A DNA stretch of 64,000 nucleotides from an uncultured Planctomycetaceae bacterium. Lineage in GTDB: Bacteria > Planctomycetota > Planctomycetia > Planctomycetales > Planctomycetaceae. Below the pieces are notes generated by a model. It did not search any database and was not told the DNA's origin. It saw only the letters and a list, made by a program, of their open reading frames with translations. The translations under genes were made by a program, and so were the position numbers. The stretch is taken from the NCBI GenBank assembly GCA_963976765.1, contig CAXBME010000008.1, forward strand, positions 186,001 to 250,000, in the 5' to 3' direction. Below are positions 1-64,000 of this stretch, piece after piece (positions within the stretch are counted from its first letter, which is position 1; every line of letters begins with the position of its first letter).

Positions 1-222
1 CTCGCGAGCCGTTCTGAATCGATACATCCGCCATAAACATTGCCATCCGCGAAGGACTCAGCACTCAAATTTTGAGAGCAATCGCCGTCTTTGGAGAACG
101 ACCGGTATTGATCAGTCTTATCGTCGGCTCGTGACAGAGCTGTTCCCGGATGTCGTCCTATGTTTCGAGAAGGAAATCCCAAACTATTTCGGAACGCGCC
201 GAACCGGTGTGCAAAACCGCCA

Positions 223-3200
223 ATGTCTGACCAGTCCGGCTTATTACTCAGGACTCATAACAACGTGCCGGCTGAGTTGCCGGGTCGTTCGGGGGGAGCT
301 GTGTCGGGCGACCGGTCTCAACGGCAGCACATTCTGACAGTCGCGGTCGAGGACTGGTTTCAGGTCGGATCCTTCGGGCGACTGATCGAGCAGGAACAGT
401 GGTACCGCTTTGAAACCCGGGTCGAACGAAACACTCAGCGGACGTTCGAACTGCTCGACGCGTACAACACCAAGGCAACCTTCTTTGTGCTTGGGTGGGT
501 GGCCGAACAGATGCCGGAACTCGTGGCGGAAATCGCCAGCCGCGGTCATGAAGTTGCCAGTCTGGGTTTTCAGCATCGGACAATTAAAGGTCTGTCGCGC
601 GACGAGTTTCGTGACGATCTGCTGCGTGCTCAGGAAACGATCGAATCAGCATCCGGGCAGAAGCTGCTGGGGTATCGCATCGCTGATCAGTGGCTTGGAC
701 CGAAAGATCTGTGGGTTCTCGACGTGCTGGCGGAAGAAGGTTACGCCTACGATTCCAGCGTCCTGCCGTTGTTTAACCGCTTCTCGGATGAACCGTACCG
801 GCGGTTTGTGCATCGCCAGTCGACTCCGTCGGGCAGCATTCTGGAAGTGCCGCCGTCGTCGACGCGACTTATGGGCTGCTGCCTTCCCATCGCTGGTGGA
901 AACTGGTTTCGCCAGTTGCCTCACACACTGTTGAAGAAGGGCGTGAAGAGCTGGGACGAGCAGTACGCGGACCCGTTCGTCATGTACTTTCACATCTGGG
1001 AACTCGACCCGGACCAGCCACGGATTTCAGCCGTTGATCGCCTGTCGCGAATCAGGCATTACCGAAACCTCGACAAGATGCAGTGGGTGCTGGAGGATCA
1101 TCTCAGCAAGTACCGCTTTAGTAGCGTCGCTGATCGGCTCGGATTGAAAACAGAGCACGTGGTACGAGTCGAGTGTCAGGAGTCGAAAGTCGAGAGTTGT
1201 GATGTCCTCACGGCTCCGACGCCAGATTCAAAGCCCTCGGTCTTCGGCTCTCACCCATCCGCCCTTGAGCCCGTGTCCATCGTCATTCCCTGCTACAACG
1301 AAGAAGCGTCGCTGCCGTATCTTGGGCGAACGCTTGAGAAGCTCGAAGCCGAACTCGCCAACCGCTACGCGCCGGCGTTCGTTCTGGTCGACGATCGAAG
1401 CACTGACCGTACGTGGGAGATCATGCAGTCGGTGTTTGGTGGCAGGTCGAACTTCCGACTTGTTCGGCACGAGCAGAACGCCGGAGTTTCCGCCGCCATT
1501 CTCACGGGCATTCGCCACGCTGAAACCGAGCTGGTCTGCTCGATGGACTGCGACTGTTCTTACGACCCGCTTGAGTTCAGTCGAATGCTGCCGCTGATGA
1601 CGGACGACGTCGACCTGGTCACCGCCTCGCCGTACCACCCGCAGGGCCGCGTGAAGAACGTACCCGGCTGGCGACTTCTACTGTCGAAAGGGCTGTCGAC
1701 GATCTACCGGATCGTCCTGCCGCAGAAACTGCATACCTGGACGAGTTGCTTCCGAGTCTACCGGAAGTCGGCCATCGAAAAGATCAGCCTGCACGAATGC
1801 GGCTTTCTGGGCACCGCTGAGCTGGTCGGACAACTCTGTCTGAACGGTTCGAAAATTGTCGAACATCCGGCGACGCTTGAAGTCCGCATCTTTGGCGAAT
1901 CGAAAATGAAAACTTTCCACACGATCGCCGGACATCTGCGACTCGTGCGGCAACTCGTCAGGCAACGGCTTAAAGGAGCATCGAACAGCGAAGATTCAAC
2001 GTCGAGCATTGAAGGCTCTGCCGCGGAAATTCCGGCGACGCTGTTCAATTCTCTGAAACCCGATTCTCACCACCAAATCTCCAGTCCCAATCAAAAAGGC
2101 ACTGAAACCATGTCAGACGCACGTATCCAACTTCCATCCGATCAGGACGCCTCAGGCCGAACCCTTGGCGCCGAGGAACTCGAGAACGTCGCGGCAGCGC
2201 TTCGCAGCGGAACGTTGACCAGCACGAAGGGCACCTTCGTCAAGCAGTTCGAAGAAGGCTTCGCGTCGAAGATCGGCTCACGGTTTGGACATGCCTGCTC
2301 AAGCGGCACCGCGGCCATTCACACGGCCATCGCCGCGATTAACCCTGAACCCGGCGAAGAAATTATCACAACGTCGATTACCGACATGGGAGCGCTGACA
2401 CCGATTCTCTACCAGGGAGCGATTCCGGTTTTCGCCGACGTCGATCCCAAAACCTACAACGTCACGGCAAAGACAATCGAAGCATGCCTCAGTGATAAGA
2501 CGAAAGCGATCATCGTCACGCACCTGTTCGGCAACCCGTGCGACATGCGGGCGATCATGGAACTGGCCAACGCTCACAATCTGCCGGTCATCGAAGACTG
2601 TGCTCAGTCGTTCCTGACGAGCTTCAACGATGCCTACGTCGGCACACTCGGCACGATCGGCTGCTTCAGTCTTCAGCAGGGCAAACACATCACGACCGGC
2701 GAAGGCGGAGTCGTCGTGGCGGATGACGAAAAACTCGCACGGCGAATGTTCCTCTTTATTAACAAAGCCTGGGGTTACGGCGATGCCAACGCGGACCACT
2801 ACTTCGTCGCTCCGAACTACCGGATGAGCGAACTTCAGGGCGCTGTGGCGCTGGCTCAACTTGGGAAGCTTGAAGGAGTCGTCGACAGCCGAATCCGTAC
2901 CGCCGACGCGCTGACGGCTCAGTTGCGAGGCGTCGCTGGCGTGGCAACTCCTGCTGTCACCGACGGAGCCGTTCACACTTACTGGAAGTATTGCCTGCGA
3001 GTCGACGCGTCGATCATCGAAGGCGGAGCGGTCGGGCTGGGAGCAAAGCTCCGCGAAAAAGGCATTGCCTGCGCACCGCGTTACATTCAGAAGCCGGCGT
3101 TCGCCTGTCAGGTCTTCCGGGATCAGGTCACCTTCGGCGAAAGCCGCTGGCCCTTCACGCTCGCCCGCCCGGAAGCCGTCAACTACGACAAGGCCCTCTT

Positions 3201-3363
3201 CCCTGGCACCTTTGAAGCGCTTCGAGATGTCCTCGTACTGCCGTGGAACGAACTCTACACCCAGGAACACATCGACTTCATCGCCGAATCGGTTCGCTCA
3301 TCAGCTGCAGAGTTGATGAAGAACTCGGCGTCGACAACCGCAACGGCTGATGCCTCGGCCTGA
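223..3363 (+). CDS. Continuous ORF: XrtA-type polysaccharide deacetylase (DUF3473-like) + GT2 glycosyltransferase + DegT/DnrJ/EryC1/StrS aminotransferase
   Basis: TVAVEDWF/ATFFVLGW/YFHIWELD deacetylase motifs; SIVIPCYNE..VDDRSTD..MDCDCSY GT2 motifs; SSGTAAIH, IEDCAQ, FSLQQGKHITTGEGG aminotransferase motifs. Start is 160 or 223; there is an internal in-frame ATG at 2110. Confidence 0.85.
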   Translation: MSDQSGLLLRTHNNVPAELPGRSGGAVSGDRSQRQHILTVAVEDWFQVGSFGRLIEQEQWYRFETRVERNTQRTFELLDAYNTKATFFVLGWVAEQMPELVAEIASRGHEVASLGFQHRTIKGLSRDEFRDDLLRAQETIESASGQKLLGYRIADQWLGPKDLWVLDVLAEEGYAYDSSVLPLFNRFSDEPYRRFVHRQSTPSGSILEVPPSSTRLMGCCLPIAGGNWFRQLPHTLLKKGVKSWDEQYADPFVMYFHIWELDPDQPRISAVDRLSRIRHYRNLDKMQWVLEDHLSKYRFSSVADRLGLKTEHVVRVECQESKVESCDVLTAPTPDSKPSVFGSHPSALEPVSIVIPCYNEEASLPYLGRTLEKLEAELANRYAPAFVLVDDRSTDRTWEIMQSVFGGRSNFRLVRHEQNAGVSAAILTGIRHAETELVCSMDCDCSYDPLEFSRMLPLMTDDVDLVTASPYHPQGRVKNVPGWRLLLSKGLSTIYRIVLPQKLHTWTSCFRVYRKSAIEKISLHECGFLGTAELVGQLCLNGSKIVEHPATLEVRIFGESKMKTFHTIAGHLRLVRQLVRQRLKGASNSEDSTSSIEGSAAEIPATLFNSLKPDSHHQISSPNQKGTETMSDARIQLPSDQDASGRTLGAEELENVAAALRSGTLTSTKGTFVKQFEEGFASKIGSRFGHACSSGTAAIHTAIAAINPEPGEEIITTSITDMGALTPILYQGAIPVFADVDPKTYNVTAKTIEACLSDKTKAIIVTHLFGNPCDMRAIMELANAHNLPVIEDCAQSFLTSFNDAYVGTLGTIGCFSLQQGKHITTGEGGVVVADDEKLARRMFLFINKAWGYGDANADHYFVAPNYRMSELQGAVALAQLGKLEGVVDSRIRTADALTAQLRGVAGVATPAVTDGAVHTYWKYCLRVDASIIEGGAVGLGAKLREKGIACAPRYIQKPAFACQVFRDQVTFGESRWPFTLARPEAVNYDKALFPGTFEALRDVLVLPWNELYTQEHIDFIAESVRSSAAELMKNSASTTATADASA
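1166..1272. repeat. Heptamer-periodic imperfect inverted repeat inside the ORF linker
   Basis: GAGTCGA GTGTCAG GAGTCGA AAGTCGA GAGTTGT (1166-1200), then degenerate complementary units TCGGTCT TCGGCTC ... (about 1237-1272). Confidence 0.5.
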
Positions 3364-3382
3364 TTTGACTGAAAGCTCCGCC

Positions 3383-4546
3383 ATGCTGTTGCTCATTCGC
3401 CATTTGATCATTGCCGCAACGATCCTGCTGGGAGCCGCCAGTTCGGTGTTTGGCGACGACGTGCGTATCGAATATCTGGGGCATGTCAGAATGCCTGAGA
3501 TTCCGTTCGATGGTGAAGCCTTTGAAGCGGGGCGGCATTTCGGATACTCGCGCGGCACGTTCTGCTACATCCCGGAGCGTGATACGTTTCTGATGATCGG
3601 GCATCCGTACGGGCAGATGTTTGCTGAAATCTCGAATCCCGGACCCGGCAAGCGGGCGAAAATCGTCAAGGACTTTTTCGATCCCACAGGAGGAGCACAC
3701 GCCGAACAGGAGCGGGAAACGGATTCGCAGATTCATCTTCAGGCATTGCTTTACGATCGAGGCCGCATCTATCTGTCGGGCGAAAAGTGGTACAACGTCA
3801 CGGGAACGCACATCCGGACGCACGGTTCGTTTTCAGCAGACTTCGACAACCTGAAGTTTTCCGGCTGGTGGCGCGTCGGAGATCGTTCCGGGCAGGTCAC
3901 CGGTTTTTACATGGCAAGGATTCCGGACCGGTACGTCGAGAACGGTCACTGGCTGCTGACCGGAGGCAGCGTCTCGTGGCGAGGCGGCAGCAGTGCCGGT
4001 CCGTGTGCGATTCTCGTCAATCCTGACGGAGCGGTTGCCGGCGCGAAAGTGCCGTCGACCGAGCTGCTCACTTATCGAGCCAATCATGACGCCGAACGCC
4101 GAATCGAACTCGGCAACCCGCTGCACAAAGGCGTGTCGATGTTTCCCGGCAGCGTCGACGGGTGGATGGGTAATAACAATATCGGCGGAGCGGCTGTTGT
4201 CGGGAACCGGTTGATTTTCTTCGGTCGGCAAGGCAAAGGCTACGACTTCTACGGGCCTTCGGATGAGTACCGGGAACTCACCGGCGGGCTGGAAGATCCG
4301 TATGACGGTAAGGGTTACAAATGCGGCCCGTTCGAAGCCGCCATGTGGATTTACAATCTTGACGCCTTGAAAAAGGGCGATCGGTCCGTTGTTCGCATGA
4401 CGTTCCCCTGGGCCGTCGCTCCAATGGGCCACTGCGACCTTCGCAACGTCAGTGTGCATGACGACATGCTCTACGTGTCCGAAGCTGCCGGAGAAAGGTC
4501 TGGAGACGAGCCCTTACCCGTGATTCACGCCTTGCGAATCCGCTGA
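3383..4546 (+). CDS. Secreted hypothetical protein, beta-rich
   Basis: Long ORF (3350..4546) with signal-peptide-like MLLLIRHLIIAATILLGAASSVFG; Gly/aromatic-rich strands. Confidence 0.7.
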   Translation: MLLLIRHLIIAATILLGAASSVFGDDVRIEYLGHVRMPEIPFDGEAFEAGRHFGYSRGTFCYIPERDTFLMIGHPYGQMFAEISNPGPGKRAKIVKDFFDPTGGAHAEQERETDSQIHLQALLYDRGRIYLSGEKWYNVTGTHIRTHGSFSADFDNLKFSGWWRVGDRSGQVTGFYMARIPDRYVENGHWLLTGGSVSWRGGSSAGPCAILVNPDGAVAGAKVPSTELLTYRANHDAERRIELGNPLHKGVSMFPGSVDGWMGNNNIGGAAVVGNRLIFFGRQGKGYDFYGPSDEYRELTGGLEDPYDGKGYKCGPFEAAMWIYNLDALKKGDRSVVRMTFPWAVAPMGHCDLRNVSVHDDMLYVSEAAGERSGDEPLPVIHALRIR

Positions 4547-4752
4547 AACTGTTGCCAGCCTGGATTCTTCAGTCATGAGGCAGTCGTGCGTTCCGATTGA
4601 TTGCGCAGAGACGCCAGGATGCATAGATTGGTTTTGAGCTTTGCGTGAGCTTTTTGCTGGCTGTCGCCTTGGCCTGCGATTCGCTATTCCTGCGTGCCCG
4701 GCAGCGTGAAGGCACCGCCGAACGTACAGTTTCGCACTCAGGAGACGGCACG

Positions 4753-5460
4753 GTGATTCCAAAAGTGATGTCACGTGATGAGGTTCGAAATGTCGACCAG
4801 CGCGCGATTAACGAGTTCGGTATCCCCGGCGTCGTGCTGATGGAAAACGCCGGGCGAGGCTGCGTCGACTGGCTGGATGAACTAGGTGTCGCTGGCCGAA
4901 TCGTCATCTGCGCCGGAAAAGGCAACAACGGCGGTGACGGCTTTGTGATGGCCCGGCACCTCGAAAACCGTGGACACGACGTTCGAGTGCTGCTGTTCGC
5001 GAATCCGGAAACGCTGCACGGCGACGCCAGAATTAACTATCAGGTCATTGAGCGAGCGGGCTTGTCCATTCGCACTTTCGATGAGTCGCTGTCGGACGAC
5101 GAGTTGGAATCTGCCGTTGAGAATGAATTCTCCGAGGCCGACTGGATCGTCGACGCGTTGCTCGGCACGGGCACCAACGGCTCACTTCGCGAACCGTTCC
5201 CTGCCATCATCAACGCTATCAATCAATCGCCAGCTCGGACAATGGCCATTGATCTGCCCAGCGGTCAGGATTGCGACTCTGGTCTGCCGGTCGACGCGGA
5301 CAATCCCGTCGTCGTGAAGGCTGATTTCACCGCGACATTTGTCGCTCGAAAACTCGGCTTCGAAAACCCTGCTTCTTCGGCATTTACCGGAGAAGTCAGA
5401 GTCATTGATATTGGCGTTCCACATGCCATGTTTTCGGATGAGCTGCCGCAAAGTCGCTAA
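4753..5460 (+). CDS. nnrE: NAD(P)H-hydrate epimerase (stand-alone YjeF N-terminal domain)
   Basis: LMENAG, GKGNNGGDG, VDALLGTG, AIDLPSG motifs; GTG at 4753 preceded by AGGAG. Confidence 0.92.
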   Translation: MIPKVMSRDEVRNVDQRAINEFGIPGVVLMENAGRGCVDWLDELGVAGRIVICAGKGNNGGDGFVMARHLENRGHDVRVLLFANPETLHGDARINYQVIERAGLSIRTFDESLSDDELESAVENEFSEADWIVDALLGTGTNGSLREPFPAIINAINQSPARTMAIDLPSGQDCDSGLPVDADNPVVVKADFTATFVARKLGFENPASSAFTGEVRVIDIGVPHAMFSDELPQSR

Positions 5461-5585
5461 GCCGCAGAGTTTCGCAAAGAGCTGCTCGTCAACTCACCGT
5501 CCAACGAATCGTCGGATTGGCAGCCGGCAGGAATTTCGGCAACCGGTTATTTCTTTGCGTTCCTTTGCGACTTCGCGTCTTTGCA
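5447..5585. repeat. REP-like inverted repeat built from 8-bp CGCAAAG-type units
   Basis: Left arm CGCAAAGT CGCTAAGC CGCAGAGT TTCGCAAAGA (5447-5480); right arm TCTTTGCG TT CCTTTGCG ACTTCGCG TCTTTGCA (5552-5585). Confidence 0.6.
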
Positions 5586-5633
5586 CCAGGATTCCAGATT
5601 CCTGACATCAATTCGTAGATTGTGTCCTTCGGC

Positions 5634-6371
5634 ATGCTGATCGAAATCGAAAATCTGACGAAGACGTTCGGCAGCCGAGCCGCGTTGGACGACGTCAGCC
5701 TGACGATTGATCCCGGCCAGATTGTCGCGATGCTCGGACCGAACGGGGCGGGCAAGACAACGTTGTTGCGCTGCCTCGCTGGCGTCAGTCAGGCGGCTCG
5801 CGGTCGGCTGCTCTATGACGGGGAAGTCTTTCGTCGAGACCGTATCGACCTTCGCAAGCGATTTCATTTTGTACCGGACTTTCCGTTCGTCTACCCGGAC
5901 GCCACCGTCCTGCAGCATCTGACGATGATTCTGCGAGCGTATCTGCCCGAAGATGCGCCGGTCGAAGAGAAGGTAATCGAGCTTCTGGAAGAATTCGAAG
6001 TTCTGCCGCTGATCGATTCGCCGGTTGGCAAACTGTCGCGCGGGCAGACTTACAAGGTCGCGTTGACAGCTTTGATGGCCGTCGACCCGGACGTCTGGAT
6101 TCTGGATGAGCCCTTCGCATCGGGAATGGACCCGCACGGCATTGCCGCTTTCCGGCGTCGAGCCCGCAATGCCACACGTCGAGGTCGGACGATCATTTAC
6201 TCGACGCAACTTCTTGAGCTGGCGGAAGCATTCTCCGACCGAGTCTGCATCATCGCCGAAGGAAAGGTTCACGCATTCGACGAAATGGCCCATCTCCGCA
6301 GCACGACTGCCGCTGCCGAAGGCTTCATTCTCGAAGAATTGTTCGACCGCCTTCGGGAATCTCCCGAGTAA
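5634..6371 (+). CDS. ABC transporter ATP-binding protein
   Basis: Walker A GPNGAGKT, signature LSRGQ, Walker B WILDEP. Confidence 0.93.
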   Translation: MLIEIENLTKTFGSRAALDDVSLTIDPGQIVAMLGPNGAGKTTLLRCLAGVSQAARGRLLYDGEVFRRDRIDLRKRFHFVPDFPFVYPDATVLQHLTMILRAYLPEDAPVEEKVIELLEEFEVLPLIDSPVGKLSRGQTYKVALTALMAVDPDVWILDEPFASGMDPHGIAAFRRRARNATRRGRTIIYSTQLLELAEAFSDRVCIIAEGKVHAFDEMAHLRSTTAAAEGFILEELFDRLRESPE

Positions 6372-6429
6372 ATTGTCGTTGTGAGAACGGGTCGCCGTGC
6401 GTTAATTCAACAGTTATTGTCAAAGGGCG

Positions 6430-7392
6430 ATGTTGGACATCGCACGGCTTGTGAAGACCGGGCAGCCTGATACGGGAAGCGGATCTGCAATGCTGAACTC
6501 AACTGACTGGCTGCACTCCGGACCGGGGCTTGCTCCGCGAGTTGCCTGGGCCTTTAACACGGACGCCGAACTGCGCAGTCTTTGTCAGGCTCGCGAAACT
6601 GGTGACCTGTTTGCGGTTGATTCGTCCGGCGGGATGTACCGTCTTGACCGCGAGGGGAAAATTCAAACGCTGAGCCGAGGATTGAAGAGTGCTCGACTGG
6701 TCCGCTGGTCGGACACCGGCGATGTTGGCGTGGCCGTTTGTGGAACTCACGAATTCTGCACACTCGATGCTCGCCTGAAAGTCGCCTGGTCCAGTGATTC
6801 GCCAACCGAAATTCTGACCGCCGCCATCGATCCCTACGGACATAATGTCGCTCTGGGGCTCGATAATGGAGACAACGTCCTGCTGAATGTTGACCGAAAG
6901 AAGCTCGGGCAGTTTCACTCTGCGAAGCCGTTGAAGTTCATCGAGTTCTGCGTCGACAAGAAACGCCTCTGCGGCGCGGCAGAGTACGGACACCTCTGCG
7001 TTCACCGGTTCGACGGTTCGGAAGTGTGGAGCGAGAAGATCTGGTCAACCGTCGGCGACCTGAGCATCACCGAAGGAGCCCGGTCAATTTACATGGCCGG
7101 CTTCGCGCACGGCGTCCAGTGTTTCGATCATCGAGGGAATACTCGCACGTCGTTCATCGTCGAGGGGACTCCTTCGAAAGTTGCGGCCAGCTACTTCGGC
7201 GAGCGGCTGGTCGTTTCGACCGTCGAACGGCATCTCTACTGGCTGGACTCAGACGGCGCCCTGCTGTGGGCTGCGGAAACTCCCGACGACGTCGCCAGCC
7301 TGGTATGTGATCCGCTGGGAGAGTGGCTGGTCGTTGGCTTCGCGTCCGGCAGGATCCTGCGGCTCGACTGGGAATCTGGCGTCAGGAAGTGA
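6430..7392 (+). CDS. WD40/PQQ-like beta-propeller protein
   Basis: Repeating ~40-aa units with D..G...W pattern; alternative start 6490. Confidence 0.7.
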   Translation: MLDIARLVKTGQPDTGSGSAMLNSTDWLHSGPGLAPRVAWAFNTDAELRSLCQARETGDLFAVDSSGGMYRLDREGKIQTLSRGLKSARLVRWSDTGDVGVAVCGTHEFCTLDARLKVAWSSDSPTEILTAAIDPYGHNVALGLDNGDNVLLNVDRKKLGQFHSAKPLKFIEFCVDKKRLCGAAEYGHLCVHRFDGSEVWSEKIWSTVGDLSITEGARSIYMAGFAHGVQCFDHRGNTRTSFIVEGTPSKVAASYFGERLVVSTVERHLYWLDSDGALLWAAETPDDVASLVCDPLGEWLVVGFASGRILRLDWESGVRK

Positions 7393-7523
7393 TAACGGTC
7401 TGGCGGTCTGAGCCGATTTCCGGCAGCCGCAGTAAAACGAAAACAGGCTCGAAGAACTGAATCTTCGAGCCTGCTGTTCTTGTGCTGTTGCTCAAAATCG
7501 CCCGTCATAATCACTGCGGGAGA

Positions 7524-7715
7524 TTATCGCGTCGCTGTCCAGATTGAGACGATCGACATCGCGATCAGGGTGTAAATGAACAAAATTGAAAGCATCTTGC
7601 AGATAATTCGTCCGGCAGCGACATCGTCCGACTCGAAGTCGCGAAGATCAGCGTTGCTGAAGAGTGGTTCTGGAGTTTCTGCTGGGGGGGCGGTTTCGGT
7701 AGCAGCTTCAGACAT
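7524..7715 (-). CDS. Small single-pass membrane protein
   Basis: MSEAATETAPP... with GAGAGG upstream; acidic N-terminus and hydrophobic C-terminal helix. Confidence 0.6.
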   Translation of the reverse strand: MSEAATETAPPAETPEPLFSNADLRDFESDDVAAGRIICKMLSILFIYTLIAMSIVSIWTATR

Positions 7716-8026
7716 CGGAAAACCTCTCTGATACTTCTGTTTTGCGTTATTTGCGAGCGAATCACCAACTGGGGCGACGCTCAATTGTGGACGATGAATT
7801 CGAAAATCGAAGCGGGATTCTGCTCAAAACGATGATTTCTGTCGAGTCTGTCAGCCGCAAGTTGCCCGAAAGCTCCAGGAAACGAGATACGCAATCATTC
7901 CGAACGGGCTGAAGCCGAACCTCGCGTTGTCCTGATTCTGCCAACGCCCCTATTCTTCCGTTCCGAATTCATGGAATTCGTCCCGAAAGCGGAATACTGA
8001 ATTGTCGACCGGAATGGAGTCCGAGC

Positions 8027-9079
8027 GTGACGGAGCCTGCAAATTTTCAATGGGATGCTGACGGGATTGCTCGGAAAAGTGATGCCCCGATCCGAGTTGT
8101 CTATGTCATGGGGGCTGGTCGCAGCGGCTCGACGGTTCTCGACACGATCCTCAACAACCACGAAGACGTCCTCGGCGTCGGCGAGCTGGTTCACCTTTTC
8201 ATCGAAGGCTCAGCGTCGAAAGAAAACTGCTCGTGCGGCGAAGCTCGCGACACCTGCGCGATCTGGAGTTCCGTGCGTGAACGCTGGTCCGAGCTGACCG
8301 GCCTGTCGTCGATCACCGAGCACGAGCGGCTGATGACAAAGTTCACGCGAGTCCAGCGGCTGGCGATTCCCGAATGGCACCGGCTTCGAGCGGGAAATCC
8401 TGATCCAGATTTTGCCGAATGCCTGAAGCAGACTCACGCGACTTACCAGGCGATCGCCGAAGCAACCGGCAAACGAGTCATCATCGAGTCGTCCAAGAAT
8501 CCGCTCCGAGCCAAACTGTTGTGTCTGACGCCTGGACTGGACGTGCGACTGGTTCATCTCGTGCGCGACGCTCGCGGAGTGGCGTGGTCGCGAATGAAAC
8601 CGTTTGCCAAATCAAAAGAGGGTGGCGTCCCACAGGACATCCGTCCGAAGCCGATTCACATTTCTGCCGGCTACTGGCTGTTCATGAATTTTCTCAGCGA
8701 GCAGGTGCGCAAGTCGTTCCCCGATCAGCCTTCGACGCGCATTCACTACGAAGACTTTGTTTCGGATCCGGCGCAAGCGCTGAAAGAAATCGGCGAGGTC
8801 GCCGGACTGGATTACTCGTCGGTCGCCAATCGTCTGCTCGCTGGAGACCCGATGGCCCCCGGCCATCTCTATGCCGGCAACCGGGTTCGCACTGCAGGTC
8901 CGATCAAACTCCGCAGCGACATGGCTTGGGCCGAAAAGCTGACGCGTGGCCAAAAACGTCTTACCTGGCTCCTCGCCGGTTACAAACTTCGGCAATACGG
9001 TTATGAGCGAAAACCGACGATGTCGATGGATTCTCAGGCAGCCAGTGAGATTGAAAATTCGCTTCGCAACGCAGCCTGA
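8027..9079 (+). CDS. Sulfotransferase family protein
   Basis: 5'PSB loop GAGRSGST, ESSK, HLVRDARGVAWS, YEDF. Confidence 0.88.
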   Translation: MTEPANFQWDADGIARKSDAPIRVVYVMGAGRSGSTVLDTILNNHEDVLGVGELVHLFIEGSASKENCSCGEARDTCAIWSSVRERWSELTGLSSITEHERLMTKFTRVQRLAIPEWHRLRAGNPDPDFAECLKQTHATYQAIAEATGKRVIIESSKNPLRAKLLCLTPGLDVRLVHLVRDARGVAWSRMKPFAKSKEGGVPQDIRPKPIHISAGYWLFMNFLSEQVRKSFPDQPSTRIHYEDFVSDPAQALKEIGEVAGLDYSSVANRLLAGDPMAPGHLYAGNRVRTAGPIKLRSDMAWAEKLTRGQKRLTWLLAGYKLRQYGYERKPTMSMDSQAASEIENSLRNAA

Positions 9080-9275
9080 GGTCATAAAGTCGACTTGAGG
9101 AAGTCGGAAGTAAGGTGGTGGTCACCGCCCATCAATTCGTTTTCAAATCCAGTTTTGAAATCTGGTGGTAACGCCGCGTTCAGGCTTGTCGTCGGGTTTG
9201 AGTCAGTTGATGACGCGGCGTGCGAGCGCTCCGGAAGTAACAGGCCGTTTGGTGTGGACTTGTTTGAAACGTTCT

Positions 9276-11387
9276 TTAGAAGAACCCGCCTCCACCCAAT
9301 CCGCCACCGCTGTTGTGCTTTTGGGCGTCTTCGAGGCTGACGCCTTTGACGTCCATATCAAGTTTCTGCAGGAACTTTTCGATCTTCTCGTGGATCGTGG
9401 GTGTCTGGTCAATAATCAGTACGGCCTGTGGCATGACAAGCAACTCAGTGTTGGACGATGCCGATTTTGTCGTCGAGCCCGTGTTGCGGCTCTTTGTCGC
9501 GTTGCCGCCGTCGTCGGACGGGTTCGAAATCTTCACGACTTTCTGTCCGACTTCGACCTTTGCGATGGTTCCAACGCTCCGTCCTGTATTCGTACTTTGC
9601 TCAAAGGCAGCCGCCTGGATCCAGGTTTCCGGTTCAATCGAAGCGGGCAGGACGGTCAACAGGTCATCTGCCGTTTCTGAAGGAACTCGATAAAATCGTT
9701 TCTCAAGTGGTCCCCGCCGAGCTGAGCGGATGACTTCAGTCGATCGCGTCAATTCCGTGCCCGCCGATTCAAATGTCTTCCCCAGCGAGTTGGCGCGTCG
9801 TTGAGCAGCCAGCAGCTGCCGAATCTCGCGGTGACCTTCGTCGGTTTGCCGCACCAGCATTCTTCCACCGCCGGGCATCAGCAGCACGCCGCCAACACCA
9901 TCACGATCAAGCCATGGGCCGCCATTCGTGCTCTGAATTGCGACCTCAAGCTGCCTTAGCTGCCCGGCCTTGTCGTCAAGATTCCGCACGTCATAGGCAA
10001 CCGTTGTGAGCGTCTCGTTGGCTTTTGATGCAATTGTAATTTCAAGGCAGCCCTCATGAACGATCGCCTGAAGATCGAACGGTTTCAGCGCGAGTCGCAG
10101 AATGGTGCGGAGTGACTGGTGCTGAATCTTGAGCGAGACGGGAGAGTCCAGGTCCCAGCCCTCTTCCTTGAGTGCATTCTCGTCGATACGGATTCGAACT
10201 TCCGCAGCCTCAGACAGGTAAGCGACAACGTCACTGAGTGGTGTATCGGAAAAATCGATGTCTTCAATGCGTTGCTCAATTCGGCTTGCCAGTCGCAAAG
10301 CACTCTCTGGGTAACAGATGGGTAATTCTTTCTCGTGACGAAGAATTGCCGCCAGTAGAAGTTCAATTTCCCGATGAGTCTGCCAGTTCTGACGAATGGT
10401 CAACACGTCGCCAACCAGCGCGAGCGTTCCGCCGTTTCCATCAATGTTCATCCAATGGCCGCTGGTCATCTTCTGAATGGTTTCGATGAGCGAATTCTCC
10501 GTGAATCCGTCAACCAGGAACTGGCGAATAAAGTAGGATCTTGAGATTTCACGTTCTTCCTCGGCCATGCGGGACGTTATGTGGATAATTCCTTCATCGA
10601 CGTACCACTCGGCTTCGTGCATGCGAGTAACCCAGTCAAGGGCCTGTGCCAGCGATATGTGGTTCTTCTGGATGGGATCCTGCTTGCCAGAAGCGTCAGT
10701 TTCCTTGGTCTTGTCCCCTTGTTTAACGGGCAGAAAAGGATCGACACTTATTGTGGTCGGGGTGTCTGTCGCGATTCCGTCTCCGTCCAGGCCGGCCCTG
10801 TCCAGAAGGATCGAAACGTTGTGAAGCGTTGACCAGAAATCCGCAACATCCTCAAGAGGCGTATCGGCGAATTCACCCATCGTCGCATCCTGAAGAAACG
10901 CCGGCGCGACGACTTCTCCGGCAACAACAAAATCGATTGGTCTGTCCCCAGTGACGATCGGTTTGGCAACGTCGGCATTTGAATCCTGAGCTGGTTCCAC
11001 AGGTGAGTTGTTTCCGGGTGTGCTTGAATTCTCAGCGACAATCTGACCTGGACCGGGCAAGCCAGGCCGCCGTAGATCGACGTCGTTCAAAAAGAAAACG
11101 CACACAGCGACCAGTGACGCGATGACGGCGGTTGAGCGCATGATAATTCTCCTGATTCGCTTCTTCGAAACGTTCGTGAAGTCCACCGCCAGCCCAGCCG
11201 CGTCTCCGAATTCGTCAAGCGCCTGTCGGATCGCGTCGTCGCGATTCATGCCAGACCGTACGAGTTCTTCGAACCGCTCTTCCATGTGATCGCGAAGTTC
11301 GTCCGAGATCGCATTCTTCTGCTGCTCATTCAGTCGCAACATTCGACTGAGGACTGACAGATAGAGTTCAAATTCCCGTTCCGGCAT
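9276..11387 (-). CDS. PadR-associated membrane protein: N-terminal helical (permease-prefix/HAAS-like) domain, TM helix, secretin-N/STN-like repeats
   Basis: YL..L...L....ISDELRDHMEE...G....AI..A..EFG N-terminus; repeated F.DTPL.DV..I.ID...L units; VRQT...H.EI..LL; ends GGGGFF. Confidence 0.7.
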   Translation of the reverse strand: MPEREFELYLSVLSRMLRLNEQQKNAISDELRDHMEERFEELVRSGMNRDDAIRQALDEFGDAAGLAVDFTNVSKKRIRRIIMRSTAVIASLVAVCVFFLNDVDLRRPGLPGPGQIVAENSSTPGNNSPVEPAQDSNADVAKPIVTGDRPIDFVVAGEVVAPAFLQDATMGEFADTPLEDVADFWSTLHNVSILLDRAGLDGDGIATDTPTTISVDPFLPVKQGDKTKETDASGKQDPIQKNHISLAQALDWVTRMHEAEWYVDEGIIHITSRMAEEEREISRSYFIRQFLVDGFTENSLIETIQKMTSGHWMNIDGNGGTLALVGDVLTIRQNWQTHREIELLLAAILRHEKELPICYPESALRLASRIEQRIEDIDFSDTPLSDVVAYLSEAAEVRIRIDENALKEEGWDLDSPVSLKIQHQSLRTILRLALKPFDLQAIVHEGCLEITIASKANETLTTVAYDVRNLDDKAGQLRQLEVAIQSTNGGPWLDRDGVGGVLLMPGGGRMLVRQTDEGHREIRQLLAAQRRANSLGKTFESAGTELTRSTEVIRSARRGPLEKRFYRVPSETADDLLTVLPASIEPETWIQAAAFEQSTNTGRSVGTIAKVEVGQKVVKISNPSDDGGNATKSRNTGSTTKSASSNTELLVMPQAVLIIDQTPTIHEKIEKFLQKLDMDVKGVSLEDAQKHNSGGGLGGGGFF

Positions 11388-11453
11388 GAGATCACCTGCC
11401 TTCTGATACAGATTGAGACCGTCTTCGATTTGTGTTGAAGTCGTTGTCCTGGT

Positions 11454-11807
11454 TCACGCCGGCAATGGGCTGGGATCGGCCAGAGGCCCGAGCACTCGAC
11501 GCAGGCACTCGACGTAAGCCTGCCACTCGTCGACTCGTACTTTCAGCTGTTTCTTGCCGGCAGCGGTCAGCTCGTACCATTTGCGGCGGCGGCCGGTGGA
11601 ATCGTCCCAGCGGCAACGAACCATCTTCTTCGTCTCCAGCTTGTGGAGAATTGGGTAGAGCGTCCCCGCCTTCAGATCGACCAGTTCGTCGCTGGCCTCT
11701 TTCAGCCGTTGTTGAATGAGATAGCCGTATTTCGAACCGTCCGACAAAACGGACAACACCATCAGTTCGAGGCTGCCCCGCATCAGTTCCGGGTTCAAAC
11801 CATCCAT
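11454..11807 (-). CDS. PadR family transcriptional regulator
   Basis: LMRGSLELMVLSVL, YGY.I, GTLYPILHKLE, RRKWYELTAAG; start trimmed to ATG 11807. Confidence 0.93.
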   Translation of the reverse strand: MDGLNPELMRGSLELMVLSVLSDGSKYGYLIQQRLKEASDELVDLKAGTLYPILHKLETKKMVRCRWDDSTGRRRKWYELTAAGKKQLKVRVDEWQAYVECLRRVLGPLADPSPLPA

Positions 11808-12041
11808 AACAGATAGACTCCAAATGGGTTGCAAGGCGATATATTGCTTGGCGACGCATAGGCAGTCAATCTGAAAATGTCGATCCCGTTGACTTTCTGA
11901 CATTTCCTGTTGGGAAGTCATTGTCATGCAGGAAGGGAAGCGTCCGGCTGAAAAGTCCTGTGCTGATGGACGGTACTTCTGCGCCGGCTTCGGCAACGAT
12001 ACACTTCTCGCCTTTGCGATACCGTTATTTTCGAGGGACAG

Positions 12042-12923
12042 ATGTCGGATCACGATTCATCACCGAGCGATGGCTCGCCAAAGGAAGCTCTGCCGCATTC
12101 GCAGGAGTGGTTTGATTCGCTCCGCAGGACGCTGGGCGAAGCCGCGTGTCGGCAGTTGGGATTTTACGTCATCCCGAACGAGCTGCTGTTGTCAGTTGTG
12201 ATTCCGGTTTACAACGAGCGTGAGACATTGCAGGGGCTGCTTGACCGGGTGAAGCAGGTGCCGATCCGCAAAGAGATTGTTCTGGTTGATGATTGCAGCA
12301 GAGACGGAACTCGCGACCTGCTGAAAAAACTGGAAGATGAACAGCGGGCGAGTCTGGACTCGGCCAGCGACGATCGCTCGTTGCCCGATAATCGAATGAC
12401 CTTCGTTTATCACGAGAAGAATCAGGGGAAGGGAGCGGCTGTTCGCACCGGCTTCGGAGCCGTGCAGGGCGACATGGTCATCATTCAGGACGCGGATCTT
12501 GAGTACGACCCCTCCGAATACCCACGGCTGTTGCATCCGATTGTCGAAGGCAAGGCGGACGTTGTTTTCGGAAGCCGGTTCCTCGGCGACCAGCCTCACC
12601 GGGTGCTCTATTTCTGGCACTATCTGGGCAATCGATTTCTGACGACGATGTCCAACTGCTTTACAAATCTCAACCTCACCGACATGGAAACCTGCTATAA
12701 GGTCTGCCGTCGCGAGGTTATTGACGAGATCGCCCCGTTGCTCAAGCAGAACCGTTTCGGCTTCGAACCGGAATTCACCTCACGCATCGCTCGACGCGGT
12801 TACCGGGTCTACGAGCTGTCGTGCAGCTACTCGGGCCGGACTTACGAGCAGGGCAAAAAGATCGGCTGGCGAGACGGCTTCTCCGCGCTGTGGTGCATCG
12901 TCCGGTATGGGCTTTCTGACTGA
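12042..12923 (+). CDS. Glycosyltransferase family 2 (DPM synthase-like)
   Basis: [42 protein letters not shown]. Confidence 0.93.
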
Positions 12924-13101
12924 TGCGAGTGGTAAAGGCGGAACGGGGCAAAGTGGCGAGACTGGTCTTTGGCTTTGACGGTCGATTCGCGGGATGCCTA
13001 TGATGACCCATCAACAAACCTGAATAGGTTTGACGTCCCACCGCCGTGGCGAACTCTTTGTTCGGCACCCACCGCCTGATCGCCCTCCCTGGAGTTTCTC
13101 G

Positions 13102-15417
13102 ATGGTTGTTTCGAGGCTCAGTAGTTGTCTTGCCACGCTGTTTATCGTCTGCGGATTTGACGGTGCCGTTTCCGTGATGGAAGCCGCTCCGGCGGTCTCG
13201 ACAACGGAACCTCAGGCAGTCGCCGCCGGACAGCAGATCGACGTCAGGCTTCGCGGGAGCGACCTGGCAGGAGCATCGCAGCTTTGGACACAGTTTGGAG
13301 CGGCCGCTCAACTTTCGCCTGACGTTAAAGACAACGGCACAAACGCTGCCGACGTTACCTGGCGACTGAACGTGCCCGCCGACGTTCCGGTGGGAATTCA
13401 CGGGTTGCGGGTGGCTGGTCCGAATGGAGTTTCGTCGCTGAAGTTGATCATGGTGGACGACCTGCCTTCCGTAGCGGCTGCCGCGGGAAACACGACGATC
13501 GACAAGGCTCAGGAGATCGCTCCGTCAGTCGCGGTCGATGGAGCCGTCGCGAATCTTTCACGCAATTACTACCGAGTGAAAGTCGCCGCCGGTCAGAAGC
13601 TGTCGTTTGAAGTCGTCGCTCGACGGCTGGGTTCAGCGCTTGATCCGTTGCTGAGGATTCTCGACGCCAGGGGGCGAGAGCTGACTTACAGCGATGACGA
13701 ACCGGGGCTGCGAGGCGACGCGCGGCTGCATTACACGTTTGCGGACGCGGGCGATTACGTCGTCGAAGTTCGCGATATCCGCTATCAGGGCGGGGCAGGG
13801 CACTTCTATCGGTTGCGAGTCGGCGACTTCCCGTGTCTGTCGAGTCCTTATCCGATGGGGGTGACGAGAGGTTCTGTCGCAAAGGTGTCGTTCGTTGGTT
13901 CTGACGTTGACGGCGTCGGCCAGGCCGAAGTGCGGGCACCGTCAGATCCAAAGATCGAATGGGTGAACGTGGCCGCTCGACGGGCCGGCGGCAGGAGCAG
14001 TGGCTTTGCGATGCTCCGAATTGAAGACTCATCGGTTACTGTCGAGGCTGAACCAAACAACGAACCTGCCAAAGCAACTCGCGTCGAACTCGGAGCATCC
14101 GTCAACGGTCGTGTCGAAGCCCCAGGCGACATTGACCACTTTGTCTTCTCCGCGAAGAAGGATCAGAAGTTTCGATTTCACGTCGTCACTCGCCGCCAGG
14201 GATCTCCTGCGTCGGCCTATCTGCGCCTGCTGAAAGCTGACGGTGGACAGGTTGCGGCCAAAGAAGACTTTGGGGTTGGTGACGCATTTTTCGACTACAC
14301 CTTTCCGGCAGACGGTGATTACACGCTGGCTGTCGAAGAGCTTCACCAGCGAGGCGGAGCGGCCTTCACTTATCGAGTCGAAGCTCAACCCATCACGCCG
14401 TCTTTCGACCTGACGGCAGCCGCCGACGTGATCAATGTGGGGGCGGGCTCGACGGCAATGATCACCGTGGACGTGGCTCGTCGAGGCTACAACGGGCCGA
14501 TTCAAATTGCCGCGACCAATCTTCCGGCAGGTGTGACGAGCAATCCGACAGTCGCCGGACCCGGTACGAAATCGGTCGTACTGACAATCAGCAGCGCGGT
14601 CGACACTGCTCCCGGAACGTTCGTTCCTGTGCAGATTGTCGGACGAGGGCAGAATGGTTCTGACGAGTTCGAAGTGGTCGCTCGAACTGAAGACGCGCTG
14701 AAGGCGTCGTTCAACTCGCTGCCTTGGGGGCCGCAGAATCTCGACGGGTACGTCGCTGTTGGAGTGGCACCGAAGCCGCAGATTCGGCTTCGTCCGGAAG
14801 TGGGCGAAGTTGTTTTCGGCCAAAGCCTGTCGGCATCGGTAAAGGTTCTTGTCGATCGCGACGCCGGCTTTGACGAGGCGATTACGCTGGCAGTCACTCC
14901 CGAAGCGAACAAGGGAGGACTGCCTGGCAACGTTACCGCAGCCGTGACGCCAATTGCGAAGGGGCAAAGCGAAGCGGTTATTACTTTCACGGCGACGGAC
15001 AAAGCCGCTTTGGGAGACTTCACCGCGGTCATGACCGGAACGATCAAGCAGGGCAAAACAACGGTCGTGCAGACAGTGCCCGGAATCACGCTGCGACTTC
15101 AGACGCCGATGACGCTTGCTCTGATGCCGGGCAGCGACAAACTCGCCGCTGGTACGGAGCTGAAGGCAAAGGTCACCGTTGAGCGTAATCCGGCACTGAA
15201 AGGCGAAGTCGTGCTGACGTTCCAGAACCTGCCGAAGGGCGTGACAGCGTCGGAAGCAAAGATTCCCGCCGACCAGAACGAAACCGAAGTGACGCTGGTC
15301 GCGGCGCCCGATGCGGTTAAAGGAGTGATCAACAATCTCAGCGTGAAGGCCGAGGCGACTGTTGGCAAAGTAAAGGTCTCGGCTGATTCGCCCAATGTAA
15401 AACTCACTGTCGAATAG
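13102..15417 (+). CDS. Planctomycete PPC (pre-peptidase C-terminal) domain protein
   Basis: EAEPNN, GDIDHFVF, ARRLGSALDP.L.ILD..G, GDY.VEVRD..Y.GG..FYRL; GGAG before ATG 13102. Confidence 0.8.
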   Translation: MVVSRLSSCLATLFIVCGFDGAVSVMEAAPAVSTTEPQAVAAGQQIDVRLRGSDLAGASQLWTQFGAAAQLSPDVKDNGTNAADVTWRLNVPADVPVGIHGLRVAGPNGVSSLKLIMVDDLPSVAAAAGNTTIDKAQEIAPSVAVDGAVANLSRNYYRVKVAAGQKLSFEVVARRLGSALDPLLRILDARGRELTYSDDEPGLRGDARLHYTFADAGDYVVEVRDIRYQGGAGHFYRLRVGDFPCLSSPYPMGVTRGSVAKVSFVGSDVDGVGQAEVRAPSDPKIEWVNVAARRAGGRSSGFAMLRIEDSSVTVEAEPNNEPAKATRVELGASVNGRVEAPGDIDHFVFSAKKDQKFRFHVVTRRQGSPASAYLRLLKADGGQVAAKEDFGVGDAFFDYTFPADGDYTLAVEELHQRGGAAFTYRVEAQPITPSFDLTAAADVINVGAGSTAMITVDVARRGYNGPIQIAATNLPAGVTSNPTVAGPGTKSVVLTISSAVDTAPGTFVPVQIVGRGQNGSDEFEVVARTEDALKASFNSLPWGPQNLDGYVAVGVAPKPQIRLRPEVGEVVFGQSLSASVKVLVDRDAGFDEAITLAVTPEANKGGLPGNVTAAVTPIAKGQSEAVITFTATDKAALGDFTAVMTGTIKQGKTTVVQTVPGITLRLQTPMTLALMPGSDKLAAGTELKAKVTVERNPALKGEVVLTFQNLPKGVTASEAKIPADQNETEVTLVAAPDAVKGVINNLSVKAEATVGKVKVSADSPNVKLTVE

Positions 15418-15514
15418 ACCGCCCGTTGCCGTTTGGCAAATCCTGAAATACCCGACTTCGTCAAACGTTGAACCTACCAGACTCTGACGATTCATTATTC
15501 GGAGAGGCATTCAG

Positions 15515-17998
15515 ATGCGTCGATCAATTTCAACTTATGAGCAGCATCTCGAACAAACCACCCAGTGGCGAGCGAACATTCTGAAACTGACCGCTGTTAT
15601 GGTCGGATTGAGCATTCTTTCGCAATGCAGCCAGGCCGCTGACGAGCCATCGAAGTTGACAACCGAGTCGTCGAAATTCGAACTGGCCGGTTTGAGATCT
15701 CAGAAGCAGATCGTCGTGACCGGACAGTTCGGCGAGGACGTCCGGGACGTCACTCACCTGGCGAAGCTGACGACTTCTGACGAGAAGGTTGTCAGGCTGG
15801 AAGGCTCCATTGCTCGGCCAGTCGGCGACGGAGCCGCAAAGATTGCATGCCAGTTGGGGGCTCAGACGGTTGTGATCGACGTCGTCGTTAAAGGGACGTC
15901 TGTTCCGAATCCGGTCAGCTTTCAGAACGAAACTCTGGCTGCACTCAGCAAAGCTGGCTGCAACATGGGAGCGTGTCACGGTTCGCCGTCAGGCAAGGGC
16001 GGCTTTCGACTTTCGTTAAGAGCTTTCGATCCGCCGCTCGATATCCTCACGTTACGTTCGGAATTCTTCGGTCGAAGGACCAACCCGCTGAAGCCGGACG
16101 AAAGCCTGCTGCTTCAGAAACCGCTGATGGAAGTCGCTCATGGCGGCGGTCGACGCTTGACGAAAGGGGGGCCGGCGTGGCAGGTTCTGCATAACTGGAT
16201 CGGCGAAGGCTTGCAGCTCGATCAACCGGAATCGCCCACGCTGGCTCGCATCGAAATTCTTCCGAGCCAACGAGTCCTGCGGGACGCTTCGGACCGGCAG
16301 CAACTTTCTGTCAATGGTTACTTCAGCGACGGCTCAGTTCGTGACCTGACCGCGTTAACGGTCTTCACTTCTTCGAACGAGTCGGTCGCCAGCGTCGACG
16401 ACAACGGACTTGTCGAGAAAACAGGACGTGGCGAAACTGCCATCCTTGCTCGCTACCTCGACAGAATGGCCACTGCGGATGTGACGTTCCTCGAAGAAGT
16501 CCCCGGCTTTAAGTGGAGCAACCCGCCGGAAAATAACTTTGTCGACACGCACAGTTTCGCCAAGTTGAAGCAGCTTCAGATTCTTCCTTCTGACGTCTGC
16601 ACTGACGAAGAATTCCTGCGGCGGGCGTATCTCGATCTGACGGGGCGTCTGCCTCGGATCGACGAAACACAGGCATTCCTCGCCACCGCGGCTGATGGCC
16701 GCCGGGCGAAGCTGGTCGATACCTTGCTTGAGAGTGACGACTTTGCCGAGTTCTGGACGCTCAAGTGGAGCGACATTCTTCGGTCAAACAGCAAGAAACT
16801 CACGACGACCGGAGTCCACAAATTCCAGCGGTGGGTCTACGACGGAATTCGCACGGACAAGGGGCTTGATAAGCTGGCTCACGAACTGTTGACAGCCAGC
16901 GGCAGCGTTTTCGAGAACCCCGCCGCCAGCTACTGGCGAGCCAGCCGTGACCCGAACGACGCCACCGAAACGACGGCGCAGCTCTTCCTGGGAATTCGGA
17001 TTCAATGTGCCAAGTGTCACAACCATCCATTCGAAAAATGGTCGCAGGACAACTACTACGGAATCGCCGCTGCCTTCACTCGGATCGGCCGGCAGAAAGG
17101 CGCGATGCCGGACGAAGAGATTATCCACGTCACACGTTCCGGCGAGATCAAACAGCCTCGAACCGGGCAGACGATGAAAGTTCATCTGCTACTGAAAGGT
17201 GATGTTGACGTGCCTGCTGACCAGGATCGTCGGCAAGTGTTTGCGGACTGGCTGGTGTCTGCCGAGAATCCGTTCTTCGCGAAGTCCGCAGTGAATCGAA
17301 TCTGGGGACATCTGATGGGGCGAGGAATTGTCGAACCTGTCGATGATTTCCGGGATTCGAATCCTCCATCGAATGCAGCGTTACTTGACTCGCTCGCTGA
17401 GCAGTTTGCGAGAAATGGCTTCAGCCGAAAGTGGGCCATTCGCACGATCATGAACAGCCGCGTTTACCAACTCAGTTCTAAGAAGAACGACTTCAACGCC
17501 GACGATGAAATCTACGCCTCGCATGCGACGCCGCGTTTGCTTTCGGCCGAACAGCTCCTCGATGCCATTTGCCAGGTGACGGACGTCGCGGAAAGTTTCA
17601 AAGGGCTGCCTGCCGGGACGCGAGCGATCGCTCTTCCTGACCCTCCGACGGATCACTACTTTCTGAAAGTCTTTGGTCAGCCTCAGCGGGAAATGGCCTG
17701 CCAGTGTGAACGGTCCAGCGAGTCAAATCTTTCTCAGGCTTTGCAGATGATCAACGGCCCGACCGTGCATAACAAACTCCGGGCCGACAATGGTCGAATT
17801 CATCAGATGGTTAAGGCGAACAAGTCCGACGACGACATCATCACCACGCTTTACCTGGCGGCTTTGGCGAGGGAACCGGTCGAGGCTGAACTGAATGCTT
17901 CGCGAAAACACATCGCCGGCAGCTCCGACCGATTGCTCGCTCTGGAAGATGTCGGCTGGGCGATTCTGAACTCGAAGGAGTTCCTCTTCCAGCACTGA
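15515..17998 (+). CDS. DUF1549/DUF1553 (PSD1) protein with Ig-like (Big_2) domains
   Basis: GCNMGACHG, FLRRAYLDLTGRLP, FLGIRIQCAKCHNHPF, VNRIWGHLMGRGIVEPVDD, WAILNSKEFLFQH. Confidence 0.9.
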   Translation: MRRSISTYEQHLEQTTQWRANILKLTAVMVGLSILSQCSQAADEPSKLTTESSKFELAGLRSQKQIVVTGQFGEDVRDVTHLAKLTTSDEKVVRLEGSIARPVGDGAAKIACQLGAQTVVIDVVVKGTSVPNPVSFQNETLAALSKAGCNMGACHGSPSGKGGFRLSLRAFDPPLDILTLRSEFFGRRTNPLKPDESLLLQKPLMEVAHGGGRRLTKGGPAWQVLHNWIGEGLQLDQPESPTLARIEILPSQRVLRDASDRQQLSVNGYFSDGSVRDLTALTVFTSSNESVASVDDNGLVEKTGRGETAILARYLDRMATADVTFLEEVPGFKWSNPPENNFVDTHSFAKLKQLQILPSDVCTDEEFLRRAYLDLTGRLPRIDETQAFLATAADGRRAKLVDTLLESDDFAEFWTLKWSDILRSNSKKLTTTGVHKFQRWVYDGIRTDKGLDKLAHELLTASGSVFENPAASYWRASRDPNDATETTAQLFLGIRIQCAKCHNHPFEKWSQDNYYGIAAAFTRIGRQKGAMPDEEIIHVTRSGEIKQPRTGQTMKVHLLLKGDVDVPADQDRRQVFADWLVSAENPFFAKSAVNRIWGHLMGRGIVEPVDDFRDSNPPSNAALLDSLAEQFARNGFSRKWAIRTIMNSRVYQLSSKKNDFNADDEIYASHATPRLLSAEQLLDAICQVTDVAESFKGLPAGTRAIALPDPPTDHYFLKVFGQPQREMACQCERSSESNLSQALQMINGPTVHNKLRADNGRIHQMVKANKSDDDIITTLYLAALAREPVEAELNASRKHIAGSSDRLLALEDVGWAILNSKEFLFQH

Positions 17999-18074
17999 TA
18001 TTCTGAAAGCTCAACCAACTCATGAAGCTCGGCTTTCAAGTAAGGCCGGGCTTCTGTTTTTTCGATAGACAACC

Positions 18075-18818
18075 ATGGGGACACATCACGTGAGCACGCT
18101 TGAAGGAAAGACGGTGTTAGTCACAGGCGGGGGAAGTGGAATCGGAGCGGAGATTGCCAGAACTCTGGCTGCCAACGGGTGCCGAGTGGCAATCACGGGG
18201 CGTCGCGAATCGAGACTGCAGGAAGTTGTTGACAGCTCGCCGCACGAAATTATTTTTCGAGTCTGCGATGTTGCCGATCGAGCTGATGTGGCGAAGCTCG
18301 TTGAGTGGGCTCGAGAGATGTTGGGGTCTGTCGAAGTTCTCGTGAACAGTGCCGGCATCAACGTCGCGAAACGCTCCATGGCCGATCTCGATCCTGCCGA
18401 CTGGGACAAGCTGCTCCAGATCAACGCGACGGGCGCCTACAACTGCATTCGTGCGGTTCTTCCCCAAATGCGAGAGAAGCAGGACGGCGTGATCGTCAAC
18501 ATCAGCTCGGTGGCTGGAATCCGAGCTGGTCTGCTTGGCGGAGTTGCCTACAACGCCTCGAAGTTTGCCATGTCGGCACTCAGCCTGACGGTTGGTGAGG
18601 AAGAGAGCAGAAACGGAATCCGACTGACGTCAATCTACCCCGGTGAGGTCGAGACTCCGATTCTGGACGAGCGACCGGTGCCGGTTTCGGCTGAGCATCG
18701 TGCCAGAATTCTGCAACCGGAAGACCTTGCGGCGGCGGCATTGATGGTCATCAGTCTGCCGCCAAGGGCTCGGGTGCCTGAGCTTGTCATGATCCCGACA
18801 ACTCAATCATTTACGTGA
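18075..18818 (+). CDS. Short-chain dehydrogenase/reductase
   Basis: TGGGSGIG, NSAG, YNASK. Confidence 0.93.
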   Translation: MGTHHVSTLEGKTVLVTGGGSGIGAEIARTLAANGCRVAITGRRESRLQEVVDSSPHEIIFRVCDVADRADVAKLVEWAREMLGSVEVLVNSAGINVAKRSMADLDPADWDKLLQINATGAYNCIRAVLPQMREKQDGVIVNISSVAGIRAGLLGGVAYNASKFAMSALSLTVGEEESRNGIRLTSIYPGEVETPILDERPVPVSAEHRARILQPEDLAAAALMVISLPPRARVPELVMIPTTQSFT

Positions 18819-18996
18819 TATTCAGGGACGATCTGTCGATTTCCCGCTGAGGATTGAATTGACGGAACACTCCCGTAATTATGGCCGCATTCGCCTCGAA
18901 CGAGGCGGTCGTCCCGTGTTTTTCTACCTCGAACCGAATCGTGCGCCCGGTCAGCCGACCGGCCTATCTGCGCCGAATCTTCATATTGACTTTCCG

Positions 18997-20112
18997 ATGG
19001 AGCACACAGCAGTGAGCGATAATTCTCTCGATCAGAAGATGGCTGCCGCACAGGAACGGCTCGACGCCCATGTGCGAGAAAGTGTCGAATGGCATTTTAA
19101 CCCTGAAACAGGCTGCGATTACTGGCTGGAGAAGGCAAAGACGCTGGACTTTGACCCTCGAAAAGAGATTCAGTGTTTCGAGGATGTGAAGAAGTTCCCT
19201 TTGTTCGAGGATGAAGACCTGCGAGGTGGCCCGCTCGATAAGTGGATTCCTAAAGGTCTCGCCGGCAAGCCGACGTACGTCTTTGAAACTGGCGGAACGA
19301 CCGGGATTCCAAAATCGCGAGTGGTCATTGAGGATCACTGGATCGACTACGAGAACTTCAGCGAAACGCTCCCGGACGAGCATTTTCCACGCGGAGCCAA
19401 CTGGCTGATGCTTGGCCCGTCTGGCCCCCGTCGCTTGCGGCTGGCTGTTGAACATCTTGCTCAGCATCGAGGCGGTATTTGCTTTTGTGTCGACCTCGAT
19501 CCACGCTGGGTTGTCAAGCTCCTTAAGAAGGGCAAGACCGAAGAAGCCAAGGCCTACGCCGCTCACGTTATCGATCAGGCCGTAACCATCCTTCGAGCTA
19601 ACCACAACGTGCAGTGCATGTTCGCCACTCCGAAGCTGCTGGAAGCTCTGGCTCTGCGTCTGATGGACGATGGTGGCAGCATCGAAGAAGCCGGTATTAA
19701 AGGTATCTTTGCGGGCGGCACCGAATTCACGCCGCAGTGGTATCGATTCTGCAAAGAAGAACTGCTCGGCGACAACGTTTTCATCACGCCAACGTACGGC
19801 AACACTTTGATGGGGCTGGCTTGTGGAAAACCTTTCGACATCGCCGACGAGTACAAAATTACGTACTTCGCTCCTCAGCCGCGAGCAGTCATCGAAGTTG
19901 TCCAGTTCGATGATTACAACAAGGTTGTCGAAGTTGGCGAAACCGGTCGAGTGAAACTCTACACGTTTACGAAAGAGCTGTTCATTCCAGGTTTCATGGA
20001 ACGAGACGAAGGAGAACGCGAGCCGGCCATCGACGTCTACCCCTGGCACGGCATCAGCGGCACTCGCCCATTCCATGAACTACTCAAGACGACAACCGTC
20101 GGTGTCTACTGA
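18997..20112 (+). CDS. GriC/EhpF-like (LuxE/PaaK-related) acyl-adenylating protein
   Basis: FETGGTTG.PK P-loop, WLMLGPSGP, DLDPRWVVK, YGNTLMG, ERD; start 18997 or GTG 19012. Confidence 0.7.
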   Translation: MEHTAVSDNSLDQKMAAAQERLDAHVRESVEWHFNPETGCDYWLEKAKTLDFDPRKEIQCFEDVKKFPLFEDEDLRGGPLDKWIPKGLAGKPTYVFETGGTTGIPKSRVVIEDHWIDYENFSETLPDEHFPRGANWLMLGPSGPRRLRLAVEHLAQHRGGICFCVDLDPRWVVKLLKKGKTEEAKAYAAHVIDQAVTILRANHNVQCMFATPKLLEALALRLMDDGGSIEEAGIKGIFAGGTEFTPQWYRFCKEELLGDNVFITPTYGNTLMGLACGKPFDIADEYKITYFAPQPRAVIEVVQFDDYNKVVEVGETGRVKLYTFTKELFIPGFMERDEGEREPAIDVYPWHGISGTRPFHELLKTTTVGVY

Positions 20113-20174
20113 GGCAATGACCGTTTTCGTTTCCACTATCAATGCGGCACACGCGGCAAGTTAGGAAAATTCCG

Positions 20175-21623
20175 ATGCTTGAGATCCCTGTCATCCGTTG
20201 GGGTAAAGAATATAAATCAATGAGCCGGACGGACGTCGTCCATTTTGAGACAGGCGAAACGCTGGCTCAGGTGAATGAGGCCAACGGTGGGCTCATCAAG
20301 ATGGATATGCGGAAAGCGAAGAAGGCTCGTGAAATTCTTCGTCAGTTCAGTATCCAGGAACTTGTCGATAAGTGCGCCGCAGCGGCAGAACTCTTTGAAC
20401 ATGCGACGCTGCCGCTTGGTAATGGCGAGCAGACTCCTGAAGACTTCTGCATGCTTCAGTCGGCAACGACTGGCCTGCCCGAGCACATGTGCAAATTCAA
20501 TATGACGAAGAATGCGTTCGTCATGAAGAACATGGGCAGTATCCTTGATGCACTGACGCGAGGATTACCGTACGAGATTCTGTCGAACGGCTACGGCATG
20601 GAAGACCGTGGCGTCATGGTCAGTTATCAGGCTAACTGCGATGCATCCGGCTGGGTGCTTCCTTCGAACAGTCCCGGCGTGCATACCCTGTGGTTGCCGG
20701 TCATCCCGTTGCAGATCGGTCTGGTTCTGAAGCCAGGGAAGTCCGAGCCGTGGACGCCGTATCGAGTTTATGAAGCGATGGCTCAGGCCGGTATTCCTAG
20801 AGAAGCGTTCTGTCTTTACCCTGGAGCGGGCGACAGTGGTGCGGAACTTGGCGGGGCCGTGCTGGAATGCTGCGAACGATCCGTCATCTTCGGCGGTCAG
20901 GCGACGGTCGAAAAGTACGAAGGAAACCCGCGAATTTCAGCTCACGGACCAGGTTTCTCGAAGATCATTCTTGGCGACGACGTTGTCGATGACTGGGAGA
21001 AATATCTCGATCTGATGGTTGACTCGGTTTATCTCAACAGTGGCCGAAGCTGCATCAGCGCCTCAGGCGTCTGGGCATCGCGACACACCGAAGAGATTGC
21101 CGATGCAATGGCTCAGCGACTTGGACCAGTCGCCCCGTTGCCGATGAACGATCCGAAGGCCGGTCTTGCAGCATTCACGATGGCCGGAGCTGCGAAGGCG
21201 ATGAATGGTCAGATTGACGATGGTTGCGAATCGGGAGCAGTCACCGAAGTGACGGCGAAGTACCGCGACGGCGATCGACTGGTCGAAAAGGAACGCTGCG
21301 ACTTCCTGCGTCCGACCGTCCTGCACGTTTCGGATCCCGACGACCCGATGGCGAATACGGAATTCATGTTCCCGTTCTGCTCGGTTGTTGAATGCCCGCA
21401 AGATCAGATGATCAAGAAGATCGGTTACACGCTGGTCGGCACGTGTCTGACCAATGATGAAGCGTTCTCGCGACAGCTACTCGACGCGACAAACATTGAC
21501 CGGCTCAACATTGGCGAAGTCAAGACGCTGCAACTCAACTGGCTGCAACCTCACGAAGGCAACATCATCGACTTTCTGTATCGGGCACGAGCCTTCCAGA
21601 ACAGCCCGCCGCCAGCACATTGA
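20175..21623 (+). CDS. Aldehyde dehydrogenase family protein (GriD/LuxC-like reductase)
   Basis: PSNSPGVH, LKPG..EP.TP.R, HGPGFSKI, NSGRSCISAS catalytic Cys, E.MFPF, PHEG. Confidence 0.8.
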   Translation: MLEIPVIRWGKEYKSMSRTDVVHFETGETLAQVNEANGGLIKMDMRKAKKAREILRQFSIQELVDKCAAAAELFEHATLPLGNGEQTPEDFCMLQSATTGLPEHMCKFNMTKNAFVMKNMGSILDALTRGLPYEILSNGYGMEDRGVMVSYQANCDASGWVLPSNSPGVHTLWLPVIPLQIGLVLKPGKSEPWTPYRVYEAMAQAGIPREAFCLYPGAGDSGAELGGAVLECCERSVIFGGQATVEKYEGNPRISAHGPGFSKIILGDDVVDDWEKYLDLMVDSVYLNSGRSCISASGVWASRHTEEIADAMAQRLGPVAPLPMNDPKAGLAAFTMAGAAKAMNGQIDDGCESGAVTEVTAKYRDGDRLVEKERCDFLRPTVLHVSDPDDPMANTEFMFPFCSVVECPQDQMIKKIGYTLVGTCLTNDEAFSRQLLDATNIDRLNIGEVKTLQLNWLQPHEGNIIDFLYRARAFQNSPPPAH

Positions 21624-21704
21624 TGGCCGAATCTGCAAACGGTGCAATTGCTCGACGTTCGTGGTCATCGGGAAGGTGAAGAGAATCCTTGCCGGTGGCT
21701 CGAA

Positions 21705-23168
21705 CTACAGAATGAACTGGCTGAGATCTTCGCTGCCGAGGATTTCGCCGAGTTGCTCTCGCACGGCTTCAGAGTCGATCGTTACCGTCCTGCCGGACAT
21801 GGCCGGTGCGTCGAAGCTGACGTTTTCAAGCAGACGCTCAAGGATGGTGTGAAGCCGGCGGGCGCCGATGTTCTGCGTCGACTGATTCATCTGAAATGCG
21901 CAGTCAGCGATCTTTTGAACGGCGTCGTCGCTGAATACGAGTTTGACGCCTTCGACTTTCAACAACGCTTCGTACTGCCGCAGCAGCGAAGATTCGGGCT
22001 CGACCAGGATCCGCACGAAGTCATCACGCGTCAGGTCTGCAAGTTCAACTCGAATCGGGAACCGGCCCTGAAGCTCGGGCATCATGTCCGACGGTCGGCT
22101 CTTATGAAACGCTCCGGCGGCGATGAACAGGATGTTGTCAGTCTTCAGGTTGCCGTACTTCGTCTGGACGGTCGTGCCTTCAACGATCGGCAGAAGATCC
22201 CGCTGCACCCCCTGCCGGCTGACGTCCGGGCCTTTCGAACCTTCACCATCAACGCAGACTTTGTCGATCTCGTCAATGAAAACCAGGCCGGACGCTTCGG
22301 CGAGGCGTAATGCTTCTTCCTGGATTGAGTCTCGATCGATCAGTTCCTCAACGGCCTGGTCGAACAGCACTTTCCGGGCCTGTTCGACGGGCATCTCGCG
22401 AGTCTTCGTCTGGGTGGGGATCAGCCGGTCGAAAACGTTCTGCATGCTCGGATCCATTTGATCCATCCCGAGCCCCGAAAACATCTGCACGGTTGCCGTC
22501 TTCTGCTCAACGCTGAGTTCGACCATCTTGTCGTCGAGCTTGCCGTCGCGCAGCATCTGACGAAACTTTTCGCGGGTTCGCGTCTGGCGTTCCTTACGCT
22601 CTCGCTCTTTCTCGGCAGCGTCGAGCCCAGCCTCTATCGGTTGTGTTTCTGATTCCTCGCCGTCCTGATCGGCAGAGCGGAAATCCGAGCTCGAAGCTGG
22701 CGTGGTGAAATCGGGAAGCGACAGCATCGGCGGTTCCGGGACGCTCGGTTCGGACGACTTCAGCAGCAGGTCAAGAATCCGTTCTTCAACGCGTGTGACG
22801 GCTTCGTCCTCGACATCTTTGCGAGCTTTGTCGCTGACGATACCGATGGCCGCCTCGACGAGGTCGCGGATGATGGACTCGACATCACGACCGTAGTAGC
22901 CGACTTCGGTGTACTTGCTGGCTTCGACCTTTACGAACGGTGCACCGGTCAGTTTAGCGAGGCGTCTCGTGATTTCGGTTTTGCCGACGCCGGTCGGTCC
23001 GATCATCAGGATATTCTTCGGAGTGACTTCGCGACGCATTTCCTCGGGAAGCTGTTTCCATCGCCAACGATTTCGCAGCGCGATCGCAACGGCTCGCTTG
23101 GCGTCGTTCTGCCCGACGATGAACTGGTCGAGTCTGGCAACGACTTCAGTCGGCGTCATTTCGTACAC
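21705..23168 (-). CDS. hslU: ATP-dependent protease ATPase subunit HslU
   Basis: [53 protein letters not shown]. Confidence 0.98.
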
Positions 23169-23719
23169 GGAATTTCCTCGACGATAAGATTGCTGTTGGT
23201 AAAGACGTCGATGTCCGCCGCGATCGTAAGCGATTCCCGCACGATTTCAGAAGCACTCAGGTCCGAGTGTTTGACCAGCGCTTTCGCAGCGGCAACGGCA
23301 AAGTTTCCGCCGGAACCGATTCCGACGATACCATCGGTCGGCTGCACAACGTCGCCCTGGCCGCTGATCAGCAGGCTGCTGTCCGCATCAACGGTGATCA
23401 TCATTGCTTCGAGTTTTCGCAGAATGCGGTCGGTTCGCCATTCGCGAGCCAGTTCGGTCGCGGCACGAGGCATGTTGCCGGGAAAGTCCTTCAGCTTTGT
23501 CTCGAACCGCTCCATCAGTGCGAAGGCATCGGCAGTTGAACCTGCAAAGCCGACGAGCACTCGCTTATCGAGCATCCACCGAATTTTCTTTGTGTCCGAC
23601 TTCATAATTGTGTTGCCATAGCTGACCTGGCCGTCTCCGCCCAGCGCGACGACGCCGTCTTTGCGGACACTGAGAATCGTGGTCGATCGCCAGACTGGGC
23701 GCTGGTTGTCGGATTTCAT
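23156..23719 (-). CDS. hslV: ATP-dependent protease subunit HslV
   Basis: [31 protein letters not shown]; overlaps the hslU start. Confidence 0.98.
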
Positions 23720-24288
23720 GGGGAAGTTGCCTCAGATTTCTTTCAGCTGAATTGTGAAAAAACTTCTGGTTCCCCGAATTCTGGTTCAAGAACTGACGAA
23801 CCGTTTGCGCCTTCGCGAGGCGTCATATCAACTGGTCAGGCCATTCTCAAGCTGCATTCGAAGCTTTCTAAACAGCGTCAGTCGTATCTGGTCGTAAAGT
23901 TCTTGCGGATGGCCGGTTTGGCAGAAGTGAGTTTTCATTTTGAAATCGACGACCTGGAAAAATTGAGTTCCGGCTGGGAAAACTGTAGCGGCAATGTGAC
24001 GTGTGACGATAACTCGTAGAGAACTAACTGACTCGGTCGCGGAACGGTTGCGTGATTGAGTCAAGTCAGGAGCAACAATTGAAGCGGGCCTGAAGTTTTC
24101 TCACTGATGTTGAGGAAATTGATCCGCGACAGGAACAAAGAGGTCTCGCAGAAAAGGATTTCTGCGACTGGTCAGATTCAAGTTTTCAGGCTTGAACAGA
24201 CGGCTGGAACAAGAAACTCGCGTGTCCGAGGCAAAGTGTTTCGGACTGAACCCCTCAGGCCTACGCGACAGATACAGGTACGGAGACC

Positions 24289-24963
24289 ATGAAACTTCAT
24301 CACTTCTTAAAGTCCACAGTTGCAGCCCTGGCCTGTGCGGGAACACTGATTCCAGGAGGTCTCGTGCAAGCCGGCGAGACATCGGTGAGAACCGAGGCCA
24401 AAAAGCCGGCCAATATTGTACGTGACTTGTCACTCACAGAGGACGGCGTTCTGGAAGGGCAGGTCTTTGACGCGAAGAAAGCGGCGTCGTCAGGTGTCGT
24501 CGTTTCGATCCGTCAGGTAAAGGAACGCAAAGAAGTTCATCGAACAAAGACGGATGACAAAGGTCAATTCGCAGTTCGAGACCTCAAGCCAGGCACGTAC
24601 TACATTGTGGCCGGAACAGGTCATGGGGTGTATCGGGTCTGGGCGAACGGCATTGCACCGCCAAAGGCGTTGAAGGCTGCTCGAATCGTCTCAGACAAGT
24701 CGCTGGTTCGAGGCCAGAGCCCGGACGGAAACATTCTCTATGATGAAAACGGCGTTGCCTACGGGCAGGTTCGCATTGTCGATAATGGCGGACTGGTTCC
24801 TGTTTCGCCTGGCGGAGCGTTCGCCGCACCATCCTCAGGATTTCTCGACAGCCTTGGGCTGTACGATGTGCTGATTCTCGGCGGTGTTGGAGCCGGAATT
24901 GGCCTTGGAATTGCCGCTCTCAATGAAGCTGATGACAACGACGCGCCGGCAGCGACTCCATAA
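24289..24963 (+). CDS. Exported carboxypeptidase-regulatory-like (transthyretin fold) domain protein
   Basis: Signal peptide, LEGQV, TDDKGQF....LKPGTY, C-terminal Gly-rich TM segment; GGAG RBS. Confidence 0.75.
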   Translation: MKLHHFLKSTVAALACAGTLIPGGLVQAGETSVRTEAKKPANIVRDLSLTEDGVLEGQVFDAKKAASSGVVVSIRQVKERKEVHRTKTDDKGQFAVRDLKPGTYYIVAGTGHGVYRVWANGIAPPKALKAARIVSDKSLVRGQSPDGNILYDENGVAYGQVRIVDNGGLVPVSPGGAFAAPSSGFLDSLGLYDVLILGGVGAGIGLGIAALNEADDNDAPAATP

Positions 24964-24999
24964 ATTACGAGTCTCAATTCAAACTCAGCGGTCATCAAT

Positions 25000-25037
25000 C
25001 AGCCGTATCCGAAACAGACTTCGGATGCGGCTGTTTT
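25000..25037 (+). terminator. Rho-independent terminator
   Basis: CAGCCGTATCCGAA-loop-TTCGGATGCGGCTG followed by TTTT. Confidence 0.75.
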
Positions 25038-25172
25038 CGTTTGTCGGATCGGCAGCACCTCTTCGACTGTTTCGTCGCTGTTGTGTGTTTATGATGTTGG
25101 GCGTCATCCAGCAAAGCGTCCACGAATTCATGGCAAGAGAATTCACTAGAGATAGATAGAAGGCTGATCAGA

Positions 25173-28037
25173 ATGGCCAGCCCGGTTCCAACGATCGATT
25201 CGCTCTCTTCCGAGCAGCGATCGCGTGTTGAGGAAGCAAGCTCAAACTTCCGCAACGCCATCAAGGCGAATCCGAACTCTCGCATTCATGAGTTCATGGG
25301 CGATGCTCTGGGCGTCGAGCGACAGGTTCTGCTGCGCGAACTCCTTCAGATCGAAATTGAAGACCGCCGCCAGCGAGGGCGAATTCCTGAGCAGGGGCAT
25401 TATTCAAGTCTGTTTCCCGATTCTTCTCATATCGTTGCCAGTGTGTTCGAATCGGTTGATCCGTTGATGGTGAATTCAGAAGCCGTTGAGACGGTTCTGC
25501 CAGGGATTTCGCCGACAGAAAACGAGGCAGGCCAGCGTCCGGAAATGGCAGACGGCGAATTAAGTACCGGTTCAGATCAGCAGTCTGTTGAGACGATTGT
25601 CGAAACCAGCGTTGCGGACGCTTCCGCGGAAACCGAACGTGATACCCTGGTTGAAACTGGCAGCGCCCAGGTGTCGACGGTCAATTCTTCCAGAAATCAG
25701 ACAGACATCGAGACTATTGTCCCAACGGATGATGGCGGATCGCCGGTCACGATGGACGAGAATCGGGTTTCGGAAACGCTCGTCGGTGGTCCTGTTTCAT
25801 CCTTCGCGTCAGTGCGGTCGACTCCGGGGCCGGTTATCGGCTCCGGGCAGACATTTGGCGATTACGATTTGATCAGTCCGCTCGGGCAGGGAGGGATGGG
25901 AGTTGTTTACAAAGCTCGCCAGCGAGCAGCGAACCGACTGGTTGCGTTGAAAATTATTCGCCCCGACCGCATGAGCAACATGACCGAGGTCACTCAGCGG
26001 CGGATGGTCGATCGCTTCAAGGCCGAAGCTCATGCGGCCGCGCGGCTTCAGCACGACAACCTGGTGACCGTTTACGACGTCGGCGAAATCGATGGGTGTC
26101 ATTATTTCTCGATGCAGTATGTCGAAGGCGGTTCGCTGTCGGATCAGATCAGCGATCGATCTCTCGACAGCCGCGAAGCGGCGATATTTGTCGAACCGGT
26201 CTGTCGAGCGGTCCACGCTGCTCACGAACAGGGCATTCTGCACCGTGATATCAAGCCGGCAAACATCCTTATCGAAGACGGAACCCTGCGCCCACGCATT
26301 GCCGACTTCGGTCTTGCGAAACTCCAGAACGAAGATCAGGAACTGACTCGATCCGGTGAGGCAATGGGCACGCCATCCTACATGCCGCCCGAGCAGTTCG
26401 GCGACGCCGCCAGCGCGACTGCACGTTCAGACATTTATTCAATCGGCGCGACGCTGTATCACCTGCTGAGTGGTCGACCGCCGTTCAAAGCAGCGACTTC
26501 GATGGCGACGATGCGGCAGGTGCTGAATGTTGAACCGGTCGCGCTGCGGGAACTCAATCCGGAAGTCGATCAGGATCTTGAGACAATCTGCATGAAGTGT
26601 CTGGAGAAAGAACCGGACCGCCGGTTCCAGACTGCTGCGGAAGTCGCCGATGAACTGAAACGATTCATCAATGGCGAACCGATTCTGTCGCGACCTCTCA
26701 GTCGTCCGGAACGTTTCGTCCGCTGGTGTCGCCGTAACCCGCTGGTGTCGTCGTTGAGCGGCCTGGCTGTCGTCAGCGTCATTGTTGCTCTGGTGAGTCT
26801 AGCCGTCGCGTATGTGAAAACCGACGAGGCTCGGCAGCAGGTCGAGTCCAGCCTGAAGGAAACGACTAAGGCTCAACAGGTTTCTGAGGCCAGTTTTCAG
26901 GATGCACTGGCGGCGGTGAATGACTTCTTCACCCGCGTCAGCGAAGATCGCTTGATGAACGAACCGGGAGCCGAGGGCCTTCGTCATGAATTGCTGGGGC
27001 TCGCTCGCGATTACTATCAACGATTCCTGAATCGCCGTTCTGATGACCCGACCGTTCGTGATGAAGTAGCACTCTCACACTTTCGAGTCGGTCTGATCGT
27101 TGAGGAACTCGACTCACCACAGGCCGCCGTCGAGTCCTACGAGAAGGCTCGCGACATTCAATCAAAATTGCTTGCCGACTTACCGGATGCCGGTTCGACT
27201 GCTGCAAAAGTCACAAAACGAGCGCTCAGTCGAACTCTGAACGCTCTGGCGCGAGTGGCGACAAACATGGACGATCTCGATGGCGCCGAAGTTCTTTTTA
27301 ATGAAACTCGAAAGTTGCGGGTTGAACTTGTCGAGTCGACGCCCGACGACGAAGAGCGAATCGAGTTTGACCGGCTCCTTGCGAGTGTCGATATGAATCT
27401 TGGTTTGTTGGCCAGGCGGCGGTCGGAACTGGACAGGACGGAGACGCTCTATCGAAAGGCCCAGGAGCTTCGTCAAAGAACATTGCGGCTTCGGCCAAAG
27501 GATCAGCAGCTTCGACGTGACCTTGCCAAAGGCTGGTACAACCTCGCGAATCTGGCGGTCGATCAGAACGATGCACCGTCGGCCGGCAAGAATATTCAGC
27601 TTGCTATCACTGAACTGGAGTCGCTGCTGGCGGAGAACCCTGACGATTTGAGAGACCGATATCTGCTTGCCGTTTGTTACCGGCTGCTGGCCGATTTGAA
27701 CGCCGCCTTGACTGCTGTCGACGCGTCGAAACTTTCGGACTCGATCGACGCCTACAGCAAGGCGAGATTTTCAATGCAGGATCTGTCTGAACGCAGCCCC
27801 GCCGTCCATCGTTACCGAGTCGAACTCGGGCAACTGCTGATGAACATTGGCCAGCTCGAAGGGCAGCAGCGAAATTTTACCGCAGCCAGATCTGCTCTTG
27901 AGAAAGCTGAAGAAGTTTTCGCGGCGCTCGTTAAAGAGGAGCCCGGCAACAGCGAGTTCCAGGAATTGCTGAAGCAGACGCAAGCCGTTCTCCAGCAGCT
28001 CGACGCTTTCGAGAAAGTGTCTGCCGAACAACCGTAA
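25173..28037 (+). CDS. Hanks-type Ser/Thr protein kinase with TM helix and TPR-like C-terminus
   Basis: LGQGGMGVVY, VALK, HRDIKPANIL, DFG, GTPSYMPPEQ, RWCRRNP, helical repeats. Confidence 0.95.
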   Translation: MASPVPTIDSLSSEQRSRVEEASSNFRNAIKANPNSRIHEFMGDALGVERQVLLRELLQIEIEDRRQRGRIPEQGHYSSLFPDSSHIVASVFESVDPLMVNSEAVETVLPGISPTENEAGQRPEMADGELSTGSDQQSVETIVETSVADASAETERDTLVETGSAQVSTVNSSRNQTDIETIVPTDDGGSPVTMDENRVSETLVGGPVSSFASVRSTPGPVIGSGQTFGDYDLISPLGQGGMGVVYKARQRAANRLVALKIIRPDRMSNMTEVTQRRMVDRFKAEAHAAARLQHDNLVTVYDVGEIDGCHYFSMQYVEGGSLSDQISDRSLDSREAAIFVEPVCRAVHAAHEQGILHRDIKPANILIEDGTLRPRIADFGLAKLQNEDQELTRSGEAMGTPSYMPPEQFGDAASATARSDIYSIGATLYHLLSGRPPFKAATSMATMRQVLNVEPVALRELNPEVDQDLETICMKCLEKEPDRRFQTAAEVADELKRFINGEPILSRPLSRPERFVRWCRRNPLVSSLSGLAVVSVIVALVSLAVAYVKTDEARQQVESSLKETTKAQQVSEASFQDALAAVNDFFTRVSEDRLMNEPGAEGLRHELLGLARDYYQRFLNRRSDDPTVRDEVALSHFRVGLIVEELDSPQAAVESYEKARDIQSKLLADLPDAGSTAAKVTKRALSRTLNALARVATNMDDLDGAEVLFNETRKLRVELVESTPDDEERIEFDRLLASVDMNLGLLARRRSELDRTETLYRKAQELRQRTLRLRPKDQQLRRDLAKGWYNLANLAVDQNDAPSAGKNIQLAITELESLLAENPDDLRDRYLLAVCYRLLADLNAALTAVDASKLSDSIDAYSKARFSMQDLSERSPAVHRYRVELGQLLMNIGQLEGQQRNFTAARSALEKAEEVFAALVKEEPGNSEFQELLKQTQAVLQQLDAFEKVSAEQP

Positions 28038-28287
28038 AAAGTTCGCCCCTCTCGTACTGTGAAGCTTTGCGGCTTATTCCGCTCATAGCGGATTGGTGGG
28101 CAGAAATCTATCTGCTCTCTGACTGCTGACAAACTCAGAGGGTAGCGAGGGTCGATACCACGACAACGGTTCTGTGTTTCGATCGAGTCGTGCAGGATCT
28201 CCCTTTTATGCGAGTCAGCCGATCGTGGCGCACCGCGACAGACTCGTCGTCGAGTATCGAAACAAGCCCGCTGAGAGACTGTCTACA

Positions 28288-29760
28288 ATGGCTATGAGAT
28301 ATTTGAAAATGTCACGCCGAATGCTCAAGTCGTCCCTGCGAACGTTGTCGATGACTACTGCGGTGACGATGGGGCTGTCTGGCTTCAACGTTGCCTGTGT
28401 GGTCGCTCAGTCGCCAAACGATTTGCAAGAAACAGGTTCGGCCGTCGCCAAGGCCAATAAATCGGTAAGCATTGAGCCCGGATACAGCTCTGTTCAGCCC
28501 GCCGGGTACAACGAGCTCGCTCAGAACGACGCAGTGAACAAACCTCAGCCGCCGGTTCGTCCTTCTGTTCAGCCGGCTCCGAATCGCCCACCGTCGACAA
28601 TCGAGCCCGCTCCGCCTGCGACCACGGTTGAACCTGACCGTCCGAAAGCAACTCCGCCAGTATCAACACCCTCAACCGGGGCGGCGGATTCTTCCACCAC
28701 AACGCCGGCGCTGTCTCCATTTGCGGCGTTCGAACCACCATCCCGCAATAACCCGTTTCTCGCAAGACTGTCGCGCACTCCGGACGTTTTCGGCGACAGC
28801 TTTAATCCAGTCTCGGCAGCCATCTTCTTGAATAATCTGATTGTATCATCGCCCCTTGACCAGGTTGTCACGGACCTTCCACTAGGTGGTGGGATGAGAC
28901 GGTTCAAGAATGAGCATGCCAGAGCGTTGCCAACGGACCGAGTCTTCTTCTTGTACAATCATTTTCATAATGCGTTGAGATTTGAAACTGACAACACTTC
29001 AGTAACAGACAATGTTGATCAGTTTACGTTTGGCTTCGAAAAGACATCTGACGATGGGCAGTGGTCATTCGAACTTCGTATGCCGTTTTCTGGCGATGTT
29101 GACCTTGCCGGTGATGACGCCGCCGTTGAGTCAAACGGAGTGGGGAATCTGGTCGGCACATTGAAACGGCTGTTGTACTCTGACTCGAACTTTGCTGCCG
29201 CACTTGGCCTGGCTGTGGTCGCACCGACGGGAAGCGACGCTACTGTTACCTTTTCATTTGCCGGACAGTCTGCACGAACTGAATTCAAAAACGATGCGGT
29301 ACACTTACTGCCATATCTTGCTCTGCAGATGGCGCCGGACGATAACTGGTTTTTCCACACCTTCGTCCAGGTGGACATTGCGGCGAATGAGAACAAGGTC
29401 AACCTGCAGGGCCCCGGATTCTCCGATTCAGGCTCGCTTGCGGATCAGACATTGCTCTACCTGGACGCATCAGCCGGATACTGGTGGTATCGGACTACGA
29501 ACGATTCGGGCCTCACCGGCCTGGCATCGGTCGTCGAACTTCACTACACGACAACGCTCAACGATGCTGACACTGCAAACCTGAATGGTGCGTTCATCGG
29601 CAATTTCGAGAATCGGTACGACGTGCTGAACCTCACAGCTGGCGTACATTCGGAATGGAGCGGAAACACCGCTGTTCGAGTCGCCGTTGTCGTGCCACTG
29701 GACCGCGACGAACGATTCTTCGATTCAGAAACTCAGGTTTCAGTTATCCGCCGATACTGA
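28288..29760 (+). CDS. Planctomycete-type exported protein, probable outer-membrane beta-barrel
   Basis: Signal peptide, Pro-rich linker, P.DRVFF.YNHFHNA, FGFEKT, ELHYTT, alternating beta pattern, C-terminal aromatic residue. Confidence 0.65.
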   Translation: MAMRYLKMSRRMLKSSLRTLSMTTAVTMGLSGFNVACVVAQSPNDLQETGSAVAKANKSVSIEPGYSSVQPAGYNELAQNDAVNKPQPPVRPSVQPAPNRPPSTIEPAPPATTVEPDRPKATPPVSTPSTGAADSSTTTPALSPFAAFEPPSRNNPFLARLSRTPDVFGDSFNPVSAAIFLNNLIVSSPLDQVVTDLPLGGGMRRFKNEHARALPTDRVFFLYNHFHNALRFETDNTSVTDNVDQFTFGFEKTSDDGQWSFELRMPFSGDVDLAGDDAAVESNGVGNLVGTLKRLLYSDSNFAAALGLAVVAPTGSDATVTFSFAGQSARTEFKNDAVHLLPYLALQMAPDDNWFFHTFVQVDIAANENKVNLQGPGFSDSGSLADQTLLYLDASAGYWWYRTTNDSGLTGLASVVELHYTTTLNDADTANLNGAFIGNFENRYDVLNLTAGVHSEWSGNTAVRVAVVVPLDRDERFFDSETQVSVIRRY

Positions 29761-30155
29761 GAGTCTGGTTTGATAAGGAATGAACTGGGCCTGTCGATCT
29801 CAATTGAAAGAAGCGGTCTTTTGGAATAAAGCCAGAGGTTCGCGTTTGCTCCGGCCTGTAAAACCGCTGCCTGATGAGTAGTTCCGAGACGTCAATTCGA
29901 GATTCTTACACGGCAGATTTCTGAACCGAAATCTGAAATTTCGAGCAGCACCGGGAGAATGCGATCAGTCGACCGCCGAATCTGGCCGAAAACACAGATT
30001 GTCGAGGCTGAAAATCGAGTATTGGGACGAATTGACGGTCTCGCCCAAGCTCTATAAACTCCCGCCACTTCGTCACTGGTTGATTCCGTGTTCTGCGATC
30101 TGAAGATGGCAGAAAGAGTTTTGGCAACGCGTAACGCAGTTCAGAAAACATACTT

Positions 30156-30210
<55 letters not shown>

Positions 30211-30229
<19 letters not shown>

Positions 30230-31692
30230 CTATTGTTTGAGATGAGCCCTTCGGCGAGAACGTCGAAGGGTTTTCTTATTGTCGGGCATAGAGTTACGCC
30301 ATCGAGGGTGCAGTTCAAACAGACGATTTCGAGGATTCGACGCTTTGCATCGTAATCGGCAGTAAGCCATTGCTGACGCAGCGTTTGCGAAAGTTCAAAC
30401 ACTTTGGACGCCAGTTCATCGCGTGAGCGGTCAACCACATCGAGCTGAAGCTTGATGGATGCCAGGCGGTCACGGAGTTCCGTGCTCTTGCGGGCGTAGA
30501 CTTCCTGATCGATGTCATCCGCCAGCCGCAGATTGAGCAGGCGGTCCTGCTGCTGCACCAGCAGAGTTTCCTGACGCTGAAGCTCTGCCCTTTGAGCCTG
30601 AGCATCAGCCTGAGAGTCTCGTGTCTGAGACGCAAGCACGGTTCGGAACCAGTCTCGAACCGCTTCGTCTTCGATCCGCATCCGATCGAAGAGGGCTAAT
30701 ATCTGGCGATCGAACTCGGCTTCCGGAACCCGCACGCGGGGATGTCCGGCTGCCGTGTACCGGGCACACCGGTAATAGATGTAGTAGCGGGGACCGCTTT
30801 TCGTCATCTTTGTTTTACGCTCTCCGGTGACCGGATGGCCGCAATGAGCACAGTGCATGAACTCGCCGGAATACGTCAGGGCGTGTGAGTGGTAATTGCT
30901 GCCTCCCAGCAACGCCTGCACGCGGTCCCATGTCGATCGATCAATCAGCGGTTCATGCTTTCCGGGATACCATTCGCCGCGAAATTCCAGCTCGCCGATA
31001 TAGGCCCGGTCTCGCAGGATGTTGTGAATTGAACCTCGCGGAAACTTCGGCATCGACTTGCGCCAGACTGAACTCCCGGCGTTCATCTTTTCCGTCACGC
31101 CATCGAGTGTCAGATTCTCATAGGCGTAGAGATGAAAGATGCGGCGAACGTTGTCGGCCTGCTGTGGTTCGATTTCGACGATGCCACGTCCGTCTCTGCG
31201 GACATTACGGTAACCATAAGGAGCAAGTCCGACGAACCAGCCTTCCCTCACACGACGGGCGAGACCTTCCCGGACATCGACAGACTGCTGCTCCGTATAG
31301 AAGCTGGCCATGTTGGCCAGCGTTCTTCTCATCATACGCCCCGCCGGATTGTTCTCTGTCGGCTGTGAAACGCAGATGAAGGGGACGTCGTACTCGGATT
31401 CGAGACGTTCAATTTCCACGAAGTCAAACAGATTTCTGGCGGCACGGTCGACCTTGTAGACCAGCAGCCCGTCCAGTTCGAAACAGTGTTTCTTCGTGTA
31501 AGAAATCAACTCGCGAAATGTCTTCCGTTCATCCGACTTGCTCGCTGTTTCGGCGATGCGGAACAACCGGGCAATCGTCCCGTTGTTCGATTCGGCATAA
31601 CGCTTGAGAGCATCCTCCTGAATATCCAGCGAGAAGCCTTCACGCTCCTGCTCCCTCGAAGAAACACGAGCCAACGCGACGAACTTCTTCAT
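30211..31692 (-). CDS. Large serine recombinase (integrase)
   Basis: ARVSS catalytic Ser, VDRAARN, APYGY recombinase domain, CAHC...YYRC zinc ribbon, coiled coil. Confidence 0.95.
30247..30277 (+). terminator. Terminator downstream of tRNA-Pro, embedded in the integrase CDS
   Basis: CCCTTCGGCG-AGAA-CGTCGAAGGG then TTTTCTT. Confidence 0.7.
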
Positions 31693-31781
31693 GATACGGC
31701 TCCGATGAAAAATCCGTTCCAGTCAATCCGCAGTGTATCGACCGATCTGCGGCGCGCGAGTTCACTTCCACACCACAGAAC

Positions 31782-31812
31782 AAAAAAGGCCGCATCTGCG
31801 GAAGATGCGGCC
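31782..31812 (-). terminator. Rho-independent terminator upstream of the integrase
   Basis: Minus strand GGCCGCATCT-TCCGC-AGATGCGGCC followed by TTTTTT. Confidence 0.8.
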
Positions 31813-31869
31813 ACGAAGTCCTGAAACGTATCAAGCTCATTGTGCCTCCTGCTGAACGATGAAATCACA

Positions 31870-32088
31870 TCAGCCGTCCGGATGCTGGTGTGACCTGCCG
31901 AGCAGCGAGACCAGATTTCCCACGGAAATCAGCATCTCGACAGCGTCTGCTTCAGTCAAAGGTTCTCTGTAGTACCGCTGCCAGACGGCAATCGTCTGCT
32001 CGACCAGTGCCTTATCAATCCAGACCGGAGTGCCAGGCGGCGGGCGAGTCATTCTGTCCGGTTGTCTGGGCATAACTTCCCCCGTCAT
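31870..32088 (-). CDS. Small hypothetical protein upstream of the integrase
   Basis: Co-oriented ORF with protein-like sequence PPGTPVWI...TIAVWQRYY..PLT..DA.EML. Confidence 0.65.
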   Translation of the reverse strand: MTGEVMPRQPDRMTRPPPGTPVWIDKALVEQTIAVWQRYYREPLTEADAVEMLISVGNLVSLLGRSHQHPDG

Positions 32089-32130
32089 CAGTCACGCTGG
32101 TTACCAGTCGCTCAACTCGTTGCACTCCGA

Positions 32131-32433
32131 TTACCGATCTATCTCCATCGCATCGCGATCCATTGACCGATCCTGTGACTGATCTTCGTGTGCCGCTGCT
32201 CTTTCCAGCGCGCGGTCGAGCGTTGACTGTTGAGGTTCTTCATTGGCGTTCAGATCACGATCCTGCCGCGCGTCAGCAATTTCGCCGGGTGTCAGCGTTC
32301 CATACAGTCCATATTCGGGCTGCTGGGCGACGTTCGACTCGGGATAGATGGCTCCTCGAAGTTCGCGAAGTCCCTGCCGAAGGAAGGCTGAGGCGTGTCC
32401 AGCACCAATCTTTGGCTCTGAATCTGATTTCAT
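32131..32433 (-). CDS. Hypothetical protein with a charged C-terminal tail
   Basis: AGGAG RBS; in operon with the coupling protein. Confidence 0.75.
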   Translation of the reverse strand: MKSDSEPKIGAGHASAFLRQGLRELRGAIYPESNVAQQPEYGLYGTLTPGEIADARQDRDLNANEEPQQSTLDRALERAAAHEDQSQDRSMDRDAMEIDR

Positions 32434-32454
32434 TGCTTTTCTCCTGAATTAGAA

Positions 32455-33045
32455 TTAACCACGACGTCGGTTCCGAAAGTCTTCTGCAAGCCCCTGCTGG
32501 TCGATGACGGCATCGTTCAGGTCATACAGCCGGGTCTGATTCTGGACGGACCACGCATTCGCGAGAAACGCCATGCAGATTCCACCGATCACGATGTAAA
32601 GCCCGAGCGGTTCATCATTCGGGATGAGCAGACATCCCAGACCGATAATAAGCAGTGGTTCCATCGTCCGTTTGAATGTGACTTCAGAGCACTTCATCCA
32701 CGGCAGGAACTTCATCAGTACGGGAAAGCCGTTGTAGTACGAATGCCATACTTCCCCCCGCTTCTCCCGCGCACGGATTCCTTGCCGATGACAGAAGCAT
32801 GCCATGAGGTAATAGAACAGCCACAGGCCCAGCTCATCGACGTTCTGCACCTGCTTGAACATGCACCACAGTGGTGCCAGTACGAGTACGGCTGCCGCCT
32901 GCAGCCCCAGATATCTGGCTCCGAAGCCGCCGCGAATGAACACTTCAATTGACGTCGCCCACGTCTGGACGACGAACAGGCCGAAGTTTGACTTCTGCCA
33001 GATGTCCGCTGTTGTTGAAGAATCATGACCTGTCTGTGACATCAC
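32455..33045 (-). CDS. Integral membrane hypothetical protein
   Basis: About four hydrophobic segments; directly downstream of the coupling protein gene. Confidence 0.75.
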   Translation of the reverse strand: MMSQTGHDSSTTADIWQKSNFGLFVVQTWATSIEVFIRGGFGARYLGLQAAAVLVLAPLWCMFKQVQNVDELGLWLFYYLMACFCHRQGIRAREKRGEVWHSYYNGFPVLMKFLPWMKCSEVTFKRTMEPLLIIGLGCLLIPNDEPLGLYIVIGGICMAFLANAWSVQNQTRLYDLNDAVIDQQGLAEDFRNRRRG

Positions 33046-33128
33046 ATAGTCTCCCTGGGTTGATGGAAATCAGCGCGCACCGTCTCCGCCGACTGGTGCA
33101 GACTCAGAAAATCGCCGCGAGCAAGCGG

Positions 33129-34604
33129 CTATAGATGTTGCTGAAAGACGACTGGCATCCAGGGTTTTCCAGTCGCTTCAAAACGTCTTCCGCCCTGATA
33201 GACGATGGTGTCCGCCACAAAGTCCGGCGGCCCGCCCTTGCGGAGTGTGCCAAACACCGTGGGCTGGACTTCCCACTCGTAGGTTTCATTGACGCCTGCC
33301 GTGTACTGAGCAGGCTCCAGACCGAACATCGAACTGACGAGGTCACTTGAAGGACGGCTGCTGTTCGCGTTTATGAGATACTGCCTCGTCTTTCCGATTA
33401 ACTCAGCGGCATAAGCGTTCGTTTTCACATCCGACTGTTGGTGAAAGATCTTGGTGTTCAAATTACCCATCAGAGAATTAACCTCTGGCTCGGCCTTGTC
33501 ACCAAGCACCGCCAGAAAGTTACTGACACTCTGCGTGGCATTTACCACTGCCGTTCGTGTCGACCGTGCCGTCGTTTGAAAGAGCTGGTCACTGGAAGTC
33601 GTCAGCAGATGGGATTCATCGACGACCAGGAACACCGGTCGAGGATTCCGGCTCACATCTCGACGTTCCTGAGCCTTCTGCAGGCAGTACTTCCACAGTA
33701 CCTGCACGAAGAGACCGACTTCCCCGAATACCTTGATCGGAAGATCAAGCAGGATCACCTTGCCGTCCTGGCACATTTCCGGAGTGACGTTGCTTTCGGG
33801 AGCCGAGAGCAACTCCCGGACGATTCCACGATTGAGCACGTCGAGCATCGACGTAAATGTGCTTAGGACGACCGACCGGGTTCGTTCACTCAGATTCGCC
33901 CACTCGAACGCAAAGAAGTCCGCAACCAGTTCAAAGTCGGCCTGTTGAATCCGCGTCTTCGGCTTGCCGTCCGCTTCACGCAGACACTGAAAGCAGAACG
34001 AGCTGTTCTTCCACTCGTCGGAACTGAGCTGATCCCGCGACACCGGAGCCGATACCGCGAGTCGGTACAGACTCGGCACATCGAGGCCGCCCTTCGCCAT
34101 ACTCAGCAAATCGACGCAGTTCTTCATGAGCTGGCGGTTCGCTCTTTTCCAATAACCTGAATCTTCCCCTTCGTTACTTCCCGAGTTGCGTTCGCGAACT
34201 TCCAATAGCGTGCTGAGCAATGAGACGACGTTTTCCGTCAGGCCGGCACCGGCATCTTTTCGCTTCACCTCGGCGTCGAGTGGGTTGTAGCGGAGCGGTT
34301 CCGTCGGCCCGAAAACCATCAGGTCATCCAGTCTTCCGGTTTCGCGCAGGTACCGCTCATACATGGCACGGTCAGTGGGCTTTACGGTTGTCAAAATTCC
34401 GCCGTAACCGGCCTTCAGGAACGCTTTCACAATGGCCGCCATCGACGAGGTCGTCTTCCCACACCCAGTGCTTCCGAAGACTGATACGCCTTCGTATGAG
34501 TGCCCGATCGTCCAGGCATCCCCGGCAGAGAACTGCAGCAACGGAGTGGAGAAATCCCACTGGCTGCGAGCACGTCGAATCTGACCTCGTCGGAATGGCC
34601 ACAT
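33129..34604 (-). CDS. VirD4/TraG-like type IV coupling ATPase
   Basis: Walker A GSTGCGKT, YNPL, Walker B LVVDESH, ARS...ATQS, GNLNTKIF, A.ELIGK. Confidence 0.85.
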   Translation of the reverse strand: MWPFRRGQIRRARSQWDFSTPLLQFSAGDAWTIGHSYEGVSVFGSTGCGKTTSSMAAIVKAFLKAGYGGILTTVKPTDRAMYERYLRETGRLDDLMVFGPTEPLRYNPLDAEVKRKDAGAGLTENVVSLLSTLLEVRERNSGSNEGEDSGYWKRANRQLMKNCVDLLSMAKGGLDVPSLYRLAVSAPVSRDQLSSDEWKNSSFCFQCLREADGKPKTRIQQADFELVADFFAFEWANLSERTRSVVLSTFTSMLDVLNRGIVRELLSAPESNVTPEMCQDGKVILLDLPIKVFGEVGLFVQVLWKYCLQKAQERRDVSRNPRPVFLVVDESHLLTTSSDQLFQTTARSTRTAVVNATQSVSNFLAVLGDKAEPEVNSLMGNLNTKIFHQQSDVKTNAYAAELIGKTRQYLINANSSRPSSDLVSSMFGLEPAQYTAGVNETYEWEVQPTVFGTLRKGGPPDFVADTIVYQGGRRFEATGKPWMPVVFQQHL

Positions 34605-34621
34605 GGCATACTCCCAATGAA

Positions 34622-35452
34622 CTATTCGGCCACTGCCGACTGAGCCTGATCGCGCAACATGGCGATGAAGCTGCTCAGTTGAATGCCTGAGGCACGAACT
34701 TTCCTTGCCTTGTCAAGCACTTCTGAGATGACATCAATAAAACATTCGAGCGACAGGTCACTGCCTGTTACGGTGACGGATCGTCCGTGACCCAGCATGG
34801 CCGTCACCCTCTTCGGCGATGTGGCCGACGCTTTCTGCGGCGTCTTCTGCCTCCGATGTCTGCCGGCGATCGCGTCGCGTGTCATGCGCCCGGAAGCAAC
34901 GGCGTCGGCCAGCTGCTGCCGTGCTTCTTCATCTTCAATGCGAGTCAGTTCATAAGCCGCAGAGGCAGAAATTTCGCCTGCAGCAACCTGCTTCTGAACC
35001 TCATCAGGAAGTTCCAGTAACTTCAACAGCCGTGACACTGTCGCGTTGGATATTCCCAGGTGAGATGCCGCCTCGCTGGCGTTCCAGTTCGTTGCATCCA
35101 TGAGGCGATGGATCGCTCGTGCTTTCTCCATTCCGCCGAGATCGTTTCGCTGGACGTTCGCGATCAACTGTCTCTGGACAATGTCGCCGGTAGTCAGCTC
35201 GGCATTCTCAACGATGGCGGCAATCGTCTTCTCACCGAGCAACTTCATGGCGCGATACCGCCGCTCGCCATCCACGAGAATGAAGGACTCACCTTCACGA
35301 CGAACCCTGGCAGGGGCGAGCTGCCCGACCGCCTGAATGCTGGCACCCAGACCTGCCAGCGACTCTTCATCGAACTCAGTCCGCACCTGTTCCTCCGCCA
35401 CGATCTGGTCGATTGGCAGATGGACAATCTGCTCAAGCTGGGTCTTCGACAT
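34622..35452 (-). CDS. parB: ParB/RepB/Spo0J family protein
   Basis: QVRTEFDEESL..L.ASI...GQL.P, LVDGERRYRA, N.QR.DL, HTH ASEAASHLGISNATVSRLL. Confidence 0.9.
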   Translation of the reverse strand: MSKTQLEQIVHLPIDQIVAEEQVRTEFDEESLAGLGASIQAVGQLAPARVRREGESFILVDGERRYRAMKLLGEKTIAAIVENAELTTGDIVQRQLIANVQRNDLGGMEKARAIHRLMDATNWNASEAASHLGISNATVSRLLKLLELPDEVQKQVAAGEISASAAYELTRIEDEEARQQLADAVASGRMTRDAIAGRHRRQKTPQKASATSPKRVTAMLGHGRSVTVTGSDLSLECFIDVISEVLDKARKVRASGIQLSSFIAMLRDQAQSAVAE

Positions 35453-35491
35453 GTTATCTCCTATGAAAACACGAGGTCTAAACAGTTAGAG

Positions 35492-35788
35492 TCATGCTTT
35501 GGCCCGCTGCCGTTCACTGGCCTGCTTCGCCTGCCTAGCCGCAGCGATGGCCAGAATCAGTGCGCCGACATCGTCAATCAGCCCGGCAGGTCCGAGAGCC
35601 GCTTCAGGGAGAACATCGATCGGTGAGATGCAGTACAGGCCACACAGGGCAACCAGCACCCAGCCGGCCACTTTGACGACGAAGTTCTGAAACGGGCTCT
35701 GCGGAAGTGCCAGACACACCATGAACGCCGTCAGCAGGAATGTCCCGCACACGATCACTAAATGAATCAGTCCGAACAGTGAACTCAT
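35492..35788 (-). CDS. DUF1232/YkvA-like membrane protein
   Basis: YCISPIDVLPE...GLIDD motif after two TM segments; GGAG RBS. Confidence 0.75.
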   Translation of the reverse strand: MSSLFGLIHLVIVCGTFLLTAFMVCLALPQSPFQNFVVKVAGWVLVALCGLYCISPIDVLPEAALGPAGLIDDVGALILAIAAARQAKQASERQRAKA

Positions 35789-35837
35789 TTCGTTTCTCCA
35801 GGTAAGTAACAGGTTTCCAATCGTCATTTGAGAAAAT

Positions 35838-35862
35838 GGGGGCCGGCACGGTGCCGGCCCCC
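35838..35862 (-). terminator. GC-rich hairpin, probable terminator or stabiliser
   Basis: GGGGGCCGGCAC-G-GTGCCGGCCCCC; ATTTTC follows on the minus strand. Confidence 0.55.
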
Positions 35863-35881
35863 GACGTGCAGACTCTCGCGA

Positions 35882-36100
35882 TTACGACTTGAAGTGCTGT
35901 TCCACCAGCCCATGAACCGTATCGCGTTGGGCGTGCGTCAGGTTCTCCAGTGAGGTGCAGAAGAGTTTTGTGGCGTATTCGGCAGCCAGTCGGTTAGCAC
36001 GCTCCTGTTCCTGAGCCGAAAGCCGCTCGTACCAGGCGTAGCCAAGCACCCCACCGACAACACCACCTGCACAGAGAAAGGGGATTAATGGGAACATCAT
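35882..36100 (-). CDS. Small membrane-anchored hypothetical protein
   Basis: GGAG RBS; hydrophobic Gly-rich N-terminus. Confidence 0.65.
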   Translation of the reverse strand: MMFPLIPFLCAGGVVGGVLGYAWYERLSAQEQERANRLAAEYATKLFCTSLENLTHAQRDTVHGLVEQHFKS

Positions 36101-36252
36101 TCACTCCAGAATCCGGGTTACTGATTGACTGATGCGACTTGCAGCAGTCCTCAGATCATGAGGGACAATTCGTGGCGATGTTCTTCGGACAATTCTCAGG
36201 CGATTTCTGATTCAGCAGTAACTGCCCTCACCGGGCACTTCCCGCACAATGC

Positions 36253-36648
36253 TTGACACGAGACGGCAAGTGTGCAGTAGCTCGAAGGATGATTGCATCA
36301 TTCAGAATCAGTTCTGCCTGGCCCAAGACTGGTGGGCCATATCGAGATAGTCTGCTGCAACTTGCGTCTGATTGGATCATGGGTTCGATTGACGACGAGG
36401 AGTGCCTGCAGGAAGCGTTGAGCAGACGCAGAGGGGCGGTCAAGAAATATGATCGCTTTGGAAAGGGGAACCCTGAGTCCGCCGCAATTCTAACGGCCAT
36501 GATTTCTGATCAGGACGTCCTCATCAGCGCCGTCACCAATGCCATCGAAAGTCAACAAGGGGCTGCTGGTGAGTTCTCCCGTCGCGAGCTGCTGGATGCG
36601 GCTGTCCGTGACTCTGCCCAGAAAGATGGATCAAATCGAGGCAAATGA
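36253..36648 (+). CDS. Hypothetical protein
   Basis: 131-aa ORF filling the gap and ending at a hairpin. Confidence 0.45.
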   Translation: MTRDGKCAVARRMIASFRISSAWPKTGGPYRDSLLQLASDWIMGSIDDEECLQEALSRRRGAVKKYDRFGKGNPESAAILTAMISDQDVLISAVTNAIESQQGAAGEFSRRELLDAAVRDSAQKDGSNRGK

Positions 36649-36673
36649 AAAAGCCCGACCTACTGGTCGGGCT
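36648..36673 (-). terminator. Rho-independent terminator
   Basis: AGCCCGACC-TACT-GGTCGGGCT preceded by an A-run (U-tract on the minus strand). Confidence 0.75.
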
Positions 36674-36707
36674 CAAGCAGAGTTCGTCAGCGATTGACGG
36701 GATACGT

Positions 36708-38534
36708 TCACTCAGGCTGATGTACGATTCGGAACCCAGTCCCCGAGTTTTCTTTGCTCCACTCCGATGGATATCCCGCTTTGCACCAGTAGGACTCGTA
36801 CGACCACGAAGCTCCGGTGATCTGATATCCGTCGATGGCATTTCCAACGATCTCGAACACGTTGCCGAAGATATCGTAGATTCCTAACTCGTTTGGCTGT
36901 TTCTTACCCACTGGATGCGTACGCCCACCGCTATTCGCCCCGTACCATGCTACATCTTCGATTTCATCATCTCGTGGCAGTTCGTTCGGTCTTGCTATGT
37001 ATTCCCGCCGAACGCCACTTCCATCAGTCGCTGCCTGAGTCCACTCGGTCAGAGATGGTATCCTCAGACGTGCGCCGGCAAAGCGGGACAATTCCCGGCA
37101 GAAGAGTTCAGCGTCTTCTGGAGTCACATACTCCACAGGCAAGTCAGCAGCAGGCGAATTATCAACGGGAAAGTAGCTCGGGTTTTCTCTCAGCCCGGAT
37201 ACTTCCGATACGGCATTCCACTGCGCCTGTGTTATCTCTGTGCGGCTGATCCAGACGTCTGCCGTGTTACTGTTACCCGGCGAGAACACAAACGGAATTG
37301 CAAGGCCGATCGATGACAGTTCCAGCGTAAAGATCTGCCCTCGCACAGGACTCTGTGGAAAAACAACCAATGGCTGCGGGTTCGCATCTGGTAATTCTGG
37401 AATCACCGGTTTAGGCAAAACCGGTGCATCTTCCGTTGTTGCAGAAGGGGGCGAAGCTGATCTTACTGCCGATACAACAGGCTCATCTGTAATCGCATCT
37501 GGCGAGGTCTGAACGTCAGCAGCCACGACTTCGTCGCTGACTGTTTCCAGAATTCCCGGCCCCATACTTACACAAGCGACCCCCGCTAAAACCGCCACGA
37601 CCGCCGCAGTCACTGCATTTGCTGATGACGCTGCAACAGCGACTTTTCCTGTTGTTGCTATCGCAGAACCTGTCGTCGAGAGTGTTGATGCTGTACCTGG
37701 CACTTCCGAAATGGTCAGACCGTTCTGAACAGTCAATGCCGCCTCTCCGGCTGCTGCTCGTTCAGATGCCGCTGTCGTCAGTGCCACGAGAATGCCTGCG
37801 ATTACAGCCTCTTCATATCCCATGCCCCGCAGAAACGATTCGATTTCCCGTTTGCTTTTTGCCACATAGGCACAGACTGTATTCGGTTTCTTGTCGAGCA
37901 GCCTGCCAATATCCGCGAGTGTACTGTCGCCGCAGATTGCTTTTGATTCACGGGCAATCGTTCCGGCGACCCCGCACAGCCCGTCCAGAAACTCCCGCAA
38001 TTCGTGCATCAGGACGACTACTTCAGGTGCATCGAACCTCATGTCCGTTGCCGCAGTCACGACTGCATCAACATCCGGTTCTCCATCACGGATCAGAATA
38101 CCGTTCGCTGTTGGGAACCGATTTCGTCCGTGCAGGTCTCTCCATCGCTGCGCCTTCTCTTCGTCAGTGGGAGGCTTGGGAAAGCCCGATCGCAGGTGTT
38201 CCCGCTTACGCTTTGTCGCTCGGATCTGGCTTGAAACGAGACGACTTAGCACTACGGAGGCGGTTTCTTCTTCCTCATTCTGGACCCATGAGACGGCAAT
38301 TCCAGGCAGTTTCATGGCGATTCTGCCCATACAGTCTTCAGCCCCATCTCTCCCAAGTTTCCATTTTAGATGGACACAACTTGATTCCCAAATGCGACAG
38401 AGAAGCTCGCGGTACACTTTCTGGGAAGCAGCTCCACCTGAGCCTGCCCCGAACGTGAGCAGCAGGTCGTCCAGCTCCCCGGAAATACGCTCGTTCTCGT
38501 CATTGCACATTTCATCCAGATAGCTGCTTGCCAT
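36708..38534 (-). CDS. ECF-sigma-like N-terminus + TM + formylglycine-generating-enzyme (SUMF1/FGE) domain
   Basis: AEDC region-2-like segment, HTH TLADIGRLLDKKPNTVCAYVAKSK; TEITQAQW, LPVE.V, RIPS..EW, THPVGKKQPNELGIYDIFGNVFE, GFRIV. Confidence 0.75.
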   Translation of the reverse strand: MASSYLDEMCNDENERISGELDDLLLTFGAGSGGAASQKVYRELLCRIWESSCVHLKWKLGRDGAEDCMGRIAMKLPGIAVSWVQNEEEETASVVLSRLVSSQIRATKRKREHLRSGFPKPPTDEEKAQRWRDLHGRNRFPTANGILIRDGEPDVDAVVTAATDMRFDAPEVVVLMHELREFLDGLCGVAGTIARESKAICGDSTLADIGRLLDKKPNTVCAYVAKSKREIESFLRGMGYEEAVIAGILVALTTAASERAAAGEAALTVQNGLTISEVPGTASTLSTTGSAIATTGKVAVAASSANAVTAAVVAVLAGVACVSMGPGILETVSDEVVAADVQTSPDAITDEPVVSAVRSASPPSATTEDAPVLPKPVIPELPDANPQPLVVFPQSPVRGQIFTLELSSIGLAIPFVFSPGNSNTADVWISRTEITQAQWNAVSEVSGLRENPSYFPVDNSPAADLPVEYVTPEDAELFCRELSRFAGARLRIPSLTEWTQAATDGSGVRREYIARPNELPRDDEIEDVAWYGANSGGRTHPVGKKQPNELGIYDIFGNVFEIVGNAIDGYQITGASWSYESYWCKAGYPSEWSKENSGTGFRIVHQPE

Positions 38535-38912
38535 GATTGTCTTGCCTCAACGGGGACTGATTTGGATGACCTGAAATCTATAGGGACAATTGACCGATCA
38601 GTTCTTCGGGTAAATCTCAAAAAAAATCTGAAGTATCTTTCTGCCGTGACTGCAACATGCTGCTGGCAAGAGATTTACGATGTAAGGAGTTTCCAGTTTA
38701 TTGAGACGGTGTCGATACATTCGTTCCCGAGTTTCCCGCGTGACCTCGAATTTGCCAAGCGACGCGACACTCGCAGGTTGGATTGGTAACCAGGCAAATG
38801 ATTGTCTGCCACATGAACCCATCCGGTCGGCTGAGGTGATTGAGGCAAATAACGTCCTTTATTTATCACTAAGAGCTTGCGCCGACAAATCGACTGCGCT
38901 ACGTTCGGCAGC

Positions 38913-39896
38913 ATGGATTCCGAACCTCAGTCGTTAATGATTCTTTCGCCCGGTCGTCGCGAGCTTGTCGCGACGGATCTTCCTTCATCCATTCTTGCCG
39001 CCGGTACAGCGGCTGGATTTGCCTGGGATGAATTCTTCGGTGGCATGGTCCGCAACCGCCATACGCGAGCGGCCTATCTTCATGCCGTGCGGAAGTTTCT
39101 TGTGTGGGTTGAATCCAGCAACATATCGCTGGAGCGGATTACACCCGGCATGGTCGGAGCGTATTTCGACCAGCATTCCGGCAGTCTGCCGACTCGCAAG
39201 CTGCATCTGTCGGCCATCCGGGCTTTCTTCGATGTGCTCGTGAATCGGCATGTCGTCGTTCTGAATCCCGCGACCACCGTACGTGGTGAGCGATATCAGG
39301 CCGTCGAAGGTAAGACGCCCGAGATTACTCGCGATCAGGCTCGTCGACTGCTGGCGTCTATTGACACAAGTCGTCCTGTCGGTCGTCGAGATCAGGCCAT
39401 CATTGCCACACTGATCTACACGGCGGCCCGTGCCGGGGCGGTGGCCGGTCTCCGTCTCAGGGATTTCCTCTGGGATGGCACGCAGTACACGCTCCGCTTC
39501 GCCGAGAAAGGTGGAAAATCACGCTCAATTCCGGTCAGACACGACCTGCAGCTTGTGCTCACCGCCTACCGCGAGGACTTCGACTGGCAGCATGAGCCGA
39601 AAGACGCCTGTCTGTTCCGCTCAGTGGCGGGACGCACCGGTCAGCTCTCAACGCAGCCGCTTCGCAACATTGATATCTGCCGCATGGTCAAGCGCCGGTT
39701 GAAAGATGCCGGCCTGCCCGAGCATCTCTCGCCCCACTCCTTCCGTGTCGCCACCGTTACCGATCTGCTCACACAGGGGGTCTCTCTGGAAGACGTCCAG
39801 TATCTGGCCGGTCACGCCGATCCCCGCACGACCCGGCTCTATGATCGCCGCCAGAAAGTCGTCACCCGCAATACCGTGGAACGTATCTCGATCTGA
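38913..39896 (+). CDS. Tyrosine recombinase (XerC/D-like resolvase)
   Basis: RDQAII..LIYTAAR, EKGGK, SPHSFR, LAGHAD..TT.LY; start uncertain (38877-38937). Confidence 0.93.
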   Translation: MDSEPQSLMILSPGRRELVATDLPSSILAAGTAAGFAWDEFFGGMVRNRHTRAAYLHAVRKFLVWVESSNISLERITPGMVGAYFDQHSGSLPTRKLHLSAIRAFFDVLVNRHVVVLNPATTVRGERYQAVEGKTPEITRDQARRLLASIDTSRPVGRRDQAIIATLIYTAARAGAVAGLRLRDFLWDGTQYTLRFAEKGGKSRSIPVRHDLQLVLTAYREDFDWQHEPKDACLFRSVAGRTGQLSTQPLRNIDICRMVKRRLKDAGLPEHLSPHSFRVATVTDLLTQGVSLEDVQYLAGHADPRTTRLYDRRQKVVTRNTVERISI

Positions 39897-40158
39897 CGGA
39901 AGATTCTGAATAGACGACATGCCCATGGAGTCCGAAAGTCATTGAGGTTGTGCCTGTTCGGAATCTCCCGCTCAGAGCCTCCCGGTCATGTTCGAAATCA
40001 AACATCTCCACTCTGCCCCCGGCGTTGCCGTCGCGTGACTTCAGGCTCGCTGTTCGCTCGGTTCTCGTTCCGAGGAACGGCTGACGCCCCTTCCGGCCCG
40101 CTGGTGCGGCGGCCTTTGGCCTGATGTGGATGCTTTGCGCTGACGGAGTTCTTTCAGT

Positions 40159-40355
40159 AGGGGGCTGCTGGCCCCCTGTGCCGTCAAGGCTCGGGGCCGC
40201 GCGATGGCCTGCGGCGACTCCCACTCTTCCGCGCTCGTGCCTCGCTTGTGCAGAGCGGTGCCCTCCTCCAGCCATCGGCCTTGACCGCACTTCCCCCCAG
40301 CTTATGGGGCAGACGTCCCCTGCGCCCCAAAAGCATGAGCTGCTTTGGGGCTCAG
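40159..40355 (+). promoter_or_regulatory. Nested inverted-repeat element upstream of ardC (Frpo/ssi/CUP-like)
   Basis: GTGCCGTCAAGGC (40178-40190) / GCCTTGACCGCAC (40278-40290), inner CGATGGC/GCCATCG, and further hairpins. Confidence 0.6.
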
Positions 40356-40389
40356 AGACTTTCCTGAAACCTGACACAGGGGACACGCC

Positions 40390-41289
40390 ATGACTACGAC
40401 CACCGCCCGCGTTGACATTTACACTCAGGTCACCGACCGCATCATCGCCAGGCTTGAGCGGGGCGTTCTGCCCTGGCTCAAGCCCTGGCACGCTGAGCAC
40501 GCAGCCGGACGCATTACGCGACCGCTGCGACACAATGGCCAGCCTTATCGAGGCGTCAACGTCGTCATGCTCTGGATGTCTGCGGACGATCTGGGTTTCG
40601 GCTCCCCCTTCTGGCTGACCTACAGGCAGGCACAGGAACTCGGCGGACACGTTCGCAAAGGCGAAAAAGGCTCGCCTGTCGTCTACGCCTCCAGTTTCAA
40701 GAAGACCGAGACCAATGAAGACGGGCAGGACGTCGAAGCCGAGATTCCCTTCCTCAAACAGTACACCGTCTTCTGTGCCGATCAGTGCGACGGCCTGCCG
40801 CCACATTTCTACCAGATGGCCACACCGCCCACCGAGACGCTCGAACGCATCGACCGGGCGGATATGTTCTACGCCAACACCAAAGCCGATATCCGCACGG
40901 GCGGAAACCGGGCTTACTACACCATCACGGACGACTATGTCCGGATACCGCCTTTTGAAACCTTCCGCGATGCCGAGTCACACGCGGCCACCCTCGCCCA
41001 CGAGCTGACGCACTGGACGCGGCATCCGTCCCGACTGGATCGCGACCTGGGGCGGAAACGCTTTGGCGATGAAGGCTACGCGATGGAAGAACTGGTCGCC
41101 GAACTCGGCTCTGCTTTCCTGTGTGCCGACCTGCAGATTACGCCCGAGGTTCGAGAAGACCACGCCAGCTACATCGATTCCTGGCTCAAGGTTCTGGGCG
41201 AAGACAAGCGAGCCATTTTCTCCGCTGCTTCGCACGCGTCAAAGGCGGTTGACTTCCTGCACAGCCTGCAACCGCAGCCCGTTGCCTGA
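40390..41289 (+). CDS. ardC: ArdC family antirestriction / ssDNA-binding protein
   Basis: IY.QVTDRII..LE.G..PW.KPW, YRGVN, WLTYRQAQELGG.VRKGEKG, HELTHWT metalloprotease-like motif, YAMEELVAELGSAF. Confidence 0.93.
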   Translation: MTTTTARVDIYTQVTDRIIARLERGVLPWLKPWHAEHAAGRITRPLRHNGQPYRGVNVVMLWMSADDLGFGSPFWLTYRQAQELGGHVRKGEKGSPVVYASSFKKTETNEDGQDVEAEIPFLKQYTVFCADQCDGLPPHFYQMATPPTETLERIDRADMFYANTKADIRTGGNRAYYTITDDYVRIPPFETFRDAESHAATLAHELTHWTRHPSRLDRDLGRKRFGDEGYAMEELVAELGSAFLCADLQITPEVREDHASYIDSWLKVLGEDKRAIFSAASHASKAVDFLHSLQPQPVA

Positions 41290-41374
41290 CGGTCTGACTG
41301 ACATCCCATGCCGCTCGCTGAGCAATTCTCACGGGCGGACTTTCCCCCTCATATTCTCTGCGGAGTGCCTGCAC

Positions 41375-41731
41375 ATGGACCCGAATCAAACTTACCTCGA
41401 CATGCTCGCCGCCCTGCAGGATCAGGAGCTGGAGACGGCACGAACCCTGGCCCTTGCCCTGAAAAGCTGGCTGGCCACAGGTGGCTTCTATCCCGGCCAG
41501 CACCCTGCTGAAACGCTGCATTCATCAATCGAGAACGTCCTCAACCAGACGGCAGGCATCGACGCCGAGCCAGTCTTTTCTTTGATCTGCTGCTATTGCG
41601 ACGCCGGAGCAGACATTCCGACCAGAGAGCAGGCCATCGCCGAAGGCTGGACCGGTATCAAACTGGCACTGGATTTACAGCAGGCCAACTTCTGCGGAAT
41701 CTGTCCCGAGTGCCGGGAACTGGAAGACTGA
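41375..41731 (+). CDS. Hypothetical protein with a C-terminal Zn-ribbon
   Basis: GGAG RBS before ATG 41375 (MDPNQTY...WL..GGF.P); CCYCD and CGICPEC. Confidence 0.7.
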   Translation: MDPNQTYLDMLAALQDQELETARTLALALKSWLATGGFYPGQHPAETLHSSIENVLNQTAGIDAEPVFSLICCYCDAGADIPTREQAIAEGWTGIKLALDLQQANFCGICPECRELED

Positions 41732-41775
41732 GCTTCGTGCATCCCTGCTAACCTGAACCCGGAAAAAAAAGTCGC

Positions 41776-41807
41776 AGCCTCAGAACGGATTCAACCGTTC
41801 TGAGGCT
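41776..41807. terminator. Hairpin between convergent genes
   Basis: AGCCTCAGAACGG-ATTCAA-CCGTTCTGAGGCT, perfect 13-bp stem with an A8 run nearby. Confidence 0.7.
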
Positions 41808-41882
41808 CGTGTTCTGATCAGAATCGTGTGGCATCCCTGCCGTGTTGCGTCTGTCATCCGTGACAGACGCCGCGATGTCCTG

Positions 41883-42191
41883 CTATCCCAGACGCTGAAG
41901 CCAGTACAGCGGACGGCGGCGCGTGTGTGCAACGGCGACCACCACAACCTCATCGGGACGACACAGGAAAATCACGGCATAGGGAAAACGCTGCATCAGA
42001 CAGCGACGCACTTCGTGTGTCCCTGCATAGTATTCCAGCCGGGACATGCTGAGCGGTCGACTGCGGATCGACTCGAACGCGGCCTGCATCTCAGCAAGGA
42101 ACGCGTCGGCCAGACCCGCCTGACGGTCGTCATACCAGAGCGCCGCTGCGATGGCTTCCGCATCAGCGGCGGATAAGACGCGGAAATTCAC
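41883..42191 (-). CDS. RelE/ParE family toxin
   Basis: A.AE...A..WY......L...F, RR....RFPY.VIF, VVAVAH.RR.P.YW. Confidence 0.9.
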   Translation of the reverse strand: MNFRVLSAADAEAIAAALWYDDRQAGLADAFLAEMQAAFESIRSRPLSMSRLEYYAGTHEVRRCLMQRFPYAVIFLCRPDEVVVVAVAHTRRRPLYWLQRLG

Positions 42192-42448
42192 TGCGGATTC
42201 CGCCCGATCCGGTGTTCAGCGATCGCCTGCCGCAGATGATTGACGGCCACATCGAAATCCACGGCGGTTGTCTCGCCGCGATCATAGGCAGCAATCCGCC
42301 GATCGATTTCCTGCGACCATGCTTCGGCCACATCCGGGGATACAATCCCATCCGCCGATAGCTGCTGTTCAACACAATCCGCCACATAAGCCTGATCGGC
42401 CGGCGGGAGTGCCAGTACCTGTTCCAGAACGTCTTCGCGTGACAGCAT
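42188..42448 (-). CDS. Addiction-module antitoxin (TIGR02574-like)
   Basis: LALPP.D, AW..EI.RR...Y..G; 4-nt overlap with the toxin gene. Confidence 0.85.
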   Translation of the reverse strand: MLSREDVLEQVLALPPADQAYVADCVEQQLSADGIVSPDVAEAWSQEIDRRIAAYDRGETTAVDFDVAVNHLRQAIAEHRIGRNPQ

Positions 42449-42540
42449 GATCTGCACCCCGATAAAAGATGAACGTTCCTTAGTTTCGCACGAAACGACC
42501 GGCAGGTCGAGCGGTTTTTCTCCCGCCACTGCCGCCAGCG

Positions 42541-42851
42541 TTACCACTCAATCTCCTCAATGAGGACTCCCTGTCCCTGTGACTCCATGATGGCCGGTTC
42601 ATCAGCTTTCTGCACCCACGGGACGCGATGCTGGCAGATGCCCCGGAACAGCCTCGCTCCGGCCTGCACCTCACCGTTCAGATTTCGTCCGCGAATGGTG
42701 ATCTTCTGCCCGCTGACCGACAGGGTGATGCCCTCGGACGGATCGAACGAAACCCGGTCAATCCACGCATAGCCGACGCCGAGGATGCTGCCATTTTTCT
42801 TACGCAGTTCCAGCGTTAATGCAGGTCGCGAATGCCGCGCAGCCAGCCAAA
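42541..42851 (-). pseudogene. 5'-truncated, frameshifted copy of the gene at 46249-46650
   Basis: 85/92 identical residues over the C-terminal part; one C missing at 42823/42824 (GCAGGTCG vs GCACGGTCG); similarity ends near 42851. Confidence 0.85.
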
Positions 42852-42966
42852 ACCAAAAGACCACACCTTCAATTGATGCGGTCGCCACGTCGTCAGTTCA
42901 CTGAATTAGATGGTTCCAACTGTGTGATACCAGACACCTTCATGGTCAGGACATTGCGATTAGTAG

Positions 42967-43776
42967 CTACGAATCGCTGTCCAGAATCCCGCTCAGTCCA
43001 ACGAAAGCGTCCTTTAGGTGAATCAAGTAATTGCGAAACGCACAGGCAACTTCATCAGGATCGAGAACGCCGCCAACTGCACCCTGATATAGTCCCCAAG
43101 CACGAATTGCATGGAGGAAATGCCCAAGTTCGGTCTCTCCAGCATGAACATGTACATATTCAAGGTCTAGTTCGTTGCCGGTGACGCCTTCGAGTGGACA
43201 CCACCCTTTCATCAATTCGGAACAGATCGTGTATTCGGCGCTATTCCAGTTCTCTGATGCGGCAATTGACAGCATTGCCTCGGGTATTGCGCTGTCGATG
43301 CGGCACAAACGCACGAACTGGCGAAACTCTCGACACTCAGGAACAGCGAAACGATCCAGTCGCCACATATCATCGCCTGTCACGCTTCGTGCAAACCGTT
43401 GGAACAGAATGTCGTGGGCAGTGTCGTCCACGCCGGCATCTTCTGGAATCACTTCCGCGATTTCCGCCGCAGAAGTTGCAAGCAGTATCTGAGTTGCACC
43501 TGCTGATTTGGTTGTTTCTCTCAAGAGCCGAACCAGCAATCCGGCTACGAACAATGCAGATTGGTGCATATCATGCCAGCCTGACATGACTCGCTGAAGC
43601 GTCTCCTGCGGCCAAGCTCGTGACGTGAGCTTCACAAAGAACTGCTCCGCAACTTTAACAGTCTCTGCCCCGCATTCTTCCTCAAACACTTTGCGGATCG
43701 CATCTCGGGTGTCGACATCTGCGATGTGCGATCGAGCTGACTCCAACACAAGACTAATCGTTGATGCAGTCGTCAT
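42967..43776 (-). CDS. Heme-oxygenase-like diiron oxidase/oxygenase (HDO) fold protein
   Basis: Helical protein with EDAG....AH, ASENWN and YVHVHAGETELGH metal-ligand pattern. Confidence 0.65.
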   Translation of the reverse strand: MTTASTISLVLESARSHIADVDTRDAIRKVFEEECGAETVKVAEQFFVKLTSRAWPQETLQRVMSGWHDMHQSALFVAGLLVRLLRETTKSAGATQILLATSAAEIAEVIPEDAGVDDTAHDILFQRFARSVTGDDMWRLDRFAVPECREFRQFVRLCRIDSAIPEAMLSIAASENWNSAEYTICSELMKGWCPLEGVTGNELDLEYVHVHAGETELGHFLHAIRAWGLYQGAVGGVLDPDEVACAFRNYLIHLKDAFVGLSGILDSDS

Positions 43777-44651
43777 GATTGCTCTCCGGCCAGTTCGAGC
43801 GTCATTGCCCAGTACGGCTCCACATCGTCGATCGAAAATAATTGCTTCAGCGCACGCCCCAATGGCTTCTTGATATGTTCATTTTTATGCATAGACCAGT
43901 ATCTGTCCCAGTCATCGACAGTCAGCAGTTCCTTTGCGATACGCATATGGTCTTTTGCTACTGACTCGCGTGTTTGAGCGTCTTCAAGTGGGAATCTGGC
44001 CGCAAACCGAATTCTCCACATCAGATTCTGCAGATCAGTTACTAACTCGCCAATTCCTGCATGCCTCAATAGGCTGCTGTGAAATTCAACCGACAGACAG
44101 AACCACTGTACTCTGTCGTCCAAGTCGTTCGATGCAGCCAGCTTTGCCTGCTGTGCGGCGATTCCGACAAGAGCACCCGATGCTCCTGCACGCATTGAAG
44201 GGTTTACCGCGTGCCTGCGCATGATCGCAATTTTCTCGAAACTCAACCGTTCCTGAAACCGGACTATGACATCTGGTACTTCTAATCTTGGACGCCGAAT
44301 CCCCTGACCGGTCGATTCAAGCGAGCCGCGATTGAGAAACGCCGCAAGCGCTTCCCGCAATGCCGACTCCGTTACTCCACCTTCTTCCTTCAGCTCGGTC
44401 CGAAGGGCGTACTCCGATTGTGGTTCGACTAAGAAATCGACATCCGTCATCAGCAGCTTTCGAAGTTTCCTCTCCGCCCCCTCTTGCGCCGTTACTTTTC
44501 TCGGCCTTTTTGAGGGAGACGTATCGATTTCCTCTGAAGGCGATTTTCCGCTGTCATTGGATTGTGGTGCCTTTGCACGCTTCATTCTCGGGGCTCGCTT
44601 GGAAAGATGATCTCGAATCGAAGTAGCTTCACGATAGACCTTCCGCCTCAT
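43773..44651 (-). CDS. GntR/FCD family transcriptional regulator
   Basis: SEYAL...GVTESALREAL..F...G wHTH; EFHSSL...AG...L and KDHMRI FCD-like; 4-nt overlap with the next gene. Confidence 0.7.
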   Translation of the reverse strand: MRRKVYREATSIRDHLSKRAPRMKRAKAPQSNDSGKSPSEEIDTSPSKRPRKVTAQEGAERKLRKLLMTDVDFLVEPQSEYALRTELKEEGGVTESALREALAAFLNRGSLESTGQGIRRPRLEVPDVIVRFQERLSFEKIAIMRRHAVNPSMRAGASGALVGIAAQQAKLAASNDLDDRVQWFCLSVEFHSSLLRHAGIGELVTDLQNLMWRIRFAARFPLEDAQTRESVAKDHMRIAKELLTVDDWDRYWSMHKNEHIKKPLGRALKQLFSIDDVEPYWAMTLELAGEQS

Positions 44652-44814
44652 TTTCTCAAGAGTCCCAACACTCTATTGCTGGACGATGCCAAAAAATGCC
44701 TATCTGATCAACTTTGGCGTCAATCGGCGACTATAGATCAACATTCTGTTGACTCATTGTTGGAGTTTGGTAGGATCCGAGACAGGCGTCGTTTTCTTTC
44801 CAAGGAGAAGCGTC

Positions 44815-45072
44815 ATGACCGCGACAACTCCGGCACAACTCGGATGGAAGGTAGAGCTCATACAACGAGCCATCGCAGCTCGTGACGCCCTTGATCTACG
44901 TCAAGGACGAACTGACTGCGAGCACAGAAAGGCAGCGTGCAAAAAAATAATATGCGAACTTGCTCGTGTGGAGAGTCACTGTGTGTGCAACGAGCGTGAG
45001 AAGGCCGAAGTTCACTGGCACAACGCGGTCATCCAAGCGCGAACGATGAAATCTATCTATGGCTCTTGGTAG
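44815..45072 (+). CDS. Small Cys-containing hypothetical protein
   Basis: AAGGAG RBS; divergent from the GntR gene. Confidence 0.5.
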   Translation: MTATTPAQLGWKVELIQRAIAARDALDLRQGRTDCEHRKAACKKIICELARVESHCVCNEREKAEVHWHNAVIQARTMKSIYGSW

Positions 45073-45108
45073 GCAACACGCGCGATTCGTCCAGCTTCGA
45101 ATCGTGCG

Positions 45109-45471
45109 TTACCGGCCCCGCCCTTTAGTGTCTCCAAATATCATTTCATCCGTAAACTCCGGATGAAGCTCACGGAGCTTCATCCGCATCAGATGCAAGG
45201 TCTGGCCCATAACAGCTTGACTTGCGGGATCCGTCGGAAGCGGATCATTCATCTCACCTTCGAAACCGCCTGCTGAAATCATCGGCTGAGCCTCGACCTC
45301 CACGATGTCAGCGGCTTCGTCCACAGTCACTTGGCCATCGGCGATGCGTGCGTGCAGAAAGCAAATAAATAGATTGCGTTTCTCAAGGGAAGACATGAAT
45401 CCATGTGTACACATCTGTGAGAATTGGTCAAGTACATTCTGTTGAGCTCGTATCTGTTCGTGCTTTCTCAT
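45109..45471 (-). CDS. Hypothetical protein
   Basis: GAGGA RBS; 120 aa, protein-like composition. Confidence 0.55.
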   Translation of the reverse strand: MRKHEQIRAQQNVLDQFSQMCTHGFMSSLEKRNLFICFLHARIADGQVTVDEAADIVEVEAQPMISAGGFEGEMNDPLPTDPASQAVMGQTLHLMRMKLRELHPEFTDEMIFGDTKGRGR

Positions 45472-45980
45472 AGCAAATCCTCTTCGTCGACCGGATACTT
45501 TCGCGACGTGCGGTTCCTGATGATATCGTAGGGCGTTTCACTGTGAGTAGGCTACATTCGGTATCTCGCAGTACTTGGCACCGTTTCAGGTCGATCGAGC
45601 CAGCTTTCGTGTCTTTTGAAGTCGCTATTCGATGATCATGGATCATGGCGAAATGTGTTGCCGAGCAGGACGCATGAACTCTCAACTGAGATCGGGATAT
45701 CAATCGCATCATCCGCTGAGAGCTGCTTGTGGGAAAACGGTTGTCAAACAGTAATCGAATGGTCGATCTGCACCTGATCGATGGAGGACAGGATGCCAAA
45801 CGCCGATTGTTTTGTTCGTTTTGCCGCCTTGTCATGACTTCTTCCGGCAGCGAGTGTGCTAATGCGTGCATCTATCGAATTGAGTGCTCTGCCTCAAGAG
45901 ATCATTCTTTCGGTGAACCGGCGAAGCGTTGATGTTGTCTAGGATTTGAAGCAAATCTTGCCGAATAACAGGAGTGGCCA

Positions 45981-46199
45981 ATGGGTACATCAGAACCGAA
46001 GGGAAATTGTGTGGACGTCCGATGTCGTCGTTGCAGCGGATCAGGAGAAGTGCTCGGGACATCTTTTGTCTCGCCATCATGCGGATCAAATCCATCTGAA
46101 TTAGTGGAATGTCCTGTCTGCAAAGGAACTGGAAAAACAGCTACTGACATTGAAGTATCCGGTCAGTGCCACATGACTGACTCACGGAATCATTTATGA
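45981..46199 (+). CDS. Small DnaJ-type zinc-finger protein
   Basis: AGGAG RBS; CRRCSGSG and CPVCKGTG (CxxCxGxG x2). Confidence 0.6.
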   Translation: MGTSEPKGNCVDVRCRRCSGSGEVLGTSFVSPSCGSNPSELVECPVCKGTGKTATDIEVSGQCHMTDSRNHL

Positions 46200-46248
46200 C
46201 GAATCCGGTGTTCCAAGTTATGAAGTTCAACTCTCAGTCGTTATCGAA

Positions 46249-46650
46249 TCACCATTCGATCTGCTCGATCAGCACGCCCTGTCCCTGTGACTCCATGATG
46301 GCTGGTTCATCGGCTTCCTGTACCCACGGGACGCGGTGCTGGCAGATGCCGCGAAACAGTCTTGCTTCGCCCTGCACCTCGCCGTTCAGATTCCGTCCGC
46401 GAATGACTATCTTCTGACCGCTGACCGACAGGGTGATGCCCTCCGACGGATCGAACGAGATCCGGTCAATCCATGCGTAACCGACGCCGAGGATGCTGCC
46501 GTCTTTCTTACGCAGTTCCAGAGTCAATGCACGGTCGCGAATGCCGCGCAACCAGCCAAACGCACCGAAATCGTCAGGCACGTCGATCCTGCTGGATTCC
46601 TGATCCACAGTTGGTCTGATTCCGAATCGATCAAGGACACTATCGCTCAT
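46249..46650 (-). CDS. Relaxase-linked conserved hypothetical protein
   Basis: ATG 46650 overlaps the relaxase stop; the paralogous copy differs largely at synonymous sites. Confidence 0.8.
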   Translation of the reverse strand: MSDSVLDRFGIRPTVDQESSRIDVPDDFGAFGWLRGIRDRALTLELRKKDGSILGVGYAWIDRISFDPSEGITLSVSGQKIVIRGRNLNGEVQGEARLFRGICQHRVPWVQEADEPAIMESQGQGVLIEQIEW

Positions 46651-49288
46651 ACGCCAGCTCCCTTTCTCTGGATGCAGCCTTCGGCTCAGGAGCCACACTC
46701 AGCAGTTCCCGCCGTCTGATGGCAGCGGCCTTATCGTGCCAGTGTTGATCGGTCAGCAGTTCGGTGGCGGTTACACGGTCATCCTCATGCTGCACGGCCT
46801 TGAGCAGGTCATTCCTGCTGTCCGTGTAAACCGTGGCTGACTGCTTTCCGCGTGAGACTGACACGTAGAACTGCTCACGCGATGAAGCCGGAAAGCTGTC
46901 GGACGACTGCCCGATCAGCACGCGATCGACGCTGCGGCCCTGACTGGCATGGCTGGTGACGCAGTAGCCGTAAGTCAGGTGACCGTACCCACGGTCAATC
47001 TTCCAGCCGTTTTCCAGCACGATGTTACCCCCGACATCAAATCCGCCAATGCGATGCAGGTCGCCGTTATTGAGGCGATGTTTTCCGTCGAGCGTCTTTC
47101 CATTCCGGGTTACCCGCAGCATGTCGCCGGGAGCGAAGCGAATCTCCGTCGGATGAAAGACCTGAAAGCGTGCGGCCTGATCGGTCGGGAGTGCCTCCTC
47201 ACCGGCCACCACACGCTGGCCTTTCGTGTAACCCTTCGCATTCTGGTGAAAGACCAGCACATCGCCTGGCAGATAGCTGACCGCATCCATCCGCTGAGCC
47301 TGTGTCAGGTTGATGTTTTCCAGCACATGGAAACTCCGTTCGTCCTTCCCCAGACGCTCGGCCTCCCGCAGCCCGGAACGGATCGCCTGTGTGATCCTGT
47401 CACCCTCAAAGTGCATCGGGGACACGACCAGGGTTCTGTCGCCCTGTTCGATCGAGTCGATGTAATCGGCGGCAATCACCCGATAACGCTCAGCCGTGCC
47501 GACTTCACGAATCCAGCCGAGCTGATCAAGCTGCCGGAAACCATCTTCGGTGCGGCCATCGGCCAGAGCCTGCACGGCCTGTTTGTAATTCCCCTTCTGA
47601 CGCTGAATCTCGCGGATGTCCGCCGGCACGAGTCCAGCTTCTTCTTCCAGCAGCCGCAATGCGGCTCCCCGTTCGACCGAGCCGTGCTGCCGCCGGTCGC
47701 CACTGAGCACCACCCGGCAATTGTTTTCAGCAGCCAGATCAAAGAGCTGAGCCATCGTGCGGCTGCCCAGCAGTCCTGCCTCATCGATCCACAGCACCTG
47801 GCCACGAATCTGCTCCTGCAGCTTTGTATCAACCAGCAGCCGCGCCACGGTCTCAGCCCGCTCGAAACCTTCCTGCTGGAGCACATCCCGAGCCGTCGCG
47901 GACGGAGCGAAGGTAAAGACCTGCATTCCGTCAGCTTCAATGCCCTCGACCGCTTCCTGCATCATGGTCGTCTTGCCGACGCCCGCTGCCCCGCGCACCA
48001 GTGTCACCACGTCGCGGGAGTTCCATACATGCTCGACCGCCTTTTGCTGATCGGCATTGAGCCAGCCCCGCTGAATACGCTGTTCCTTCGCGGCGATCCG
48101 GCCCAGCCGTCCCCGGCCTTCACGGGCAAAACGGATCATCTGCCGCTCTTCAGCGATGACGGCTGAGGTGGTGACCATGTCTCGACCGCCGCGTTTCGCA
48201 CGAATGACATCCGCTTCCCGCCAGGCATTCTCTACTGATTCTACCGAACTGCTGCCCACCGCCTGCTTCAGTGCATGAGCCAGAACTTCGCGTTCCGCAG
48301 CGACGGATTTCCGCTCGAAGACATGATCCAGTGACAACGCTACAGCCGTCTTCGCGACATCGGGATCCTCATCGGGATCCTCATCGGGTCCACGATCTCC
48401 CATCTGGTCGAAGATCGATTTTACGGCCTGCTGTTCATCATTCGACAGTCGCGATCGCCACTCCAGAGCCAGTTCTGGCAGCGTGAGTTCCTTCTGCTTG
48501 CGGTCCCGTGTCCGTGCTCCCAGTTCGGCCTTCAATTTCGGATCAGACACGCCACGACGTTCAGCTTCTTCCTCGATCATCAGTGTTCGACGGGAGAAGC
48601 GATCCGTGACAGCACGGTCAACGCCGGCCAGCTCCCAGCCGGTACGTGTCCGCTCAACGGGCAGCCCCAGCTCGACCAGTCGCCGGGCCAGCCTCGCATG
48701 AAATTTGGCCTCAAAATATGAAGCATCACGCTTCAAGTCTCCGATCTGACCGGCTTTCCACGCCGCCTCTTCCGCATCCCATGTCGCGTTGAACACGAAG
48801 CAGTGAGCATGCAGGTGCGGATCCGGGATGCCATTAACTGGCCGGGCGGTGAAATGAATGAACTCGCCAAACACCATGTTGCCCGTCGTGCGGTCTTCAT
48901 TCCTGCCGGATTTCCGCACGCGGGTTTTCATCTCCGCTTCCATGTCCCGCATGGTTTCCGCCACGGACTGCTGGAAGGCATCCAGCAGCCGCTCATCACG
49001 CGTGAGGCCATACAGCAGCGACACACTCTTCGGCACATGAAAGTTGAAGTCATAGCCGACACGCCGTTCTGCTTTGCGGCGCAAGGTCAGCGGGGCTCCG
49101 GTTTCCGGTATCCGGTTGTCACACAAGGCATCCCAGTCGGCCTGTCGAATCCCGCCTTCCAGTCCAAGCCGCTTTGCCCCCTCACCTCGCCAGATGCCGG
49201 TCAGCTCCTGACCCTCGCTGTAATAGTCCGCCGTACTGTAATACGACTTCGCGCCGGCTGGCGATGTATTCTGAACGATGCGCAGCAT
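46640..49288 (-). CDS. mobF: MobF (TrwC/TraI) relaxase-helicase
   Basis: AKSYY..ADYY, GYDFNFHVPKSVS, H.TARP...PDPHLHAH, GAAGVGKT, WIDEAG, GDRRQHGSV, Y.VTSHASQG.SVD, FYVSVSRG. Confidence 0.97.
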   Translation of the reverse strand: MLRIVQNTSPAGAKSYYSTADYYSEGQELTGIWRGEGAKRLGLEGGIRQADWDALCDNRIPETGAPLTLRRKAERRVGYDFNFHVPKSVSLLYGLTRDERLLDAFQQSVAETMRDMEAEMKTRVRKSGRNEDRTTGNMVFGEFIHFTARPVNGIPDPHLHAHCFVFNATWDAEEAAWKAGQIGDLKRDASYFEAKFHARLARRLVELGLPVERTRTGWELAGVDRAVTDRFSRRTLMIEEEAERRGVSDPKLKAELGARTRDRKQKELTLPELALEWRSRLSNDEQQAVKSIFDQMGDRGPDEDPDEDPDVAKTAVALSLDHVFERKSVAAEREVLAHALKQAVGSSSVESVENAWREADVIRAKRGGRDMVTTSAVIAEERQMIRFAREGRGRLGRIAAKEQRIQRGWLNADQQKAVEHVWNSRDVVTLVRGAAGVGKTTMMQEAVEGIEADGMQVFTFAPSATARDVLQQEGFERAETVARLLVDTKLQEQIRGQVLWIDEAGLLGSRTMAQLFDLAAENNCRVVLSGDRRQHGSVERGAALRLLEEEAGLVPADIREIQRQKGNYKQAVQALADGRTEDGFRQLDQLGWIREVGTAERYRVIAADYIDSIEQGDRTLVVSPMHFEGDRITQAIRSGLREAERLGKDERSFHVLENINLTQAQRMDAVSYLPGDVLVFHQNAKGYTKGQRVVAGEEALPTDQAARFQVFHPTEIRFAPGDMLRVTRNGKTLDGKHRLNNGDLHRIGGFDVGGNIVLENGWKIDRGYGHLTYGYCVTSHASQGRSVDRVLIGQSSDSFPASSREQFYVSVSRGKQSATVYTDSRNDLLKAVQHEDDRVTATELLTDQHWHDKAAAIRRRELLSVAPEPKAASRERELAYER

Positions 49289-49645
49289 GGTGCATTATAT
49301 CCTGCAAGCAGCTACTCAATGGTTAATACGATGTCGCCGACGAGTACCATTACAGGACGTCGACAGACGCCCCGCTTTCCCGCAGAAACCGCATTGAAAT
49401 CAGCAGCTCAGGCAGTGTGATGCCCGGCAGCAGCGGCTGACGTTTCGCTCTCGCCTGGTGTCGCTGTATTCCGGATACGCGGGAAACGGCTGAGTTTCAT
49501 TACGGATTCACACCGGACCTGCCACATTGCTGGAAATTGTCTTCGGAGGTGTTGGTATCAAGCGGGTGAATTCTCCCATTCGGTTCGTTCCTGTCTGCGA
49601 ACACGGCCTGTATTGCTGGCAACCTAAATCCGCCGCCGGGCCGCT

Positions 49646-49775
49646 CAAGCAGAAAATCGGCTCCCCCTGAAGGTCGCCCCCAATTTTCTGCTTGCCCGGA
49701 GAGCAGAGCCCCGGCTCAGGCGGCTTTTGATCGGTTTGCCAGAAGGCCGCGATGGTCGCAGCCGGAACGACGAAA
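49646..49775 (+). promoter_or_regulatory. Structured leader upstream of the small-gene cassette
   Basis: Perfect 12-bp IR CAAGCAGAAAAT (49646-49657) / ATTTTCTGCTTG (49683-49694); second hairpin GCGGCTTTTG...CAGAAGGCCGC. Confidence 0.5.
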
Positions 49776-49791
49776 CAAAGGAGAATTTACG

Positions 49792-49995
49792 ATGTCTGAT
49801 AACAACAACAGTTCGAGCAGATCCCCCAGTCATGTCGCCTATCAGGTGCGTGATCGCGAGGGGAAAAAAGGATTCTGGACGCGTATCGGCAGTGTCTGGG
49901 CACACGCTGACGGCAAAGGCTTCAACGTCCAGCTCGAATGCGTGCCACTCGATGGACGCATCACCCTGCGACTGGCCACCGAGAGCAACGAATAG
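49792..49995 (+). CDS. Small hypothetical protein (DUF736-like)
   Basis: AAGGAG RBS; FWTRIGSVW.H.DGKGFNVQL. Confidence 0.75.
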   Translation: MSDNNNSSSRSPSHVAYQVRDREGKKGFWTRIGSVWAHADGKGFNVQLECVPLDGRITLRLATESNE

Positions 49996-50052
49996 CGTTT
50001 TCACTGGGCGGGCGGCAACGCCCGCCCCACAACCAGAGAAAGGACTCTCATC

Positions 50053-50319
50053 ATGAAACTTGAAATTGAAACCATTGCCCGCCATCGCAACGGCATCTGT
50101 GGCGCACCGTTCCACGTCCTGCTGTTTTCCGACATCGGACTGCATCACACTCGTAAGCTCGCCATCGTGTTTGACGCTCCGCACCACGTCGCCGTTCTCG
50201 ACGTCGCCAGACTCTCCCGAGGAGACATCGCGTTCGTCACCAACTCGTGGCGGGGAGACGTCTACGAGCCACACCTGCGAAAAGCCATTGATGCCTCTGA
50301 GCAGGAGTGTCTGCCATGA
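50053..50319 (+). CDS. Hypothetical protein
   Basis: AAGGA RBS; HRNGICGAPF...NSWRGD; coupled to the next gene. Confidence 0.75.
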   Translation: MKLEIETIARHRNGICGAPFHVLLFSDIGLHHTRKLAIVFDAPHHVAVLDVARLSRGDIAFVTNSWRGDVYEPHLRKAIDASEQECLP

Positions 50320-50552
50320 ACAGCACTCCCGACATGAACAATGCTCTGCGGGCAGCCCGAGCAGAACGTGCCCTGTCCAGATATCAGACAGACAGTGACC
50401 TCCAGACCTGCCTTGTGGATCTGCTCGCCGACGCCATGCACTGGTGCGACTACTGCGGCGCGGACTTCCATCTGAGCCTTGCCCAGGCGTGCCGCCACTA
50501 CATCCACGAACTGAACGATCAACAACACGATGAAAGGAGAATCATCCCATGA
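50316..50552 (+). CDS. Hypothetical helical protein
   Basis: AGGAG RBS, ATGA overlaps at both ends; DLLADAMHWCD. Confidence 0.75.
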   Translation: MNSTPDMNNALRAARAERALSRYQTDSDLQTCLVDLLADAMHWCDYCGADFHLSLAQACRHYIHELNDQQHDERRIIP

Positions 50553-51337
50553 CCAGCACTGCCGATATCAATCCGTTCTACGCGGCCCGTCGCAACCGGC
50601 CTGCTGTGACTCAAAACCCACCGCACACAGTCGCTCCACTGCGTTATGCAAGACTGCCGCTGGCTCCACGGACGGCAAGTCCCGTTCCGCATCTGACGAG
50701 CCTGTATCACTTCCATCGGGCGGGTGACTACGGTGACCGGAGTTATCCCGGCAACTGCGGCGGTAATCTCATCAGGGATCTGCTGCTCTACTTTCGACCC
50801 GGACTGGTTTACGACCCGATGAGCGGCTCGGGAACCTGTGCCGATGTCTGTCGCGAGATGCAGATTCCGTGTCTGTCATTCGACATTCATCAGGGATTCG
50901 ATGCCTGCGATCCGCAAGGATTCGGCACTGACGAAGTGTTCGACTTCATCTGGGCACATCCGGCCTACTGGCGGCAGAAACTTTATGCCAACGATCCGCG
51001 TGACCTGTCGCGGTCTCCGACACTCGATCACTTTCTGCGACGGTACGCTCAGTTTATCCGCAACAGTGCCAACTCCCTGAAAGCTGGCGGCAGGCTGGCG
51101 ATTCTGATGGGCGACTATTGCGACCGCGAAGCAGGCTTCGTGCCCCTGACCTTCCACACGAAACGGCTTGCGTTCGCGGCGGGATTGCAGCAGTGCTGTA
51201 CCGACATCATTCGGTTCAGTCACGGAGCCAGCAGCTCGCGGAAAGTCTATCGCTCCTCGTTCATTCCCGGTCTGCACGACGTGTGCATGATCTTCGAGAA
51301 ACAGACTGACAGCAGCAGGGGTACGCGCCATGACTGA
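50549..51337 (+). CDS. Orphan amino (N4/N6) DNA methyltransferase
   Basis: YPGN, motif I DPMSGSGT, motif IV-like HPAY, LK.GG.LAIL.GD. Confidence 0.82.
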   Translation: MTSTADINPFYAARRNRPAVTQNPPHTVAPLRYARLPLAPRTASPVPHLTSLYHFHRAGDYGDRSYPGNCGGNLIRDLLLYFRPGLVYDPMSGSGTCADVCREMQIPCLSFDIHQGFDACDPQGFGTDEVFDFIWAHPAYWRQKLYANDPRDLSRSPTLDHFLRRYAQFIRNSANSLKAGGRLAILMGDYCDREAGFVPLTFHTKRLAFAAGLQQCCTDIIRFSHGASSSRKVYRSSFIPGLHDVCMIFEKQTDSSRGTRHD

Positions 51338-51566
51338 AGTTATCGACTCATTGCGATCGCTCCTCGCCGAGCAGAAATCCATCGCCATCGTCTGGAACAT
51401 CGAAGACGTGCAGTCCGTCCGTCCCGATCTCACCGCCGAACAATGCTGGCAGGTGCTCACCGACGTTCGCCGTAATCATGATGCCTGCGTCGGCATCAAC
51501 TGGGACGTGCTTGACTGCGTTGCATTCGAGCTGTTCGGTGCCCCGCAGCAGGAGGCTTCAGCATGA
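51330..51566 (+). CDS. Hypothetical protein
   Basis: Overlapping operon gene; W..EDV...RPDLT..Q...VL......HDA..GINW. Confidence 0.75.
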   Translation: MTEVIDSLRSLLAEQKSIAIVWNIEDVQSVRPDLTAEQCWQVLTDVRRNHDACVGINWDVLDCVAFELFGAPQQEASA

Positions 51567-51910
51567 CGACACTTATCACGCTCAGCGAAGAGCAGTTTGA
51601 AGCTCGCTTCCCCCTCATCCGCAATCACCTGAATCCCACAGCCTGCTGGGATTCTGGCGACGGATACGGATGCCTGTTTGATAACACTGGCCCAGAGCTG
51701 GACTTCATCCAGCAGGCCGACCCCCTCACCGTCTGGACCGTGGTTGATGGCGAAGACGGTGACCTGTACGTTCTCAGTGGCCGTCACTTTGTGAACCGGA
51801 TCGGCTACCTCGTCAGCACCACGGCCATTGACGCCGGTGTCCAGTTCGAGGTTCCTGTCCGCATGGCCGACGACGCGGATGTCGGGCGTTCGTCAGAGTC
51901 CAACTCATGA
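51563..51910 (+). CDS. Hypothetical protein
   Basis: GGAGG RBS, ATGA overlap; VWTVVDG...G.HFVNRIGY. Confidence 0.75.
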   Translation: MTTLITLSEEQFEARFPLIRNHLNPTACWDSGDGYGCLFDNTGPELDFIQQADPLTVWTVVDGEDGDLYVLSGRHFVNRIGYLVSTTAIDAGVQFEVPVRMADDADVGRSSESNS

Positions 51911-52101
51911 CCGAATCATTCGACGACATCCTCGATGACCTGTTCCACGGCTGTGCCTTCGCGGCCTTCGTGGAACAGGCTGCCCTCACTGGCGGGCCTC
52001 CCTGCCCGCACCTGACGCGCCGGCACGCGTACCGGCTCTATGAAGAAGCCCTCGCCGAGAGACATCACAGGGCTGACACCACCAATCCGAAGCGTCCCTG
52101 A
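51907..52101 (+). CDS. Hypothetical protein
   Basis: ATGA overlap; last gene of the cassette. Confidence 0.7.
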   Translation: MTESFDDILDDLFHGCAFAAFVEQAALTGGPPCPHLTRRHAYRLYEEALAERHHRADTTNPKRP

Positions 52102-52264
52102 CGCCGATTGCTGACCACGTTTCGTCGGTCTCCTGGCACGGTTTTGCCTGCCGCTTTCTCAGTGTGGCTGGCCGTTAAAGAGTGTTGTTCTGCTGAATCA
52201 TTTTTTCTGTCAGACGTCTCCCCTAAGCGTTGCTTAGGAAGTTTTTCACGGTGAAAACATGATT

Positions 52265-52490
52265 TCATGCAGGACGTCATTCAGGCCGTCATGCAGGACA
52301 GCCAGCCTGCAATCATGCAGGCCAGCAGGAAAGACAGCCAGCCAGACGGCTTTCTGTTAATACAACATGACAGCTTGCCAGCATGCTTTCAGGCTGGGTA
52401 GCTGGATTGAATGAAAGCTGACATGCCAGCCTGCTCGCAGGCATGACACCTTGCATGAAATACTGCTTGCCAGCCTGCAATCTTTCATGT
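52265..52490. repeat. Periodic repeat tract upstream of parA (candidate centromere/operator)
   Basis: TCATGCAGGACG TCATTCAGGCCG TCATGCAGGACA GCCAGCCTGCAA TCATGCAGGCCA...; GCCAGCCTGCAATC recurs at 52301 and 52469. Confidence 0.65.
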
Positions 52491-52504
52491 AGGCGTCTGG
52501 TTGT

Positions 52505-53188
52505 ATGATTATTGTAATTGCAAATTCCAAAGGCGGTGTCGGTAAATCGACACTCGCCGTTCACCTGGCGGCATGGCTGGCTCGCCAGGGCCACCGCGTT
52601 ACGCTGGCTGATTGTGACACGCAGCAATCTTCCTCAGAATGGATTCGCGAGGCATCACCGGAAGTGAAAGCCGTCCGCCTCGCGAATCCGGACATTATCC
52701 TCAACGAACTGCCGACACTCGGGCAGGATGCCGACTATGTCATTGCCGACGGTCCCGGCAGCCAGACGGAGACCAGCCGCGCATTACTGCTGCGGGCTGA
52801 CATGGCCATCGTTCCGTGCAAGGCCAGCATGCTGGAAGTGAGAGCACTGGCCAAAGCCACCGACGTCCTGCGTCAGGCTCAGGACATCCGTGCCGGCCAG
52901 CCGAAAGCCATCATCGTGCTGAGCATGATCGGCAAGAAATACCGGCTCACCAAAGACATGAAGGACGCGGCATCCGCACTCAATCTGCCGCTCGCCACCA
53001 CCGCCATGACACTGCGTCAGATTTATGCTGATGCGCCGGGGCAGGGAGCCACTGTCTGGGACATGGGTGCTCGTGCCCGCGAAGCCGCTGCCGAAGTTGA
53101 GCATCTCTTCCGCGAGATGCTGCCTGCCGCATGGAAGCGACGCGGCAACCAGACGACGACTACAAAACCGAAGACTACGAAGAAATAG
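52505..53188 (+). CDS. parA: ParA family ATPase (short, type Ib-like)
   Basis: [24 protein letters not shown]; no N-terminal HTH. Confidence 0.93.
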
Positions 53189-53200
53189 GGGAGGGCGAAC

Positions 53201-53503
53201 ATGGCAGAGCGACGCTCACTCATTGAAGGACTCAAAGACACCCCGCCACCCGTCGACACACGTCTGGAGAAAGATTTTGTCTACGGCGACCAGCCGAAAC
53301 CAACTCCCGAGGTGGCTCGGCCACCAGCCAGCCCGGCTCTGTCGCGGGTGCCGATCAGCACGCGGATCCGCTCTGACTTCGCTTCCGCTCTCAAGCGGGC
53401 ATCGCTCGAACGGCAATTGAGCGGAACGGAACCGAACACGTTGCAGGACATCCTCGAAGAAGCCATTGAGCCGTGGCTCAAATCCAACGGTTACAACGAC
53501 TGA
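53201..53503 (+). CDS. Ribbon-helix-helix partition adaptor (ParG-like)
   Basis: Flexible N-terminus, then RVPISTRI strand and two helices; directly follows parA. Confidence 0.65.
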   Translation: MAERRSLIEGLKDTPPPVDTRLEKDFVYGDQPKPTPEVARPPASPALSRVPISTRIRSDFASALKRASLERQLSGTEPNTLQDILEEAIEPWLKSNGYND

Positions 53504-53523
53504 TAACCATTGCCGGAGAGCTG

Positions 53524-54564
53524 TCAGCCCGGCATTCCCCTGCGTTCGTACCATTTCCGGCAGAATCCAATGAAAGCCGCGTCAGCGTCTCGGGGCGCTT
53601 CGCTGATCCAGTCACGCCATTCCCGCTCCAGGTAGTACACATCCCAGCCCGGAGCCGCCGTTCGGGCATCGTGATACGTCTCAGGATTCAGTGGCGGAAT
53701 CTGAGCGAGGGCGGGTTCTGCCAGAAGCCCGGCGGCTTCCCGGCTGCGGAAAGTCACCATGTCCGATTCCATCGAAATCGAATAGTCGGGCATGTGCTGA
53801 AACCGGAGATCCTCAGCAGCAATCTTTGAGACAAGTCGCCGAAACTCCTTCTCGGTCGAAGCCGACCCGCACTTCTTCTGCAAAACCTGCAATGAGATTT
53901 TCCACTCACTCTGCTTCCCGCAATGCTTGCGGGCAATCTCATAGATCCGCCGCTCCAGCGGCTTCCGCAGACGGAAGTAATCGCGGTGCAGTGTCAGCAC
54001 TTCCTGATTCCGGATCGCATTGAACACCCAGTCCGAGAGTTTGATTTCGATTTCCTGCATTCGCCCATCACGGGTTTCACGGACAATTCTGGCACGCTCA
54101 ATAAGTCCAAACGTCTCGAAAATCTCCTGCCCGCCGGTGACGAGGTTCGTGCTGATCCGCGTTCCAGCCAGACGCTCGAACGCGGCCTTCAACGCCTCAT
54201 AACCCTGACCATTGGTCATGCGGTTGGTGGCCTTGAGCAGGTCGTGAGCCTTGAATCTCACGACGGAAGAAACTGGTTGCCGGGCATTAATGGCTGCCAT
54301 CAACTGGCTGATACAGTAAATCAGGATGTCACGGTCATGGACAGTCGCCAGGCCATCGGCAGATGGCTTGACCTCGACAAAGACCGAACCATGTTCATAT
54401 CGGCGAATCCGATGATCCGGCTTCGTCGACAGCGAAAAGATCGGATGCTCCATGCTGGCCATGTCGCCCTTCGGAGCCAGATCCGTCAGATCGCAGACAA
54501 AGAAATCCGGCGTCGGATACCGATCAGGAAGAAGAGGAGGGCGGTCTCTGGCATGTTCAATCAT
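53524..54564 (-). CDS. repA: Plasmid replication initiator protein A
   Basis: KGDMASMEHPIFSL, GLATVHDRDILIYCISQL, RL.GT.I.TN, YFRLRKPLERRIYEIARKHCG; start trimmed to ATG 54564. Confidence 0.9.
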   Translation of the reverse strand: MIEHARDRPPLLPDRYPTPDFFVCDLTDLAPKGDMASMEHPIFSLSTKPDHRIRRYEHGSVFVEVKPSADGLATVHDRDILIYCISQLMAAINARQPVSSVVRFKAHDLLKATNRMTNGQGYEALKAAFERLAGTRISTNLVTGGQEIFETFGLIERARIVRETRDGRMQEIEIKLSDWVFNAIRNQEVLTLHRDYFRLRKPLERRIYEIARKHCGKQSEWKISLQVLQKKCGSASTEKEFRRLVSKIAAEDLRFQHMPDYSISMESDMVTFRSREAAGLLAEPALAQIPPLNPETYHDARTAAPGWDVYYLEREWRDWISEAPRDADAAFIGFCRKWYERRGMPG

Positions 54565-54577
54565 CGCCCGTCGATAC

Positions 54578-54757
54578 TTCGATAGATCACACACCAAGTC
54601 AAGCAGTTTCGATAGTTCAGCCACCGACGGTGTTGCTTCGATATTTCACACACCGCAACCGACCGCTTCGACAGTTCACACACCGCCTGAAACTTTCGAT
54701 GGTTTACACACCGTTTTTCGATGGTCTACACACCGGGTTTCGATAGTTTACACACCG
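54578..54757. repeat. Seven 19-bp iterons, consensus TTCGATAGTTYACACACCG
   Basis: Copies start at 54578, 54608, 54637, 54667, 54695, 54717, 54739. Confidence 0.92.
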
Positions 54758-54799
54758 ACCGTTCTGAATCTGCCAGCTAAATCAGCAGGTTACTGACCG

Positions 54800-54864
54800 T
54801 TATCCACAACGTAACACTCTATCTAACACAAGTATTTAACACACAATGCCAAGTCTGTGAATAA
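54800..54864. promoter_or_regulatory. oriV unwinding region with two inverted DnaA boxes
   Basis: TTATCCACA at 54800-54808 and TGTGAATAA at 54856-54864 flank an AT-rich spacer with three TAACAC repeats. Confidence 0.85.
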
Positions 54865-55223
54865 CTTGGTCCGAGACGTCCGGCCCAAAGCTCGAATCAG
54901 GGCAATCAACTTTGAACGAGAATGCCGAACACACTTCACACAAATCGCCGATCCGAACACTACACCAACCACATTGCTCGTGGCAAAGGCGGCAATGGCA
55001 TTCAGGAGAAGGTTCGAGCACGCGGAACCGACACGGTCAAAATCGAATCGTAAGCAGGGTTGGAGACGAGAAAGCATCTTCGAGCAGATATATTCCCAGG
55101 AGATCGCGTCTCGCTTCCTGATGGCATTTGTGACAGTTTTAGCGTGGTACTGGTTTATCAATCCTGGCGAGGGTTGTCGAAAAGTCGTGTCATCCCAATG
55201 CAATTGGACTGCTTGTTTGGGAT

Positions 55224-58200
55224 TCATACTGCGTCGATCCAGGCGAAGTTCTCACTGGAAAAGGATTCAAACAGGTTAAACTCTTCGTCCGTCGTCTCCC
55301 CCGAAAGTGTGTCGGTATCATCGCCTCCACCGGAAACAGTATCTGTGTCAGCATCTCCAGCCACCGAGTCAACACCGGCATCAGAACTGTCATGTGACCC
55401 ATCGACCAGATAGACGTCGTCTCCGATCAGGAAATCATTGTCATCGCCGCCTGACAGCGTATCGGCTCCAGCACCACCGACCAGCACATCGTCCCCATCG
55501 TCGCCCGTGATCGTATCGTCACCGGTATGCCCGGCAATCCTGTCATCGCCGAAACTACCGACAAGCGAGTCGTCACCTGCACCGCCGTTGATAGTGTCGT
55601 TACCGTTGCTGCCGTACAGCGAATCATCACCACGGCCACCAAGAAGGCTGTCGTTTAGCGGAGTTCCTGTCAGGCTGTCATCACCGTCTCCGCCGACAAG
55701 GGTGACAGACCCCGAGAAACTGGCTGCCGAAATTGTGTCGTCACCATCACCACCCCATAATTCGGCGCGTTCCACGGTTGTTAACGTGTCATCGCCCAGT
55801 GCTCCAGACATTGATGTATTAGTCAGTGTGATCGTGTCATTACCGCTGCCCGCAGTCTCGAACAGCACGTCAGTGCCACTCCAGCCGATGATGTAGTCGT
55901 TTCCACTGCCTCCGGAAATCGTGTCATCGCCAGCGTCTGCAGAAATTGAATCGTTTCCACCTGCGCCCAGTAGCAGGTCGTTGTTGGCTGTTCCGTTCAG
56001 CGTGTCATCACCACCGGCTCCATTCAGCGTGACGACACCTGAGAAACTTGTTGCTGTCAGTGAATCAGCACCCGATGCGCCTGTCAGACTCGCCTGCTCG
56101 ATATCGCTGTTAAGTGTGTCTGTTCCGAATCCGGATAATGACGAATCAGTAATCGCAATCGTCAGAGGCGAACTGCCGCTGCCAGTTTCGACCACAATAT
56201 CGTCGCCATCGCCTCCCGTGAGTGAATCGTTACCGCTCTGGCCAGTCAGCCGGTCATCGCCATCCCCACCATCCAGAACGTCGTTACCAGCTCCACCAAG
56301 CAATGTGTCATCACCGTCAGCACCCTGGAGTGAGTCCGCATCTCCATTACCATTCAGTGAATCATCCCACAGGCCACCATTGAGTGTATCGTTACCAGCT
56401 CCACCCTCGATTCGGTTGCGGTTACGGTCTCCAGTCAGTGTATCGGCTACGCTTCCGCCGTTGATGCGTTCGATGTCACTGATTCCAGAAGTACCTGTCG
56501 CAGTCCCATTGGCAAGATCGACTGTTACCGTTGACGTATAGTCGGAATAGTCGAGCCAGTCGGTCCCACTGCCTCCGGCGATACTTCCTGAGACTCCGAC
56601 TCCGTCACTGAAGTCAAATGTATCATTCCCATAGCCACCGATGAGATTCGCAATATAGGAAAACGTTGCTGTTCCATTTGTCCCTGAAACGGTTCCTGCA
56701 TTGCTGGCAGTAATAGCCCATGAGACAGCATCCGTTTCGTCACTTGCCCGTATTGTGTTGTCACCAGCTCCACCGTCGATTGTGTCGGTGCCGGATGAGT
56801 AAACGAATTCGTCGTCTTCATTACCGCCAGTCAGAGAGTCATTATCCGCCTGACCATTCAGCACATCGTCATCGTCTCCGCCGACGAGTGTATCGTCTCC
56901 AATTCCTCCAAGTAACGTGTCATCGCCTGTACCTCCCAGAATGGAATCGTTGCCGTCTTTTCCATTCAGGACGTTGTCCGCACTGTTACCTGTGATGGTG
57001 TCAGCCGAATTTGAGCCAATCACATTCTCGATATCACTGAAACTACCAGCTCCAGGAAGGGATGAGGTCAAGTCGATTGACTGACCTGCAGTGGCTTTTG
57101 AGTAGTCGACCCAATCGTTGCCATCGCCACCGGCCAACGATCCTTTAGCTCCTCCATCAATCTCGAACGATGGACTTGTGACTGCCATGTCAAACTTGAA
57201 GACATCGTCCCCGGAGCCACCCACCAGCGATTCTATAAAACTAACGGAACCAGCCCCGGTATGAGTGACTATGTCCGTGCCCATAGTTGCTGTGATTGTG
57301 TCTGCGTTTATTTTGAACTCGACAGACTGAGTAGCCGCAGAAAAGTCGAGAGTATCGGTCCCTTCCGACGTGACTTCAACAACCATGTCAGTACCGGGAT
57401 TGTCAGTAAATGAGTACGTGTCATTGCCATCTCCACCAATCAGCCAATCGTCTCCACTATCACCGTGAATCGTATCGTTTCCGTCTCCTCCGCTAATGCA
57501 GTCGTTACCAGCTCCACCCCAGAACTCTTCGGCGGAACTGGAACCAGTCAGTGTATCGTTACCGGAGCCACCGATGACCGCTTCGATCGTCGTCAGATTG
57601 GCATCATTCGTTCCAGTTGCAGAAGTCATTCCTAAATCAAACTCCACACCAGATTCGAAGTTTGAATAGTCCAATGTATCAGTACCAGCACCGCCGTTTA
57701 TCGTATCGTCCGTATCCGTTGAATCGAGGATCAGCCAGTCATTCCCGTTATTGCCATTCAAACTGTCATTTCCGGCTCCGCCATCGACGGTGTCATTGTC
57801 GTCTCCCCCGTCGATCGTATCGCCACCATCACCACCAATCAGCCAGTCATTTCCATCGCCGCCGGACAGGCTGTCGTTTCCTCCTCCTCCATTGAGAATG
57901 TTGTCGCCACTGTTTCCGGTGAGCGTGTCATTGCCACCACCACCGATCACGTTTTCGATAAGGGGCAGACTGCTGTCGATGAACGTCACGTATGGAGCGG
58001 ATGACGTCAAATCAACATCAACTGCTGAACTCGTGAACGCGGCATAACTCAGTGTGTCAGATCCACCCGCATCACTTGTGCCAGCCAACGTCGTTTCGTC
58101 AATGCTGATCGTCGCGTCCGTAGAAATCACGTAAGTGTCGTCGCCAGCGAGGCCGATGAGCGTGTCCGCTCCGCCATTGCCATTGAGGATATTCGCGTTT

Positions 58201-61200
58201 GCGTCTCCTGTCAGTGTGTCGGCAGCAGTTCCACCCGTGACGTTCTCGATTCCGCTGATACTGATGGATCTGGTTGCATCTGACGCAGTACCTGCTGTTA
58301 AGCTGGCGGTCACGGCAGTCGTGAAGTCAGAAAAATCAAGATGATCAACGCCCTCGCCGCCGTACATACTGCCTGGCAGAGTCGCGACATCCTTATCAAG
58401 CACAAAGGTGTCGTCGCTGCTACCTCCCTGCAGAGTCTCAATTTCTTTGAACGTCGTCACCGTGTTGATCTTGCCCTGGTTCGAGGCGGATGGCTCACCA
58501 ATGATCTCCCACGTATTCTCCTCGTCAGGAGCGATCAGCGTGTCGTTACCGCTGTTGCCAACGGCTCGATCTGTACCGGTTCCAATGTACAACAGATCGT
58601 CGTCGCTACCGCCGAGCAATGAATCGTTTCCGGCATTTCCGTAAAGCGTATCATCCCCGGCCTTCCCATTGATCACATCATTACCGGGACCACCGATCAA
58701 CACATTATCGCCACTGTCACCGGTGATTGTATCGTTCCCTGTGCCACCTGTGAGATGCTCGATATCTGAGAGACTGCCGATGCCGGTAGCTGTCTGCGTC
58801 GTATCCAGATTCAGTGCTACCTCAGTTGTCCAAGCAGCATAGCTAAGAGTGTCATCGTCCGCTCCAGAGCCACCGCCGTCGATTGAACCCGTCCAGATGT
58901 CCGGTGAGCCACCTGTGTCGTGCTCCATGATCCGGAATTCGTCGTCACCCGCTCCACCGATCAGCGATTCGATTCCGTTGAACTGAATGGTCCCATGACC
59001 ATGCAGTGTGCCTGCATCATTGTCAGTGATGGTCCACACCCAGGGGGCAGTGGTGGGTGCATTGATGATCGACAGCGAATCATTTCCGGAATCACCGTTG
59101 AAGATCAGCTGGCCTCCAGCCGGAACAGGATTACCGCCCGAGTAATCAATTCTCAGAGCACTGCCGCCACTGTCAGCATTGACCACAATCTGCATAAACG
59201 GTGTCAGCGCCCTCGTTTCAATCTCGGTACCCGTGTCGGACTCCTTAAGGCGTACCTTCGCGACGTCATTATCGAGAATCCGCACCAGCGTGATGCCGCC
59301 ATTCCAGTCGTCCATGTCCAGATCTGGCTCCCACACGTTCGCATCGGGGATCAGGTTTACAACGTACGTGCTGACCTCATTCTGGAACTCATCCCAGGTG
59401 CTGGAAAACATCAACTGAGTTCCGTCCGGTGAGGCTACGACGTGTGCCTGGTCGTCGTAATTGATCAGGCCACCCGCATGATTCGTGCGGTGCTGGACGA
59501 TGCTGACTGTTCCGTACTGGACAACGCCGGATGCGCTGCCGTACTCGCCATCCGGGTTGTCCAGATCGATCGCGATGATTTCGCCGTCGTATTTCGTGCC
59601 CGTGTTGGTGTCACCCGGCTCCCAGCCGGAATACGACACAAACACATAACCGGGATTGTCGTAGTTCGTGGCTGTCAGATGGCTGAAGCCCGCCTCGTTA
59701 TCAGGATCGGTCAGTGACTTGTAGGACGAATCGGTCAGATTCAGCCCCAGAATGGCTCCGACCAGATCGTCGGCATCGGCCCGTGTTTCGACGCCACTGG
59801 ACGGTTCCCAGTTATTCCAGTGTCCCGAGCCACTGACCAGATAGACGTCTCCACTGCGTGCCACGGCAAACGCCGGGTGATCTGCCGAGTACGGCAGATA
59901 CCCGAGTGCCAGTGCAGAATCCGGCAGACTTCCGGTGACATTGGGATCAAACTGTGCCGGTGTGCCTGTGTAACCTCCAGTCGTGCGTACGACCGGAACA
60001 TCATACGGAGTGATCACGCCGGTTTCATAATCAATCTGCAGCAAGCGACTGATCGTATATCCGCCGTTGCCATCGTTGTACGACGCCAGAAAATAGCTGC
60101 CTTCGGGTGAGAAGTAATTCCCGACACGACTGACGTTTTCCGGATCGGATCCGTAGGGGTATCCAGACTCGTCACCACTGAGTTGGAATGAGGCGGTGAT
60201 GACGGCATCATTTTCTCTGTCATCATTGTCCCAGATCGAGTCCGTCAGATTGACTATGTAGAGATACACATCACCATCGTCGGCGGTACCGACGATTGCT
60301 GTGTATTCCCGCCCGTCGCGCCACGCGATCGATTCCTTGCCGGAATAGTCCATGTCGAACGGAAGCGGCAGCGTTTCCTCAGAGGTTCCGTTGGTCGGAT
60401 CAAATCGAACGATCTCTTCGTTTGCCGTACCTGTATTGAAGCCGTATTGCAGTGCGGCCTGATCCGGATCGCGGCTCCATCGCCAGATCCCGTTATCTAC
60501 ATCCGGCTCCGGCAGTGACGCTTCGTAAGTGGAGCCATCCAGCAGAAACCGCGTTTTGCTGCCTGACTGTGGATTGATGCTTTGCAGCATGATCTGGCTG
60601 CCATCCGCACTCCACGGAGAATCGGTGACATAACGGTTCTTGACGATCCCGTCCCAGATGGTGTCAGTACCCGGTACCGCTACTGTACCGGCATCCCCGC
60701 TGATTCGCAGAATGCTGGTGCCGTAGGTCGCATCCGTCACACCGGCTTCCAGATAGCCGGGCTTTGCCACGTCAGCCGGAGCCCACTGTGGCGCGAACGG
60801 ATTCAGAACTTCCTGAATCTCTTCTAATGGATCGTTCTCCGGATCCTCATCGACGAATTCGCGATCCGTAATAATATCCGTCTGGTCGCTCACGGTGTTC
60901 CACGAATCCGTGATGCCGTCATAGATCTGCTCGTCGGACACGATGAACCAGTCGAGTTCGTCGGGATCAGTGCCACCTGTCAGCACATTGACCGCGTAGT
61001 CATCGGACACCGTGGCATCCTGAGCGGTGCCATCCGCAGCAAACCGGCTGGCCTGCAGGAACTGGTTTTGCGTCGAATCTTCAAGTGCAGCGATCCCGGC
61101 GGCGTACGACCCGGCGCCGGCCCAGGTTGTCACGAGGTTGCCGAGAGCACCGGTCGAATAACTCCTCAGCTCCGCACCAATCAGAATGTCAGCGTCGACA

Positions 61201-63305
61201 CCACCGTCCAGCGTGTCGGCTCCATAACCGCCGACAATCAGATCGTGCCCGTCGCCACCGTACAGCTCGTCGTCACCCAGTTCACCCAGCAGCACATCGT
61301 TCGAGTCTCCACCGGTCAGCGTATCGTCACCGCCACCACCGCGCAGCGTGACTGCAATTGTTGTGGCTCCTGACGCATCCAGTTCGTTGGCCCCATCACC
61401 GCCCGACAGATCGGCCCCTTCAACACTGGTGAGAGTATCCGTCTCGATGAGAGTTCGCCCACTATCGGCGTCGTGCAGTTCGAGAGCTGAGTTCGTTACA
61501 GTGAAATGTAGATTCGTTGATTCCACGACACGGTCAGTATCGGCCTCGCCATCAATGCTGTCCGCGCCATCTCCACCTGTCAGGGCATCGTCCCCATCCC
61601 CACCCTTAAGCGTGTCTGCGCCTGCACCACCAATCAGAGTGTCGGCAGCATTTTTGCCCTCCAGCAAATCGTTGCCACTGCCACCCGTCAGAGTGTCGTT
61701 ACCGGCGGAACCGTTGAGCGTTACGTTCCCGGAAAATCCCGAAGCATCCAGTGCATTGTCCGACCCGCCACCCGTGATCGCTGCCTCTTCAAAGGCACCA
61801 CCTCCGCCAGACAAAGTGTCCGTCACCAGAGTGTCTGTGCCGGTCAATGAACTGAACAACGAACTGCTGGTCAGCGTGAAATCCACATCGCCCGATTCGA
61901 CGATACGATCTGTCCCGGCTGTAGATATGATCGTGTCGTTCCCTGTACCGCCGGTCAGAACATTTGTTTGGCCACTTTGATCACCACCCTTCAACGTGTC
62001 GTCACCGCCGCCACCGTCGAGCGTCACACTCGCTCCAGTGACCGTGAATGCGGACGCGTCCAGATCGTTAGCCGACGCACCCCCGGTCAGATAAACCTCT
62101 TCAAAATCACCACTTCCAGATACCGTGTCCACCACCAGCGTGTCTGTGCCAGATGACGTGGTTGCCAGCGAGGTCCTGGTCAACGTGAAATCATCGTCCA
62201 GCGATTCGACGATGCGATCAGTACCGTCTGTGGATGTGATCGTGTCATTCCCAGCCCCGCCAGTTAAAAAATTCGTCATCCCGCTTAAGTCGCCACCAAT
62301 AAGTGTGTCTGCACCAGAACCACCGATGAGAGTCACACTTCCACCTGATACTGTGAACGCAGACGCGTCCAGTGTCACACCGCCCGAAGCGCCGGTTAGA
62401 CTTGCCCGTTCAAGACTTCCTGCGGAACCGATAACACTGTCTGTACCGGATGTGCCCATCAGACTACTGGTGGTCAGAGTGAATCCACCGGACGCCGCCA
62501 CCTCGATCAGTTGATCTGTGCCCCCGCCAGGATTGAATGTATCCGATCCAGCATTCCCCGTGAGCGAGTCATTTCCCGAGTTGCCAGTCAGCAGGTCATC
62601 ACCGGAACCACCCACGAGTGAATCGGCACCGTTGTTTCCGATCAGTGTTACATTACCCGCTGTGAACGTGCAGGCATCCAGCGTGTCATCGCCTGATCCG
62701 CCCGTCAGGCTGGCTGCTTCAATTCCGGAAAGTGTGTCATCGCCGAACCCTGAGAGTAGTGCGTTTGAAAGTTGAAAACTGATGCCGGTCGAACCGGAAT
62801 ACGTTTCTATGATGAGGTCGGTACCAGTGCCCCCGTCGATCGAATCGTCGAACTCGCTGCCGGTAATCGTGTCGTCCCCATCTCCCGCCATGATGGAGAC
62901 GTTCGTCAATGACGTGAAATCCGCGAGCTTCACTTCGGCGAGATTGAACGTCTGGTTAGCCGAACTTCCAGTATTGACGACTGAGATTGTCTCTACATCG
63001 GTCTTGAGAACCGTTGTACCGCTCATGCTATTGATTACATCACTGGATCCATTGTTTACAAGAACATAAGAACCGTCAGTGCCCACGATCACAATATCGC
63101 TATCGGCAGATGAATAGATAGTAAGCACTGGATCGGTCCAGTCCACCGTCACTGTCAGCATCACGCGGCTCTCAAAAACTTCGGCAGTTCTTCCAACTAA
63201 TGGAACACTTTCAACTGCGGCGAAGACCTGCCCCTTTCGGCGTTTTGAACATGAGGCCCGAAGACGTCGCAAGACATGCTGAATCCAATCGATCTTCATG
63301 TTCAT
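55224..63305 (-). CDS. Giant RTX/hemolysin-type Ca-binding repeat protein with LEPRxLL-like N-terminus and a central propeller-like domain
   Basis: Dozens of GG.G.D.L. nonamers; EVFESRVML; central non-repeat region with PWSADGS and ASPDGT.LMFSS.W; start 63305 or 63299. Confidence 0.9.
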   Translation of the reverse strand: MNMKIDWIQHVLRRLRASCSKRRKGQVFAAVESVPLVGRTAEVFESRVMLTVTVDWTDPVLTIYSSADSDIVIVGTDGSYVLVNNGSSDVINSMSGTTVLKTDVETISVVNTGSSANQTFNLAEVKLADFTSLTNVSIMAGDGDDTITGSEFDDSIDGGTGTDLIIETYSGSTGISFQLSNALLSGFGDDTLSGIEAASLTGGSGDDTLDACTFTAGNVTLIGNNGADSLVGGSGDDLLTGNSGNDSLTGNAGSDTFNPGGGTDQLIEVAASGGFTLTTSSLMGTSGTDSVIGSAGSLERASLTGASGGVTLDASAFTVSGGSVTLIGGSGADTLIGGDLSGMTNFLTGGAGNDTITSTDGTDRIVESLDDDFTLTRTSLATTSSGTDTLVVDTVSGSGDFEEVYLTGGASANDLDASAFTVTGASVTLDGGGGDDTLKGGDQSGQTNVLTGGTGNDTIISTAGTDRIVESGDVDFTLTSSSLFSSLTGTDTLVTDTLSGGGGAFEEAAITGGGSDNALDASGFSGNVTLNGSAGNDTLTGGSGNDLLEGKNAADTLIGGAGADTLKGGDGDDALTGGDGADSIDGEADTDRVVESTNLHFTVTNSALELHDADSGRTLIETDTLTSVEGADLSGGDGANELDASGATTIAVTLRGGGGDDTLTGGDSNDVLLGELGDDELYGGDGHDLIVGGYGADTLDGGVDADILIGAELRSYSTGALGNLVTTWAGAGSYAAGIAALEDSTQNQFLQASRFAADGTAQDATVSDDYAVNVLTGGTDPDELDWFIVSDEQIYDGITDSWNTVSDQTDIITDREFVDEDPENDPLEEIQEVLNPFAPQWAPADVAKPGYLEAGVTDATYGTSILRISGDAGTVAVPGTDTIWDGIVKNRYVTDSPWSADGSQIMLQSINPQSGSKTRFLLDGSTYEASLPEPDVDNGIWRWSRDPDQAALQYGFNTGTANEEIVRFDPTNGTSEETLPLPFDMDYSGKESIAWRDGREYTAIVGTADDGDVYLYIVNLTDSIWDNDDRENDAVITASFQLSGDESGYPYGSDPENVSRVGNYFSPEGSYFLASYNDGNGGYTISRLLQIDYETGVITPYDVPVVRTTGGYTGTPAQFDPNVTGSLPDSALALGYLPYSADHPAFAVARSGDVYLVSGSGHWNNWEPSSGVETRADADDLVGAILGLNLTDSSYKSLTDPDNEAGFSHLTATNYDNPGYVFVSYSGWEPGDTNTGTKYDGEIIAIDLDNPDGEYGSASGVVQYGTVSIVQHRTNHAGGLINYDDQAHVVASPDGTQLMFSSTWDEFQNEVSTYVVNLIPDANVWEPDLDMDDWNGGITLVRILDNDVAKVRLKESDTGTEIETRALTPFMQIVVNADSGGSALRIDYSGGNPVPAGGQLIFNGDSGNDSLSIINAPTTAPWVWTITDNDAGTLHGHGTIQFNGIESLIGGAGDDEFRIMEHDTGGSPDIWTGSIDGGGSGADDDTLSYAAWTTEVALNLDTTQTATGIGSLSDIEHLTGGTGNDTITGDSGDNVLIGGPGNDVINGKAGDDTLYGNAGNDSLLGGSDDDLLYIGTGTDRAVGNSGNDTLIAPDEENTWEIIGEPSASNQGKINTVTTFKEIETLQGGSSDDTFVLDKDVATLPGSMYGGEGVDHLDFSDFTTAVTASLTAGTASDATRSISISGIENVTGGTAADTLTGDANANILNGNGGADTLIGLAGDDTYVISTDATISIDETTLAGTSDAGGSDTLSYAAFTSSAVDVDLTSSAPYVTFIDSSLPLIENVIGGGGNDTLTGNSGDNILNGGGGNDSLSGGDGNDWLIGGDGGDTIDGGDDNDTVDGGAGNDSLNGNNGNDWLILDSTDTDDTINGGAGTDTLDYSNFESGVEFDLGMTSATGTNDANLTTIEAVIGGSGNDTLTGSSSAEEFWGGAGNDCISGGDGNDTIHGDSGDDWLIGGDGNDTYSFTDNPGTDMVVEVTSEGTDTLDFSAATQSVEFKINADTITATMGTDIVTHTGAGSVSFIESLVGGSGDDVFKFDMAVTSPSFEIDGGAKGSLAGGDGNDWVDYSKATAGQSIDLTSSLPGAGSFSDIENVIGSNSADTITGNSADNVLNGKDGNDSILGGTGDDTLLGGIGDDTLVGGDDDDVLNGQADNDSLTGGNEDDEFVYSSGTDTIDGGAGDNTIRASDETDAVSWAITASNAGTVSGTNGTATFSYIANLIGGYGNDTFDFSDGVGVSGSIAGGSGTDWLDYSDYTSTVTVDLANGTATGTSGISDIERINGGSVADTLTGDRNRNRIEGGAGNDTLNGGLWDDSLNGNGDADSLQGADGDDTLLGGAGNDVLDGGDGDDRLTGQSGNDSLTGGDGDDIVVETGSGSSPLTIAITDSSLSGFGTDTLNSDIEQASLTGASGADSLTATSFSGVVTLNGAGGDDTLNGTANNDLLLGAGGNDSISADAGDDTISGGSGNDYIIGWSGTDVLFETAGSGNDTITLTNTSMSGALGDDTLTTVERAELWGGDGDDTISAASFSGSVTLVGGDGDDSLTGTPLNDSLLGGRGDDSLYGSNGNDTINGGAGDDSLVGSFGDDRIAGHTGDDTITGDDGDDVLVGGAGADTLSGGDDNDFLIGDDVYLVDGSHDSSDAGVDSVAGDADTDTVSGGGDDTDTLSGETTDEEFNLFESFSSENFAWIDAV

Positions 63306-63667
63306 TTCCTTCAGTGAATTGCTTGAAAGATACGCCAAAACGATGTTCAAGTGGATGTGTGATCGTATCTGTTCGTTATATTTTCAAGCGTACCCATGCA
63401 ATTTAAGTCAAAGATGATACTGGGTCAGGTGTTCACAATGACTGCTTTCTGTGGTCAGTGCATGAAATCAACAGTTATCGATCTGTCATTATCAGTCATC
63501 TCATTTATCCGCACATTCCGCCTAATCTGAACTCGACACAGGATCATGTTCAAGAACGGATTCGCGCTGAACCGATGAGAATCAATACGATAAATTGATC
63601 GCGTCAGACGCAGGCACAAGCTGTGTTTTGTGGCACTGGACTCAGGCAAGGAAGCGGAGTCGATACC

Positions 63668-64000
63668 ATGCGGATTCAATTACCAGGACGGTTGTTGCGA
63701 TTGGGTTCGCGAAGACGGCGAGTCTCGCAGAAGCGACAGCCTCACACTGCCAGCGCTGCAGCACAGATTCAGTGCCTGGACTCGCGTGTTCTGCTTTCAG
63801 CAGTCACCGGTGGCACAGGTACTTTCGTGGACTCGGGACAAACGCAGGAGTCATACTGGTCAGTGTCGCTAGGGGATCTCAATGGGGATGGCAGCATTGA
63901 TGCCTTTGTTTCGAACCGCTATGTCGCGTTGGATGGAGCCATCAGTGGGGCCAACAGCGTCGTTTTGAACGATGGCACAGGAAATTTTGCTGCCGGCGAT
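63668..64000 (+). CDS. 5' part of an LEPRxLL-type extracellular protein with FG-GAP repeats (runs off the window; not in the ORF track)
   Basis: GGAG then ATG 63668: MRIQLPGRLLRLGSRRRR...IQCLDSRVLLS...SLGDLNGDGSIDAFVSN...LNDGTGNF, open to the end of the window. Confidence 0.85.
   Translation, partial: MRIQLPGRLLRLGSRRRRVSQKRQPHTASAAAQIQCLDSRVLLSAVTGGTGTFVDSGQTQESYWSVSLGDLNGDGSIDAFVSNRYVALDGAISGANSVVLNDGTGNFAAGD

Follow-up and report, generated by a model that had tools for sequence, protein, structure and literature searches.

Downstream of a tRNA-Pro(TGG) gene in an uncultured planctomycete lie genes for integration, replication, partition and mobilisation, and the question raised by this locus is whether they form one element, where it ends and by which route it could move. 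The window analysed is a stretch of 64,000 nucleotides (contig CAXBME010000008.1, positions 186,001 to 250,000; contig coordinates carry the prefix C8, all others refer to the window) from a genome of 8.57 Mb that is 100% complete and assembled in 95 contigs. Genes in the host flank encode PSD1/PSCyt2 domains and the nearest named relatives of the integrase are planctomycetes, which fits a planctomycete host. The original prediction had proposed an element at 30211..54864 that integrates at tRNA-Pro, replicates after excision and is transferred through a helper or a non-canonical channel. What is found is a 39,023-bp plasmid-like element that is one integrating, mobilisable element (IME) at the 3′ end of tRNA-Pro(TGG), delimited by the following features:

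30156..30230, plus strand: host tRNA-Pro(TGG), intact, the target
30225..30230, plus strand: attL core, 6 bp common to the right junction
C8:255248-255253 (window-equivalent 69248-69253, beyond the window edge): attR core

The element runs from 30225-30230 to C8:255248-255253, its right junction lying 5.25 kb past the end of the window, and both junctions are on one contig with no gap between them. The shared core is only 6 bp, and it was located through relatives: the DNA 3′ of C8:255253 corresponds to the DNA 3′ of tRNA-Pro(TGG) in five of six same-genus relatives, the empty site is visible in related-strain contigs of sequencing runs X3 and X4, and two siblings carry matching attL/attR pairs 34.8 and 39.8 kb apart. 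attR is bridged with zero differences by one contig of run X2; a duplicated tRNA fragment was sought as the right boundary and none was found. The crossover probably falls in the final bases of the tRNA gene. Thus the predicted left end and the choice of tRNA-Pro agree with the tRNA gene at 30156-30230 and with the junction match in relatives, whereas the predicted right end does not: extension of the contig, a check that the prediction itself had proposed, led to attR at C8:255248-255253, and about 14.4 kb more cargo lies inside the element. The search for the same gene order in related genomes, also proposed, was likewise successful, as the order RepA-ParA-methyltransferase-MOBF-...-ParB-coupling ATPase-196 aa-100 aa recurs in siblings, some of which are without RepA in the stretch examined (e.g., G520). 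One boundary pair and a gene order kept in siblings speak against separate decayed elements.

The replication, partition and maintenance genes are the following:

53524..54624, minus strand: RepA initiator, PF10134 (E 1.4e-87)
54578..54864: putative oriV with seven iterons, two DnaA-box-like sites and 65% A+T between them
52505..53503, plus strand: short ParA (52505-53188) and a 100-aa partner (53201-53503)
34622..35452, minus strand: ParB-family protein, adjoining the coupling ATPase, also in siblings
38877..39896, plus strand: tyrosine recombinase, XerC/D-like
41883..42547, minus strand: ParE toxin and addiction-module antitoxin

A PF10134 initiator, adjoining iterons and an AT-rich region together make up an iteron replicon of the RPA type. 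The seven iterons (54578-54756) account for seven of the ten matches found across the 8.57-Mb genome with up to three mismatches, and the 9-mers at 54800 and 54856 resemble DnaA boxes. Iteron-like clusters accompany 13 of the 15 RepA loci examined, and a MOBF gene lies within 35 kb of at least 29 of 49 high-scoring RepA places, a lower bound counted over the 48 MOBF places listed for the genomes concerned. The tyrosine recombinase would resolve dimers. All predicted modules (integration, replication, partition, tyrosine recombinase, toxin-antitoxin, antirestriction and mobilisation) lie where they had been placed and have open frames. Of the possible type I partition cassette, ParA scores 164.8 bits, below the profile cut-off of 180, and the RHH label of its partner corresponds to a weak Pfam match (E 0.016); the ParB gene beside the coupling protein had been missed.

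Cargo, putative protective genes and other genes are distributed along the element and reach past the window:

35492..35827, minus strand: DUF1232 membrane protein
36708..38534, minus strand: 608-aa protein with an FGE-sulfatase-like domain (variable cargo)
40390..41289, plus strand: ArdC antirestriction protein
42543..46531, minus strand: 3.7-kb cargo with a 269-aa ORF and an FCD-domain regulator
49792..51910, plus strand: block resembling a leading region, with small genes and an N6/N4 methyltransferase; conserved in siblings
55224..63350, minus strand: 2708-aa calcium-binding RTX-repeat protein (cargo)
63623 to C8:252427, past the window edge, plus strand: 934-aa FG-GAP and RTX-repeat protein (cargo)
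C8:252754-254646, plus strand: 630-aa HD-CE and IF-2B-like gene
C8:254594-254962, minus strand: 122-aa gene with a weak Rrf2-type match

The relaxase is followed by a 149-aa gene, and two copies of the 3′ portion of that gene, 88% identical to each other, enclose the 3.7-kb cargo. The 269-aa ORF of this cargo had no sequence match among solved structures. The 2708-aa protein, which hemolysin models matched only far below their cut-offs, is likely a surface protein. PADLOC returned only methyltransferase matches and one weak HD-domain match.

The mobilisation genes, and two genes that follow the coupling ATPase, are:

46640..49288, minus strand: MOBF relaxase-helicase, 882 aa (NF041492 above cut-off)
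33129..34604, minus strand: type IV coupling-protein-like ATPase (TraG-D_C, E 1.8e-7; TrwB_AAD_bind)
32455..33045, minus strand: 196-aa membrane protein of no named family
32131..32433, minus strand: conserved gene for a 100-aa protein of no known family, in the operon of the coupling protein

The relaxase carries, by eye, what we take to be the N-terminal tyrosine pairs and the histidine triad. An alignment of the regions upstream of 12 relaxase genes gave no shared oriT motif. Both TraG-D_C and TrwB_AAD_bind score over cut-off in the coupling ATPase, which has no predicted membrane segment and no sequence match among solved structures; the 196-aa protein, for which no family was found, is a candidate for its membrane anchor. 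Mating-pair genes were absent from all scanned genes of the delimited 39-kb element and, with PF03135, PF19044 and PF03743, from the host genome, and a tblastn search of the genome with ten pPSMK1 transfer proteins matched only VirB11-like ATPases, at six places. The predicted lack of mating-pair genes thus extends to the element and the whole genome. With its own recombinase, flanking attL and attR, a relaxase and a coupling protein but no MPF genes, the element has the make-up of an IME, and the VirB4 and MPF genes of an ICE are missing from it.

What the original prediction overlooked is that the att site of the element lies within the integrase gene. The features concerned are:

30211..31692, minus strand: large serine integrase, 493 aa (Resolvase, Recombinase and Zn-ribbon Pfam domains)
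30244..30273, plus strand: terminator-like hairpin behind the tRNA, antisense within the last conserved integrase codons
31870..32088, minus strand: 72-aa gene, conserved immediately upstream of integrases of this clade
C8:255165-255251, minus strand: 28-codon tail frame without a start codon, from the right att core onwards

The protein has the catalytic, recombinase, zinc-ribbon and coiled-coil domains of a large serine integrase, and its frame crosses attL, so that the integrated gene ends in tRNA-antisense codons with its stop in the antisense of the T-loop. The stop is at the same place in 104 of 120 homologues, and of 28 loci in other genomes 20 have an integrase gene that overlaps a tRNA gene (17 Pro and one each of Ser, His and Lys). 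This copy is three residues below the usual 496, owing by eye to a gap in the coiled coil, and may be impaired. Among PLSDB plasmids the clade is absent, the best of the 25 matches listed having about 30% identity. The 72-aa protein, for which no family was found, is by its position a candidate directionality factor. No sigma-70-like promoter was found in 30100-32600.

Excision would append to the integrase a conserved 28-residue tail from the far end of the element, lengthening it from 493 to 516 aa. The tail occurs in 71 of 301 class genomes. For the analysis of its reading frame, sites were chosen on codons 1-10 (DNA only) and scored on codons 11-25; the scan, whose pattern was built from protein-selected loci and whose sites are related to each other, retrieved 80 of at least 126 matches, and of 81 sites three were too short and 78 were kept. 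Codons 11-25 are without stops in 74 of the 78 sites, compared with 42 and 58 for the two remaining forward frames. Of the 37 dissimilar sites left by thinning, 34 are open, a number reached in none of 1000 shuffles (mean 22). Codon entropy is highest at the third position (1.58/1.46/1.79), stops gather at codons 33-35, hydrophobic residues are helically spaced even among dissimilar sites, and in six of the 78 sites the tail is naturally fused to the integrase. In the predicted structure of a natural fusion it forms two helices (pLDDT 76-82, pTM 0.77) outside the canonical integrase domains, and in 13 of 16 rows of solved integrases the alignment ends before the crossover. By these measures the tail behaves as coding sequence. 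One antisense frame is nearly as open (70/78; 33/37; pN/pS 0.85) and the pN/pS of the tail is only 0.83 in a saturated comparison, hence frame statistics alone do not fix the strand.

The tail could be read as no more than an attP arm with neighbouring DNA or RNA signals, conserved at the DNA level, its open frame being incidental and without effect on the enzyme. The overlap of codons 1-10 with the expected integrase footprint, the weak pN/pS, the mostly open antisense frame and the end of the canonical domains ahead of the tail would suit this reading, yet conservation reaches as far as codon 25, some 75 bp away from the core, and third positions vary; the helical spacing, the clustered stops and the natural fusions also argue against this reading, which is rather improbable. 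A circle that has just entered a cell could produce only the long form, and an integrated copy on its own could produce only the short form; on this model the long form must integrate and the short form must excise. There is roughly an even chance that the amphipathic tail acts as a switch of direction within the enzyme itself, by promoting integration or by blocking renewed excision; a role in stability or expression control is unlikely, and a neutral structural cap is rather improbable. A degron is not supported, as only five of 73 tails end in AA, AV or LA.

Taken together, it is probable that the locus is a single 39-kb IME with its integrase gene across the att site, which excises as a circle, likely replicates and is likely mobilised through a channel that it does not encode. 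In the chromosome, the 493-aa short integrase, with all canonical domains kept, would recombine attL with attR, with or without the 72-aa protein, and the cut within the last tRNA bases would leave the tRNA gene whole. Circle formation would join the integrase gene to the tail frame and give the 516-aa long form, while RepA, the iterons, ParA, ParB, the tyrosine recombinase and ParE would keep the circle through division. The relaxase would nick a putative oriT, and the ATPase, which has no anchor of its own and is probably held at the membrane by its 196-aa partner, would pass the strand to a channel from outside the element; ArdC and the methyltransferase would protect the strand on entry.

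The lack of a visible helper in the class genomes, of a shared oriT motif and of RepA in some siblings counts against this reading, which has to be weighed against three others. An ordinary ICE with mating-pair genes outside the window or in an assembly gap might be imagined in an assembly of 95 contigs, but both junctions lie on one gapless contig, and mating-pair genes are found neither in the DNA that they enclose nor elsewhere in the genome, so that an ICE is extremely improbable; nor does a full T4SS lie just beyond the window, as attR is 5.25 kb outside it and VirB4 is missing from the genome. Transfer without any VirB-type channel, by the coupling ATPase and its membrane partner, either by themselves or together with a secretion or pilus system of the host, would be a hitherto unrecognised route typical of planctomycetes. 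It would agree with the finding of MOBF in 102 of 301 class genomes (50 further matches lie outside those listed) and of this ATPase type in 55 of 301, compared with VirB4 in 0 of 301 (only three candidates scored per genome) and, with a second profile, in 0 of 141. In 28 of 29 other loci the ATPase gene is followed by the gene of the membrane protein, which has no named family; where related ATPases occur on three free plasmids, no homologue was detected among five downstream genes, which also favours this route. However, the same ATPase type occurs with a relaxase and no annotated channel on small plasmids of Runella (11 kb) and Skermanella (22 kb), the usual helper-dependent pattern, a single small membrane protein would hardly suffice to cross two membranes, assembled genomes under-represent free helper plasmids, and one MPF_T plasmid is known in the phylum; such a route is hence unlikely.

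The element could also be bounded and intact-looking but fixed, with RepA and the relaxase as passengers of an old plasmid integration. This would be consistent with its host-like G+C (0.555, host 0.562), an integrase three residues short, decayed copies of the same integrase on contigs C56 and C41 of this genome, and the fact that no excised-circle (attP) junction was seen in runs X1-X4, which yielded contigs of low depth that cannot show absence. The core frames are all open, though, the iterons and both att sites are intact, relatives are without the element at the site and element-related sequences of about 88-92% identity occur in other samples, and a fixed element is quite improbable; attP-like fused junctions occur in other genomes. 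The IME reading, foreseen as an integrating, probably replicating and mobilisable element, therefore stands, since no T4SS lies beyond the window and boundaries and gene order are shared, although the predicted boundary fell 14 kb short. That a class-wide family of integrating plasmids combines a VirB-free transfer route with an integrase setting its own direction by gain or loss of a C-terminal helix pair is a speculative extension, and a rather doubtful one.

According to a study of their plasmids, standard replicons failed in Planctomycetes and conjugation among them had not been reported (10.1101/2024.01.22.576637). The element offers exact, testable parts, namely a putative seven-iteron origin, an integrase that targets a conserved tRNA end, and a trio of relaxase, ATPase and membrane protein that occurs across the class with no channel in sight. 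It is also a natural case in which to test if a serine integrase can determine the direction of recombination through an exchange of its tail; an integrase of this kind cloned from the chromosome is the short form, and for integration this may be the wrong one.

Literature searches gave no description of this element or tail in the records listed; the TIGER catalogue may include such sites, and the word "tRNA" is absent from the main text of PMC10083194. The claim that such elements are little characterised somewhat overrated their novelty, as the IME class (PMC5704250) and chromosomal RPA, MOBF and T4CP genes (10.1101/2024.01.22.576637) had been described. IMEs carry their own recombinase and a relaxase, some with a coupling protein, without MPF, and several have theta initiators, ParB or toxin-antitoxin genes; those with a site-specific serine recombinase are described as disrupting dispensable genes, tRNA 3′ ends being targets of tyrosine integrases (PMC5704250). 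In contrast, the serine integrase described here restores a tRNA end, and no helper is visible for the element in 301 class genomes. Planctomycete chromosomes were reported to hold five RPA genes and 29 MOBF genes (in 21 chromosomes), often with a T4CP and no complete MPF, and planctomycete RPAs form a separate clade with under 30% clustering with other phyla (10.1101/2024.01.22.576637). An RPA initiator with iterons, ParA/ParB and MOBF are shared with planctomycete plasmids of that survey, but this RepA is 58-69% identical to alphaproteobacterial plasmid RepA among the 30 matches listed, and an integrated element with att sites and integrase is delimited here and not in the accessible part of the survey.

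In Dehalococcoides, the CcrB-like large serine integrase DsiB points at ssrA and always overlaps attL with its stop outside the island; it is perhaps fully functional only on the circle, as its authors suggest, and its C-termini are divergent, with no conserved tail named in the accessible text (PMC3146451, 2011). The overlap of the integrase gene with attL is shared, whereas the target here is tRNA-Pro and not ssrA, the six-gene module with DsiA is missing, no second, DsiA-like serine recombinase was found among the scanned element genes, and a replicon, a relaxase and a coupling protein are present that are absent or not shown in DsiB islands. Catalytic, recombinase, zinc-ribbon and coiled-coil domains are shared with the phage integrases of Bxb1, phiC31 and a Listeria prophage (PDB 9iu2, 9rah, 4kis, 9dxd), the solved chains of which mostly align to about residue 480-486 of the fused model, and the tail lies past that. 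Compared with DsiB, a conserved tail has been measured for this integrase. The integrase of myxophage Mx8 is a tyrosine recombinase. Its attP lies inside the integrase gene, which acquires a different 3′ end upon integration; the activity changes as well, and this has been interpreted as a switch (PMC6070905). In comparison with this phage, it is a serine integrase on a plasmid-like element for which a switch role is proposed here.

The element is a real, bounded IME that carries a plasmid replicon and lies at the 3' end of tRNA-Pro(TGG). No duplicated tRNA fragment was found in a search of its contig, C8, of which the window covers G000:C8:186001-250000 and which ends 5.46 kb past it, and the far boundary comes from six same-genus relatives, all with the host gene and tRNA-Pro(TGG) in place. 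In five of the six, what follows the tRNA matches the contig from C8:255255, 200 bp short of the contig end; the sixth has a different insertion there. Because 6 bp are common to both junctions, the element measures 39,023 bp. The original prediction of a single element holds, although its extent had to be revised, as the element ends beyond the window, an extra 14 kb past the right end first proposed. The right junction departs from the tRNA sequence left of the 6-bp core, and the crossover therefore falls within the final bases of that gene, consistent with the sibling in genome G520 and with the base spread at other right junctions. One contig of sequencing run X2 bridges attR without difference (X1 and X2 are one study, of uncertain independence from the assembly), and contigs of X3 and X4, from related strains, contain the empty site; no excised circle was seen in the low-depth contigs of runs X1–X4. 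Behind attR (G000:C8:255254-end and contig C65; fetched loci L010, L013 and L014) is what we take, from its sequence, to be an integrase-like gene; since it is common to relatives, an older island probably occupied the site before the element. Elsewhere, three tail-bearing right junctions lie within 1.6 kb of one contig (L114–L116) as stacked att scars, and the left junction of the sibling in G159 (L064:390) presumably looks more like the 3' end of a tmRNA than like tRNA-Pro.

The integrase is oriented toward the tRNA and its stop codon lies in the antisense of the tRNA T-loop; in other genomes, the integrase overlaps a tRNA at 20 of 28 loci. The same stop place is used by 104 of 120 protein homologues, with nine extending further into the tRNA antisense, and, read in antisense, the last conserved integrase codons spell out a terminator-like hairpin for the tRNA. 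Solved integrases align to about residue 480–486 and mostly not beyond, so the canonical architecture is complete in the short form (493 aa), to which the tail is added. This tail is a startless 28-codon frame that starts exactly at the core of the right junction, in register with the integrase after excision, giving 516 aa. As a protein search favours coding patterns, sites were also selected on the DNA of codons 1–10 alone; 80 of at least 126 matches were fetched, mostly Planctomycetota by record title, and 78 sites were usable. Codons 11–25 are free of stops in 74 of the 78 (other forward frames, 42 and 58; reverse frames, 53, 49 and 70), most variation falls at third positions, and pN/pS is 0.83 (other frames 1.0–1.1, one antisense frame 0.85). 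Among dissimilar sites 34 of 37 are open, where shuffled sequences give 22; on the host side of the junction 58 of 81 are open, and integrase and tail are fused at six of the 78 sites. In a natural 525-aa fusion (L137), the tail is predicted to fold as two helices. A reading of the tail as an ssrA-type degron is not supported, since the tails end unlike such degrons, and the tail's role is a question that the element raises.

Beside this observed anatomy, with its boundaries, frame and conservation, we propose a switch of integrase direction, because each state can make just one form, an argument from logic. The short integrase would excise the element, perhaps assisted by the 72-aa protein; the circle would produce the long integrase and be maintained by RepA, partition, resolvase and TA genes, and, once mobilised, would integrate at a tRNA-Pro end. 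A terminator-like hairpin at window 31788–31812, which separates the 72-aa gene from the integrase, would shield the latter from the upstream operon.

Family scans recovered every module originally named, from integration and replication to antirestriction and mobilisation, and added ParB, DUF1232, an FGE-sulfatase-like gene and a methyltransferase; in the partition module the RHH label is a weak family match. The seven iterons at the origin are seven of only ten genome-wide matches, and the region also has an A+T-rich gap and two sites that we take to be DnaA-box-like. Cumulative GC skew changes direction at the tRNA. The cargo comprises:

Extra 14 kb: 2708-aa RTX-repeat protein, FG-GAP/RTX protein, HD-CE/IF-2B-like protein, small regulator-like gene
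L078:3755-5647 (C8, beyond the window's right edge): the HD-CE/IF-2B-like protein just listed, a 630-aa fusion by family scan, with one weak PADLOC match only

The fusion is a possible nucleotide-based conflict or defence gene. At window 42543–46531, the gene that follows the relaxase is repeated over 281 bp (88%), and the two copies enclose 3.7 kb of cargo with a 269-aa ORF of no assigned family and an FCD-domain regulator.

The relaxase scores above the MOBF cut-off, and the predicted lack of mating-pair genes extends to the whole host genome, which is without VirB4 and VirB10 profile matches; of ten pPSMK1 transfer proteins compared with it, VirB11 alone found relatives. The coupling ATPase has no predicted membrane segment. 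At 28 of the 29 other loci it is followed by a homologue of the 196-aa membrane protein, and this protein falls in unnamed clusters from Planctomycetota, Verrucomicrobiota and Acidobacteriota. In PLSDB, 11 plasmids carry a related ATPase, including small ones that have a relaxase and lack any annotated channel; on three the 196-aa partner was undetected behind the ATPase. We read this gene content as that of an element mobilised via a channel from outside, the rival being a helper-free transfer route, and the element poses the testable question of how MOBF elements of planctomycetes are transferred when VirB4 is lacking. Among 301 class genomes, related to one another and many of them drafts, MOBF was found in 102, RPA in 79, the tail in 71 and this ATPase type in 55; VirB4 was found in none of the 301, with few candidates scored per genome, and a second VirB4 profile matched none of 141.

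The gene order recurs in other genomes: among eleven stretches compared, G568 and G583 share RepA-RHH-ParA-methyltransferase-small genes-MOBF-149 aa-cargo-tyrosine recombinase-DUF1232-ParB-ATPase-196 aa-100 aa, and in G568 and G520 the order runs on into the 72-aa gene, integrase and tRNA-Pro. RepA was not seen in the fetched stretch of G520, and five siblings from another family keep the core, this integrase being absent within the fetched DNA. A listed MOBF lies within 35 kb of 29 of 49 high-scoring RepA places, and these roughly 49 places suggest, by sequence, a second RPA lineage in the class. The host genome itself holds further parts:

G000:C27:59913-104754: tail, ArdC, MOBF
G000:C42:1580-8555: ParB, ATPase, 72-aa gene, integrase, tRNA-Pro(GGG)
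G000:C41:1770-4885: 3' half of tRNA-Pro(GGG), then two integrases, the first of this clade and the other divergent and broken
G000:C56:16556-18749: truncated integrase copy

The C27 and C42 parts are probably a second, larger sibling element divided between contigs. The genome also has an array of 38 tRNA genes (G000:C5:82893-88140) and, at a contig end (G000:C27:60-1338), part of another array, with 13 genes similarly ordered.

A literature search returned no paper describing this element family or tail, and the available excerpts of PMC12884075 and PMC10083194 describe neither. The element RepA (window 53524–54624) resembles RepA of alphaproteobacterial plasmids much more closely than, according to excerpts of 10.1101/2024.01.22.576637, the published clade from planctomycete plasmids does; the same excerpts already report chromosomal RPA, MOBF and T4CP genes without a complete MPF from Planctomycetes. 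Likewise, the accessible part of PMC5704250 describes IMEs that carry initiators, ParB, TA systems and coupling proteins. The element, an IME with a plasmid replicon, is a variant within a known sort, and the testable questions it poses concern its transfer and its excision tail. It has its att site inside the integrase gene, as do Mx8, for which attP within the gene is established (PMC6070905, in part), and the serine integrase DsiB, where the same position is remarked upon (PMC3146451, in part).
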